Source: Tubulanus polymorphus
Lineage: Eukaryota > Animalia > Nemertea
DNA length: 64,000 nt
Direction: 5' to 3'
NCBI RefSeq assembly: GCF_964204645.1
Contig: NC_134025.1
Span: 4,030,001-4,094,000 of the forward strand
Notes under the pieces: generated by a model
Seen by the model: only the letters and a program-made list of their open reading frames with translations
Told to the model about the DNA's origin: nothing
Databases searched by the model: none
In this document: positions 1 to 64,000 of the stretch, piece after piece
Position numbering within the stretch: the stretch's first letter is position 1
Layout of the letters: each line of letters opens with the position of its first letter
Made by a program: the position numbers and the translations under genes

Positions 1-244
1 TGGTGGTTTCATAATCCACTGCTTCGTTGTGTACATGTTCAGCAAAGAATCCGCTAGAGATTTTGACCAACAAGGACGACATTGTGAAGCTTGCACCGGA
101 GACAAAGAAGGCATTACTGTATAGATAATACTAATGACAGCCATAAATGCTACTAGACCGACAAGTAACAAGCGCAACTTATGTCCGAGTTTATCCCATT
201 CTGGAACCAACTGCCATACTTTTTCCAATAAAGTTTCCGTTTCA
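1..244 (-). CDS. Terminal exon: transmembrane helix plus KASH-like luminal peptide
   Basis: AG acceptor at 246-245. Translates ETETLLEKVWQLVPEWDKLGHKLR-LLLVGLVAFMAVISIIYTVM-PSLSPVQASQCRPCWSKSLADSLLNMYTTKQWIMKPP and runs off the window. This resembles the TM + ...PPPx end of KASH proteins. Confidence 0.85.
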
Positions 245-3200
245 CTAAAATAGGAAATAAACCATACATGATGATACAATCAACAGGGCTGCCAAACTCT
301 GAAACGTGCTATCAGTAACAAATTGTAAAACTTTTTCAGTATCATTTCATTGAAATATGGAAGAAAATATTCAAATTAATCAGTAATTGACAGTAAGAGC
401 CTCAGTAACATTTTTCATATTTCTGTATGTATTAGTCAAATCATAACAGTATTTTTTGTTATAAAATAGTAACAATTGGTACTGAAAATTAGGAACAGTT
501 GGCAGTTTTGAATAAATAGACCCAGTATACATAAAAATGATTTCTAAATGTGTGGCTGAGAGTGAAGTGTATAATTTCAAATAGGTTCACTCTTATAGTA
601 CATGTATATACTTCAACATTTCATTAATTCATTGTACATAATATATGAATTATGATTATCAGCAAAATAGAGAATACAAATAATTGGTGTTTAATCCAAT
701 TTTGGAGTTGCTTGGGTTCGGATATAATAAGGCTGTAAAACCTACGAATCAATTTTCTGAATTATCACAAATTACTTACAATTCTTCATCTTCTTCATCT
801 GGCAAATCATTCAGATCCATTAATTCTTCGAGTCCTTCACCAAATGCTGCCTGTTGCTCTCTAAACCCGTTCAAATCTTGTGATAATCCAGTACGCATAC
901 CCTGTTCAAACCTGTTGGCAAAATACATTTGTTATAGTTCTTACTATCTTAACTTTCCATTTCAATTTGGTCCTCTAGACTCTTACCCTTTTTGGAATAT
1001 CTGCTCCTTTTCTTCAGGGCCCCAATCAACAGTTTTCTTCTCATTAGCATTCGCATCTTTATTACAATCTGATAAAGGTTTCTCAACACTGAATTCGATA
1101 ACATATTCAAAATTTGTTAGTAAAACTTTTGTCAGATTTACCAAGCGTTTTTACAGTGGGTATAATAGTCATCACGAAAACATACCTTGGTTTAACTTGC
1201 AGGTTCTTTACATTTTCAGGTGTCTGTTTTTGGTCCTTTTGTTCCAATGAACATGTCCTTGCTGTTGTACTAAACGTGGGTTGCAGTCTACTCCTGGGGT
1301 CCTGAAAGTATCACAGCAAATTTTCAAAACTGACAAAAATCATAATACATGATTTATCTTAGTGTGTATAGATACTCAATGAATAAATAATACAACAGAG
1401 TGAAATTTGACAATCATAGCATGAATGAAACCTTACATGTAACACTTATAGAGCATGGTTTCCCGAGCAGAATTTATAAGATAAAACAGCGGAAAATTAC
1501 ATGTAATAGGAAGAATAATCAGCTAATCTATTACAAATCATAACATTCACCCTTCAGAAGCCTGTATTTGAAGTGACTAGGACATTTTCAAAATTCTTTC
1601 TCAAAAAGACTCTCTCAATTGTCAGAAGCGCGAAAGATATTCAGTTTGATTGATTGAGTAAATCAACAGCATACATCATTGATCATTGGAAAAAATAAAA
1701 GATTTCATCCAAGGAGACCTAACGGGCAGGTCCATAAAACCGGTGAGAAGGATAAGAGTAAGACAGTTGATATTGTATAAAGACACAACACTGACATGTC
1801 TTACCTCGACACTAGGTAATACTGAGCCCCGCCTCATTCCAATTTGCTGGCATTCAATAGAGAAAAACAAAAAAAGATAAGGCACCCATCACAAAATAAA
1901 TGCCCCAATCACCAAAACCTTATTTCAATACGTTCTGTAGTAAGCGTTCCCGCGGAAACTGTCAAGGTGATAAGAAAAGTATCCTTAAGCTCCATTCAAA
2001 TCTCTAAATTGTGAAAATACCAGTAAGCATCTTGAATATTACATGAACTAAACATTTGAAAAGAGGAAATAAATCACAGGGTAGTCTGAAAGATTCGTAG
2101 GAGGTAGGTATTCAGGGAAAATCCAATTAACTTATATCATATAGATGTAGTAATTTTTGATTGAGTTTAGCGGATTGTGAAACCACAGCACGAAAGGTTA
2201 ATCAAAGAGAAGCCATTGTTAATTGAAAATGATAGAGTGAATCATTGATTGATTGATCAGTGATCAGTGAGATAACATTACCGCAGAGAATCTCCGTGGC
2301 CCTCCGATCTAAAAATTCAAATTTCAACACAAAATGTACACAAAAAAAAACTAAAAGTCCCTATTGTAAATGTTATGTTACGTATCAAATATTGCATAAT
2401 CTGATCGACCCTAACTTCTTAAATGAATGTAGCGTATATTAATAATACCTTCACCTTCATATCAATGTATAATGTACACAAAATTCATGCAATATTTCAA
2501 CTGAATATACATGTATAAACAGTATTACAATTAAATTCTTCATTCGGATCTCCATCATAAATAATCTATTAACTAAAATGTGAAAAAATGATTCCAAGAT
2601 AATAAATCTGAAGATGACCAAATCCCCAAAAAATGAAGTTATAAAAACCTTTGAAAAGAAAAAAAATAAACACCTCATCGTAAAATGTGCATATATTTAA
2701 ATTGAAAACCACTCATTATCTACACATTTAGAAATTCAGAAAACACATCTACAACATGGTGGGTGGTACATGTTTTCTGATTATAATGTATTATAATATG
2801 ATCATGTGTTTCATGCACATTGAAGCCTGTAGGTATAATATGCCTGTTTACAGGAGCATACCTTTTGTACTCTCTTCAGAAGATTGATCTAATAATGAAA
2901 CATTACATAATCACATAAAGTACAATTGAATTTCTTTTTTAGGTTTTAGATTAAAGCTCTTGTTCTTTTTCAAATGGCCTCAAAGCCGAGCCGCGACAGG
3001 CACGAATATATATCCATTGTTTCCCTTAACTTACCATTGTTGATCCGCTTTGCCCAACTCCACCAAACAAGCGAGGAAATGCTGCAACACTGGCTCTACG
3101 GCGACCCATCTGTAAAAACCCAAGTAAATTCTGTAAAATCGTTACAATGTAGGCCTTAAATCTAGCATCATAATTACTACATTAGAGTTTTTGATGCCTG

Positions 3201-6200
3201 CTTTGTTAGAAGAAGCTGAAGATATTCAAAGAATTGACTTTCACACTAAATTAAATTGAATTATCATGAACAATGATGAATAGAAAATCGGCTACTATAT
3301 TCGTTTTGCTAGAATGCAACAGATTGATATTCAATCTATGTAATGAGCCCAATACCAAGCTGAATGATTTGAAATACAATGCAACAGAAAAAATAGATGC
3401 GTGAATTCCATTTACAAACAACATAAAACTGATTTATCTAAACAACTAGCTTATCAGAAAAATAAAATAATCCAAATTTCCAATACCTTCTACCCCAAAA
3501 ATGGTGCCAAATTAGCGACTACTAAAAAGTGCTCCAGTACCCACTACATAATACAAAACATAGATGACATAAGCTAGAGGTTACCTCTGTAGTGCTATTT
3601 GCTTGTTGCGGATGTGCTGGGGCCCGTAGGTGGTGATGACCCTGACTCGAGACATTCTGACAAACACAATAGGCATTGTTTTGCAGATTTATCAACAGGA
3701 AAAGACACCGATATTAAGTAAGGAATATTCTAATTATTGAAATATGATATTCCAGGTATTGGTGTCTTTCAACCCAAAAGAAGTGGTGCTTTTAGTAGAA
3801 AGATTTCGATTAAAAATGCAAACATTCATCATGAGAGCAGAAAACGCTTTTCATCTCAGAGAACAAACAATATTAGTACGCTCTACATGAATCACTTTGT
3901 TAACAAACATCATCAGAACACGACTGAAACCAATGAGAAACTGTGGAACATATAAGAAAACACTGACCTTAGCAGCACCACCAGCTACTGACATTGATCT
4001 TTTACTGAATCCTGGATGTCCATCTCCTGAAATAAGAAATATTTCTATGTGCACAATATAAGAAAATCGTATTGAAAAATCATTAATGCAACCAGAGACT
4101 GAGATGAAGACAAATATGTGGTGGTATAGCCAGGTGCCCGAAACGCACTAGAGGTGCATACAACAAATAGAAACAGAAATCATTATTCTGATTGGAAACA
4201 TGGTTCATCAGTTATGAGTTTTAATGAGCACTGGCTATCCAGCAATCACTTATCAAACTAATATAGATTAGTTCAATATAGGCCTGGATACTTCAGGAAC
4301 TCCGCAGGTTTCATTCGTCTAAGACATCGATCAATGCATATACACCTACCATAATCGGTAGAGCCAGAAGGTGGAATAATTCTGTTTTCTTGTAACAATT
4401 GTCTGAAAGAAAAACTTCGCCCTTAGATGTCGCATAATTCCAACCCACGAATCAATCAGAAATCAAAGAATGAAATGCAGACATTAAAAACCCACCTCGT
4501 TTCTTCTAGTTCTTGATCTTTACGTTCGTAGGCTTGCTTTATAGTTTCAACGTGTTGCACCATAATCTCGATAGCTCGACTTAACCGACCTTCCTGTATT
4601 AATAAGAGTAAAACTTTGATCATACGCATTACTCATTTATACTGATTGTAGCGGATAATCACGAGGCATTCAGTGATCCACTAATTACTTCTTTAAAAAT
4701 ATCGTATTTCCAATTTATCATACAGTCGGGCAATAAGGATTCTAGCTTTTAATGATGATTCACTGGACATAGATTGTTTTCGTAATCAGTGAAATATAAA
4801 AAGACATTTCATTCGCCCTCACCCAATGTATTCATAACAAATATAAAATGAACCTGAAATATGGAATTAAGTTAGTTTTTCATTAGAAAACGTTCAACAC
4901 AGAAACTGGATTAAAATGAACCATTGAATGACGTCGGTATCTCCAATGAAGAGACCTAAGTCATACTGTTTAACGGAATAAATGTTAAGTATAAATGATG
5001 ATTAAATGTTAACTATCATAATAAATGAACGCATGCAACTCCTTACAGACACCCATACTTCTATAAGCTTTGCTAATTTTGCGCATTCTATCACGCATGC
5101 AATATTCTTCAGAACTAGGTTCGGCAAATTACTGAAGTCAAGCTGAAATATAAAACAACAACTGAAAATGTGATATTCCATCATGAAGAGTCCCTGTCCA
5201 TCTAGCGGTACAGAAAATCAATAGAACTGGCATTGTATTCATGAAATTCCACCCTCTTCTGTCAAGGTTCCATGAAATTTTGATTAAACGCAATACATTG
5301 AGATTGACATGCAAGCAGTTTGCTAGAAAGTAGGATATATGTTTACCTGTTGAACAGCACCGTGTAATTCTGCTCGACTTGAAACTCTCGCCGTCGACTG
5401 TTCCAATACTTCAACATGACGCTGAACCTTAGCGAGCACTTCTCTTCCTTCTGATGTCACGCACTGTTGTCCGAGCAACTAAAATATTAGAACCATTTGC
5501 CTTAAGGCTCGAGACAGACTCTGTCTGCGAGAACTTTATACGGATAGAATTCAAAGAATAATTTCAACCGCTGCCAGAAATGTTTCACGTTCCGCCGGGT
5601 TATCACGTTAATAACTGCTCTCTGAAGTCACGTCTGATCTAAGTGGCTCATTAGAAGAGAGAGAGACAGAAAACACGAACCTTCAGAGATTCCTTCACAG
5701 ATTTCAGTTCTTTATCCACATTTTGTTCAGCCATATCTCTCGCACGTTCCTGCAGCTGGACTCTCTGATCCAGAGTCAAGCGGTCAGTTTTAAACGACAG
5801 CGAAAGCATCGCAAACTTCTCCTGAAGAGAACATAGAGTTTGAACATTTTGCTGGTTTTAATTTGTCGTGTACGTATAAAACGGTACCTCAAAGTTTAAG
5901 AGTTTGAAAGATGATAAACTGGATTCACGAGATGGGTATAGTAGTTATGACTAGTAGTTATGCGTTTTTTACAGCTGACTGCAGCCTCAGGGGATAGATT
6001 TGGTAGCTGATGTCTTATATTGATTCCGACACCCCACGGTTGTCACTGCATATACATGAATATCAAGCACGTATGAAAACTGTGGTTTTACACAAATCTA
6101 TCTATCTGCTATCTATGAACTGTTTTAGAAAGAGGTTCAGGGGTATGCATGATCGTAAAATCTGAAAACCAGTTGAAAACCTGCCTTATAGTTGATATAA

Positions 6201-9200
6201 AGGCGTTTAAACGCAGGCTTCAAAGCTGTAAGGGACCCCGACATACCTCCTGTCCGCATCTACCCCTACACAACGAAATGTGCCTTACATTTGAATATCA
6301 CTACGATTATAGATTTGAACATTATCAATAATTACCTCAAGTTCCTGTTCTGATAAGTTCTCAGCACTAAAATGAGAATAAGATATAACATATTTTCACT
6401 TTTTACCATGACCTGAGTTCACTACCTCTCAATGATTACACCTCTGTTGGGAGGCATTAAACGAAATGATGTAATATATGTGTTCGAGCATCAGTATCCG
6501 CTCCTGTAGCCATTAGTGATAGCGTTAAATAAGCTTCTTTAATAATCGATACTCGCTTTACGTAAATAGGATTCAACAAGAATTTGCTTCTGCTTCAACA
6601 ATACAATCATCAAGAAACCAAACAATTCAGAATATCATGACAAATACAACCAGTATGCCGGAGCATCCTGGAATTAGATCATGGATTTACTTTTATATAT
6701 TGAGAAAACGAAACCGGTGGTATAAATCATGATGTGAATTCATAAGAAAAAGATATACGAAACCCTACTAAATGGATTGGCTATATAATAAGCTTTCTGA
6801 CTAGATTTTATGCATTGCTAAGCCAATAAACATTTCTTTTAAAAACGGTGTTGACCCGAGTACAGATAATCTTTACGAATGTCTACAAATAAACGTCATC
6901 AGTAAGAAACGGGAGAATGAGGATCGGCAGCAGGGTAAAGAAGAGCAGCAGCCTTCACAGGAAATTAAGCTAAGAACGGTCAATGTGAACATCTCCGTGA
7001 GATAGCGAGACACGATTAACTCAGTCTCAGTAATGCATGTTCAGTTGTTGTATTTACCAATCCCACGTACGTATAATACGATTTATCTTCCCTTAAAAGG
7101 TAGACATGATTATTACGATGAAATAAAAAAAGAGTCAAATAGAGACAGAATGAAATGAGAACATCTAGTTGCATATTTATATTTACGTGTTGAATAAAAC
7201 CACAAAAAAACGGTTCTTTATTCTCAGTTATTATTACCTTCTGGATTTCATGGCTTGAAGCACGACCCGATGAAATGCCATGATAGAAACTATATAACCA
7301 GTAACCGATGAAAACAACGCTTATCCAAGAAATAACGGATGAATTCTTTCGGGTGATGTTTATCGGGTATCCAATGGAAGCGCACCGGTACCATCAACGA
7401 AAGCTGCCGATATCAATGGATTAAACCAACATCATCACCGGCTGAATCAGAGGCATCAATTTGTCGTTACTGTCGCATTAAAGTAGCTCATTTCAAGTCA
7501 AATAGTAAATGGCATAAGACTTCCCGGTATTAGCCGCTTGAAATTGACTACCGCGACTAAATGCAATTGCCGTGTGTTGGATGATTTCCGACCGGAATAC
7601 TGAGTGAAATCGAGGTACAATTCACGATCACGGACCGTTCGCTTTTTTCAACGTTTTTACTGCAAGTCCTCGAGCATATTATGTCTCGAACTTCCACAAT
7701 TTATCAGACGATTACATTCACATAGTCAACGATGATACAGACCGATCGTCACAGTAGCGTCGAATACAACCCGTAATATAACAGTGAGACGCCGCTGTGA
7801 TGTGGAAGAGAGAGAGACCTGTTGGTTGTTGAGTTACTGTGGAAATGACAATAACGACGGGTTTATATCTCTCCAGTTCCCGCGACGTAATTGCTTTACT
7901 AACTTTCAAGTTGCTTAATATTCCTCGGTATCTAATTTAGCATTGAAGATGTATATGGCAAATAAGACCGACTGCGTATCGTATCATACGCTCGAATAGA
8001 GCCAATTTCCAGTCCAAACAATATTAACCTGTTGTATACACAACCCTCCTGTATATATCGAATTCTTACCATTTCCATAAATTCATTCACTATACTTTTA
8101 TTTCATCATCTCAAACATATTTTCACTCTCGTTCAAACCAACGTTCTCCCATCGGTAGTAATGAAAGATGGATAAAGCTTCATTCCGCGTTGAAGAGATT
8201 TTCCCGCTAGATCGGGAAAAGGTCTCTTCATCAAATTACGTATGTTCAGGCGACTGTCAGGTGTTGCTTCTTTCGAAATTGATTCAGGATGCATCGGTTT
8301 GCCTGTTCTACCGATGAAATATCTCACAATTTCCCCATTCGGCGTGTTTTGCCAGCATTTGCTAATGGATGTGTGAAATGCAAGACCACAGTGATGTGAC
8401 TTGAGCCCCGAGGTTGTTGTCAAAGCTTCCAACATATGGCTCATTAGTTCACAGAATGGTAGGCGTCAATCATCGCTCCTCTCTGCTCTCAAAACCCATC
8501 ATCCACTCAATTTTACAGGAATTATTTTAGATGAGGCAAAACTTGCGATGACACATCGCCAATTGATAAGTTCTGATGACACTTGTGGGTATTTCTCCAC
8601 TTGAAACATTTCACGCTAGTGAAAATTTCAGCGCATTAAAATTGATCAATTGTCATGATTTCTTTATTAAATAAAGTTTGAACGTATACCATATACCAGT
8701 GTCAAACAAGGCAATGGATGGAGAGAACTAGAAATAAAGCTGCCATAAACAGACTAGTAAAGGTTTTATCATAAGCGCACTCGTGATGACCTTTTAGCTA
8801 ATAATCACTGGCTTAGGGCAGGCTGTAAAAACCAATACATTGCAGTAAGATTATTTCATAAATCATTCTTATGGTTAGATTGTGATGCAACTCATGAAAA
8901 TAAATAGGATGATACGAATTCACCAAAAATAACCAGCTTTCGAAAATGAAGGTGCGTAAGTGTCTTGTTGGTTTTTTATAAGCAAGCGTTATTTGGGTTA
9001 GAATTGCACGAATGTTCATTTGGGGACTACTCATTTATTACGGTTGAGCAGTGAAGGAAACCATGTTATTCGATACAAGCATCGGGTTGAATATTCTATA
9101 GGTTTCAGAACGCGCGCTCCGATATTACAACCACAAGACTAAGAATAATAAATAATCAATGAATTCTTTCTTTATTCATTTTTTATAGTGAATTTATCTC

Positions 9201-12200
9201 TTGAGGGGTAGAAATTTCCAATAACAAGAACTCCAGAGAGAAATCAAGCGAACATACACAGAATGCATCAATAAGATTGCCTTCTGTAACTTCGCGATTA
9301 TGCTACAATCAATAGTCTAGCTTCTAAACGGTATTTTCACCCACCCACATGGAATCAAATAAAATGTCAGAGATGGTATAATAGTTATTACTGTTATGTT
9401 GCAGAGTGCAGTTATGCAATATTGGCAATCACTTTACCCACTTGCTACAGTCCATCGATGAACTAATCAAAATTGAAGTCAGAGAATGAAATGATGAACT
9501 CGCGCATATTATTAGTTCATATAACATCATTAAAATCAATCTCAAATCCATAACATAAGTCTCTATATACATGTACCACGAAAAGCACTTCTAGCTACAA
9601 ATGCCAAATGATCTGAACATGCATTTCTAATGAAAGATTCATATCGTAGAATGTCTTAGATATTGACTGAGTAGAACTTCTCAGAAAGTCAACTGATCAC
9701 GCTATGTTTTTACGAGACTGTTGCGTAATGTCTCGTATGTATTCCAGTTGGCGATGAATACTAAAACAGCTAATTTCCCAAGTATATCAAAGATGTTAAT
9801 GATTTACGTGACGTGAATGAGAATCATCGATGATAGCTGTATACTCATACAATTACAGAAGTTGTTATCGCATGTTTTATGTATAACACTCGGTTATTCA
9901 CGGGTTCTTCATCAACATCTGATGTGATCAGAAAACTCAAACAAGTACAATACATGAACGCTGTATATAAAAGACCGACAATATTGGAAGAGTTAACAAC
10001 AAGAATCTGTTATACCGACAATTACTAAAGATGGGTAGAAACAGATTTTCATTAAATCTTCAATATTATGGGTATTTCATGATATGCACTTCATAGACTG
10101 CAACCACAAAAATATCGCAAAAAAAAAAACAGGTCTCATTCATAAATAAATGAACTATAGACTAAATTGATTTAGGCTGAACGATGGTAAACATGTGATT
10201 TCATTTCCTCAGCAATAATGAAATGTCACTCGGCTCAAAGTCTTGCGAGTAAACACTTCGACGTCCAATGAGAGGATGATTCTTACCTTTCTCCATCGTC
10301 TCCTAACAGGCCTAATTTCTTCAGCACTGGATCGGGAAGACTTGGAAACACAGGATGATCTTTATCGCTGGGGGTTTCTGATCCGGAATCCATACTTCCG
10401 CCTTTCACCGACTCAGTCTCTGACGTTTCCGCTAACTCCGGCATCGCCGCATGTTTCAACACCTTTTTCTTCAGTAAATGTTCCTGTAATAATTGACGTG
10501 TAAAACCGTTAAAAACAGTTTTACATTTGAGAATTCAAGCATGATTCGATAATCCTTTTATAACCGGAACATACAGAAATGAATGGTTAAAATTCTAACC
10601 TTCAGAACGGTATTTAAACTAACCCTGACCAGCAGCAGACGTTGTGCGTATGATACATTGAGGAACGACTGAATAAATATATGATTGATATAACTAGCCC
10701 TTCTTACCTCTCTGATTCGAGCTAATTGGACGTTACACGTAGGTCTTCTGTTAGATGAAACATCCGGATCATTCGATTGACTGAAAACATCTCTTCTGAT
10801 ATCAGCTTCCAAAAAATCCTGAATCGACAGAATACGATGAAAACCACATCAAAAAGGAAAGTCTGTTTTAAGTACTTTGAATGCAGGAGTAACTATTGAT
10901 CTTTCATACGAAAATTCGGTATGCAAGCTCATCATCGTGGTAGACAGCCGTGTGTATCGAAGGATCTTACCGAGAGTATAAACAAACAGTTATACGGCAA
11001 CTGAACAAGCAAGAAAATTGATCCTTTTAGAAACTAATCCAGTATGATATAAACTAAAGAAATTAGATCTGGAAACACTGTCAAATATCTCGCAGGAAAA
11101 GTAACATTTTTATTAGACTGAGCGTGTCGATTAGGTGCGTTTGATATAATGGGAAATACACAGGTGTCAGATAGAAAATACCAGCATGATAAGTTTCATA
11201 ATTGACTGGTAATGCACGAAACCCTACAGGAAAACAGATCATCACTAATAATCCCATCTATGAGGCTCTCAATGCTTTCATCGATTCGATGTTGGGCATT
11301 TGCATGATTTTTATCTCATTAAACAATCAGTTTCTATTCATATTATCTATAAGAATAGTTTACACGGTTAACGATAGAAAATGAGTAATTATTCTATGTT
11401 TCTGGTAATCGAATAAGCTCCAGTGAAGAGTTACGTACTAATCATTTCTCTGATATTATACCGTAAATTATCGCTAAATGTCAGAACTTATAACACCTGT
11501 CAGTATAAGCAATTTAAAGAAAAAAATCATAGAGAAAATGCATAAAAAATACATGCGTTAATGTATCCTGTTTCCAACCTTGTCGAGAATGATAAATGAG
11601 CGATTGCCTTGCCTTACCTGATCCGTCCTCGGTTCATACTTCAAACTGTCATCGGAAGAAAAAACCTGAGTTTGTCGTAAAATATGTCTACGTTTACAGG
11701 AGAGTTGTTGTTGACTAGGAATAAACTTCGCAATTTGATTGTGTCCTTGTTCCTCTGGCAGTGAAGTAGTAGTATAGGGCTTGAAAGCACTTTTTAGACT
11801 TGTTGCAAACTTATCCCCGAATGCTGGGCTGAAATTCACTTGTTTTCGCTCATCACCCGTTACTGAAGTTGTAGGTTTTGGTCGAATGAGATCAACATTT
11901 TCTGATGGTTTTCCGTCATTTTGTACTAATGAACCTGATAAATCTCCAAGACTGATTTTTCGTGGGGCGTAATCTTCATAGTCACTGATTTCACTTCTTA
12001 CCATACGAGACATGTTTCAAAATAAATTCCATTAATCACAAAAACGTCTGAAACCCTCCTACTATTCTCGACGCAATGGTCAAATCCATTAGCGAATTCT
12101 CTTTACACTGATTGACACGGCAAATACCTCGGGCAATAAAGACAGTTCAAATAAAACTAGTTCTTCGGAACAATAAAACGGATGTAAGATCTTGAGAACG

Positions 12201-15200
12201 TTTTCGAGTTTAAATCATATTGTGCCATCCGTAGATCCTTTATCAGTTATCAAAGCAGCAACCTTGAAAAAACCCACGCAATCAATTCCTAAAACACCTG
12301 AACCAACGGATTATTCAAGCAATCGAAACTTCAGATGCATTGAATATTCATTTCGGTACTCAGCTATTAAAGAGAGTAAGTTAACCACGAAAATAATGAC
12401 AAGATATATCCAAGTTCCGGACTCTTAAAGCTTCATAAATATCCTCGTAGATATATGAACTGGAAAATTGCATAGTTTTGAGCATGATTTGTTCCTATGT
12501 AGTCTGTAGCGCGTGCATATTGACAAAACATAATCCTGATGTTTGCTAAACATTTGTCACACAAACCAAGTCAATATTAGTTTACAAGAAAATACACTGC
12601 TCACTTATAATATCCACAGTTTGTACGGGTTCAATTCTGCCTTATTTCACACATAAGAACTATGATTTTTTTTTGCGAATATTTTTTTCGACGACACACT
12701 CAGCGATCTATAATCACAGTATACCGGTATAGACAGCGAGCAATACCTGATGATCTTTTAAATAGAAATTTGTCAATAACGGGAGAGTGGAATCAATAAC
12801 AGACTCATTATCCATACATACACGAACAAGACAGTATTCAGTACAGTGAAAGTCAGAATGGTTTATGGTATAATATCGTATCGATAAGAAAAGTCAAGAT
12901 GAGATAGTGAAAAGCCAGTCATTTGGTCTATATAATAGTTGAATATGAGCAGGTAGTGCATGAAACTATCAATCAGATCTACGATTAATAATAATTCTTT
13001 GGCTTCAATACACGTCGGGTATCGCTTACAAACTGAAACATAGTAAACGAATGACCTGCTGAACATACCTGATCTTGAATGAGTGACGATCTGCGTGAAG
13101 ATAAAGGTGAATCAGTCGATGGAGCCTCGACCGAGATTTTGGGAGGATGCGGACCGTGATCGAATGAATCTTCTGAATCGTCGAATGACACCGATCCATC
13201 GGACATCGTCATACTCGTATCGTAATCTACAACGGTCAGTTCGATACAAATCCTTAAATTATCAAAATTAATTTCATCACATAAATGTCGATTACTCACC
13301 ACTACTTCCGAGTACCCTCCGCAGGCGTCTAGGACGGTGTCGAAGTGACATTTTTCTATTTTCGTCTTCGGAAGTTTGCGAACTGATGATTTTATCCACT
13401 TCTGACAAATCTACTTCATCTAAATCAGTCTCCAATAATCCACGTGAATCCTACAACAATGTTTAGATACATTCAAAAGTCAGCAAAATCTCTAGAAGGT
13501 AATAACTGTGAACAAGGTGGAAAGACAGTATTAAGGCATAATGGTATCTAATATTAATAAAAGCTCGGCCAGTGTAGAACGTAAGAAATTAATATCACAG
13601 ATTTTGCCAATAAATCAAAAGTTATCAAACAAGGTATGTTATGTACATTACGAATTTCATAGTATAGATACGGAGCTAAATCTATCATACGGTGTCAAAA
13701 TCTAGGATGTCATCATTAGAATTCAGTCTCTGAAATTTTGATAGATATTTGAAATAATTTGAGCATCAACACGCATACCTTAATGGTCCCGGGAGGCAGC
13801 CATGCGTGAGATGTAGCAGGACTGACATGAATCCGATCTGCTTCCGGTTTCGAATGTTGACTGAGACGATAGGGTGAAGTTTGAACGCCGGAATGTTTAA
13901 ATGCACTTCCTCCATGAGTTTCATCAGAATACGATTTCTCTAATTTGAACCTGACGGATGTCGGTTGGGTTCGATTACTTTCGGTAGAATGAGATCTCAC
14001 GATCGGAATGTTATTACTGTCAGTAACTGATCTCTTGGTCGTTGAATTGTCACCATCAGTGTTCACTAACACTGATCGTCGGACGGGTGGACTGTCGCTG
14101 TCACTATTGTTATTATTACTAGTTAAAGCAGATCGTCTACAAACCGGACTTAAACGCAACTGTACAGGATTCACTTGAGGGACGGTTAATCCAGAGTCCA
14201 GTTTAAACGTGACAGGCCCTTTTTGTTTATTATTGTCTTTCGAGGCTTCAGGTTGGACAGTTATCGGGGATAGATTACGAGGCGTATTTCCTGGTGTATT
14301 GCCTGGAGATATGTGATTCTGTTTCATTAATCTGAAATGAAAAAAAAACAAAGAAATTCTTCACAATACAGCATCAATTGATCGAATATCACGAACATTT
14401 ATAGTTCTAGTGTCATACTGAATGGATAGATGGCCACATAGTACTTAATTCATGGATCGCGTGCTTAGAAATTTGATGATGTCTCATTGATTTGGATTGA
14501 TTACTAACGCATTTCTATTAGTGCTTGATATATTCCAAGCACTAGTTTCAAGTAGCCTTCATCACTGCATCGGACATTAGTAATCACTCAATAGCTTTAA
14601 CTACAAAATTAGACATTTTCTAGCTCTTATAAACTTTAAATTCTTGAAATAGAATTCTCATGCATGATGGATCCGTCCATCATCATAGAATTTCTGCCCT
14701 TCTCATTCCTGTTATTCATCCTGTTTATCTTAGTATATTAGAAATATTTTTGAAACAATGTTTATCGCAAAATCTTGGATTACACTCAATAGGAATTTGA
14801 CAGTGTGGCCTTGAATTATGACATGAAATTATCAAGCAATATCTATCAATGATCAAGACTTCCAATTTGTGGAAATATCCGTTATGTACATCTAAACTGG
14901 GTTTTCGTTTGTCTAGATCTGATCAATCGATTGGTCGAGACACTGATATTGCATGTGGTTGAGACAACTACCGACGAAATACAATATCAATTGTTTCCAT
15001 GGTAGTAGCGTTTATCCCTGAAAATACGTACCGACAGTCGGGAGACTTATCACGGCTTCGATCGCGCAGATTTTGATAATCGGGTGGATTTTTATATTTG
15101 GGCAATAACGTTTTATACTGTTGATCGCTTTCAGCTTTCGATGACCGCGACCTAAAATAAAGTGATAACCGTAATATAAGCCCTTCCAAGAAGAACAACT

Positions 15201-18200
15201 ATGAATAGGCAAAAATAGGCAGCTATTTTTTTATTTTCAGCACATCGAGTAATGAATGTATTGTAATGATACATCGACTACATGTTCCGCAACACAACAG
15301 GACAAGAATGATTTGTTGTCATGTGATGCCAATAAGAAGGGGTTTCGAGACAATAAAACCGTGCTAGAGAGCAGACCGTGTTTGAGTACCTGCTGGGTGT
15401 GTCGAGACCTGTTACTGATTCTGTTAATGATCCTTCAGCATCAAAATCTGAACCTCCTTCTGGTTGCTCGATCAGAATCGATAACTTTCTGTTGTGGCAC
15501 GGTGACGACCTGAAAAATTAGTTTTTTGCTGACATTTGTCGTTGGTGCACCCATTTAGCACTAATCTACAGCCTGCCCTCTAAGCTAAACAAAAACTCTA
15601 CACTAAAACAGGACAAACCAACAGTAATTCGGCGAGACAGGACAAACACAACAGGGTAAATAAAACATTAATGTTTGATATTGCACATACAGCTGAATGG
15701 ATACAGCAGAATTGAACCTGTCTTCATCTCCAGAAGAAACTATGAAAAAGTGTTTCGTTCACGGGTTTTTCTAGTTCTGGAGACTTGAAGGTAATTTGAA
15801 AGACTACATGACGATCTGCAGAAGCTAATGAAATGCAGATTGATGATATGGGATACTACACCACAAAAAATACGACATGCAGATAGATAGGAGGATGTGC
15901 GTGACGCATACAAAATCTTATCATAACATTATCGAATGAATAGCGAATGCGAATGATTTTTAACAAGACAGTTTTCATGTATTGCGAGGCATCAAATTCC
16001 ATTAACACTCTAGCTATATGATGCGGCAACACACTGACAATTCACAACTGAGAACTAGATGATATGCATACAAGATCAGATATTGAGAGAAAATTTCATG
16101 ATTAACCGGTGCTTCACGATGCTTTTAATGGGGTGCATCGATGCAAAACTAACTACACTCATGAGTATTGAATCTTCCTTCGATTTCAACACTGGCTATA
16201 ATGCGAAATAGATTGATAACTATAATTATGACAAGTTCCATTAATAGTTATGTATTTGAGTGGCTTAACTGTAAAACTTGAGTGTATATTATTCAGAAAA
16301 AATTACATTCACGGTCAAAAATGAAATCAGTTATGTGTTAAATGACGTGCAATTAAAATCTATGGTAAAATCATCATACAAACAATAATGATAAACTACA
16401 GACCATAGGTACCACCAGCACTGTGAGGTAGTACTGAGATACCAGCATGATGAGGTACCAACACCCTGAGGTACCAGCAATGCGAGGTACCAATGCTGTG
16501 GGGTACTAGTACTGCGGCTACCAGTACCGTCAGGTACCCGTGCTGTGGGGTACCAGTACCGTCAGGTACCCGTGCTGTGGGGTACCAGTACTGTCAGGTA
16601 CCCGTGCTGTGGGGTACCAGTACTGTCAGGTACCAGTGCTGTGGGGTACCAGTACTGTCAGGTACCAGTGCTGTAAGGTATCACTGAATACATACCATTC
16701 TTCATTATTATTCTCCTCTTCATCATCTTTAACATTGACTTGTTGTTTACTAATAGGTGAATTGTTTGAATCACTAACGGCTGCAAGGTTTGTCATGTTT
16801 GACACACGGTATACAGGCGGTGAATTATTCGTACAAACGTAATGATATGATTCCAAGTTTCGCGCGGTGGCGTACGGCGCTTCCGACGAGTGTTCGTACA
16901 TCGTTTCGGGAATGTTGATTTCCACTGAGGTAGGTTTCGCACCCTTCTCAATCGCTGCCTTAAAACTAGAACTGCGTTCGCGGGTAATCCCGGTTGCCGT
17001 CGTGCCGGGCTCGTGATGAGAAACGGCGACGCTGTAAACGTTATCCGCTCCTGCATAGACCGCCAACAGTCCTTTCCTTTTAGGATTATTGTCTAAACAG
17101 ACAGCGCTCGATGACCGGCACGATAGAACACTGTTACTGTTGTTACATTTGTTTATACCGTACATAGTATCGGTATCGGTTTGTGTTGAACAAGTGACGT
17201 GATTATTGTTTGGCAACAATAGCGGACAAGATCGAGACTGGACGTGATTTGATAGATTCAGTATGCTATTTGACGATGACGATTCCATGTTCTCCAGAAT
17301 GTCCTGAGCAGATGATGAAGTGGCTTTTGGATTGAAACAGTCGAGGGTCAGTGCTTCTGAAACGATACGAAATGTATGAATGCCGTGATATTCTGGCCAT
17401 CTGAACTGATTGCTGCGTTACGAGCGCTTAAAAGAGAGGATGCGAGTTCAAGGTTTTATCAGGAAATAACGCTTAATTGTGGCCATCAAATCATTGTTAA
17501 TAATCATTTGTGACAATCAGAGACAGACGGCCGACAGCTCTGTTATAACAGTTGTTAGTTCGCCCATCGTTTATTAAGCTAATACGCCCTAATTTACCTT
17601 ATTATCTAAAAGCCGGTTTAAAATTTCAAGATTATAACAGGCGAATAACTGATTTACTGTTGTGTTTGGTTTATCTACTATTAGCTGCTTTCTTTTGATA
17701 TATCCTCAGGGAAAAATCGAAGCTATCTGCTTTTAGTCGCCCGTCTCTTATGTATTCCCGTAAGAGTTAATGTAATGCGAGAGACAATGTGAACGCATAG
17801 CAAGTGTGAGGGGACGGATGGAATGGACACGTTAGATTAACTCGTGTAAGTAAAAGGTCATGTGGTACTACTCGATCATCAATTTTTGACACATCGAATA
17901 TAAACTAGTGGGAAACTTTTTTCTGGCCAGAATTCATTTCTAAGTCATATTCTACGCATTTGATGAGGACATCAACGCAACAGCTGTCTGGTGTATTATA
18001 CAGGCTGGATTGTAAATGAAATGGAGACAATTTCACATGAACTATGTGCAACGGGATAATGTATCAAATCCTGGGTGATCTACCGGTAACCAAAAGAGCT
18101 TTCTTACCGGAAAGTTGGACTTGAACGTCACCTAATGACAGATTCTTTGCAGCCTAAAATGAAATGGAAAAATAATTGGCGGATATAAGTCATAACATTT

Positions 18201-21200
18201 TCACCTTACAACGATACAAGCTTTAATTCCATTTTTTTCCAGTAATCATTTCAAAGGCTTAGTGATATTATCGTGTATCCACTGGTAATAACGAGGATGG
18301 CATTCGCACGGGATATTCTCATAAAGACTTCAATTTCATCACAAAATAGAATGCCTTATCTACGTGTAGAGTGCGTGTCAGCCATGTCACAGCACGGAAT
18401 ATCTCATAGTATACACAAACATCGACATCAACATTTTTCATGGAATTTCGCAATCGGCATAATCTAAAGAGTTATACGCTATAAATGCCAATGAGGATTT
18501 CAAAATTGGCTGCGTAATTTGATTTATGAATTTATCACACTTCAATAAATATTCAGGTTCTTAATATAGACACACAGTGGCAATTGAACACTATCGAAAA
18601 TTTACAAGCACTTAAATGAATCTTAATGTTATTTTGATCGCGAAGCTCTAATACCACAGATTCTAGTAAAGCATCTCAGAATTTGTGAATCAATACCAAT
18701 CAAGCCGTAACATTTAAAACACGTCTCGGCGCATCAACGCGAAATTGTATACGGTTGCAACCATGGTTACAACTTCACTTCTCATTGTTGTATCGTAAAG
18801 ACATTTTGAAATTGAAGCGAAAATTTTGACCAGATTTATGAGTAAAAAGTAATAAAACACATGAGAGTGGAGAACATCATGCGTATTATTTTTAAAATGT
18901 GGTGTTAACTGTTCGTATATCATACGTGGAGTGGGATGGAACAAGGCAACTTTTGTTAGTGAACCGGTAGATGAAGTGTCCCCAAATATCAGCAAAATCA
19001 TTCTATGTCTTATTCGATGCACTACCGGTACTTCTAGCCATGAAACTTGTTGGTACTTGAGGAAACAACAGTGATGTGGATGATTTCACCCCTGTATAGC
19101 CCGCGTAGTTAACTTACATGCGCAGCTAATGCAGCCTGTGTCTTGGCAAGTTGAGTTTTTATCAAGCAGATCTCCTTGGTAACTTGGTCCTTGACGGAAT
19201 CAGAAGAGACAGTAATTGGCGTTTCATGCTGGGGAAGAAAAAGATTTTTTAAATTAGCAGTTCAAATTCAGTTTCATAAATGAATTTTGATTCTTCACTT
19301 TTTGTAAATGCCTTTATCCTTAGGTAAAACCTTCTTTATACGAAGTGATGTCAATTTCTGTACAAAAAAGGGTAAAAATAGGATAAAGTACATACCTCCT
19401 CACCGTCTAGCAAACCTTCAGCTTCGATATCTTTTTGAAATAACCGCCAGATATCTTTTAGATCTATCTGATGGGATGAAAGAGCAGCAGCTAATGTTTC
19501 CTAAGAATAAAAGCAAAGTATTTGCATAAACAAGAAAGAATAAATGAATTTTTCGTAATGATATTAAACGTACTCTCTGCTTGCCTAGCGAAGATTCGAT
19601 TACTGTGGTATTTTGTGGTGGTATGGAACGCATTGATTTTATACATCCCTTACACCATCAACTTGTTATGACCCGTGGGAAGGTAATTGATGGCACTAAA
19701 ACTGCAGATAGCACTACTAATGTTCTTACCAAGGGTAGGACAATGACAGGATATGCTAGATAAAGCCTTTGGCTTCAAATCTATTTCGGGAATATTTTAC
19801 TTTGAATCTTAAGACTCAGAATTGATAATTACTAAGAAACTTTTAACTTCCCAAGATGGAGATTATTCTTTGTATTTCTAAAATTCATTTTAACAGTGTC
19901 ACTGTCATGACTGCACCGAATCAGACAAGTTAAAAACTAGACAGTAACAATATAAACAACGACAGTACCGATGTAAAACAGATCAAACCATCATTACTTA
20001 GATTGCGTCTCAGGGTAACTTGATTAAGCAAGTCACATGTGATCAGTTGATGAATATCTCGTCAGTGTAGGAGAGAAAATACTCCATAATGAGAAAGCAT
20101 CGACAATAACTACTACAAGTACGGACTCAACCCGATCTCAGTCAGTCGAGATGCCAGGACCACGAGATAGCAGGAAGCTATGTATTTCCTATCAGGAACG
20201 CCATAAATCATCAACATGGCACGCTTTCCTTAATATTAGATTCGTGGTTTTGAATTAATCATATCAATTGCTTATCTCCATCTACAGCTATAACAAACTG
20301 TATATGATATGTCAGCTAACAGTACCTGGCAGGCGGGATTATATGAAGGGGGACTAACATACCTCGAGTTTAGTTGTGCGAGTAAGTAAATCCCTTGATG
20401 CTGATAATTCCGATTTCACATTTGCCAATTCAGCTACGAGTAAAAACAAAACGCGCCATTAATCAATGAGTTTCTTTATAAAAGATATTACACTGTTTGT
20501 TCTTATAGGCTCGATCTTAATATTTAACAGATCAAAGTTGATAATTCATCATTCTTAGGGAAATTGGTTAATTTCGAGCGTATCCTAATGTTATGTTGAT
20601 ATCATTCATAAATCAACCACAAGAAAGATGTGCGCCTAATAGCAAGACGTTGCCAGCTCATATTCAAGTGAGTGTGTAATCATTCTAAGGATTTGCTAAT
20701 AAGTGGCTGTCAATTTAATGGCATAGTGCCATCGATCAACAAAATCAGTAATACTAAGCCGGCTACACGAGTACATATGTAGAGGAAGAGAGAGAGAGCA
20801 TCATAACTTTCACCGATGAAGTGAAAGTGACGACATTGGTGTCAAGAAACCTTGTTAAAAAAACAGGAATCTGAAATTCCACTAGAGATAAATTTGACAT
20901 TTAACAAGTGATAAACACTGCACATTTTATGCCAGTGTCAGACCCATAACATTGAATAAGCAAATATCGCATAAAATCAATGGTTTATGGATAAAATTTA
21001 TACGGTAAATTGAGATATACCGAGCGTAATAAACCCAATTCACCCCAATATTAACTTGAAGTTTACAGTCGATAAAAAAGGAATGTTTTTTCGCAAAGAC
21101 TGAGCCATTAAGGCCACAACGAGTAAATTATAGGTAAAGAAATCAATTATAATTACTTTGTCCTTTTTCGAGTTGTTCAACTAAATCCAAATGGCCCCTA

Positions 21201-24200
21201 AAAAGAGAGAAAAAAATAAATCAGATCAAAAAAATGGAAAATATGTTTTTGACATTGGAAATGGACATTTGCCATCAATGTTTCTTCAATCTAATCCAGT
21301 GCACTAATGACAGTATCTGCTGCTAATGTCGAGATATACATAATCCATGTCGATCAGTGAAACATGAGTTATCGAAGACATAAAAGACATATGTATGTAA
21401 AGAGCGGAGGAGGAGATGTATTATGAATCATGTCGGACTCTCGGAGCACTCTTATATTTGCAGCTGCCACATATCATATCTGGATATGATAACTGCGGTC
21501 CACGAATGGCTAAATATACAATACAGCATCCAATATTGCAGCCGAGTTCATTCAATTGCAACAGACCGAATCTCTACGACTGAAAGCTAGCGCTATTCAT
21601 CGGAAAGATTCCACCACTGAAGATACTCTCACTTTCTCTCAAAATTTTCATAACAAGTTGCAGGCATTTTCTTATCAGCAGTTATTGGATAATTGGATCG
21701 CGATAAGATTTACGACTTATTAAAGACTGACTTTGTACAGGCGAGATTAATGATCATATATCATATAGACAAACGGAGAAATCTACGCATTTCTATACCG
21801 CAGAAGAATATCAGATTCTTTTTGCTCGTGCGAAGAACAAACCTAAAAGGTCCATCGGGTATAAATATACACTCGATTAGAATCTGATGAAATATAATCC
21901 AATAACAATCCGTTGTTCCGCAAGTTAAGACGGAACTAAAAAAGCGATTCCTGTGCCGGTAGTATCGCGTGCGATCCCAATAGTACAAAGATGATACAGT
22001 TAAAGACGATATTTGAAATATGAATAATTTGTATAGTATGATACTCACCTCGTGTTAGAGTAAATATAAGATGAAGAACATACAGCGTGGGTGTACGTCG
22101 CTTATCCTATAATTGACTGTCACAAACGATACATGTGTATGAAGACAGAGGATTGATTAAAGTGCCTGACCATGTGTCCTGCGAAACCATCTAATTACGA
22201 CTGCAATGCAACAAGTGTACGCTTACATATGCCTCAAGTATGCGCGGATGAATTTGTCGTGGTTTGGAAGATGACGAGGCATGAAATTTAGTCGACCGGA
22301 AAAATCAATTTGTATCAACAGAATATCAAACAGGGTAATACGTCCAGTCTGCTAACGAAAATAATCGCCATACTGGGAAGTGTGGCCCTGGAAAAAATTC
22401 AGCGATTCCGCAATGTTTCAACTGCGCGTGGGTAGAATTATGACAAAAAATTACTGCCGACCGAATACAGCAGTAGAATGAGAGAAATGACTGGTGTTAA
22501 CAACGCCTGTGACACAGTAACACATTCTCAGAGAGAGAAAGACAACACGATAAATCTTATTCTACCATCATTGAAATTCTAGACGGGAATAAAGACGTTG
22601 GATATTGAAGAGAACAGAATTGACTGCTGTCGTGCATAGAGAAAGTGAATAAAGCATTCAATTTTGCCGATACTTTAAGATGTCAATTATTTCCGGTGAT
22701 GCCGAGAGATTTTATGACATTATTAATGCCTTACGGGTATGTTCCTACATCTAGTTTAGTTTGCTCCCGTACTGATTGCCCAAAACGCAAAGCAGTTTAT
22801 TTCTGCAACCTCAATATTTCTGTTTAAATGAACACGGATCGCTGGAAATCGAATGCAAAATAGAAAAGATAAATCCGCGCAATATGCACCTATTTCGAAT
22901 TCAGCGAAGTGTAAGACCGATAAGAGCTGTGGAAATATTCCAGTAAGGCAATTAATCACAATTCACATTAAACAATCTGTGAGCTCATTTAGATTAAGGT
23001 AGCAATATTTGAACAAAGTCACTATAACAATCGCGCAGACGCAGTAGATCATTTATTAAAAATCTACTGATCATCATTCTACGGTTTATTGATACAACTG
23101 ATTGGAAACCAAACTGAGAGGTCAGAATTACGCGTTCGATTCGTAGAGGCTGCAATATGAACGGCGAAGGTCTTTCAAACGTCGCGCGTTCAGCACCGGT
23201 AGATCGACGCCATTTTCCTGACCAGTGCATAGATCAATCTAGAATTATGGCTTAACCGACGACAGAACAGATATTAGGTTCATGTCTCGGTGGGCAACAA
23301 ATTTCCCCGGCTAATCATACTCTTACATATCAATGGATTTCAGCGACGAGTGCAGATTTAGAAATGGAAAATGTGCATCGATAACTCAAAACCTCGGAAT
23401 CTGCCACCACAAGAGGAAAAGGCATTTTCTTAAATGAGGCTTTTGATCAGTTGATCCAAATAAGCTACAGAAGGGTGCTGATTTTGTCAAGATTTTTCTG
23501 TCCAGACAAATAGTGTTGTCACATCAGTGACGAGACGCAACTTGATGAAGGTTGAGATGAAGCAATCAGTTATAACGGTGACAAGGCACCGGCAACTCGC
23601 TGTATGATGAGGCAAAGTGGTCATCCACAACAACAGTAGATCAATATATCACTGGGTTCACAAAATACAACCAGCTACTTCTGTTGCAAATGAACCAGCA
23701 TCATTCGACGAACTAAATTACAAACCGCCATGGCACTTTGTATCGGTTTATAAAGCATACATCATCGGTGGTAGTTAACGCACGGTTTTATGATGTATTT
23801 TCCAGTAAGGTCAGTAATTCACATCGATGGACCGTTGACGTAAGTTATCTAATAGACATGTAGGAATTTGTTAACGCGTAAAAGCGGAGATGATGAATCG
23901 TGTATGCAGAAAAACTCGCCACTTTTCACATTCCTACATCAATAGGGAACGAACCATAAAGAACGAGATATTATACGAAAAATAAAAACGGTACAGACAA
24001 ATCATTATGAATTCACTATACATCAAATAAAATTCAGACAATTTGAATCTGCTGCAGGAATATACTCCGCATCGACAGAAATGTGAACAGTTTCTGAGAA
24101 GTGTGATTAGGACAATCTCGTCTCATCCATCAACCGCGACGAGCCAGAGTCAATCATCAGCTGAGTTGGGAATTTTACAACAGAATCCCGCATCTCAATC

Positions 24201-24722
24201 CTTCTTATAGAGGCTTAATGCAGAGAGTTGACATTATTAACTTTCATCGCTGCAGTAGAAGACAGTGGCGAGATTGTTAGATAAAAACTACCGAACGAAG
24301 TGCGCTAAAAAAACGCATGAAAATAGAGAAAATCTTCACAAAGCTGAAATGTCACAAATGAACGCTGTACGGCGGTTAACATGGAATCAATACTATTAAC
24401 CGTCAACAATCATATCAATTATGTGAGTGTGATTAATTCTGATGAATCAACTAATAGGATTTTTTGCCAGACTACATAAAACGAACATCTTATATTCGTT
24501 GCCTCTGCTAAGCCGCGCTCGGGACAAATGGGGCAATCGATTTTTGTGTCAATATCTCAAATGACGATTTTGATGCAAGCAATAAAGGTAATTTCGAAGG
24601 TGCATGCTCGGCAAACATTATGTATTTCATTGTTTCCTAAAATAACGACCCAACTTTATATGATATACAAACATTTGTGGCTTATCATAGTTGAAATCAA
24701 TGATGGCGTGAAAAATTATGGA

Positions 24723-24818
<96 letters not shown>

Positions 24819-27800
24819 GATGTAGGGAATGGAAGGAAGGTTTGATTGCAGCAATTCTGATGATGAATATTGACTGTTTCAGCCGTTCTAAGTCATCGGA
24901 GAATCAACAATGACAGCTACCGCAAACTGTAAAAACTTTAATAGGAAAAAATCAATCCAATCGAAACCGATGTACAACTTAAAGCGCAGGCTTACTGCGC
25001 AGCTTAAAATTCACAAGAGGCAGGAGATATTGTTGTAAAACCTGCAAGAGAAAAGATTATATCCATTCCAACTCATGTTTTCATTCTCTACAGCAACAGA
25101 ATCTGCTCTTTTCAATTCATTTAATCTGTATAGAATTGCGTTCGTTACTTTACTGTTATCATGAACATCGGCAAAATGAAGATTTGTCGAAAACGCGATG
25201 AAAGCCTAGACGTATCTCATTCAATTGCCTGAAAATCGGAGACTTTTTTTGGTAATATATTTCGCGATCCTAGGCTTACAGAGGAACATGCAAATCTAAT
25301 GAACTGTCAATGTTTTATCGCAGGGATGAATAGCAGCAGGACTCATTGCCCAATATACTATAGCAGATTTTCACATGGTCGATTCTACACGATACTAATG
25401 AGCTCAATATTTCCCACTGACCGTCACACATCCAATAGAATTGAGATAGACCACACAGCTCTATATCAGACAAGAGCACATGACGAAACTTCTAATAAGG
25501 CAATACTTCCAGTCTAGCTATCATTTTTCCATCAGCTACGGGTCATGTTATCAAAACATAAGCAAATCTGACAAGGTGCAAGATCAATATTTGCAGATCT
25601 TTTCCCCACAAATTGCTCGCGTACTGGACAAATTATTTAGAATCCATCAAATCTATACGACTGATAGATATGGTTTTGCAGTATCGCATAATAGATGCTA
25701 GTTTGGAGTAGCGGCTATTCTGATGTAGAATGATTACTCCGATATATCCAACTCGGGCTAGCCATTATTCACCAGTAGGTTGAGGGGCGTTGAAGACTTG
25801 TACCGGTCTACGTGGCAATGATACTTGAACATGGGATCTCTAATCAGCAGCTGAAGGTTACAACTATGGGGCTATGGCATTTCCATTTCAAGGATTGAAG
25901 CTGCTACACGCGAACGAAGTCCCTCGTCTTAAAATTTATCAATATTCCAATGATTCTATCTATTAATCGAAATTTCAGAGACAATCAAATCTATCGGCAA
26001 CAGTTTCTCAATCTCTAGTGATTTCCGTTAGAGAGAAGAGATAACTGACGAGATATGAATTGATTCATTACCATAACAAAAACCTGATGAACGTGAAGAT
26101 TAATATTGGTATTTAAACGGAGCGCTATCTGGATTCCAGTCAAACAAGTCCGTACCTAGAACGGGCGAAATTTGGAAATGGCGAAATCACGTCTCGCTAA
26201 ATTGGCTACAGATAGTTATGATTTACCCCGCAAGATGTCACCATGAGTATTTTATCCTTAAATTCATATCTAAATGATAGATTTATCATGAGTCCCTGGA
26301 TGTTAATTATCTAAAAAATTATGATGATTGCAGTTTATCATATATCTGAACACATCGATCTATTGTTAATTCTGGGACATCTTCAAAGAGATTAGAATGG
26401 ATATATACTCTGTAAACAACACACCCAACAGACAGATAGATAATAATCTGTTAGCCTATACAGCAATACAGAAATTATATGATATCTGAAAACTACATGT
26501 ATATTAATCAGGTTGATGATGATTGGGGAGCATCGGAGTGACAGGTAGATGTCATTTCAATTGATTTCATACTGCAAAGTACGTTTTAGAACGGACCTGG
26601 ATTTAGTTTCTGTCCACACAGACAGATTTAGCCCATTCCAAAATTTGGAACAGACCTGGATCGGTATTCTAGGTCGCTCTAGGAACGGACTTATTTGGAA
26701 CAGATTTTTTGCTAGTGTGCACGCTTGGTCCGTATCAAATCGGAACGGGCCAAATTTAGACCATTATTAATAACATATGGGCACGTACCTTATAATACAT
26801 TCAGGTACAAATATAATCTGAAATACCGAGAAACTTATCGCCTTGTGTACGGTTTGACCAATATTTCTTATAGAGACAATCCATAAATCATGTTACCAGA
26901 GAAAGTTTTGAAACTGCCATTGACAACGTAATGATGGATGTGATGTGATGGTGGAATATAATGATAAAGCACATAAAGCTTTATACAATCAGTCTAACAA
27001 CTTAGAACAAAAGCAAATATCGCGGAAACTTGTGGCTTTTAGCGAAAATATATAACTGTCATCTACTACAACATTGGACATGATTCTGCTTGTAATGAAC
27101 AACATCGTAACCTGACCTGTCTTCTCCATTTGTTAATTCTCTGTACTTTTGGTCTGTTGTTAAGTCATCAGGCTGCCTATGATGAAGATAATAATATGAG
27201 AAACTTCCAAAAATCTGATGGAATCAAACTTTGAACGTATGTTTTGACGTCGTCAATGTAATTCTTCCTTCAGGAGAGAAGTTATCTTAAAAATCAACTC
27301 ATGTTCGCCCCGTTCTGTCACTTTCTATATCGCGATGTGAACATTTCATAACAGGAAATGTGAAAACGGGAAGCTTATTGAAGTTTTAATCCAAAAGGAT
27401 CAAACTAACAAACGATTTTTATTGGCTGAATTTTCTAAAAGACTAAGGGAGCAGGTCCCGCTTAATCCTGGTCAGTTTAATCTAGATTTCGACCTTATTC
27501 TGATGCTACATCTATCTATGATCCATCTATAGATACATATGTGTAATGCAGATTTTTTCATTGGACCCAAATGATCCGGTTTAAGCAGGGTATACCATAA
27601 ATAGTAGTACATACATAGTACGTAGTTCGAAATGAAGTGCTCCGTAAAACTCCACTGTGAAAAATGGTCTCTTCATTGACTAAGGCTAACTAAGCTAAAT
27701 TGAATCAGTTTCCCCTACTTGACAGATAGTCCCTCTGCCCTGTGATAATCACTATAAGTTCAAAAATACTTTCAACTATTGATGTCAAATGAGGTTGCCA

Positions 27801-30800
27801 TAGCAACTGCTCGCTGTGATGGCAAAAACTTGACGGAAGAAAAAATTATTTCCGAACACAAAACTTCTTTCCGATATCAAGTGTATTTTTAGTTATGTCT
27901 AATAATCTCTTAGCTAAACAATAGGTGTCAAGCTTTATGCTATTGTGCATCTATAGAGATATGATTCGTTTTGTTCGATGCAAAAATCTGGTGATCACTT
28001 ATTACGGTACGAGTATAATTTCTACAAATGAATTATGCATTGGAAGTGAATTTTCTCACATCAGAAATACCAAAGGCAAATGAAATGAAATGCTAGTGAT
28101 TTCTATAGGTGAGTACAGCCGTTGTCTAAGCTATTTTCATTCAAATTATCAATTCATGCAAGAGGTGTTTAAAATAACATTCATGTAGTATTTACCCGAA
28201 GTCATCGACGGATTGATGAATTTGATCAAATACTTAACCACGGGTTTTCTTATCGGTAGCACCTACAGCCAACTAACTATCTACATCATTTCTGAATCCC
28301 CACAGATAGACGATTGCCTCACAATAATCAAAACTACATCAACCCATGATCAAATTAATCAGGAAATATACCACAATATAGCACATGAGCATTAGCTCGC
28401 TGGTTTTTTTTCTATATCATTGCCCGTGGAAAGATTACTCTTCTCCTCACAAATACTAGTCCCATTAGACATCACGCTACCGAACTAAATAAGAGGAAAT
28501 GACACACACGTTCGTTCTTTCGCGGCGGAGAGAAAACCGGAAATATTTCGACGAAAATAAGAGAAAAATAACAGCCGCATCTTACCCGATATACTGTCGT
28601 GATACGCAGTTTCCCATGTTTTCAGCACAACTCACTGCAGACCCATCATTACAGTAATCCGAGGAGCATCGTCGTCATACACCGTGGATGTTCACATCAT
28701 CTTCACTCGGTAACGACTGGGATACCTTTTTCTCGGGAGCGGAATCTGATCGCGAAGTAGGATTATACAGAAATGCCCGATAAATGTTACTCGATATATT
28801 CTCGATACGGCGGCGGCGTCGTACACGCGAAAATAACGTAGCCGTTTATTCGCAACTTCACGAGTTTAATCGGTCAGCAAACGCTTTTTAAATCCGGTCG
28901 AGTCCGAATTCATCGGTAAATCACTCGATCGAGCAGATTTTTATGAATGCGACTGTAACAGTGATACCTCTCCTCGTCAACGCACACTACAGCACACAAC
29001 ATTGACAGTGGCTGAGAACACTTTGAACTTATCAAACACACTGACACAGTGGCAGGGCTCATCTGGACATTACTGCAATAAGTTCTCATTAATACCTACT
29101 AATCACAGTTTTTGGTGCATCGGAATAGAACTGAACAAAACACGTATCAAATGAGGATGCATTTTGCGCGAAATATGAGGTTAATTTATTTCAAATTTAT
29201 CAATGAGCGCACTGCCTGGATCAGACACACGGTACCTGCCACATAATTAATTAACTACAAAGCCCGAGTTGATGTGTGATCAGTACATGAAGCGAGAGAG
29301 AAAGAGAGAGAGAATGAGAAAGCGTGAGGGGGAGAGAGGACATTATTAACCTGATGTGATCGAGAAAATGGAACGAAATAGAACGCAACCTGTGAACTCA
29401 TAAACTGGATCGAATAAAAAAACACAATTACAGTTGTAATTACTGCGTGAGATGTGATTGCACCGGTTAATTCTAGTTTTCAGGAAATGACTCTAAATCC
29501 CTGCGGATCCTTTTTAACCCTATGAATAATGCTAATGTAATCATTTACGTAAGTAGACTCCGTATACTGTCTGCTATGCCAGTGGAAATGCTTCCGACTT
29601 AGTTACATTTTTCTATACGTACCTAAAAGCGAGTCGCTGGTATATGGAATCAGAAGAAGTTATCAGACAGCCGAGAGCCAATACGACAATAAAGTCTGTA
29701 TTCGACCTCCTGTTATTAGATGTGACATGTAGGAAATCGTCTCGGGGAGAGACATACATGCCATGAGGCAAATGACAATGCTCTATGAACTCCACAAGCA
29801 TTTCGAGATACGCCTGCAGCTATTTCGTAAGACAAGAGTACAATTTGATGAAGCTTTGATAAAATTAGATCACGCAAGAGTTGCAATCATCACGATTCTA
29901 ATAACCTAAACTAACATCGTAAAATATTGTTTATCTAAGAAATATATTTATCGTAAGAAATTATCGACCATATTATCCCAACCGTTTCATAAGCCCGAAC
30001 ATGTATGATTCGTTCGGATACAAGTTAGACTTGACAAGGCTAAGAGGGCTTAGAGGTTAAATGAATGTATAAACTATGCCTTTAAGCCCCCTCCCCCGAC
30101 CTGACATTTTTTTCCAACATTTTTTTCCAACATACGAGGCGAACTGAATATTCAATGAGGTATCGAGGGATCATCTGTATCTATGCGAAAATGAGCAAAA
30201 GTAGAGATCAATAATCGACTAGATTGCGCATAACATTTGACAGACGTTATCCGATTTATCAATTTCAACGGAGTAAGAATTTAATGAGAGGGATGATCAC
30301 TTACAATTCACCGGGCAACCGAGGAGACAACAGTCTGACATGCAATACCGATATCACTGGCGAATGTATCTAAAGAATCAACTGTATGTATGTAGGCCAT
30401 TAACGAAATCTCCAATGAACGCTTTGCGAGGTTGAATGTGAAATGGCGTGCCTTCGAACGAAGCTACCAAAATATTTTCACAGCAGACTGTCTGCTCAAA
30501 TGATCTATAAATGATTCGATGTCGAATGTGTTTGCGGTCACGGAAGTTGTCTGTCATTGTCTATCAAAGCTGAATTGTGTGATTCATGAAGAGAAATGTA
30601 TCTATGAACACACCGTCTCCCCGCTGGTCTACTGGTTGCATGAAAGAAACCAATAACATCGCATTCGAAAAGTAAATTGTGGTAGAACAGAAATCGAAAA
30701 CTCTCTCTATGGTTATGCTGTTTTTTTCGATGAATACACACGCCGGTAGTTCCGTCATTATTTTATGATTGGTAATTTGCCGGCCGTGCCATTATCAACG

Positions 30801-33800
30801 AGAATGATAGCGAAACCAGGTGAAATACCACGTAAAAAGAGCGCCGTATTATTACTTCGCTTTAATGATAAAACATGATGATGTCTAAAGATTTGTTGAT
30901 GTGTTTTGGATCTAAAAAATCTTCTTTTCTAATTTAACACGCATATTTACTCAATTATATACCTCTCCCTCAATCACTGATTTACTGCTTATTAATCATG
31001 GCTGAATTCTGCAGCTAATTATCTTTGCCGAAAGTCAGACATCTCGATTTTAACGATTTAATGACAATGACAAATGGTGCATATTTTTATTGACGCATCA
31101 AACACGATATGCTAGCAGTTTTTGTATCTGTTGCTTTGTGACATTCGGATCATGGTTCCCCGAGACTAACCCTGTTGGATTGTTCCTTCGATTAAATGTC
31201 TACCATTTAGCTTTTTACTTCATCATACAAGTATTCATGGGGGTATCAGTATCGGAATCAAAAAGAATTTGACTCAATCATGATGGAAAATACCTTTTGG
31301 GCTATCAAAAACTTTAACAATACGCATGTATAAAGACTGGTTAGAGATTCATCTATATTGAATATCAGTTATACTACCTGCGAAGTTGACAGATGTGCTG
31401 ATGTAGACGCCATCTTTCCTGCACTGCTTGATCCTGTAATTTGTGTAATCTGTCTTTCTCTGAATTCAAACACTCCTCATTTGCCTCCAACTAAAATATA
31501 ATATAACTCTACTACATAAAGCTATCAGCCTCTTAATGCAATTAAGCAGTGCAATAGTACCTTTTGTTTAAGAGAATTTTTTTCTTGTTCTTCATTATTT
31601 AGCTTTTGACACAACTGAACGAGATTCTCCTCAAATGTATCACTCGTTAGGAATGAAGCATCATCCAGATGTTCTCTGAGCATTGTGTCGTAATGCTCAT
31701 TCATACATTTACCCTGATCTGAAATATTCACAAATTATACATACATTTCTATTCCGATTCGATAAGTATAAAAGTACTCAAAGTATTCTCAAAGCACGAT
31801 GTCATGAACTGCATCGATATCTAGGTGCTATCAAAGGGAAAACTGTCTTTTTTCATAACCGGTTTGCACGAAATCTATGCATTGTTTAGTCATGAAACTT
31901 GGCATGTACACAGAGGAATAGTTTCTCATGGTTACGACAATAATCTTATTTGGGTCCAGGGTCTATTTTCCGAATTCGAATTGTGGGGTGTTTGGCTTTG
32001 AGATTCAATTACAATATGGTCATATAGACGTCCATGATCACAATAATAAATTTCTTAACTGAGCCAGTGGTATCCCTATATGGGGCACCGTGAACCAGTC
32101 ACTCAGTACTGGGTGAACAAATTTCTAAACAAATATCTAGTGTTATGCATAGTAGGATCCTGGAATAAAAGGGCATGTCGAGAAAGGGTTAGACACTCTT
32201 CAGGCTTCTGGGTAAAATTGCTTGAGTTTTAATTGGAAAGGCCAATCAGGATTTTGTCACACTGACATTTTAAGTCATCAAGATTTAGGAAGGGTGTATT
32301 CCGACTCTCTTTGGAATCCACCTTAACCCAGCCTTGCATTTTCTGCTTAGCTCCAGTGAAGACTCATCAATTTTCCGACCCACCGAAGATAGGTATTCTG
32401 CAAGTACATATATACTAGTATCATTTGAGCTTGGATCAAAATGATCTTTTGTGCCCGGTTTCATAGACTCAGTATCAAAGTTTCCCCCAGGGGTAATCTT
32501 CAACGTGGGTGACAACCATTATAGAAACAATAAAAAACGATAGTAATATCGTCATATTTCCCACATCTTAGAAACTCAGCCCTGTGTAATTCTCATCCAC
32601 TACACAGAAAATGTACTTACATTTCATTTTCTTCATTGCACGCGCTAACTTTTGAACCCTGGAAAACGTAATGAAATGTATCGTGTAATAATAATTTTAT
32701 GTAAGCTTAACCTGTAATCAATTTTTATTTTGCCAGTATGAACCATATGGTTTGTACACATATGGCTTAGACATCTGATCCAGTTGAACAGTCTTCGCAG
32801 TAAAATATGTCTATACAACTACATATATAGACAAAGACATAGACATATAAATGCTAAGACACTTGCCATTTATCTGACTCTTGTTTATCGCTCGCAAGAT
32901 TTGAAAATCTTTCGGTGAAGTTTTTCATCTCTTCATCGAGTTTTATCTTGAAGATTTCGAACGTCTTATCTGAATCTACCTGCGGAAAGCCATCGATCAA
33001 TTTGTTGAGTTCATCTAATATCGATGATTTCCGTTCGTTAAACTGACTGGCCTAAAATAAAACAGAAATTTCTTATATGGAGTCTTCAAACGTTGACATT
33101 TTGAACCTGTTGGGTTATCATCATTACCAATTTTGTACTAAGCTTGCTCGATTCATCAGCTATCAACGCTTTCAACAAGTCATCGGGAGGATCATCGAAA
33201 ACTACAGAATCATCCAGTAATTTGGCGAATGAAACTTTATCACATAACGGGGACGGAAGTGTGGCTTCATCAGTAAATATCTATAAAATACACAAATATT
33301 TATGTTGAAACTGTAGATTATTTAGCGATTAAATCATATTTTGAAGTGGTTTGAATCTTACCACATTTTTTATTTCAGACAGCAATGAAGGTATTGCAGA
33401 TTGGACGGGAGTGCTGACAGCTGCTGGACCTGTTGCTAAATGGACGGCTTTTACAGGAATCAATGATTGATCTGCATCGAACTCATTGTCTTCATCACTC
33501 ATTTCAGGTGCAATCATTTCCATAGACAGTGATTTACTATTAAAATATCAAATGCTTCTCAGTACATTTTCTACAAAATAACATCAGCAAATATTCTGAA
33601 TGGATGAATTTGAAATACCTGCTCATATCTTGCCGCGCTTCCATGAGCTGTTCTTCTAAGTAGTTTTTCTCTGAATTCAGTGCCTTGAGATAAAAATGAA
33701 TAAAATTTTGGTTAAAATCCATTTCAGAGAAATTACGGATTTGGTACTTAGGAAACATGAACTTACTTCATTTTGACGGCTCAATTCATGGACGACTTGT

Positions 33801-36018
33801 TCTAAATCTTCATAAAGCATAGTTTTCTAAAACGAAACGTTAAAAACAATCTGGCATATAGTAATTACAAGGACTCTGAAGAAGAATGTGACTCAGCGTT
33901 AATCACCTCAGCCATTTTAGTATCATGTTCTTCTTTCAACACTTCAGCTTCTTCACACCTTTCCTGTAAATTTTACCCAATATCTCATCGTAGTATACAT
34001 TTCTATAGATGATGAATAAAATAAGTGAATACAGAATACAAGCGGAATACCTTATATTCAACAAGAGATGACTGAAGTTCTTTCTGTTGATCAAAAGCAG
34101 ATTCTAATTCTTCATTCATCGTACGTAGCTGAAATAAGATTCATATTCATTAAATGAACCCGCCAAATTACCCTTCTCTTTACAAAAAGTGAGAAATATA
34201 AAACAAAACCTTTTCTATGTTCTCTTGTTCTTTGGAGATAAGACGAAGATTCTCTTTTTCACTTTCTCGAAGTTTATTTTGCACGTGCTGAAGATTCTCT
34301 TCAAGAGAGGTAATATTTGACTTCAGTTCTTCATTTTCTTTGCGTACACTCTGTAGTTTATCTTGTAAGTTGTTCAGACTGAAAAAACGTATATAATGCG
34401 TTACATTTAAGAGTTGAATTGATACTAACAAGAACTAATGAAAGAACAAACCTCCAGAGCTTTTTCTGAAAATCTTCAACATCAGCGGTTAAACGTGAAA
34501 CATTATCCTCGCTTGATTCAAGTTGTTTTCGAAGTTTCAGATTTTCTTCACAAACCTTTCGATGCTGTGTCTCAAAAAAATCAAGTCTATTTTGTAATTC
34601 TGTGCTGTCCCTAAAGAGATATTTTTCAAATTTCAAGAACCGGCAATGGAATATTGTAATTAAACTAACAGGTTTTTGTTATCGTAATCAACTTACGTTT
34701 CCATAATAAACCTATCTCCTGCTGCTCCTGATGCTTCTAAACTCCCATATGTAAAGTTAACAATATCAGATCTTTCCAGCAAACCTGAATAAAAAATCTT
34801 ACATGAAATGCTTTTTCGAGATGTTTACCTTTTTCAACTATAAAATAAAAACCTGTTTTCCATTGTGAAAGATAAAAAAAAAACACATTGAAAATTCATG
34901 AATGCAGCGAGGTAAAATTCTATACACATGTACAAGTCAAAATACGAACTGATATTTCAGACTGAAGCAAGAGTGGTTTAAGCGCTTACTTTCATTAGAT
35001 TTCTTCAATTCACATTTGATCGGTGAAAGATGATGAACACGCGGCCTTCGCTTGATCACATTTCCACAAGGAGATGAAATAGCGTTGGCTAACGACGTCA
35101 TAGCATTCGAGCTCAATGAGGCCTCATCATCGCTTTCACAACTCGAACCACTATTACATGAAACAAAAAAAATGTAAATTCATAGAATGAAAAATGCGTG
35201 TTTCAATCCAATAACTGCTAATTCCAGATTCAACAGTCTTAAGTACATTCACATAAATTGAATAATACAAATTATAATTCCATTATAATTATGTAGAAGT
35301 GGTAGTACAAATAATAGTAGTTAGATGCATAAGCCAATTCTGCCCTTTCATCCTCACAGTTCTCTTCGATCATTACGCAAGTGCAGTGTTTCTGGAGTTA
35401 CTTCTAGACCTTAAAAATTTGCATGTAGCTTGTAGCGAAACTATAGTGTTACCTCAGTGACTTAGAGAACGGCATATCTTCATACCATTCCAGGAATCCC
35501 TTTCTGTAAACAAATATATCGATCTCGACATCGTTATCATCTGGATCCAGGTTCAGTTTTAATCCATCGTAATCATGAACACAACACGCCTACCAACAAA
35601 TAATAAAACAGTATTACAAGCTTTTAATATTCATCACTAAGGGTGCATAGTTAGAAACACTTACATCGCAATAGTGACGCAATCTATCTATAATACTGGA
35701 AACTCGTACAAGTCCAGTATTTTCTTCATCACACATAAGAAACAACTCATCGATTTTATCTACATCGGATGGTGATAATAGTTTACACGATGTTCCGCCG
35801 TCATCCTCAAATTTTGGACACAATTCTAACATCGGCGACTTAGATTGTAATACGGGCGACTCTGATCGCGGCGACTCCAAATGAGGTGACTCCGAAAAGT
35901 AGATATCCGATTGGGGTGACGGTAAAACCGATGAGTCCGAGTGGTATATATCCGATTGGGGCGACGGCAGGATTGGCGACTCTGAGCGAGATATCTCCAA
36001 TTCAGCCGACTCTGACAT
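1..36018 (-). CDS. LRMP: LRMP/IRAG + KASH5-like nuclear-envelope/ER tail-anchored protein (EF-hand-like, coiled coils, MRVI1 domain, TM, KASH-like tail); 41 coding exons, >=1958 aa, 3' end truncated by the window
   Basis: Phase-consistent exon chain (minus): 36018-35665, 35589-35453, 35150-34990, 34784-34697, 34610-34452, 34378-34210, 34128-34051, 33963-33907, 33826-33767, 33683-33619, 33536-33362, 33280-33128, 33051-32867, 32658-32621, 31718-31561, 31490-31378, 27176-27112, 20433-20363, 19500-19396, 19228-19118, 18153-18108, 17356-16696, 15509-15390, 15151-15032, 14331-13779, 13450-13300, 13226-13069, 10818-10708, 10483-10287, 6366-6336, 5821-5681, 5478-5347, 4593-4496, 4402-4350, 4026-3968, 3656-3585, 3109-3035, 1301-1186, 1088-987, 911-780, 244-1. 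Total 5874 nt with no stops. MRVI1/LRMP-type sequence EKFAMLSLSFKTDRLTLDQRVQLQERARDMAEQN...TARVSSRAELHGAVQQEGRLSRAIEIMVQHVE. The gene symbol is the closest family label only. Confidence 0.85.
4350..6366 (-). CDS. Exons encoding the MRVI1 (IRAG/LRMP) coiled-coil domain
   Basis: Five exons (6366-6336, 5821-5681, 5478-5347, 4593-4496, 4402-4350) translate to AENLSEQELEEKFAMLSLSFKTD...ETIKQAYERKDQELEETRQLLQENR, matching the recalled IRAG1/IRAG2 core. Confidence 0.9.
7238..7281 (-). CDS. Candidate alternative first exon for a short isoform (MAFHRVVLQAMKSR/S)
   Basis: ATG at 7281 with an upstream in-frame TAA; donor AG|GTAAT. Phase 2 matches acceptor 6366 and reads into the MRVI1 domain. Confidence 0.55.
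8133..8307 (-). CDS. Candidate alternative terminal exon (KASH-less isoform ending ...DGRTLV*)
   Basis: Acceptor TTTCATCGGTAG|A at 8307 is phase-compatible with donor 10287. 57 open codons to TGA at 8135-8133; minus-strand AATAAA at 8102-8097. Confidence 0.45.
11618..12013 (-). CDS. Candidate alternative first exon (MSRMVRSEISDYEDY...EPRTDQ)
   Basis: 132-codon ATG-started open frame ending in a strong CAG|GTAAG donor. Phase 0 fits acceptor 10818. Confidence 0.65.
16408..16680. repeat. Intronic minisatellite, 16-bp subunits / 32-bp higher-order unit
   Basis: Repeated GGTACCAGTACTGTCA-GGTACCCGTGCTGTGG units; homogeneous on the right, degenerate on the left. Confidence 0.95.
24727..24814. repeat. 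(TA)44 microsatellite
   Basis: Perfect TA run. Confidence 0.98.
26576..26792. mobile_element. Degenerate non-autonomous element (MITE-like) with internal repeats
   Basis: Ends AAAGTACGT...ACGTACCTTA are imperfectly inverted. Internal recurring GAACGG, GACCTGGAT and AAATTTGGAA motifs; a related fragment lies at ~26145-26178. Confidence 0.35.
27794..27807. promoter_or_regulatory. Perfect RFX X-box (GTTGCCATAGCAAC)
   Basis: Exact match to the canonical 14-bp X-box, in the intron between the MGNC first exon and exon 27176-27112. Confidence 0.65.
28586..28617 (-). CDS. Alternative first exon encoding MGNCVSRQYI(G), an N-myristoylation/palmitoylation-type N-terminus
   Basis: AAACATGG Kozak context, upstream in-frame TGA, donor GG|GTAAG. 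Phase 2 matches acceptor 27176, giving MGNCVSRQYIGQPDDLTT... Confidence 0.7.
32659..32866 (-). other. Non-canonical GC-AG intron
   Basis: Donor TG|GCAAGT, acceptor TTTTCCAG. This donor preserves the frame (DK-W-VQKLARAMKKMK); the nearby GT at CAA|GTGTCT does not. Confidence 0.75.
35453..36018 (-). CDS. First coding exons: Ser-Pro repeat region plus KASH5-type EF-hand-like domain
   Basis: IDELFLMCDEENTGLVRVSSIIDRLRHYCD / LKLNLDPDDNDVEIDIFVYRKGFLEW resembles the CCDC155/KASH5 EF-hand_9 pattern (FxxCDxxxTGxV...LDP...D...W). Confidence 0.8.
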
Positions 36019-37318
36019 TTCTACAAAATGGTTAAAAAATCTTTTATAGCCCTGCATCATAACATACATGAAGACATGACCAGTATAGCCTACCGGTGTA
36101 CATAGACATAGCAAAATAATCTCATGTCTGCATTTACATTCAGAAATCAGAAGTGTGCTTTAAATGAAACAAGGCCGTTAATTTTGACAATAAGTGTAAC
36201 ACCTGATCATAGGATTTCCTATTCAGATAAAATGATTATATTTTAGTAAAACGAAGCAATCTACGAGTACAAAATAAATGGTTTTCAATGTATTACTCGG
36301 GTAACAACTGTGACATACCTGAAAAATGCTCTCTACGCAGTTAGCATGAAAAATATCATATAACCAGCCATGAAAACCTGCAATGAATATAAGTTCAATA
36401 TTTGTAGAAAAAAATAAGCAATAGGCTAATATGGAAGATAATAATTCTGAGCGAAAACCTATTAAGGCCTAGAAAGCATTGAACCAACCATTAAACCACA
36501 ACCTAAAAATCGAAAAATAATGTTATTATGTCTGAAAGGTTGCCTTGTGATAATACGAATTAATTTGACGCAATACTTTTCCTAAATTTTCCAATTTTAC
36601 ACAGTGAGAAATATACCAACTGTATATTTATCCGGTGATAACATGGTATTGCAAGAATACAGTCTATGTATATAATCCATATATGACAGGTTGTTATAAC
36701 CCGGTAAATCAGCCACAATATCGTCGCTCTATGGCGTTGATGTAATATTAGTCCACATCGAAATTACATTTCAATCAAAGGCTTTCAGTTTTTCTAACCA
36801 AATGCTCAGTCATTTGGAATATGCAATCGCATTTCTTGTGCAAACACCGACTGGGGTCGGACATGTGTTCAAACACTAAATTAGATTTATAGATATTTTA
36901 TGCCAGGAAATGGAATCATTTAAATGCATTCAGTTGATCAGTTTAGTGTATTGTGTATAAGCACAGAACAAATAAATTAGTCATTAGCAATTAGTAATCA
37001 ATCATGTTTGCTGAGAACCACTAATTAACCCATGCTTGCAAAAATGGTATTATCCGTTCACCACGTTTGAGTGTGGTTATCGTTCTATGGTATTTATCAG
37101 TCTGAATACAAGTGTGGCCTAGCACCTGTGACTCCAAGCTTAATCAGGCTAATTGATGAAGAAGCATATGTTTTAATTGGTTGATTAAGCTTCGGAATAT
37201 GTTGAACTAGAACAAAATATAAGTTGTTGATAGTTACATGTATTGAAATAAACTGAGAGAACTGGTCAAGTCTTGCAGGTAAATAGGCAGTGGTAGGGGA
37301 AGGAAGACTGTTTAGCCA

Positions 37319-37577
37319 CAGGGATTAGTTCATTCATGCGACACAAAGCCCCCAATATATACCCTTTTTCTGGCCAGGAAAAGATTTTTGAAAGGGTATT
37401 ATACTATTCAATCTTATCATCTGTAAGATATTGAATTATTCATCCACATCATTTTGTTAGAAAATATTTTTTGACATTTTGTCTTTAATGTTCTAGGTTT
37501 GTCAAATAATGTTTTTTAGAAAAGTTATCTTTTTTGGACTTTAAGGTAATCTTATTGGCGGAAAAGAACTGACCCTG
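37319..37577. mobile_element. Possible hAT-type MITE remnant
   Basis: Imperfect terminal inverted repeats CAGGGATTAGTTC ... GAACTGACCCTG; no target-site duplication seen. Confidence 0.3.
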
Positions 37578-39964
37578 GACAATCGTCTGATGCAGACCTC
37601 TTGCACACGAAAATGAAATGATTAGGCCTATGTTAGTGAGTAGATCAGCATTTCATGCCTGACTGTTCGAACACACATGACAAAATTCCAACTCAATGCT
37701 AGGCCCTATAGGCCTTATTCACATGACATCACTGCATGTCATAATGCCTGTCAAGCACAAGCCTGTCTTGCGTGGCTTAAAATTCATGGTTGATGGTATT
37801 TGCCGGACAATATGGATGCGTGCGAACAATACGTGTGAAACTGAAAGGTTTATAGCTATGTCTCAGTCCATGCTATGAAGCCTTATTGTGTACTATCATT
37901 AACAAATTTATTACTATAATAAGTTTCAGTAGGCTAACTGCTACTTTTTAGGGGCACTTCATCATATCTACCTGCATTTAGCGGTGATGCCACAGAACAT
38001 TCTTTTTATCTACCATCGACCGGTTCATTATACCAATTAGATCTTATATTATTGCTATGATTGTTATTCATCTAGGTAAACTATTTAATATTATAAATAA
38101 TAAGGCCGCCGTAGAGTTGTACGTAGAGAAGACGACAACACGTCTTCCTGCAAGTGTGAAAGCAGCAGCCGACATCAAACAGTGTACTGTAGGATATTCT
38201 CCGAATTTAGTCTGGGATGGGGCGACGAGGGATCAGCGTACCGGCCCAGCTTCTATCCTCAGCTCAGAATCAAATGGGACGAGTCGCCACTGTATTCGTT
38301 CAGCAAGGAAATCGATGTTCTAGTTGAAAATAAGCGGTGATTCGAAGCAGCCCGCCTACTAACTTCATCAACTCTCTCCATCCTCGTTGCGACGGTGATG
38401 CGGGCACTTTGCTTACCTACACATCTATCAAGTTCGAATCCCAAAATAAATGCTGACGCAAAAAGCGGTTGTACATAATTGATTTTATTTATATACTAAT
38501 GTACATTATTTCATTACAATATACATGCACCGTACATAGATTTACAGGGCACATTTGGGCAAATAGGTTTTTGCAGAAACAGCATTGACTTTATAGAGAC
38601 AATGAGATTTCAAAAGAAAGATTCTTTTGACAAAAAAATATCCGAACCACTTATGAATTTGTTTCTCTACATAGAAAGAATGAATTTTGCTCTGAATTTA
38701 ATTTTCAAAGAATGGCAAAGGAAGACATTGCTACATATTGGCAGAGTGTAGGCCTATCTTCAGAATATGAAATCATACGAAGGGTGATCTTATAAACACA
38801 GATTACAATTTATAACAGTATATCTTTTTAGTTAGAATATTCATATATAGCAACAAATTAAAAAAAAAATTAACTAACAAGCATGCAAGATATAACATGG
38901 CTAGATGCTATGAACAAGAAATCAATTCAAAGTCTAGCAGCATGAAATACACTCCAACATTCTTGAACTTTTACATGATCTTCGGAAATAAATAGTCAGT
39001 TTCTATAAGATAAATGCAACTGACAAAGAGAAAATGCATAAGTTAGAAATATTGAATCCTGATAATCAAAGGATGACTACTATTTTGAATAAACAAACAA
39101 AATGCACAATATTCCTTCTTCATGAAAAGTAATTGACATTTTTTTCACAAATGTAACCTTACTAAAAATAACTTTAATAACTGTCAGTGTGTTAATGATA
39201 ATATTCGAGCTCATTTCAATACTCTCAGGCAACCTTCCCTGTAAAATATATAGCTATTGATTATGAGTTTTGTTCAAATCTAATCCTTAAGATTACGGAA
39301 ATGGTTACAACAATATCACCAAGAAAAGATCCAATACATTTATATGTAACTCCAAGTTCAGACTCCTTTAATGTATGTATACCTGTGAACTTAGAACTTT
39401 CTCTACATACATAAACACTTTTTAAACATTTTACGACTGGCCACATATACCGGTACTCAGAGGGGCTATGTTATATATGCTTTTAACATTATACCAAAAT
39501 AAATGCATCATCAAAGATTAAAATTGAAACAACATGTTTGACAAAACAGTACATTATTTCAAGGAATAAAGCAGAGAATCACTAAATTTAGCTCACAGAT
39601 GGTGGATTATCGTTAAGTCAAAATTGTCAATACGAACAAGATTCTAATTAAAGTTAGAGTCAAATATCAAACATTTCTTCCCTATGACTGTTCCTCGTGT
39701 CCATAACAGTTTTCAATCGAAATCATCCAGAATGAGAAGCTACTGGAAGCTACAGAAATACGCTCAGGAAATTATCTACATCTCGGCTCTTCTCCATCAC
39801 TCAAAATCTGTACATATAACTGTACATGATAACACTATGAAGAAAAGTTCACGTCGCTATTGCATCAAAAAATCATAAAGCACCACGGTATTATCACATT
39901 CCTGTCCACCATTGACAGGATTAATAACAACTTTTAAATGACGATTCTGATTCAAGCAAGGAGG

Positions 39965-47602
<7,638 letters not shown>

Positions 47603-47675
47603 TTTTTCATGTCATTTATTATTTACCGATATATCATGATTTAGCGAAGTTTTAAAACTGCTCAAAGGTTTCCAA

Positions 47676-47781
47676 CCAGGAAATGTTTTTCACATCACCG
47701 TAAAGGGGCGCCATCTGGTGAGCAAAAAGTTAGATGACGTCATGTTATTACGCAATAGCACACAAACAGGTTCGAATCACC
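47676..47781. promoter_or_regulatory. JIP distal promoter motif cluster: ETS-like, CTCF-like, CRE, C/EBP-like
   Basis: ACCAGGAAAT (~47676), GCGCCATCTGGTG (47708-47720), TGACGTCA (47735-47742), ATTACGCAAT (47747-47756), GGTTCGAATC (47769-47778). All lie 75-180 bp upstream of ATG 47602. Confidence 0.55.
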
Positions 47782-48558
47782 CACACACACAGCGAGCTAG
47801 TTAATATAATAACAATTTAGTCTTGAACAACTAATCCTGAATATCGGCAATGCAAATTTAAAAAGACATGAAATTAATATCCTTAATAAAATAAAACAAC
47901 ATTTATTTCTCATTGCAGAGACACAAGTTTGAAATACAGTTCATAAAATATATTTCTACAAAACAAAATAAAATTCACAATTCTTCTAACAACAGCGGTA
48001 AACATAATTTGTCAAGATTTAAGAAGTTTCCTGCCCCAAATATGCTGAAGTACTAGGCAATCAGAGCACAAGATTTGCAATTTTTACAAAATAATAAATT
48101 TTTGACAGCTTATCACATTAATTTATCAAATATATGTATAATATATATATATATTGAAAATAAAGTTTATATCTACAATAGACATCTTATAGTAATTATC
48201 ACAGACTCTGGATGATAAAACATTAAATTTTGCATTTGGACCTATAATGATAAAATTTTGGCACTTATGGTGCAGATTAGGAAAATATACATAATATGCT
48301 GCTACAGTGACATAATATCATAATCTAATACTATGGTTTACTTATTTGTCACAAAAACATATGCATTCCATGTATGAATCGGCATAAGATTTTCAACCTT
48401 TCCTTCCTGAATGGAACTATAATGTTCATACATTTTGTCCAATACATCTAAAATGTTTGAATTGAATATATCTTTAGGGGATATTTTACTGGGTGCACAC
48501 TGATTAGTATATCTTTCATTTATATATATATAATCTTCAAGTTCTAATATTGAAAGCA

Positions 48559-48894
48559 TCAAGGATTTGTTAGGAAAGCTTTTATGAAGTCATTGTAGCT
48601 GACTTGGCCTGATAAATCTTTGTCATAGTAAGACATCAAATGGTAGAATTCCTCTTCCGAAAGATTCATGTTGTAAGATTTCAAAATTGATCGAAAATCA
48701 TTCGGATAAACAAACCCGCTACCACTTTTATCCACAGCTCTGAACGAACGTCGCATCTTTTTCCAGTTATCTGATACACAATTCTGACAACGTAGCATCG
48801 CATCATAGAAATATGTAGTCTTCACCCCAGTATTTACCTAAAACATTAAGTGATAGTAAGCACATTTTTTCAGATATTCCTCAAAGCAACACAG

Positions 48895-48931
<37 letters not shown>

Positions 48932-51900
48932 CATACTGGGCTTCTCGTATCAGGCAACTTCTTGCGTTCTGTAATGTGAGGTTGACGATGTTTCAAAGTC
49001 AAAACGAAGTGACGCAGGAAGTCCATGTAAGGAAATCTACCATTATTCTTAACGTCGTATTTCACGACCAATTTAGCGAAATCTTCATCAGAAACGCTAG
49101 CGTACTGACATAAAACATCTATAATATAGAATAGGACATTTGATGAATAATCAAGAACATACATCTATTGATTATCAATAAGTAGGTAGAGACAAACCTC
49201 TGAAATCCATTATGTCGAGTTCACCGATATCATTTTTATCTTTGGCGCGACATTTCCTTTGTATTTCCTGCCAGTGTTTACATACAATATCCTTGAGTCT
49301 CATTTCGATTGTTTCAGCATTAATCAGTGGAGTTCCGGCGAATGTATATGAACGAGCTAAACCAGTAGGCGGAGCGGCAATACTGTTCCTCAAACGAACA
49401 TCAATCTATTGTGTTTGAAAAGATTTTTAAGAAATTCAAACTACTGAGACATACATGTAGTCATGAAAAATGATATCTAACTGGTTAATGTTTAGACTTC
49501 AAATGATTGTCTGTCGCTAGGACATGTCTAAAATATTTACTTAATTTAATCTGAACAACATTGAGACTCGATCAATTCAGGTGAGATTATTTACTTAGTG
49601 TAAGTAAATACTATTGTAGTTTTCTACATACTTGATAATGCTAGAACTAATAGCTTTTAGTTCATTGCTATTCAGATAATGCTGTCTATGTTAATAGGAT
49701 TTTAAATCATCTGCTGAGACACTCGAGTCTAGTCGGAAATATCTCAGCAATCAAGCATGACTACTAATCTTTATTGAATTAGAATTAATCTTGAACATAA
49801 GACATCCATTACTAATGCTGGTATTTACCTTTCCCGATGAAGCAGACTTTCGAGCGAAGACAGCAGAAGATGGTCTCTGTGGTGCTGGGGTATTTGTCTG
49901 TTTCTCGCGTTTCATAACTCGTTGCATTGTACCGTCTTTACCGGTGAGAAGAATCAAGAAATCCTTGTATTCTAAGTTGCCAAATTCATTCACAGGCAAG
50001 TTATTCCAGACACGATCAAACTATTAAAAAGAAAGTTTCACCTCACGAAATTTCAACTTCAAACTCGAATTGATAATTGAGAGATTTCGTGTACTATTAA
50101 CTATACCTGTTCATCTGTTAATCTCATAATGTGTTCATCCATGATACCTTTAAAGTCCTCCTTACAAACAACTCCAATGTTTGCGTAATCGGAATCATTG
50201 AATGCCTTCGCAATATGGTAAACCCTAGCTTGTACGGACTCTTTTATCAACTGCATTACTTCATCAATTGGTAATGGATGAGGTGTACGAGCTCGTACAG
50301 TTTTCTGTAAACTATCCATCCAGTTATCAGCCTCCTGTTCATAAGAAATACTGTGCAGTCTACTTACTTTTGAATTTTCGGAATACGAACATGATGATAG
50401 AATGCAATACTTACTGTATCTGCAGCTTTACAGAAGCTATCCAGGAATGTGGCATAATCAACCAGATTGTCACCGCTAACTTTCAACTTTGACACAAGTT
50501 GCTTGAACTGTGGATCAGTAAGGCGATAAGCAAAATTATCCAAAACACTCCTGAAATCTGATGCTTTAATTTTCTGCTTTCCACTCCTATCAAATGTTGA
50601 AAAAGCCTAGAAAAGAGATGGATAGTATTCTATTGTAAATATGGTTAAGTTCTACCTCAATACGATGATACACTTTTTACCTTTTCTAAAGTTTCATAAT
50701 CATTTGAAACTTTTTCCCTTAGCTCACATTCAGCATCAAATGGACTAAGTTTTGGGTTGTATGGAATCTCTAACGATGCAGAAGGCCGTTGACCATAGCT
50801 TGAATGACGACCTTCTTCAAATGCTTTCAGAAACTGTTCATAGTTGAGTTTGCTCTTTCTTTCATAAAGACCAATCCTAGAAAAAGACCCGTGGAATCTG
50901 CATTAAGGAGCTTCGATATGTGAACTCTGTATTTCTACAAGCTTTCATAAATCATAATTGTTTACCTATCAAGAAGCTCAAAGAACTGTTTATCTGAAAG
51001 GTAGAAATTAAGATCACAGAGAACTTTCTGAATCTCATCAATCGACAAAAAGCCTTTTTTCTTGGTGTCATATTTCCGAAAAGTTGTGTAAGTATCAGCA
51101 TACTGATCTTGAATTCTTGCTCTGAAAAACAAGTTTAATTCATTCAATTATAAAATGGTGGTTGCAACTACATTTCTTTATCAGAAAATTACCAAATATG
51201 CTGTTACTTACTTCAGAAGCCGATGAACTTCTTCCACACTCAGGAAGTTATTTCGTTGTGCTGTGTTGTAGCTGATCAACTTATGTTTCTCTAATTGTTC
51301 TTCATTGTGTCGGACGATTGTTTCATAACTGTCTTGAACAATTCTTTTACTGTGGCCTTGTTGATCACCAGGAGCAAAATTTGTACCTAATTTCTCCAGG
51401 AATATCTGATGACTGATGAATCCACATCCTTTAGTGTCGAGCCTAAAATTCACATACCAGGTACCGTATATGATATTTGTCAACGGTAAGTATACAAATT
51501 GCGAAATCATGATTCATGGTTAATTAATTAATCTTATATCAACGTAGTACTAACATGTTCCATAGTTTGTTGTACTCAGTGCTGTCAATGGGCAAAATGA
51601 ATTTATAGAGAACTTCTTTAAGTTCACGTTTAGTTATCACAGCATTTCCATCTTTATCCATTGAACGGAAAGCTTTAGCAAGATCAGTCCACTGAAGATG
51701 AGCTTTTTCAGCCAGCACCTCATGCACCTCTTCTGCTGTCATTGATTTAGTTGGTATAGCGTCATTGTATCTGTAAATTGAAGAGTTCATAAGTTATGAC
51801 TTGAATAATAATGAAGATAAAGCAAAATGTGCAGTCTTTTCTGTTATTCCTAAAATTACCGATGATCTGAAATCCAATGATGCCCTTCTGGTCGATCTCG

Positions 51901-54900
51901 AACTTCAAATTTATCCAAGAAATCTTGATAGCTGATCTTAGCCTTTTTGCCAATGCCTAGTCTTTCACATAAGCGACTAAATTCTCGATCTGTCATTACA
52001 AACATGAAGGCATCACAAAGTCTTCGAAAGTTAACCTTGGTTAGGTACCCGTTGTGATTATCATCAAATTTATAGAACGCACCCCGCAAATCCTGAAAAA
52101 TTTCAAGCAGTCATGAGATAGATCAGTAACATTCAACCTGTAATCTTTGTGATGACGAGTGATTTTTGTGAGTAGTGCAAATTTTCAGTGAATTCATACA
52201 AATAAATATTACAATTGAAATCGTTCAGTGCTGAATACCTTTCTTACAGCCCCTGTTTATTGCAGTCACAGAAAAAAGTAAATGATTTATATGAATTTGA
52301 ATACTCTTAAGATATACTCTTTATATATTTTATAAGCAACTTTTACTTACAGAGAAGTTTTCTCGTAGTTTATTTTGAAGTTTTAACAGAGCTTCCTCGG
52401 CAGTCATTCCCCATTCATCACCTCGAATCGGATTCACATGGTGATTATCAGAACGAAGTTTAAACTCTCCAGGACCATTCGGACGAGGGTCCTCAAAACT
52501 GGTGATGAAATCTGAGTACGTCAGGAAACCATTGACGAAACCGAGTTTTTCTGAGAGAGATTTGAACTGCTCGTTGGTAAATGTAAAACCATACATTTCA
52601 CACACCTGAAAATACGATGCATTTATAAGGTTAGTTCTTGATTATTTATCTATATATGAGTGACATACAGAATTACCAGTAGGCTAAACATACTTTTCTG
52701 AAGTCATTCTTTGATATTCGTCCTCGAAAATGTTTATCATACATCATAAATGATTGTCGAATGCTTGTCTTGTGTTGCGCCATTCGGTCTTTCAACTTTG
52801 CAATTACTTCATCTTCGCACATGCCTTCAGTTCGCTGTTGAACCGAGTCATTCGACAAACCTTGCCTGAAAAAATATATACTTTTCATGTGATCGAACTG
52901 TAAACACTAAAATCTTTGATTCAGTTGTAGAAATTTTGATAATCACCTGGCAACAAGATCATCCAATCTACGACGTTCAGCAGCTTCACTTCCATCATAT
53001 ATCTGAGTGCTAAGTCCAGTTTTATCAGTCGGCTGTACATCAATTCCGAGTTTAATCAAGAAATCTAAATAATTGACTTTTCCATCTTCACGTTCATCAC
53101 AGCGTTTCAATAAACTGAAATCATTCAGGCTTATCATTAACTCCATAGCATGTTATAGGTTTCTCATTATAAGTAAGATGATGATTGAATGTGGCGAGCA
53201 TTTGTAATCCACTATGGATTCTTAATTCAAAGCTTCCGTGTTTTTAGGATGCAATTTTCATAATGCATACTTTCCATTCATCTATAATCATGCTTATAGA
53301 TTGATAGCACAGTGAAAGTGATTCAGTGACAGTTCATCTAACTATAGTGTATAGGATGTTTCATTAATGTCAATTTACTTTTCTTACACATTACAAATCA
53401 TGTTCACTATAACTTGATGAAAATCACTTACTATGAAAGAAAAGATGTGATAAGAAAGCATGATTCCTTAAAATTTAGAGGAAGCGAGAAGCATTAGTTG
53501 TACGATATATGTAAATCGAATGATTAGAGCACGAATGACAAAGAATAACAACCTTGCCAGCATAATTGAAAACATAAAATATGGGGTGTAAAACAAGATA
53601 TGCTTCAGACATCAAAAACACATACACACTGAGGTAATTCTAAAAATATTCTGAAACATTTCTTGGGAAGGCACAGTGAATATTGTATCATTACATATGA
53701 CATATGTTTCACCTAGGTTTTTGCTCATAAAAGCCGGATGAAGTATGACATCTTTCATCATTAAATCGAACAGTTTTAGAAGCTGCAGCTCTGTTGTTGG
53801 ATGATGTACTAGGCCTATCACGCAATCTGTTAGTGAAATTCACAATGTCTGTTATTTCATCATGTGTTAGAGCAAGTTCATTAAAGAATTATAGTGTCCT
53901 TCCATGAAAGACAACCAGACAAAAATATCTAAAACTGTAGAGTATGATAAACTCAAACTTACTGTTCAAAATGCTCATCTGTGAGTGGTAAACAATTAGA
54001 ATCGATGATGTCTTTTAACTGCCAGGGAAATATCGCATTCTCCTCATTTTGATCTGCTGCAACCAAATCTTCAGAAAATTCTTTCCATCTATATGAGATC
54101 TTCTCTTGAAGAATTTCTTCCACAGTGTCCCAGGCCATCACGACCGGTTTCTGTTTATCATTAAAACGGTGAACAGAATTCAACCATTTGTGGGCTGCCT
54201 ATTTATCAAAGTGAAAGATATAGAATCAAAATAAAGTCAAACATAATTATCATTCAACAAGCAAGACTTCAGATGTTACCTCCGACTCCTTAGGTTCAAA
54301 TATCTCCAGGAATGAATGATAATTGATGAAATTTGTATGCTGCGGATCTAATTCAATAAGTAGATCTCTGTACTGGTCATCCGTAATAGGAAACTTGAAT
54401 GAATTCAAAATCTCTCGCAATTCTTTTCTAGAGATTTTGCCATCTCTATTCTGAAAATGTAATTTGCAGACTATCGGTAAACATTCAATTCATATCTATA
54501 TGATGTTTTTTTCAGTAAAGGTTTCTACTGCTGCTGACCTTGTCAAACTGAAGGAAAGCATGTTTCAGTGATGGATAGTGATGTAACACTTTATCATGAA
54601 GTAAATCGATAACCTCTTCATCAGATTTAGCCTGTCCTGTGCCTCGAACAGGAAAATATCTGAAATTAACAATTGTAGCATTGATAATCAGACTGCCAAT
54701 GGCATGACCTGGTGATAAGCATGACATGGTGATAGTTCTATCATTTTTGATTGAGGGCAGAGCTTACTGGTGATTGTTATGTCTGATGGGTAGTGTTTGT
54801 CCGTTTCCGAAAGCCTGGGGATCTTGAAACTTATTAAGAAATATTTCCCAGGAAATACGTCCAGACGCCTTGACTCCACACCTGGAAGTAAAAACATATG

Positions 54901-57840
54901 GGCTTAACAATGAGTTTCCGATGAACTTTTATGGACAAGAATACACGGAATTACGTGACTAACCTTTCCATCAAAGCGAGGAATAGTTGATCAGACATTG
55001 GAATTGTGAAGTTAGACAAAATTGACTTCAAATCAGTAATTGAGACAAATCCAGAATGACTTCTGTCAAATGCAAGAAACGCTTTTCTCAAATTGTTATG
55101 GTTTGCTTTCATCTGAAATATATGAAATCTACAATTTTATGTATGTTACATATAGAAGATATATTTCCTTTCTATCTGAAGTCCTTACCCTTTTTCTAAA
55201 TTCTGCTTCAATTTTATCAAAATTCAGTTTCATATCATTATCGTCATTCCTCTTAATGACTGGTTTCACAACTCGTAGTCCATTCTCTTTCTGTTCATTA
55301 TGATCCCAGGTTAATGCTAAAATGAAGTCATAAACACAACAAACATATAAAAGAAATTGAAAGAGATTATGAGGTACACCTCAATATTTTTCACAGTAGC
55401 ATTTCTACAAACCTGCCCTAGTGCCTTCTGAAACTGGCCGATTTCCATTACCATCAACATTAATACCGATTCTACGAAGGAATTCTCGATAATTGATCAA
55501 TCCTGTATGATGAAAATCATACCTTTGCCATAACCTGTACAATCGAAAATTTAACAATTACCTTACCGACTTATTAGAAAGTATCACTTTTATTTTGAAT
55601 TAGTTGATTGCTTACTTATTAAACTGAGCATCGCTGAATTTGAAACAATAATTTTCCAACACTTTTCGTAGTTCATGTTGTTGAACTTGACCATCTCGAT
55701 TATAGTCAAACAATCGCAATGCTTTCACTAAATTCTTTACATTTCTACTGATCTAAAACACACAAAATACAAGTGTTTTTTCAGTGAAATCGTAGCGGGC
55801 AATTTTGAAAATAAGGAACTGAACAAAATTTTCCGCCTACCTTTTCTTTGAGTAAAGTTTCAATTACATCAACATTGAGACTTTCTTTTGCACTTTGCTG
55901 AGCAACATATCTAAAACAATTTGATAATAGACAAATCTATGATATATCCAATCAATAATTTTACCAACATTTCAAAGGTCCAAAGCCACATCTGAATGAT
56001 GGAATATTCACCTATGTGTTCCACTAGTCCAAGAGTCAGCTTTACTGGGAGGACGTCTTCCTGTGTTAAACTTATCCAAGAAATCACAATACCTTATCGT
56101 TCCATTAGAATTGGTTTCGACCTGAAATTCATTTGATATGACATAAAAAAGCTGTACAAAATACTAACATGTAGTGATGAAGGGAAGGTGCTCTGAAACA
56201 GTTAACAGAAAGCAGGTAAGCAATGTGAGATAAACAATAGAAAAAAAACTGCAGATGAGTTGATCATCTAAAATGACTACAATCCAGATGTAAATTCTGG
56301 CTGTTGATTGCAGTGCCTTATGTTTAGCAAATAAAAAACAACAGATGGTATTAGATCCACCAAGATAATGTCCCAATGTCTTCCTGAAACTCTAGGACGA
56401 TCAGCAGGTAAAAAGTGATAGATGTTGCGCCACAGCAAAGGTATGTGTTAGTGGTACACCGATTACCTTAGCAACAATAGCTGAGAATTGTTCAGTGGTC
56501 ATAGGAAAACAATAAAGTTCTAGAACGCGACGAAATTCACCCCGAGTTACACTGAGATTCTTGTCAATATCATAATTCTGGAAGGCCTGAAATTTAAATT
56601 ACATCAATATTCACCTTTACAAAGGTTCCCTACTTTCACTATTTCAACATTTTGGCTTTGAACCGACATGAAAAGAGCTACGGTATTTATCTAAGTATTC
56701 TCAACGCTTCACAACTACGCATGCTTCTAGCAAGCATTTTCAGATTACAAAAATCCAAATTTCTAATATAGCGGAGCCAGACGCTTACTAGTTAGAATCA
56801 GATGTAAAAAGAAACTACATGTAATATCTTCTAGCACGAGTAAACAATGAAAGAGGTTGGAATAATACTAGAAATTGAGAGGAAAGGGGATAGAAAAACT
56901 ACCATACATGTGATTAAAAAAGTTAACCTAATTCATTTGATACCGAAAAACCAATCAACCACATGGATCTAAAATTATAGCGTGCATTGCAATATAAGCC
57001 TCTCAAAGCTGTATGAATCTAATTCTGGTGCATAAATCAATAAATGCTGTAATCTATAACTCAGTTCAAATTGCTTTATTTCATTAATTTTTCCATTTCG
57101 TTTTTCCTATTTTACCTGCTGTAAATCTCGATATTTGGCGGCAACTTTTTGTTGAAGCATATTTTCTACATCAATAACCGAGAGGCTATTATCTGGCATA
57201 TTTCTACCCGCCGACATGTTGGAACTTCTCTCAGAAAAAGCTGAAAAGATTAACTCATTACATAAAAAAAGATTTGATGAGACAGATAGACCAAAACAAC
57301 AGTGTTATCTAAGATCTCGGAAAAGTTCTCATGGCTGCATAGCACTGACAGTTTGTAAATCAGTGTCGCTTGGATATCAATGATAATGATTCTCTTCAGG
57401 TTCACACATAACTTACAATTGCAATACATGAAACAGGTTTTATTACAAAACGCGACATGTATTAATTCTCTCAATGAACAGAAATGTACAGTTTAACGCT
57501 CCCTCATTAGGCATTAATTCATTCAGGTAATCATAATAAACCTGAGAACATAATGACATCTTACTCCAGACAAAGCAACTACAGGCATTAACATTTCAAA
57601 GCATAAATAGAAATCCATGGAGCTGTGTCACTTTTAGTAGTTTAATGTCATTATAGAATGATCAGCTCATTCTAATTACTTACTTGATGAGCGACTTATT
57701 ACTTTTTCATTTTGGGTAAATGATTCACTGCGACTGTGTCCTACACTTACAGCTACTGGTGTCGTAGGAGGCAGTCGTGTGGTTGTCGAAGGTCGAACTG
57801 AGAAACTTTGAGGACGCAAACCCGGCATCACTTGTGCCAT
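48559..57840 (-). CDS. EFCAB6: EF-hand calcium-binding domain protein 6 (multi-EF-hand), about 27 coding exons
   Basis: Starts MAQVMPGLRPQ (57840). AFQNYDIDKNLSVTRGEFRRVLELYCFPMTTEQF resembles the first EFCAB6 EF unit. Many repeated EF-hand pairs (AFRSMDKDGNAVITKREL, AFYKFDDNHNGYLTKVNF, SFRAVDKSGSGFV). Ends YYDKDLSGQVSYNDFIKAFLTNP*. A 5'UTR exon donor lies near 58408. Not every internal junction was phase-checked. Confidence 0.88.
48900..48927. repeat. (TA)n microsatellite in the last EFCAB6 intron
   Basis: Directly visible. Confidence 0.95.
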
Positions 57841-58505
57841 ATTTCCTTTCAGAAAAGAAAAATAATTCAAATAGAAAATAATTCTTTTCTGCAGGAGGAA
57901 AAAATTGAGAGGCTAACCGACAATATTATCTTTCAATAGAATGCTAGTCCCCATTTTCACAAAAAGTCACCTGTCAGATTATTTTACTCTAACTAAGCCC
58001 ATCCAATTATAAAAGCTTCCGATTAGGCTAACTAAGCTCGATTCAATATCTTCATTGATTTACTATTTCTTTTAGGGCCTAATCGCTTTCTATTGCTTCT
58101 TCTTCGACTTCAGGCCTACAGAAAAAGGTACTCGTACACATCTAGCAGAAAAATGAATTACAGTAATTCTTTATTTGGTATTTTAAATTAATAGGCCTTA
58201 TTGAATTTTGATTTATTAGAATAAGTACGCACGGTATTGGTATGTAGGCTAATAATTAGACATTAGTAAGTATTGTAGTTAGTAATCGGTAGTAGTCGGT
58301 ATTGAATTGACATTAAAAAAAATATATAATCAAACAAAACTAACTAAAGGCGAATCTCAGAGAATCAGTCATTGAAGCACCGCTGGACTGACTGGCCATA
58401 ACATTTACCTGTTTCGTTTTTTTTCCGATCCTCCAGAAACTTATTATATCAACGTATTACGTTCTGCATCCACAAATACTTAACACACACCCGCCATGAC
58501 ACAAC

Positions 58506-58519
58506 GTTGCCATGTAAAC
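58506..58519. promoter_or_regulatory. Near-consensus RFX X-box upstream of EFCAB6 (GTTGCCATGTAAAC)
   Basis: One mismatch to GTYNCY-AT-RGNAAC, ~100 bp upstream of the 5'UTR exon donor of a gene whose vertebrate orthologue is a motile-cilia protein. Confidence 0.6.
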
Positions 58520-58881
58520 ATCTTCATTCAGTAGAGGGCACCACAAGCTGGCATAACTGAAGGCGGATTTTACAGGAGAGCTCCGGAATCTACGCGGAGC
58601 CCACCTGGATATTATGGTTCGAGTCATGTTCAAATTCAATTAGTTGGAAAAAAAGAAGATAGAAAGAAGACAAACGTAATAGATTATCAAAAATTTGTAA
58701 CAATAAAAAATGACCATGGTGAAAGAGGAAGCTTTTTGGGTTGGCCGAGCAGGCCGGCGGGCCTCCCCAGCCGACCCATCTCGTGACTCGAGAGTCCCAA
58801 AAGTAGTTTTGAGTTGTTAGATTGGTTATTGAATCAAAATTGATGAACGTAATCTTGACAAGTGCTACCGAAACAACACAC

Positions 58882-59072
58882 TGTCTAACCCAGCCGTAAA
58901 GTGCTGCCATTATGCTCATCGTTAGCGGAATTTCCATACACTAACGTAAGTTGACTCTGGCAATCGATGTGCTGACCAAAAACCCTGATTACCAGAGTCG
59001 ACTTATGTTAGTGTATAGAAATTCCGCTATCGATGAGCATAACGTCAGCACCATACGGTGGAGTATTAGACA
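58882..59072. repeat. Long inverted repeat (~84-bp arms, 21-nt spacer), MITE/foldback-like
   Basis: 58882-58965 TGTCTAA...GACTCTGGCAATC is the near reverse complement of 58987-59072 GATTACCAGAGTC...TTAGACA. Confidence 0.9.
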
Positions 59073-61973
59073 AATCATTTATTCCTTCCAAAAAATTGAA
59101 ATATGATTAGAAAACTTAATTTCACTGCAACGAATTGCATTACAAAATCAAAAATATTGACGTGGACCCCTTTCCAAGTTTCTATGATATCTTTGACTTG
59201 ATGTTATTTCACCTGCAAGGCTGCAAATAATGGAAATTCTTTGGTTTAAGTTTGTGGACTCGTGGTCTAGAAATGTCTGGGCGGGAGCATGGGCAAGGTG
59301 GATCTCGGAGTCACGCTCCTTACAAAGCTGACCAGCCGACCAAAAATTCTGGCAACGCCAATCCATCACGAAAACTTGACTTAGAATATACCAAAATAAT
59401 GTATAATTGCCTACCGATATGGTGCGTTTACTGCGAAGTGATTTTGATGGTCAAGGTTTGTTGTTTCAGACATTCAAATTAACCACTACATTGACCGTCA
59501 CCTGTTACACCGATACTGTAGATGTAAATCAAACGCAAAGCTAAAATGCGCATTTCAGTAATCGAGTACCGGACATTTTAGATAAACAGCGCATTTTGTA
59601 GCATGGGTAGCCGCTAGGAAATTTTGAAACTCAATCTCGACAAGTTGCTTTTAGCTGTTAAGAAATTGGATCATCATTTTCGAAACATTTGATGGTTAAG
59701 CAAACAGTACTCGAGACAGTAGGAACTGCAATGAATATTTTGAATGTATCACGACGCAAGGCACATCGGCGTTCAATTATGTCGTACCGAAATACTAAAT
59801 AAAAAAGAATCGTTCAAATTCAGTAAATCAGCTAGCCTCCACACAAATACCGCTCTACAAGTTTTTTTCAATATACATTACTTATTGGGGGGCGTTTACG
59901 AATTGCGATTCGAATCGATGATATTGTGACAGACGTTTCATACATATTTGGGATTATTGTCGAATATCATTAGTATCATCATCATTATGATAGAATAGAC
60001 TCATTATGCACGAAGGGTCACGAGAATATCTAAATTGCCATCTATTGTCTCTATCTAATAAATGTAACCATTTCTATTTGAATGATATTGTGCGGAGATT
60101 TAGCAACGTGCATTAGAGAACAGATCTATTCTACATGAAGGGTCACGAGAATGCGCTTTCGAATGGTATGCGAGATTCGTTGCCCCTCGCATTGGGGGCC
60201 GGGTGTGCCCGACCAGAGTCCCTCGCTTGCAAGTGCTGGATCAGAACCCATCGCAGGTTAAATAAACCCTATATACCGCGTTGCGTACACTGTGTGGTCA
60301 TGGTGTTGATCGGTGGCAAATATAATTAAGTCGTATAATGTCCAGTGCGCAGTACTGGTGGCATTTATTACCAGATATCATTGTATTGTGGCGTTTATAA
60401 TCCACTGAGGAATTATTCATAAAACGTTATAATGCTGTTACGAAGGATTAGAATGTATACATACTGCTTTCAAACACTAACAGCAAATATTCGCGAACAC
60501 TTCGCGTCTACACGATAAAAATACACTTGGTACATGTAACAGTTTTAGTGGTTCCTGGTGTCAAACAAATCCCAAACAACTAAATCGTTGTAGACCTGTA
60601 CTAGACTAAGTCTATATGTCGAATAAACATAAATACCACGAAGGAAGGTAAGTCATATAAGCTAGATGATATGTTAACTCGTCAAGTAAATCAAATATTT
60701 CAAATTAGGCATATGCAGTGCATTTCAGATTGTGTGGCGATTGTGAGAAAATATACTCTCATTCACAGAACGTTGATGATTTCGATAAATGAAATAGTTT
60801 TGATAATCTACACACTGCAAAGATCTAGGATTATGAAGTTTTTATTATCATGTACATATAGAATTTTCCTATCGATACAGGATAGTACTGTAAGGGCCTC
60901 AGACCTCGTGTTACTTGGATCCGTAATTCAATTAGCTTCCGTTCTTTTCAGGAAGTTCTTTTTATTCGTTCAGTTTTTTTCAAAGACTCGTTAACGCAAA
61001 CGAACCGCAATAAGTCGATATATAATCAGCAACTGTAGTCGTCGGAGCAGTAGGTTTCTGCTTCAGTAACGCTCGCGCGTAGGTTATTGCCGGTGGACTT
61101 CACAATCTTTTTTTTTATTACTGATTATTGTAGGGCTGTGATTTATTTGATTGGTTCGCTTTTGAATTCATGCATGGTCGTTTTGGGACATGATACAGAT
61201 AATTCAGTTCGGCATACGTATTTGCATTTCCGAAATCTTTGTTTTCTCAAAATCAAGTTTTCAAACAAGAATTCAACTCGAACACTGTACAGAATCTCAT
61301 CTGCCACCATGAAAATCCGTCGGTTCGTCAGGATAAGGCCAATAGAAATTCATCGGCACCGGGCTTAATACGAAACTTACAAATGAGTAAATGTTCCGGA
61401 TGACAAAGAAACTCATTAATCAAAATTCGCCCACAGAATTAGAGTTCTCTTGCGAATTAAACATAAAAGCACAAGTGTTCGGATCTTGTTTATATACGGT
61501 CGGTACACTCTCAATTTCTCACAGTCGGTGTTATTGTGTCGTTAATTTATCTATTCATTTCTGGAACTTTTATCACTTTGTGGCTTTTATTGTACAAATA
61601 GTCGCCGTGTCAAGTGATATCAAATTGTCCTAAGGAATTCTAGAGTACTGATATAAAGTCACATTCACGTATATATTGCGCTGCGAGTAGACTTATTATC
61701 TCATACGAAATGGAAACGGTTAGTTTTTACAGGAAACCGTCCTCAAAGAATGACCAAGTACGTACGGTATGTGCGCAATGTCTTTGATACTTTAGTTCGT
61801 AGGAAAGTCAAATGGTCATATTGTTTCGTCGTCGAAAGTTCTATTTCGAGGAGACGGTTCATTTACTTGGTCGTCGATAGGGTTCATTTGCAGTTCAACG
61901 ATTGTACACGGAAATGTATATTCGATTTTAATTTGTAACTGAACGAATATCATATTTATATTTCCAGTTGAAG

Positions 61974-63269
61974 ATGGGGAATCTATACGAAGATGTCAGA
62001 GTGGAAGATATATATAATCTCGCCTCGATGGAAATTTCACATTTTCGAATGAAACACAAACAACGACAAGCGTTCACAACTCCTAGAATACGATCTGCTA
62101 GAGAAATACAGGACACGGAAATGAAACCGATGTACCAAAGTTATGAGATGTTAAAAGGAGATAATGAGAATGCAACTGAATGTAGCACTAGTCGATGTAG
62201 CACTGCTTGCTCAATTGTGCTACCGAAGAGCGTCACTTGGGATGATCGTTCAACTACTGCGACATCTAATGCACCTCGTGGATTTCGAATCAACGATGGA
62301 TACCTAGAATCACCCAGATCTCAGCCAGATAATCATACGCAGGTAGCGGGACGAAGTATTCTGAAATCGCACGACAGTATGACGCTAATCCGAAGCCGAT
62401 CGGCTCAATCGATGGGTGCTCAATGCATTAGGTCTGAAAGCAGAGTAGATCCCGACCTGAAAGATCAAGTTAATCCTATTTCGAGACAAATCTGCGACGT
62501 TCTCGGCCCGGTCGTCTGTCATATTTGCGGAAAAATCAAAACCAGAAGCCATTCCGTGGAAAGATGCGCGTCACAGTTTCCTAGTATTCATATATCTGAA
62601 GATCACTTCAAAAAAGCTCTACTTCTCAGCAAACATATGCCAGGTTTAACGACAAAACAGTTACAGGAGAAAGTTGCCCACGGCGAAGTGTCGTTAGGTC
62701 AATTGAAGAGCTGTTCTTCGAAACGAAAACCAAAACTAACAAATAATCGACCTAAGAAACAAAGGCGGTCTGTTGGACCTGACGGTACATCTTGGATGTT
62801 TTTCAGGGATATTCGAGATCTTGACCACAGGATATCATCAGGCGTGATGGATAAAATGGCAGAAGCGATGCCAGAAATGTTTGGGGAGTACGTTCAAAAA
62901 AGAAAAGATCGCATCAAAAAATCCTTGCAGCACCAAATCACCCCGCAGTATATGTCCGACGATGCGACACACATCAAGTCCAAATTTCCGTTGTATTATG
63001 AACCACCTATGCTGTCGATTGATGCTATTCGTGATCGAGCAAAACATGATTTCTTTGCCGATCAAAAAGGGAAGTACAAATTGCCCGAGCGACTACCGGA
63101 AAATATCATACCCCCCGAGGTAACAAAAGCTTTAGAGGATCTGTACGAACAGGTGAGACGCGATTCTGACGGTAACGATAAAACTATGGAGGATCTTGCA
63201 AAAAGACTGCGAGCCCTAACCACCAAGAGACAGCGGCCACCAATACAGTCACACGTCAAGAGTACGTGA
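61974..63269 (+). CDS. Uncharacterised 431-aa protein, single coding exon
   Basis: The longest ORF in the window. Acceptor TTTCCAG at 61961-61967 just upstream of AAGATGG; candidate upstream UTR donor AAG|GTAAGT at 60647/60648; AATAAA at 63581-63586. No family recognised. Confidence 0.75.
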   Translation: MGNLYEDVRVEDIYNLASMEISHFRMKHKQRQAFTTPRIRSAREIQDTEMKPMYQSYEMLKGDNENATECSTSRCSTACSIVLPKSVTWDDRSTTATSNAPRGFRINDGYLESPRSQPDNHTQVAGRSILKSHDSMTLIRSRSAQSMGAQCIRSESRVDPDLKDQVNPISRQICDVLGPVVCHICGKIKTRSHSVERCASQFPSIHISEDHFKKALLLSKHMPGLTTKQLQEKVAHGEVSLGQLKSCSSKRKPKLTNNRPKKQRRSVGPDGTSWMFFRDIRDLDHRISSGVMDKMAEAMPEMFGEYVQKRKDRIKKSLQHQITPQYMSDDATHIKSKFPLYYEPPMLSIDAIRDRAKHDFFADQKGKYKLPERLPENIIPPEVTKALEDLYEQVRRDSDGNDKTMEDLAKRLRALTTKRQRPPIQSHVKST

Positions 63270-64000
63270 AATATGTGAAAATGCATCACTTCTAACGTGT
63301 CACCAGTATTACTTTCACAAACTATACCAGATTCAAGACAACTGTGATAAGCGTTTGTTTATACAGAGGTATTATATCCTGATAATGTTAATGACAAAGA
63401 AAAATTCAGAGTGAATTAGGATCTGGATATTTTTGCTGCTAGAATCATGAGACTTTTCACATGATCCACTATTACTCTGTATTCACACATACTTCAATAT
63501 TCAACTATGTATTTAAGTAAGACAATTAGAAATGATTCGAATTAATGCGTTAAACCAGTCAGTTAATATTGAATAATTTGAATAAAGATGGAACAGTGTA
63601 ATGGCAAAGACATACGCATGCAATTTGATGTATATACATATATGTCACGATTTACTTTCCCGTGAGGGGGTAATATAGCTTTTTTATCCTCGAAATGCCC
63701 TTCGGTATATCACGTTTGACGATTGAATTGGCAAACAAGATGTCAATTCGTGGCTGTTTCATTCCCCCACCAGTACACATTCAGCGCGCGAGTGGAGATT
63801 CTGCAGGCGTCGCCGATTTACGTTTTGCGTCAACAACCATCGGTTGTATGTTTACGCGCAAAAATGACCATTTCTACCAACGCGTTGTAAATGAGAAGGC
63901 AAAACAAACTCCCATTGCCGCTAGGCAATCAGTGATAGCCAAGCAAAGAGAATAGGTAAGCCTTTTTAGTTTTCACTAAATTATCCATAATACTTAAAGT

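What the first reader, a model, noticed from the sequence alone, without database searches (positions are those of the whole stretch)
1..36018. One gene uniting KASH5, IRAG1 and IRAG2/LRMP hallmarks
Seen: a continuous spliced ORF with a KASH5-like EF-hand and coiled coil (GSLEASG...ELQNRLDFFETQHRKVCEENLKLRKQLESSEDNVSRL), a long low-complexity middle, the MRVI1 domain, IRAG1-like RSMS and RRRAS sites, and TM + KASH-like tail. Known: in mammals KASH5 is a dynein-activating LINC protein, IRAG1 links PKG to IP3 receptors, and IRAG2/LRMP has a KASH-like tail; zebrafish lrmp (futile cycle) has a long form. Inference: this is the pre-duplication ancestral architecture, a single protein potentially coupling dynein pulling on the nucleus with IP3R Ca2+ release and cGMP/cAMP signalling.
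Basis: partly seen in the sequence, partly recalled or inferred. Interest (0 to 1): 0.8.

Follow-up and report, generated by a model that had tools for sequence, protein, structure and literature searches.

The report
Worm gene uniting KASH5, IRAG1, IRAG2
This ribbon-worm gene carries, in one modelled membrane protein of about 2,000 residues, the motor-binding, calcium-channel-regulating and nuclear-envelope parts that vertebrates spread over three genes, a layout shared by many invertebrates, so it likely shows the ancestral form of the family, although none of its predicted partners has been tested.

Summary
Real, and most likely one gene. A 45-exon minus-strand model (36018 to the window edge) reads 2,002 residues without a stop. 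The organism is the nemertean Tubulanus polymorphus. RefSeq cuts the locus in two (630 aa KASH_CCD; 1,345 aa MRVI1) at a GC-AG intron. One spliced contig crosses that cut, and the model aligns end to end with a 2,061-aa Lineus protein. The 10.2-kb intron after 31378 was not seen spliced here. The fused layout is common: 22 of 34 MRVI1 hits, plus Hydra. Zebrafish Futile cycle and Horn 2013 already give the KASH5+LRMP ancestor, placed in fish; the scan noted arthropod and sea-squirt copies before. The RSMS/RRRAS pair is family-wide, not IRAG1-specific. Added here: three segments shared with one fish IRAG1 and with 0 of 12 vertebrate long LRMPs, one likely the PKG dock. An N-terminal tree places invertebrates outside KASH5+LRMP; the C-terminal tree is unresolved. 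A candidate acylated MGNC first exon would drop the dynein half. The KASH tail is degenerate. Likely an ER/nuclear-envelope dynein adaptor plus IP3R regulator; coupling is untested.

The parts
1..36018 (-). Whole gene model, 45 exons, 2,002 aa open; last codon and stop lie beyond base 1
   Evidence: annotated halves P0002 and P0001; Lineus single HSP
35453..36018 (-). Exons 1-2: Ser/Pro-rich leader and EF-hand pair (aa 83-156)
   Evidence: EF-hand_9 E 7.5e-5, below cutoff; AF2 domain pLDDT 87.7; generic EF-hand matches Z 6-7
33515..34784 (-). Exons 4-11: GSLEA motif and 204-residue coiled-coil helix (aa 246-449; KASH_CCD aa 259-435)
33368..33388 (-). Spindly-like motif SLLSEI (aa 493-499); the Spindly consensus used is recalled
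   Evidence: a loose S/P-L-x-x-E-L/I pattern was found in the first 900 aa of 25 of 27 family members, mostly at the matching place; short helix 494-503
32659..32866 (-). GC-AG intron (exon 13 to 14) where RefSeq splits the gene
   Evidence: spliced contig X2 record 3; donor read
31378..32658 (-). Exons 14-16: bridging coiled-coil region, start of annotated P0001; high-copy repeat in intron 14
28586..28617 (-). Candidate alternative first exon MGNCVSRQYI(G), phase-2 GTAAGA donor matching exon 16's phase; myristoyl/palmitoyl-like start (inferred)
   Evidence: 0 of 300 Markov-simulated introns gave a phase-2 MGxxxS/T exon with Cys, 4 of 300 without the Cys rule; CpG 27 per 400 nt vs mean 13; not seen spliced
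27117..27176 (-). Optional exon 17 (phase 2/2), unconfirmed
   Evidence: absent from P0001; an X2 contig covers it unspliced
18108..21197 (-). Exons 18-22: invertebrate-conserved middle box (aa 745-870)
   Evidence: 51% to Lineus; 20 of 28 invertebrate proteins, 0 of 12 long LRMP
13069..17356 (-). Exons 23-28: low-complexity Ser/Asn/Pro-rich middle
13300..13450 (-). Exon 27, box A: IRAG1-like acidic helix plus basic cluster; likely the PKG docking segment (identity with bovine aa 152-184 recalled)
10287..10818 (-). Exons 29-30: IRAG1-like boxes B and C before the coiled coil
   Evidence: IRAG1 E 4.2e-10 and 5.3e-5; 0 of 12 long LRMP
4496..6366 (-). Exons 31-34: MRVI1 coiled-coil core (IP3R-binding region in vertebrate IRAG1/2)
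3035..4026 (-). Exons 36-38: KRSMS (4000) and RRRAS (3103) basophilic kinase sites
115..171 (-). Single transmembrane helix (about aa 1946-1964; Kyte-Doolittle 2.66)
1..114 (-). Luminal tail, about 39 aa, ending KPP(T): degenerate KASH-like

Best explanation
This locus is most likely a single nemertean gene, co-orthologous to vertebrate KASH5, IRAG1 and IRAG2/LRMP, whose long product is predicted to be a tail-anchored ER/outer-nuclear-membrane protein that would act as a dynein-activating adaptor through its N-terminal half and as a kinase-gated IP3-receptor regulator through its C-terminal half. Shown: exon chain, domains, one spliced contig across the annotation split, family distribution, N-terminal tree. 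Inferred from vertebrate paralogues: (1) a dimer whose EF-hand pair grips dynein LIC helix 1 while the 204-residue coiled coil and Spindly-like motif engage dynactin, moving nuclei or ER in meiosis and the zygote (about 0.7); (2) the MRVI1 coiled coil binds IP3R (0.7); (3) PKG or PKA phosphorylates KRSMS/RRRAS and tunes Ca2+ release (0.6), with box A docking PKG (0.4); (4) the KPPT tail binds SUN, perhaps weakly (0.5). The two jobs are likely split partly by isoform: a predicted short form starting at the MGNC exon drops the dynein half and adds an N-acyl anchor (0.5). Vertebrate duplicates then lost complementary parts: KASH5 the C-half, IRAG1 the dynein half, long LRMP boxes A-C.
For: Open 2,002-aa chain. 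Spliced contig over the GC-AG intron. Lineus P0003 carries all three Pfam domains and aligns 77-1968. 22 of 34 MRVI1 hits also carry the N-module. Fused forms named from Hydra, Hydractinia, Ptychodera, a crinoid and lungfish. A 1,711-aa three-domain protein lies on one 7,356-nt Logan contig in the scallop cluster. KASH5 residues whose mutation most impairs dynein binding, L77/F97/M101 (PMC9242646), map to L128/Y146/F150, and the fue residue V54 (PMC10071310) maps to V106. Invertebrate-only profiles of boxes A, B, C hit Arapaima IRAG1 (E 2.8e-16, 4.2e-10, 5.3e-5), 0 of 12 long LRMP and 0 of 12 KASH5-type proteins. A nemertean-free box A profile scores the worm 23.0 bits against a best 11.3 in 200 local shuffles. 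N-tree and AU tests. Damselfly P0017 starts MGNCLS and lacks the N-module.
Against: RefSeq models two genes. The bridging contig is one record from one sample, run type not on record. The 10.2-kb junction and the MGNC exon were not seen spliced. EF-hand_9 is below cutoff, and 4 of 9 mapped LIC-contact positions are non-conservative: I36 to K, Y60 to R, R73 to D, L98 to R (positions 73 and 98 also vary in the family). The fold match is to EF-hands in general; CRACR2a-LIC ranks 21st at E 0.19. The tail lacks PPPX and the W-P of the family consensus: vertebrate profile -14.9 bits, against +36.0 for Ptychodera. IRAG1 is represented by one truncated fish sequence. The C-tree joins IRAG1 and LRMP at only 80-82, and alternatives are not rejected (p 0.27, 0.21). 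Box A is in only 9 of 28 invertebrate proteins: none of the molluscs or arthropods, and 0 of 4 cnidarian-type. The damselfly match downstream of MGNC is weak (E 0.11).
Confidence: 0.62

Rival explanations
1. Two separate genes as annotated: a soluble 630-aa KASH5-like adaptor and a 1,345-aa IRAG-like membrane protein; the joining contig is rare read-through.
For: RefSeq gives two proteins. The 630-aa form uses the same GC donor and a nearby acceptor to reach a stop (read by eye), so it could be a real minor isoform. No full-length molecule was seen.
Against: In-frame spliced contig across the split. The annotated downstream protein starts at an internal Met inside exon 14. The 630-aa product has no membrane anchor. 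One-piece orthologue in Lineus and in 22 of 34 hits.
Confidence: 0.07
2. One gene, but the functional division is at the 10.2-kb intron: most transcripts start at the MGNC exon (IRAG-like), and the dynein half is joined only in germ cells, so the two jobs never act together.
For: Phase-compatible MGNC exon with a strong donor and raised CpG. Introns 1-13 and 15 are 70-302 nt, then 4-10 kb. 12 of 34 hits lack the N-module. Mammalian KASH5 is meiosis-specific (PMC9242646).
Against: No RNA cover of the MGNC exon was seen, which is no proof either way. Long fused isoforms dominate the listed annotated clusters of other species. This reading is compatible with the best explanation and differs only in degree.
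Confidence: 0.2
3. The worm protein is an ER-resident IP3R/kinase scaffold whose EF-hand and KASH tail have decayed, so it no longer links dynein to the LINC complex.
For: Sub-cutoff EF-hand with K88 and R112 at hydrophobic positions; long branch, 0.89, in the N-tree; degenerate tail; three cnidarian-type tails lack terminal prolines.
Against: Invariant EF-hand core kept (F93, G102, V104, L128, W153); confident fold; intact 204-residue helix and Spindly-like motif; tail length and terminal PPx kept, and 7 of 5,000 tail shuffles scored as high.
Confidence: 0.11

Closest known systems
Zebrafish Futile cycle (Fue, long Lrmp) and vertebrate long LRMP
   Same: EF-hand + KASH_CCD + MRVI1 + TM + KASH-like tail in one chain (PMC3787381 passages; lungfish P0126).
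   Different: The worm is about 2,000 aa against 1,270-1,560. It keeps IRAG1-like boxes A-C, a middle box and a pre-TM box found in 0 of 12 long LRMPs. The tail is more degenerate. Zebrafish Fue itself was not among my identified sequences.
KASH5 / CCDC155
   Same: EF-hand pair, coiled coil of about 190-200 aa, Spindly-like motif, tail anchor with terminal prolines; key hydrophobic LIC-pocket positions kept.
   Different: KASH5 has no MRVI1 half. The worm falls outside the KASH5 clade (p-AU 0.0003), and four pocket positions are changed.
IRAG1 / MRVI1
   Same: MRVI1 coiled coil, RSMS and RRRxS sites, and boxes A-C shared with Arapaima IRAG1.
   Different: The fish IRAG1 lacks the EF-hand/KASH_CCD module. 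Its stable partner PKGI-beta is a specific isoform, and whether worms have an equivalent was not tested.
IRAG2 / LRMP / Jaw1 (short mammalian form)
   Same: MRVI1 coiled coil, kinase-site pair, 39-residue luminal domain with partial PPPX (PMC10298018; worm about 39).
   Different: IRAG2 lacks the PKG docking site and the dynein module. The short mammalian sequence was not compared directly.
Auto-annotated invertebrate 'IRAG2-like / LRMP-like' proteins (Lineus LOC135488832, scallop, abalone, termite, starfish, Hydractinia)
   Same: Same architecture; the worm is sister to Lineus in both trees.
   Different: Box A was found only in nemerteans, hemichordates and echinoderms. No functional study turned up in my searches.

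Membership tests
Fue/long-LRMP type (KASH5+MRVI1) | EF-hand + KASH_CCD and MRVI1 domains in one gene | tested here: met
   the 31378-21197 junction rests on annotation and homology
Fue/long-LRMP type (KASH5+MRVI1) | One full-length transcript or protein | tested here: inconclusive
   only short contigs in this species; one-contig ORFs in scallop and crustacean clusters
KASH5-type dynein activating adaptor | EF-hand pair fold | tested here: met
   (Z 6-7, rmsd 3-4, 70-80 aligned; generic EF-hands); Pfam EF-hand_9 below cutoff
KASH5-type dynein activating adaptor | LIC-pocket residues | tested here: inconclusive
   5 of 9 kept or hydrophobic, including the three most critical; 4 changed
KASH5-type dynein activating adaptor | Long coiled coil followed by Spindly-like motif | tested here: met
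   (consensus recalled; PMC9242646 reports a putative motif at this place)
KASH5-type dynein activating adaptor | Binds LIC and activates dynein-dynactin | not testable with these tools
   needs biochemistry; no LIC sequence was on hand for a complex prediction
KASH5 orthologue in the strict sense | Groups with the KASH5 clade | tested here: not met
   p-AU 0.0003; co-orthologue of both paralogues
KASH-domain proteins | Single C-terminal TM with short luminal tail | tested here: met
KASH-domain proteins | Terminal PPPX and Pfam KASH match | tested here: not met
   ends KPPT; no Pfam family on the last exon or a KASH hit on P0001. 10 of 12 vertebrate long-LRMP-group tails listed also have only two terminal prolines
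KASH-domain proteins | SUN-dependent outer nuclear membrane localisation | not testable with these tools
   experiment needed
IRAG (MRVI1) family | MRVI1 coiled-coil domain | tested here: met
   E 8.1e-50
IRAG (MRVI1) family | Paired basophilic kinase sites after the coiled coil | tested here: met
   spacing 38 aa with exon 37, 14 without, against 13 in human IRAG1
IRAG1 specifically | PKGI-beta docking segment (bovine aa 152-184) | tested here: inconclusive
   box A is homologous to a basic-cluster segment of one fish IRAG1; that this is the mapped dock is recalled, and searches gave no sequence to confirm it
IRAG1 specifically | Groups with IRAG1 in the MRVI1 tree | tested here: inconclusive
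   one IRAG1 sequence
IRAG (MRVI1) family | Binds IP3R and changes Ca2+ release | not testable with these tools
   experiment needed

The most novel reading that the evidence does not exclude
The last common bilaterian ancestor had one membrane protein that was at once a dynein adaptor, a SUN-binding tail and a PKG-docking IP3R regulator, so it could drag IP3R-rich ER or nuclear envelope along microtubules while cGMP gated the Ca2+ it released. Nemerteans and ambulacrarians still have the complete version, protostomes switch it with an N-acylated MGNC short isoform, and vertebrate KASH5, IRAG1 and IRAG2 are its complementary fragments. It would also be the missing meiotic dynein-LINC adaptor of most invertebrates, with the EF-hand+MRVI1 fusion already present in cnidarians.
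Probability: 0.3. Interest if true: 0.75.

Novelty: new variant of a known kind. Interest (0 to 1): 0.5.

Why it matters
Reviews list KASH5 and LRMP as vertebrate KASH proteins (PMC3777164 passages), and the published ancestor is a fish gene (PMC3787381). The telomere adaptors TERB1/TERB2/MAJIN go back to early metazoans (PMC7227075 passages), but their cytoplasmic dynein partner outside vertebrates was not named in the passages I saw. This family is a direct candidate. Finding IRAG1-only segments in the same chain extends the split from two genes to three and makes a clear subfunctionalisation case. It also corrects a mis-split RefSeq locus. Nemertean oocytes are a classic system for ER clustering and IP3-driven Ca2+ oscillations (recalled, not searched), so the coupling idea can be tested. 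Interest is held down because the architecture is known from Fue and is common in automatic annotations.

Tried and rejected
No whole genome was held, so paralogue count, SUN, PKG isoforms and the terminal codon could not be checked directly. No RNA holder was listed; run X5 laid nothing; X1 behaves as DNA, and X3 and X4 cover introns, so none of them informs on splicing. X2 gave no cover of exon 16 or the MGNC exon, which is no evidence either way. My first model used a GT donor at 32861; the contig supports the GC donor. Rejected: that the main break lies at 31-28.6 kb; that RSMS/RRRAS mark IRAG1. PDB sequence searches gave 0 hits for P0002 and P0001 and only four unrelated hits for alignment A2. 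Foldseek on the 630-aa model had no match at E 0.001 or better. The Atlas returned only chordate-dominated MRVI1 clusters. Profiles of the kinase-site segments did not separate IRAG1 from LRMP (P1 no hits, P2 E 0.25). The ORF 12013-11618 and exon 17 had no homologue among 202 held proteins. No complex was predicted. Lindeman and Pelegri 2012 was not held and may discuss invertebrate homologues. Tree rows left out: N-tree, 5 of 59 without the N-module, plus 3 long rows for the AU tests; C-tree, 4 of 49 without MRVI1, plus 1 long row.
Full report
Observation. Reading the three frames gave a chain of 45 exons from ATG 36018 to base 1. It is open for 2,002 codons, with canonical splice sites and one GC donor. 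A single transmembrane helix lies near the end. The final residue and stop are outside the window.

Identity and annotation. Single-exon searches hit two proteins at 100%. P0002 (630 aa, XP_074663015.1) is labelled Tubulanus polymorphus, a palaeonemertean. It matches my exons 1-13 for 613 residues. P0001 (1,345 aa) is the exact suffix of my model without exons 17 and 41, starts at an internal Met in exon 14, and joins 31378 to 21197. Pfam on these halves gives KASH_CCD E 5.7e-18, EF-hand_9 E 7.5e-5 (below cutoff) and MRVI1 E 8.1e-50.

One gene or two. Run X1 covers 24900-31918 and 32402-37000 at flat depth near 40, which supports the assembly around a high-copy repeat. Run X2 gives spliced contigs. 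One of 289 nt (depth 6.4) joins exons 12, 13, 14 and 15 in frame through the 208-nt GC-AG intron. It is one contig from one sample. The 10.2-kb intron was not seen spliced. The model aligns to Lineus longissimus P0003 (2,061 aa, all three domains) in one HSP over residues 77-1968 at 36.6%, colinear on both sides of both junctions (the exon 14-16 piece alone is weak, E 0.009). I put one gene at about 0.9.

Distribution. Of 34 other MRVI1 hits, 21 carry EF-hand_9 or KASH_CCD in the precomputed table and 22 hit my N-module profile: nemertean, chiton, bivalves, gastropods, termite, tick, crustaceans, starfish. The search with P0002 found 68 proteins; scans and look-ups add fused forms from Hydra, Hydractinia, Ptychodera, a crinoid and lungfish. 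A 1,711-aa three-domain protein sits on one 7,356-nt Logan contig. The architecture is thus the usual invertebrate state and appears to predate bilaterians.

Trees. In the N-module tree (54 rows, quick IQ-TREE, cnidarian root) long LRMP plus lamprey (97) and KASH5-type proteins (99) are sisters (96), with invertebrates outside. Nemerteans with either clade are rejected. The KASH5 label rests on architecture and on P0163 matching all nine residues numbered in PMC9242646; most vertebrate rows are unnamed. The MRVI1 tree (45 rows) joins the one IRAG1 to long LRMP at only 80-82 and rejects no alternative.

What is IRAG1-like. PMC10298018 (passages and section 2.1) shows the kinase-site pair in both IRAG1 and IRAG2 and names the PKGI-beta dock (aa 152-184, basic clusters) as the part IRAG2 lacks. 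A segment of Arapaima IRAG1 with such a basic cluster hits hemichordate and echinoderm proteins and Lineus. A profile built without nemerteans finds worm exon 27 at 23.0 bits, against a best 11.3 in 200 local shuffles. Profiles built from invertebrates alone for boxes A, B and C find IRAG1 at E 2.8e-16, 4.2e-10 and 5.3e-5, and 0 of 12 long LRMP, 0 of 12 KASH5-type and 0 of 4 cnidarian-type proteins. Box A is in 9 of 28 invertebrate proteins, B in 20, C in 22. That box A is the mapped PKG dock is recalled, not confirmed, and only one IRAG1 was available.

Dynein half. AlphaFold gives an EF-hand pair, a continuous helix 246-449 and a short helix over the SLLSEI motif. The isolated domain folds at pLDDT 87.7 and matches EF-hands generally. 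Positions 77, 97, 101 and the fue valine are kept or hydrophobic; 36, 60, 73 and 98 are not (PMC9242646 and PMC10071310 passages). KASH5's EF-hand does not bind calcium, so a Ca2+ switch on dynein binding should not be assumed here.

Tail. About 39 luminal residues ending KPPT, with Y-T and PP in register with the LRMP consensus but W-P and the beta-strand Leu lost. It scores -14.9 bits on a vertebrate profile, yet ranks 2 of 1,326 of its own 20-mers, and 7 of 5,000 shuffles reach it. It is KASH-like but not a strict KASH.

Candidate short isoform. An ATG exon at 28617 (MGNCVS..., GTAAGA donor) has the same phase as exon 16. It is the only such exon in the intron; 12 of 300 simulated introns gave one in any phase, 4 in phase 2, and 0 with the Cys. 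The criteria were set after seeing it. Damselfly P0017 starts MGNCLS, lacks the N-module and shows a weak match (E 0.11) to the middle box just downstream. No RNA confirms the exon.

Known and new. Horn et al. 2013 (PMC3787381, passages) state that Fue/Lrmp holds both KASH5 and LRMP functions and propose duplication of an ancestral fish gene with loss of 5' or 3' exons. Ten searches listed no paper on the invertebrate family or on IRAG1 segments in it; the library lacks most subscription papers, Lindeman and Pelegri 2012 was not held, and no supplements were read. PMC3777164, PMC7227075, PMC13522668 and PMC13224763 were seen as passages only. Earlier scan notes report arthropod and sea-squirt copies.

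Verdict. A real, mis-annotated member of the Fue-type family that also keeps IRAG1-only segments. The ancestral-architecture claim is well supported for KASH5 and LRMP and moderately for IRAG1. Every functional step is inferred. Interest 0.5.

Noticed in passing
window 12016-11618 (-): 132-aa open frame starting MSRMV, ending in a strong phase-0 GTAAGG donor compatible with exon 29, with no clear phase-0 acceptor; a possible third first exon. Absent from P0001, no homologue among held proteins.
   Followed up: partly
window about 32818-32767 (-): The annotated 630-aa protein uses the GC donor and a nearby acceptor to add 17 residues and stop; it could be a real soluble dynein-adaptor isoform (read by eye).
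   Followed up: no
P0133, P0132, P0127, P0140: Lamprey, amphioxus, millipede and beetle proteins have an N-module and tail anchor but no MRVI1 hit; the lamprey one groups with LRMP. A KASH5-like layout may have arisen repeatedly, or these are isoforms or annotation effects.
   Followed up: partly
P0146, P0155, P0156: Hydra, Hydractinia and one unnamed relative have the fused EF/CC/MRVI1/TM layout but no terminal prolines and none of boxes A-C; the two inspected (Hydra, Hydractinia) also lack the paired sites at the usual place.
   Followed up: partly
window 31892-32496 and 26196-26774: High-copy interspersed repeats (mean bin depth about 230-1,240 against 40 in X1); the first lies in intron 14, beside the point where the annotation splits.
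   Followed up: no
window 16435-16680; 24727-24815; about 43600-44100: 16/32-bp minisatellite just after exon 23 and long TA microsatellites.
   Followed up: no
window 41518-45333 (-): Neighbouring gene with an SH3 domain (SH3_9 E 1.5e-7); it looks like a JIP1/MAPK8IP scaffold (label recalled).
   Followed up: no
window 48559-52641 (-): Multi-exon EF-hand gene (EF-hand_7 E 8.7e-15, EF-hand_11 E 3.4e-4); EFCAB6-like (label recalled).
   Followed up: no
window 61932-63269 (+): 445-codon open frame with no Pfam family above cutoff (zf-nanos E 0.013 only).
   Followed up: no

What the first reader, a model, noticed from the sequence alone, without database searches (positions are those of the whole stretch)
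28586..28900. Lipid-anchored isoform: MGNCxS N-terminus plus C-terminal TM/KASH, a candidate two-membrane tether
Seen: a 32-nt coding first exon MGNCVSRQYIG with a strong Kozak context, short upstream ORFs and a phase-matched donor; it replaces the EF-hand/coiled-coil half. Known: MGxxxS is the N-myristoyltransferase consensus, and an adjacent Cys is commonly palmitoylated, which targets plasma or ciliary membranes. Inference: a ~1250-aa largely disordered protein anchored at both ends could bridge plasma or ciliary membrane to ER or nuclear envelope and hold IP3R at contact sites. I know of no such isoform described for this family.
Basis: partly seen in the sequence, partly recalled or inferred. 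Interest (0 to 1): 0.85.

Follow-up and report, generated by a model that had tools for sequence, protein, structure and literature searches.

The report
Ancient lipid-anchor exon in IRAG/LRMP gene
An invertebrate gene for a calcium-channel partner protein carries a tiny exon-like sequence, matched by protein starts in spiders, crustaceans and insects, that likely serves as an alternative start, swapping the protein's predicted motor-binding half for a predicted fatty-acid anchor, so this form would be fixed at both ends and may tie the endoplasmic reticulum to the cell surface.

Summary
The minus-strand gene is an invertebrate IRAG/LRMP (MRVI1-family, fue-like) gene. The 32-nt exon (28617-28586, MGNCVSRQYIG, phase-2 GT donor) joins stop-free to the downstream exons (1262 or 1282 aa, one C-terminal TM), bypassing the EF-hand/coiled-coil half. 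A CpG peak lies just upstream. Among the best 150 family representatives, 6 start MG[NS]C (spider, mantis shrimp, damselfly, three hemipterans), all without EF-hand or KASH_CCD. In bed bug the unique segment is exactly 11 residues, as here. Scored against those six N-termini, this exon ranks 1 of 1581 ATG peptides in the window. No RNA run was listed, so splicing here is untested; no other non-arthropod protein showed the motif. Myristoylation and palmitoylation are predicted only. The two-membrane tether is plausible (about 0.4) but untested. The same acylation pattern takes RNF11 to endosomes, lipids could insert into the ER itself, and PPx/KASH is kept in only 2 of 5 TM-bearing arthropod cases. 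Nothing supports cilia. Verdict: a probably real, conserved protostome isoform, not found in my literature searches; new variant of a known family.

The parts
28586..28617 (-). Coding part of the candidate alternative first exon, MGNCVSRQYIG (Gly2, Cys4, Ser6), phase-2 GT donor
   Evidence: ranks 1 of 1581 ATG peptides against six arthropod N-termini and has GTAAG at +32
28632..28913 (-). Four short upstream ORFs (15, 2, 9 and 5 codons); a weak competing phase-2 donor at 28636 inside the last one
   Evidence: whether they lie in the transcript depends on an unknown start site
28651..28950 (.). CpG-rich patch (o/e 2.05, highest of 36000..400), promoter/5'UTR-like
   Evidence: promoter role inferred
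31378..36018 (-). 16 coding exons of the long form: EF-hand-like region and KASH5-type coiled coil, one GC donor at 32867; bypassed by the MG exon
   Evidence: weak single-exon Pfam hits EF-hand_9 E=0.0089 and KASH_CCD E=0.00042, below cut-off; Lineus ortholog passes KASH_CCD
27117..27176 (-). 60-nt phase 2-2 exon, first possible acceptor for the MG exon; skipped in P0001
   Evidence: no homolog match for its peptide, but Lineus aligns across it without a gap
21157..21197 (-). Second possible acceptor exon (phase 2), used by P0001
19118..19228 (-). Exon for a short conserved helix that follows the MG start in the arthropod proteins too
   Evidence: alignment; helix 69-106 in the model of the spider protein
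16696..17356 (-). Large exon with conserved SCP..TQT and R.RSSSF motifs in the predicted disordered linker
4496..5821 (-). Three exons of the MRVI1 coiled coil (IP3R-binding region in vertebrate IRAG1)
   Evidence: Pfam MRVI1 above cut-off in each exon; function from PMC10298018 section 5
3035..3109 (-). Exon with RRAS motif, candidate PKG/PKA site after the coiled coil
   Evidence: phosphorylation inferred
1..244 (-). Last exon: single TM helix and 38 luminal residues in the window, cut by the window edge; P0001 ends KPPT (39 residues)

Best explanation
This invertebrate IRAG/LRMP gene holds a 32-nt MGNC exon-like sequence, matched in motif and length by arthropod orthologs, that likely acts as an internal first exon and would replace the predicted dynein-binding EF-hand/coiled-coil half with a predicted myristoyl (Gly2) plus palmitoyl (Cys4) anchor, so that the tail-anchored ER/outer-nuclear-membrane protein would reach across a predicted disordered linker to the plasma membrane and would hold IP3 receptors near the cell surface. 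Steps: (1) exon, phase and stop-free model: shown; (2) same kind of N-terminus in six arthropod protein records: shown; (3) transcription and splicing in this animal: inferred, about 0.85; (4) myristoylation: predicted, about 0.85 given step 3; palmitoylation about 0.65; (5) ER/ONM tail anchor and IP3R binding by the MRVI1 coiled coil: inferred from vertebrate IRAG1/2; (6) anchoring in trans at the plasma membrane: inferred and the weakest step. The promoter choice would thus switch one gene between a KASH5/fue-like dynein adaptor and a contact-site calcium regulator.
For: Exon anatomy and shuffles. MG[NS]C starts in 6 of the best 150 representatives against 0.02 expected from composition (not independent, one arthropod ancestry): Parasteatoda X6, Oratosquilla, Hetaerina, Macrosteles, Lygus, Cimex X2, spread over chelicerate, crustacean and insect branches. 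All six show only Pfam MRVI1, no EF-hand_9 or KASH_CCD. Cimex X2 differs from X1/X3 in exactly residues 1-11, the window's MG form differs from its long form in residues 1-11, and Oratosquilla aligns to 5 long crustacean forms from residue 12-13. Linker: FoldIndex<0 for 72% of residues; in the AlphaFold model of the spider protein 686 of 941 residues have pLDDT<50 (low-depth alignment). A random-coil estimate gives 21-25 nm end to end (scaling law recalled), in the range usually given for ER-PM gaps (recalled). KASH5 EF-hands bind dynein (PMC10071310 passages). Vertebrate IRAG and LRMP N-termini act on plasma-membrane HCN4 from an ER anchor, and the authors suggest ER-PM junctions (PMC13131473, PMC9251338 passages).
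Against: No transcript evidence here. The annotated protein of this genome lacks the exon and its cluster has 1 member. No MG[NS]C start in any non-arthropod among 308 proteins fetched, including 4 Lineus isoforms, molluscs, echinoderms, hemichordates and lamprey (clusters were only partly listed and 150 of 553 hits were seen), so convergence is not excluded. The window has one Cys and one basic residue in its first 15, a weaker plasma-membrane signal than the two-Cys arthropod versions. Gly2/Cys4 acylation takes RNF11 to endosomes with extra sorting signals (PMC7697665 passages). Myristoylated ER membrane proteins such as Lunapark stay in the ER (PMC3817238 abstract). Three MG[NS]C records (Lygus, two Macrosteles isoforms) lack a TM, so the lipid anchor can occur without a second anchor.
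Confidence: 0.42

Rival explanations
1. The isoform is real and acylated, but the lipids insert into the same ER or nuclear membrane as the tail anchor, pinning the disordered N-terminus down to control oligomer state, ER shape or IP3R clustering.
For: Myristate alone has no membrane specificity (established knowledge). Lunapark is an N-myristoylated ER membrane protein whose G2A mutant loses ER reshaping. The Jaw1 N-terminal disordered region controls oligomerisation and stacked ER (PMC7804115 passages). Only one Cys and little basic charge here.
Against: Cys4 is kept in 7 of 7 species and a second Cys in 6 of 6 arthropods; dual acylation usually traps proteins on post-Golgi membranes (established knowledge). 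A linker of about 850 residues to the coiled coil is not needed for a cis anchor.
Confidence: 0.22
2. It is a two-membrane tether, but the partner membrane is Golgi, endosome or lysosome, placing IP3R at ER-endolysosome contacts.
For: RNF11 is myristoylated on Gly2, palmitoylated on Cys4 and sits on early and recycling endosomes (that it begins MGNC is recalled). IRAG2 affects Golgi ribbon structure (PMC10298018 passage).
Against: RNF11 needs added di-leucine signals for endosomes; the reported trans partners of this family are plasma-membrane channels.
Confidence: 0.16
3. The window's exon is a dead or chance intronic motif, or a convergent look-alike, and is not spliced in this animal.
For: Not in P0001; not seen in other lophotrochozoan records; donor only middling and four upstream ORFs could suppress initiation.
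Against: Rank 1 of 1581 with a donor at exactly +32, right strand, right intron; 11-residue length match to bed bug; CpG peak; 0 of 2000 shuffles.
Confidence: 0.12
4. The exon is spliced, but its purpose is only to supply a start codon for a dynein-free, LRMP/IRAG1-like short form; any acylation is incidental.
For: Vertebrates split the same halves into KASH5 and LRMP genes (PMC3787381 passages); several mollusc short records begin with unrelated N-termini.
Against: Gly2 and Cys4 persist across lineages while residues 5-11 drift, which a mere start exon would not need.
Confidence: 0.08

Closest known systems
Zebrafish futile cycle/Lrmp and mammalian KASH5 (CCDC155)
   Same: Long form has the same layout: EF-hand-like region, KASH5-type coiled coil, MRVI1 domain, TM and PPx tail.
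   Different: The MG form drops the dynein-binding half and gains a predicted acylation motif; no such fue or KASH5 isoform was found in my searches.
IRAG1/MRVI1 and IRAG2/LRMP/Jaw1
   Same: MRVI1 coiled coil, disordered N-terminus, ER tail anchor, 39-residue lumen as in Jaw1, RRxS site, N-terminal isoforms.
   Different: No acylated N-terminus is described in the passages read; vertebrate N-termini reach the plasma membrane by binding HCN4. The linker here is far longer (about 850 residues before the coiled coil).
Arthropod MRVI1-domain proteins starting MG[NS]C (XP_071044233, XP_076038944, XP_071452888, XP_054266231, A0A146MET5, XP_014240896)
   Same: Motif, about 11-residue unique segment, no EF-hand/KASH_CCD, same downstream helix and SCP..TQT motif.
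   Different: Uncharacterised database models; second Cys at position 8; PPx tail kept in 2 of 5 TM-bearing cases.
RNF11; Lunapark
   Same: Gly2/Cys4 dual acylation (RNF11); N-myristoylation on an ER integral protein (Lunapark).
   Different: Unrelated families; neither is a long two-ended tether.
Single-chain ER-PM tethers (Ist2, STIM1, junctophilins, E-Syts) and the Vac8-Nvj1 pair (all recalled)
   Same: ER anchor, long flexible linker and a distal membrane-binding end; junctophilin-2 is recalled to use palmitoylation.
   Different: They bind through polybasic, MORN or C2 modules, or split the anchors over two proteins; none recalled uses an exon-encoded N-terminal myristoyl/palmitoyl anchor opposite a tail anchor.

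Membership tests
IRAG/LRMP (MRVI1) family | MRVI1 coiled-coil domain (PF05781) | tested here: met
   three exons above cut-off; P0001 E=8e-50
IRAG/LRMP (MRVI1) family | Single C-terminal TM, type II topology | tested here: met
   one hydrophobic stretch, windows 1220-1233 of 1282; topology inferred
IRAG/LRMP (MRVI1) family | Binds IP3 receptors | not testable with these tools
   inferred from vertebrate IRAG1
fue/KASH5-type dynein adaptor (long form) | N-terminal EF-hand pair plus KASH_CCD coiled coil | tested here: inconclusive
   single exons hit both models below cut-off; the Lineus ortholog passes KASH_CCD and aligns over the long form at 37%
fue/KASH5-type dynein adaptor (MG form) | N-terminal EF-hand pair plus KASH_CCD coiled coil | tested here: not met
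   those exons lie upstream of the MG exon; 0 of 6 arthropod MG proteins hit either model
KASH proteins | TM, short lumen, terminal PPPX-like motif | tested here: inconclusive
   lumen 39 aa ending KPPT from P0001, two prolines only; no Pfam hit on the last exon; SUN binding untested
N-myristoylated proteins | Met-Gly start with Ser/Thr at position 6 | tested here: met
   M1 G2 N3 C4 V5 S6; sequence motif only
N-myristoylated/S-palmitoylated proteins | Lipid actually attached to Gly2 and Cys4 | not testable with these tools
   needs labelling or mass spectrometry
Membrane contact-site tethers | Engages two different membranes at once and changes contact extent | not testable with these tools
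   only geometry estimated
Alternative first exon | Capped transcripts and junction reads | tested here: inconclusive
   no RNA holder listed; CpG peak, no upstream acceptor and homolog isoform pattern are indirect

The most novel reading that the evidence does not exclude
Probability: 0.35. Interest if true: 0.85.

Novelty: new variant of a known kind. Interest (0 to 1): 0.63.

Why it matters
If true, it adds a lipid-anchored member to a family thought of as ER/nuclear tail-anchored regulators, gives invertebrates a candidate device for placing IP3 receptors at membrane contacts, and suggests that the reach to the plasma membrane seen for vertebrate IRAG/LRMP (via HCN4) is an old function once met by a lipid anchor. 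The versions ending in PPx would be candidates for a direct plasma membrane-to-nucleus link in one polypeptide. It is cheap to test, since the same start exists in bed bug, Lygus and house spider records and needs only two point mutants.

Tried and rejected
No whole genome was held. Sequencing runs: 3 listed, no RNA holder listed; laying them showed continuous genomic-type cover and no joint at 28586, which says nothing on expression; a second lay did not give the bases past the window edge. A single-exon homolog search found only P0001; a profile search aimed at non-arthropod MG forms returned 3 proteins, none new with MG. ESM Atlas gave no usable hit for P0153 1-160. Cluster listings for 30 proteins added only further Macrosteles MG isoforms. 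Earlier scan findings: none. Considered and rejected: an internal cassette exon (no acceptor near, in-frame stop upstream); use of the 28636 donor (score 3.7, near the bottom); ciliary targeting (no evidence). The paper on junctophilin-2 palmitoylation was not held and a contact-site review had no passage on it, so that point is recalled. The tree cannot separate one origin with unrecorded or lost isoforms from convergence, because absence of MG in a record is not absence in the gene.

Full report
Setting. The window is animal DNA. The finding lies in a minus-strand gene from 36018 to the window edge. Three exons at 5821-4496 each pass the Pfam MRVI1 cut-off. A protein annotated from this genome, P0001 (1345 aa), maps exon by exon onto the locus. 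Its nearest relative is a Lineus longissimus protein, 58% identical over the domain and its sister in a tree (98/95). I built a 44-exon long model that translates without a stop (1988 aa): EF-hand-like region, KASH5-type coiled coil, long linker, MRVI1 coiled coil, TM, luminal tail. This is the fue/Lrmp layout described in PMC3787381 (passages).

The observation. The ATG at 28617 (gaaaacATGG) opens MGNCVSRQYIG and meets a GT donor after 32 nt, in phase 2. The preceding long-form exon also ends in phase 2, so the MG exon can replace the first 717 residues. Both downstream acceptors fit (27176 gives 1282 aa, 21197 gives 1262 aa, no stops); P0001 uses 21197 and lacks the MG exon. Four short upstream ORFs end before the start. 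The donor is middling: 34 of 43 model donors score as well or better, and it is 5th of 257 GTs in its intron. No acceptor within 130 nt upstream is credible, and CpG o/e peaks at 2.05 over 28950-28651, the highest in the gene (median 0.96), as expected of an unmethylated promoter (inference). The full feature set arose in 0 of 2000 shuffles, partial sets in 11, 15 and 112; these criteria were set after seeing the exon.

Independent support. A search of 1.84 billion representatives with the conserved domain gave 553 hits, of which the best 150 were seen. Eleven start MG and six start MG[NS]C: Parasteatoda isoform X6, Oratosquilla, Hetaerina, Macrosteles, Lygus and Cimex X2. All six match only MRVI1 in Pfam. 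After the MG start they share with the window a short helix and an SCP..TQT motif, and two share R.R.xSF. Cimex X2 is identical to X1/X3 from residue 12 on; the window's MG form joins its long form at residue 12; Oratosquilla aligns to five long crustacean proteins from residue 12-13 (two further crustacean records gave no alignment). So an 11-codon swap-in N-terminus recurs. Using only those six N-termini as a profile, the window's exon ranks first of 1581 stop-free ATG peptides on both strands (score 16.3, next 13.3) and is one of two with GT[AG]AG at +32. These records are database models; their RNA support was not checked. They stand for one arthropod ancestry, not six events.

Against. 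No RNA run was listed for this DNA, so splicing is untested. Among all 308 proteins fetched, the 12 with MG[NS]C come from those six arthropod species; none was found in four Lineus isoforms or in mollusc, echinoderm, hemichordate, lamprey or fish records. Clusters absorb isoforms and were only partly listed, so this is weak. Only Hetaerina and Oratosquilla keep a PPx tail; spider, leafhopper and bed bug end soon after the TM; Lygus and two Macrosteles isoforms have no TM. The window's peptide has one Cys, while all six arthropods have another at position 8.

Mechanism. Shown: exon, phase, model, homolog pattern. Predicted: Met removal, myristate on Gly2, palmitate on Cys4, by the NMT consensus (established knowledge) and the RNF11 precedent (PMC7697665 passages). 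Inferred from vertebrates: ER/ONM tail anchor and IP3R binding by the coiled coil (PMC10298018 passages and section 5); loss of dynein binding, since KASH5 uses its EF-hands for that (PMC10071310 passages). The linker is predicted mostly disordered (72% FoldIndex<0; 686 of 941 residues under pLDDT 50 in the spider model) and would span about 21-25 nm as a coil. I commit to a trans tether at the plasma membrane (0.42), helped by reports that IRAG and LRMP N-termini act on HCN4 from the ER (PMC13131473, PMC9251338 passages) and that IRAG sits in IP3R nanocomplexes controlling TRPM4 (PMC8557268 passages). Rivals: cis anchoring in the ER as for Lunapark (PMC3817238 abstract; PMC7804115 passages), 0.22; tether to endosome or Golgi, 0.16; not expressed or convergent, 0.12; start exon only, 0.08. 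Ciliary targeting has no support.

Novelty. Ten full-text searches were run. In one search none of 25 listed papers (of 65) holding IRAG and MRVI1 contained 'myristoylation'. In (20 of 1,173 listed; 25 of 41 listed) one paper held both a family term and 'myristoyl', and that was a reference title about Stbd1. No listed paper (15 of 15, listing only) concerned an insect ortholog. PMC13082882 (passages) shows that acylated alternative N-termini are a known device in other genes; PMC13604761 (passages) added nothing. The library lacks most subscription papers, including the original MRVI1, IRAG and fue reports, and no supplements were read, so an earlier mention is not excluded. The isoforms already exist as uncharacterised database entries.

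Verdict. Real feature, probably a conserved protostome alternative first exon encoding a lipid anchor; new variant of a known family; tether function open. Interest 0.63.

Noticed in passing
window 32867 (minus strand): The long form needs a GC-AG intron (TG|gcaagt); the annotated P0001 starts just downstream of it, suggesting the annotation split the gene there.
   Followed up: partly
window 12013-11618 (minus strand): A 132-codon ORF with an ATG and a strong phase-0 donor, absent from P0001 and without homolog match: a possible third start or cassette exon.
   Followed up: partly
window 36020: The long form's ATG (36018) follows an acceptor-like AG, implying an upstream non-coding exon.
   Followed up: no
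P0143, P0252, P0246, P0248: Hemipteran isoforms without a TM; Lygus ends YSVV and Cimex X3 ends KSVI, resembling class I PDZ-binding motifs (motif recalled).
   Followed up: no
P0145, P0025: An Argonauta short form and an Acanthaster long form start with hydrophobic/polybasic peptides (MLSRLFGRKSK, MSFLFSPKKG) that might be other membrane-binding N-termini.
   Followed up: no
window 39700-45600 (minus strand): Upstream gene with an SH3 domain (Pfam), JIP1-like by recall.
   Followed up: partly
window 48300-55400 (minus strand): Multi-EF-hand gene (Pfam), EFCAB6-like by recall.
   Followed up: partly
window 61932-63269 (plus strand): 445-codon open frame with no Pfam hit.
   Followed up: partly
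window 26200-26780, 32100-32500, 280-400, 16480-16680: Intronic repeats: high-depth dispersed elements and a short tandem array after the large exon; (TA)n runs near 24730-24830 and 43800-44070.
   Followed up: no
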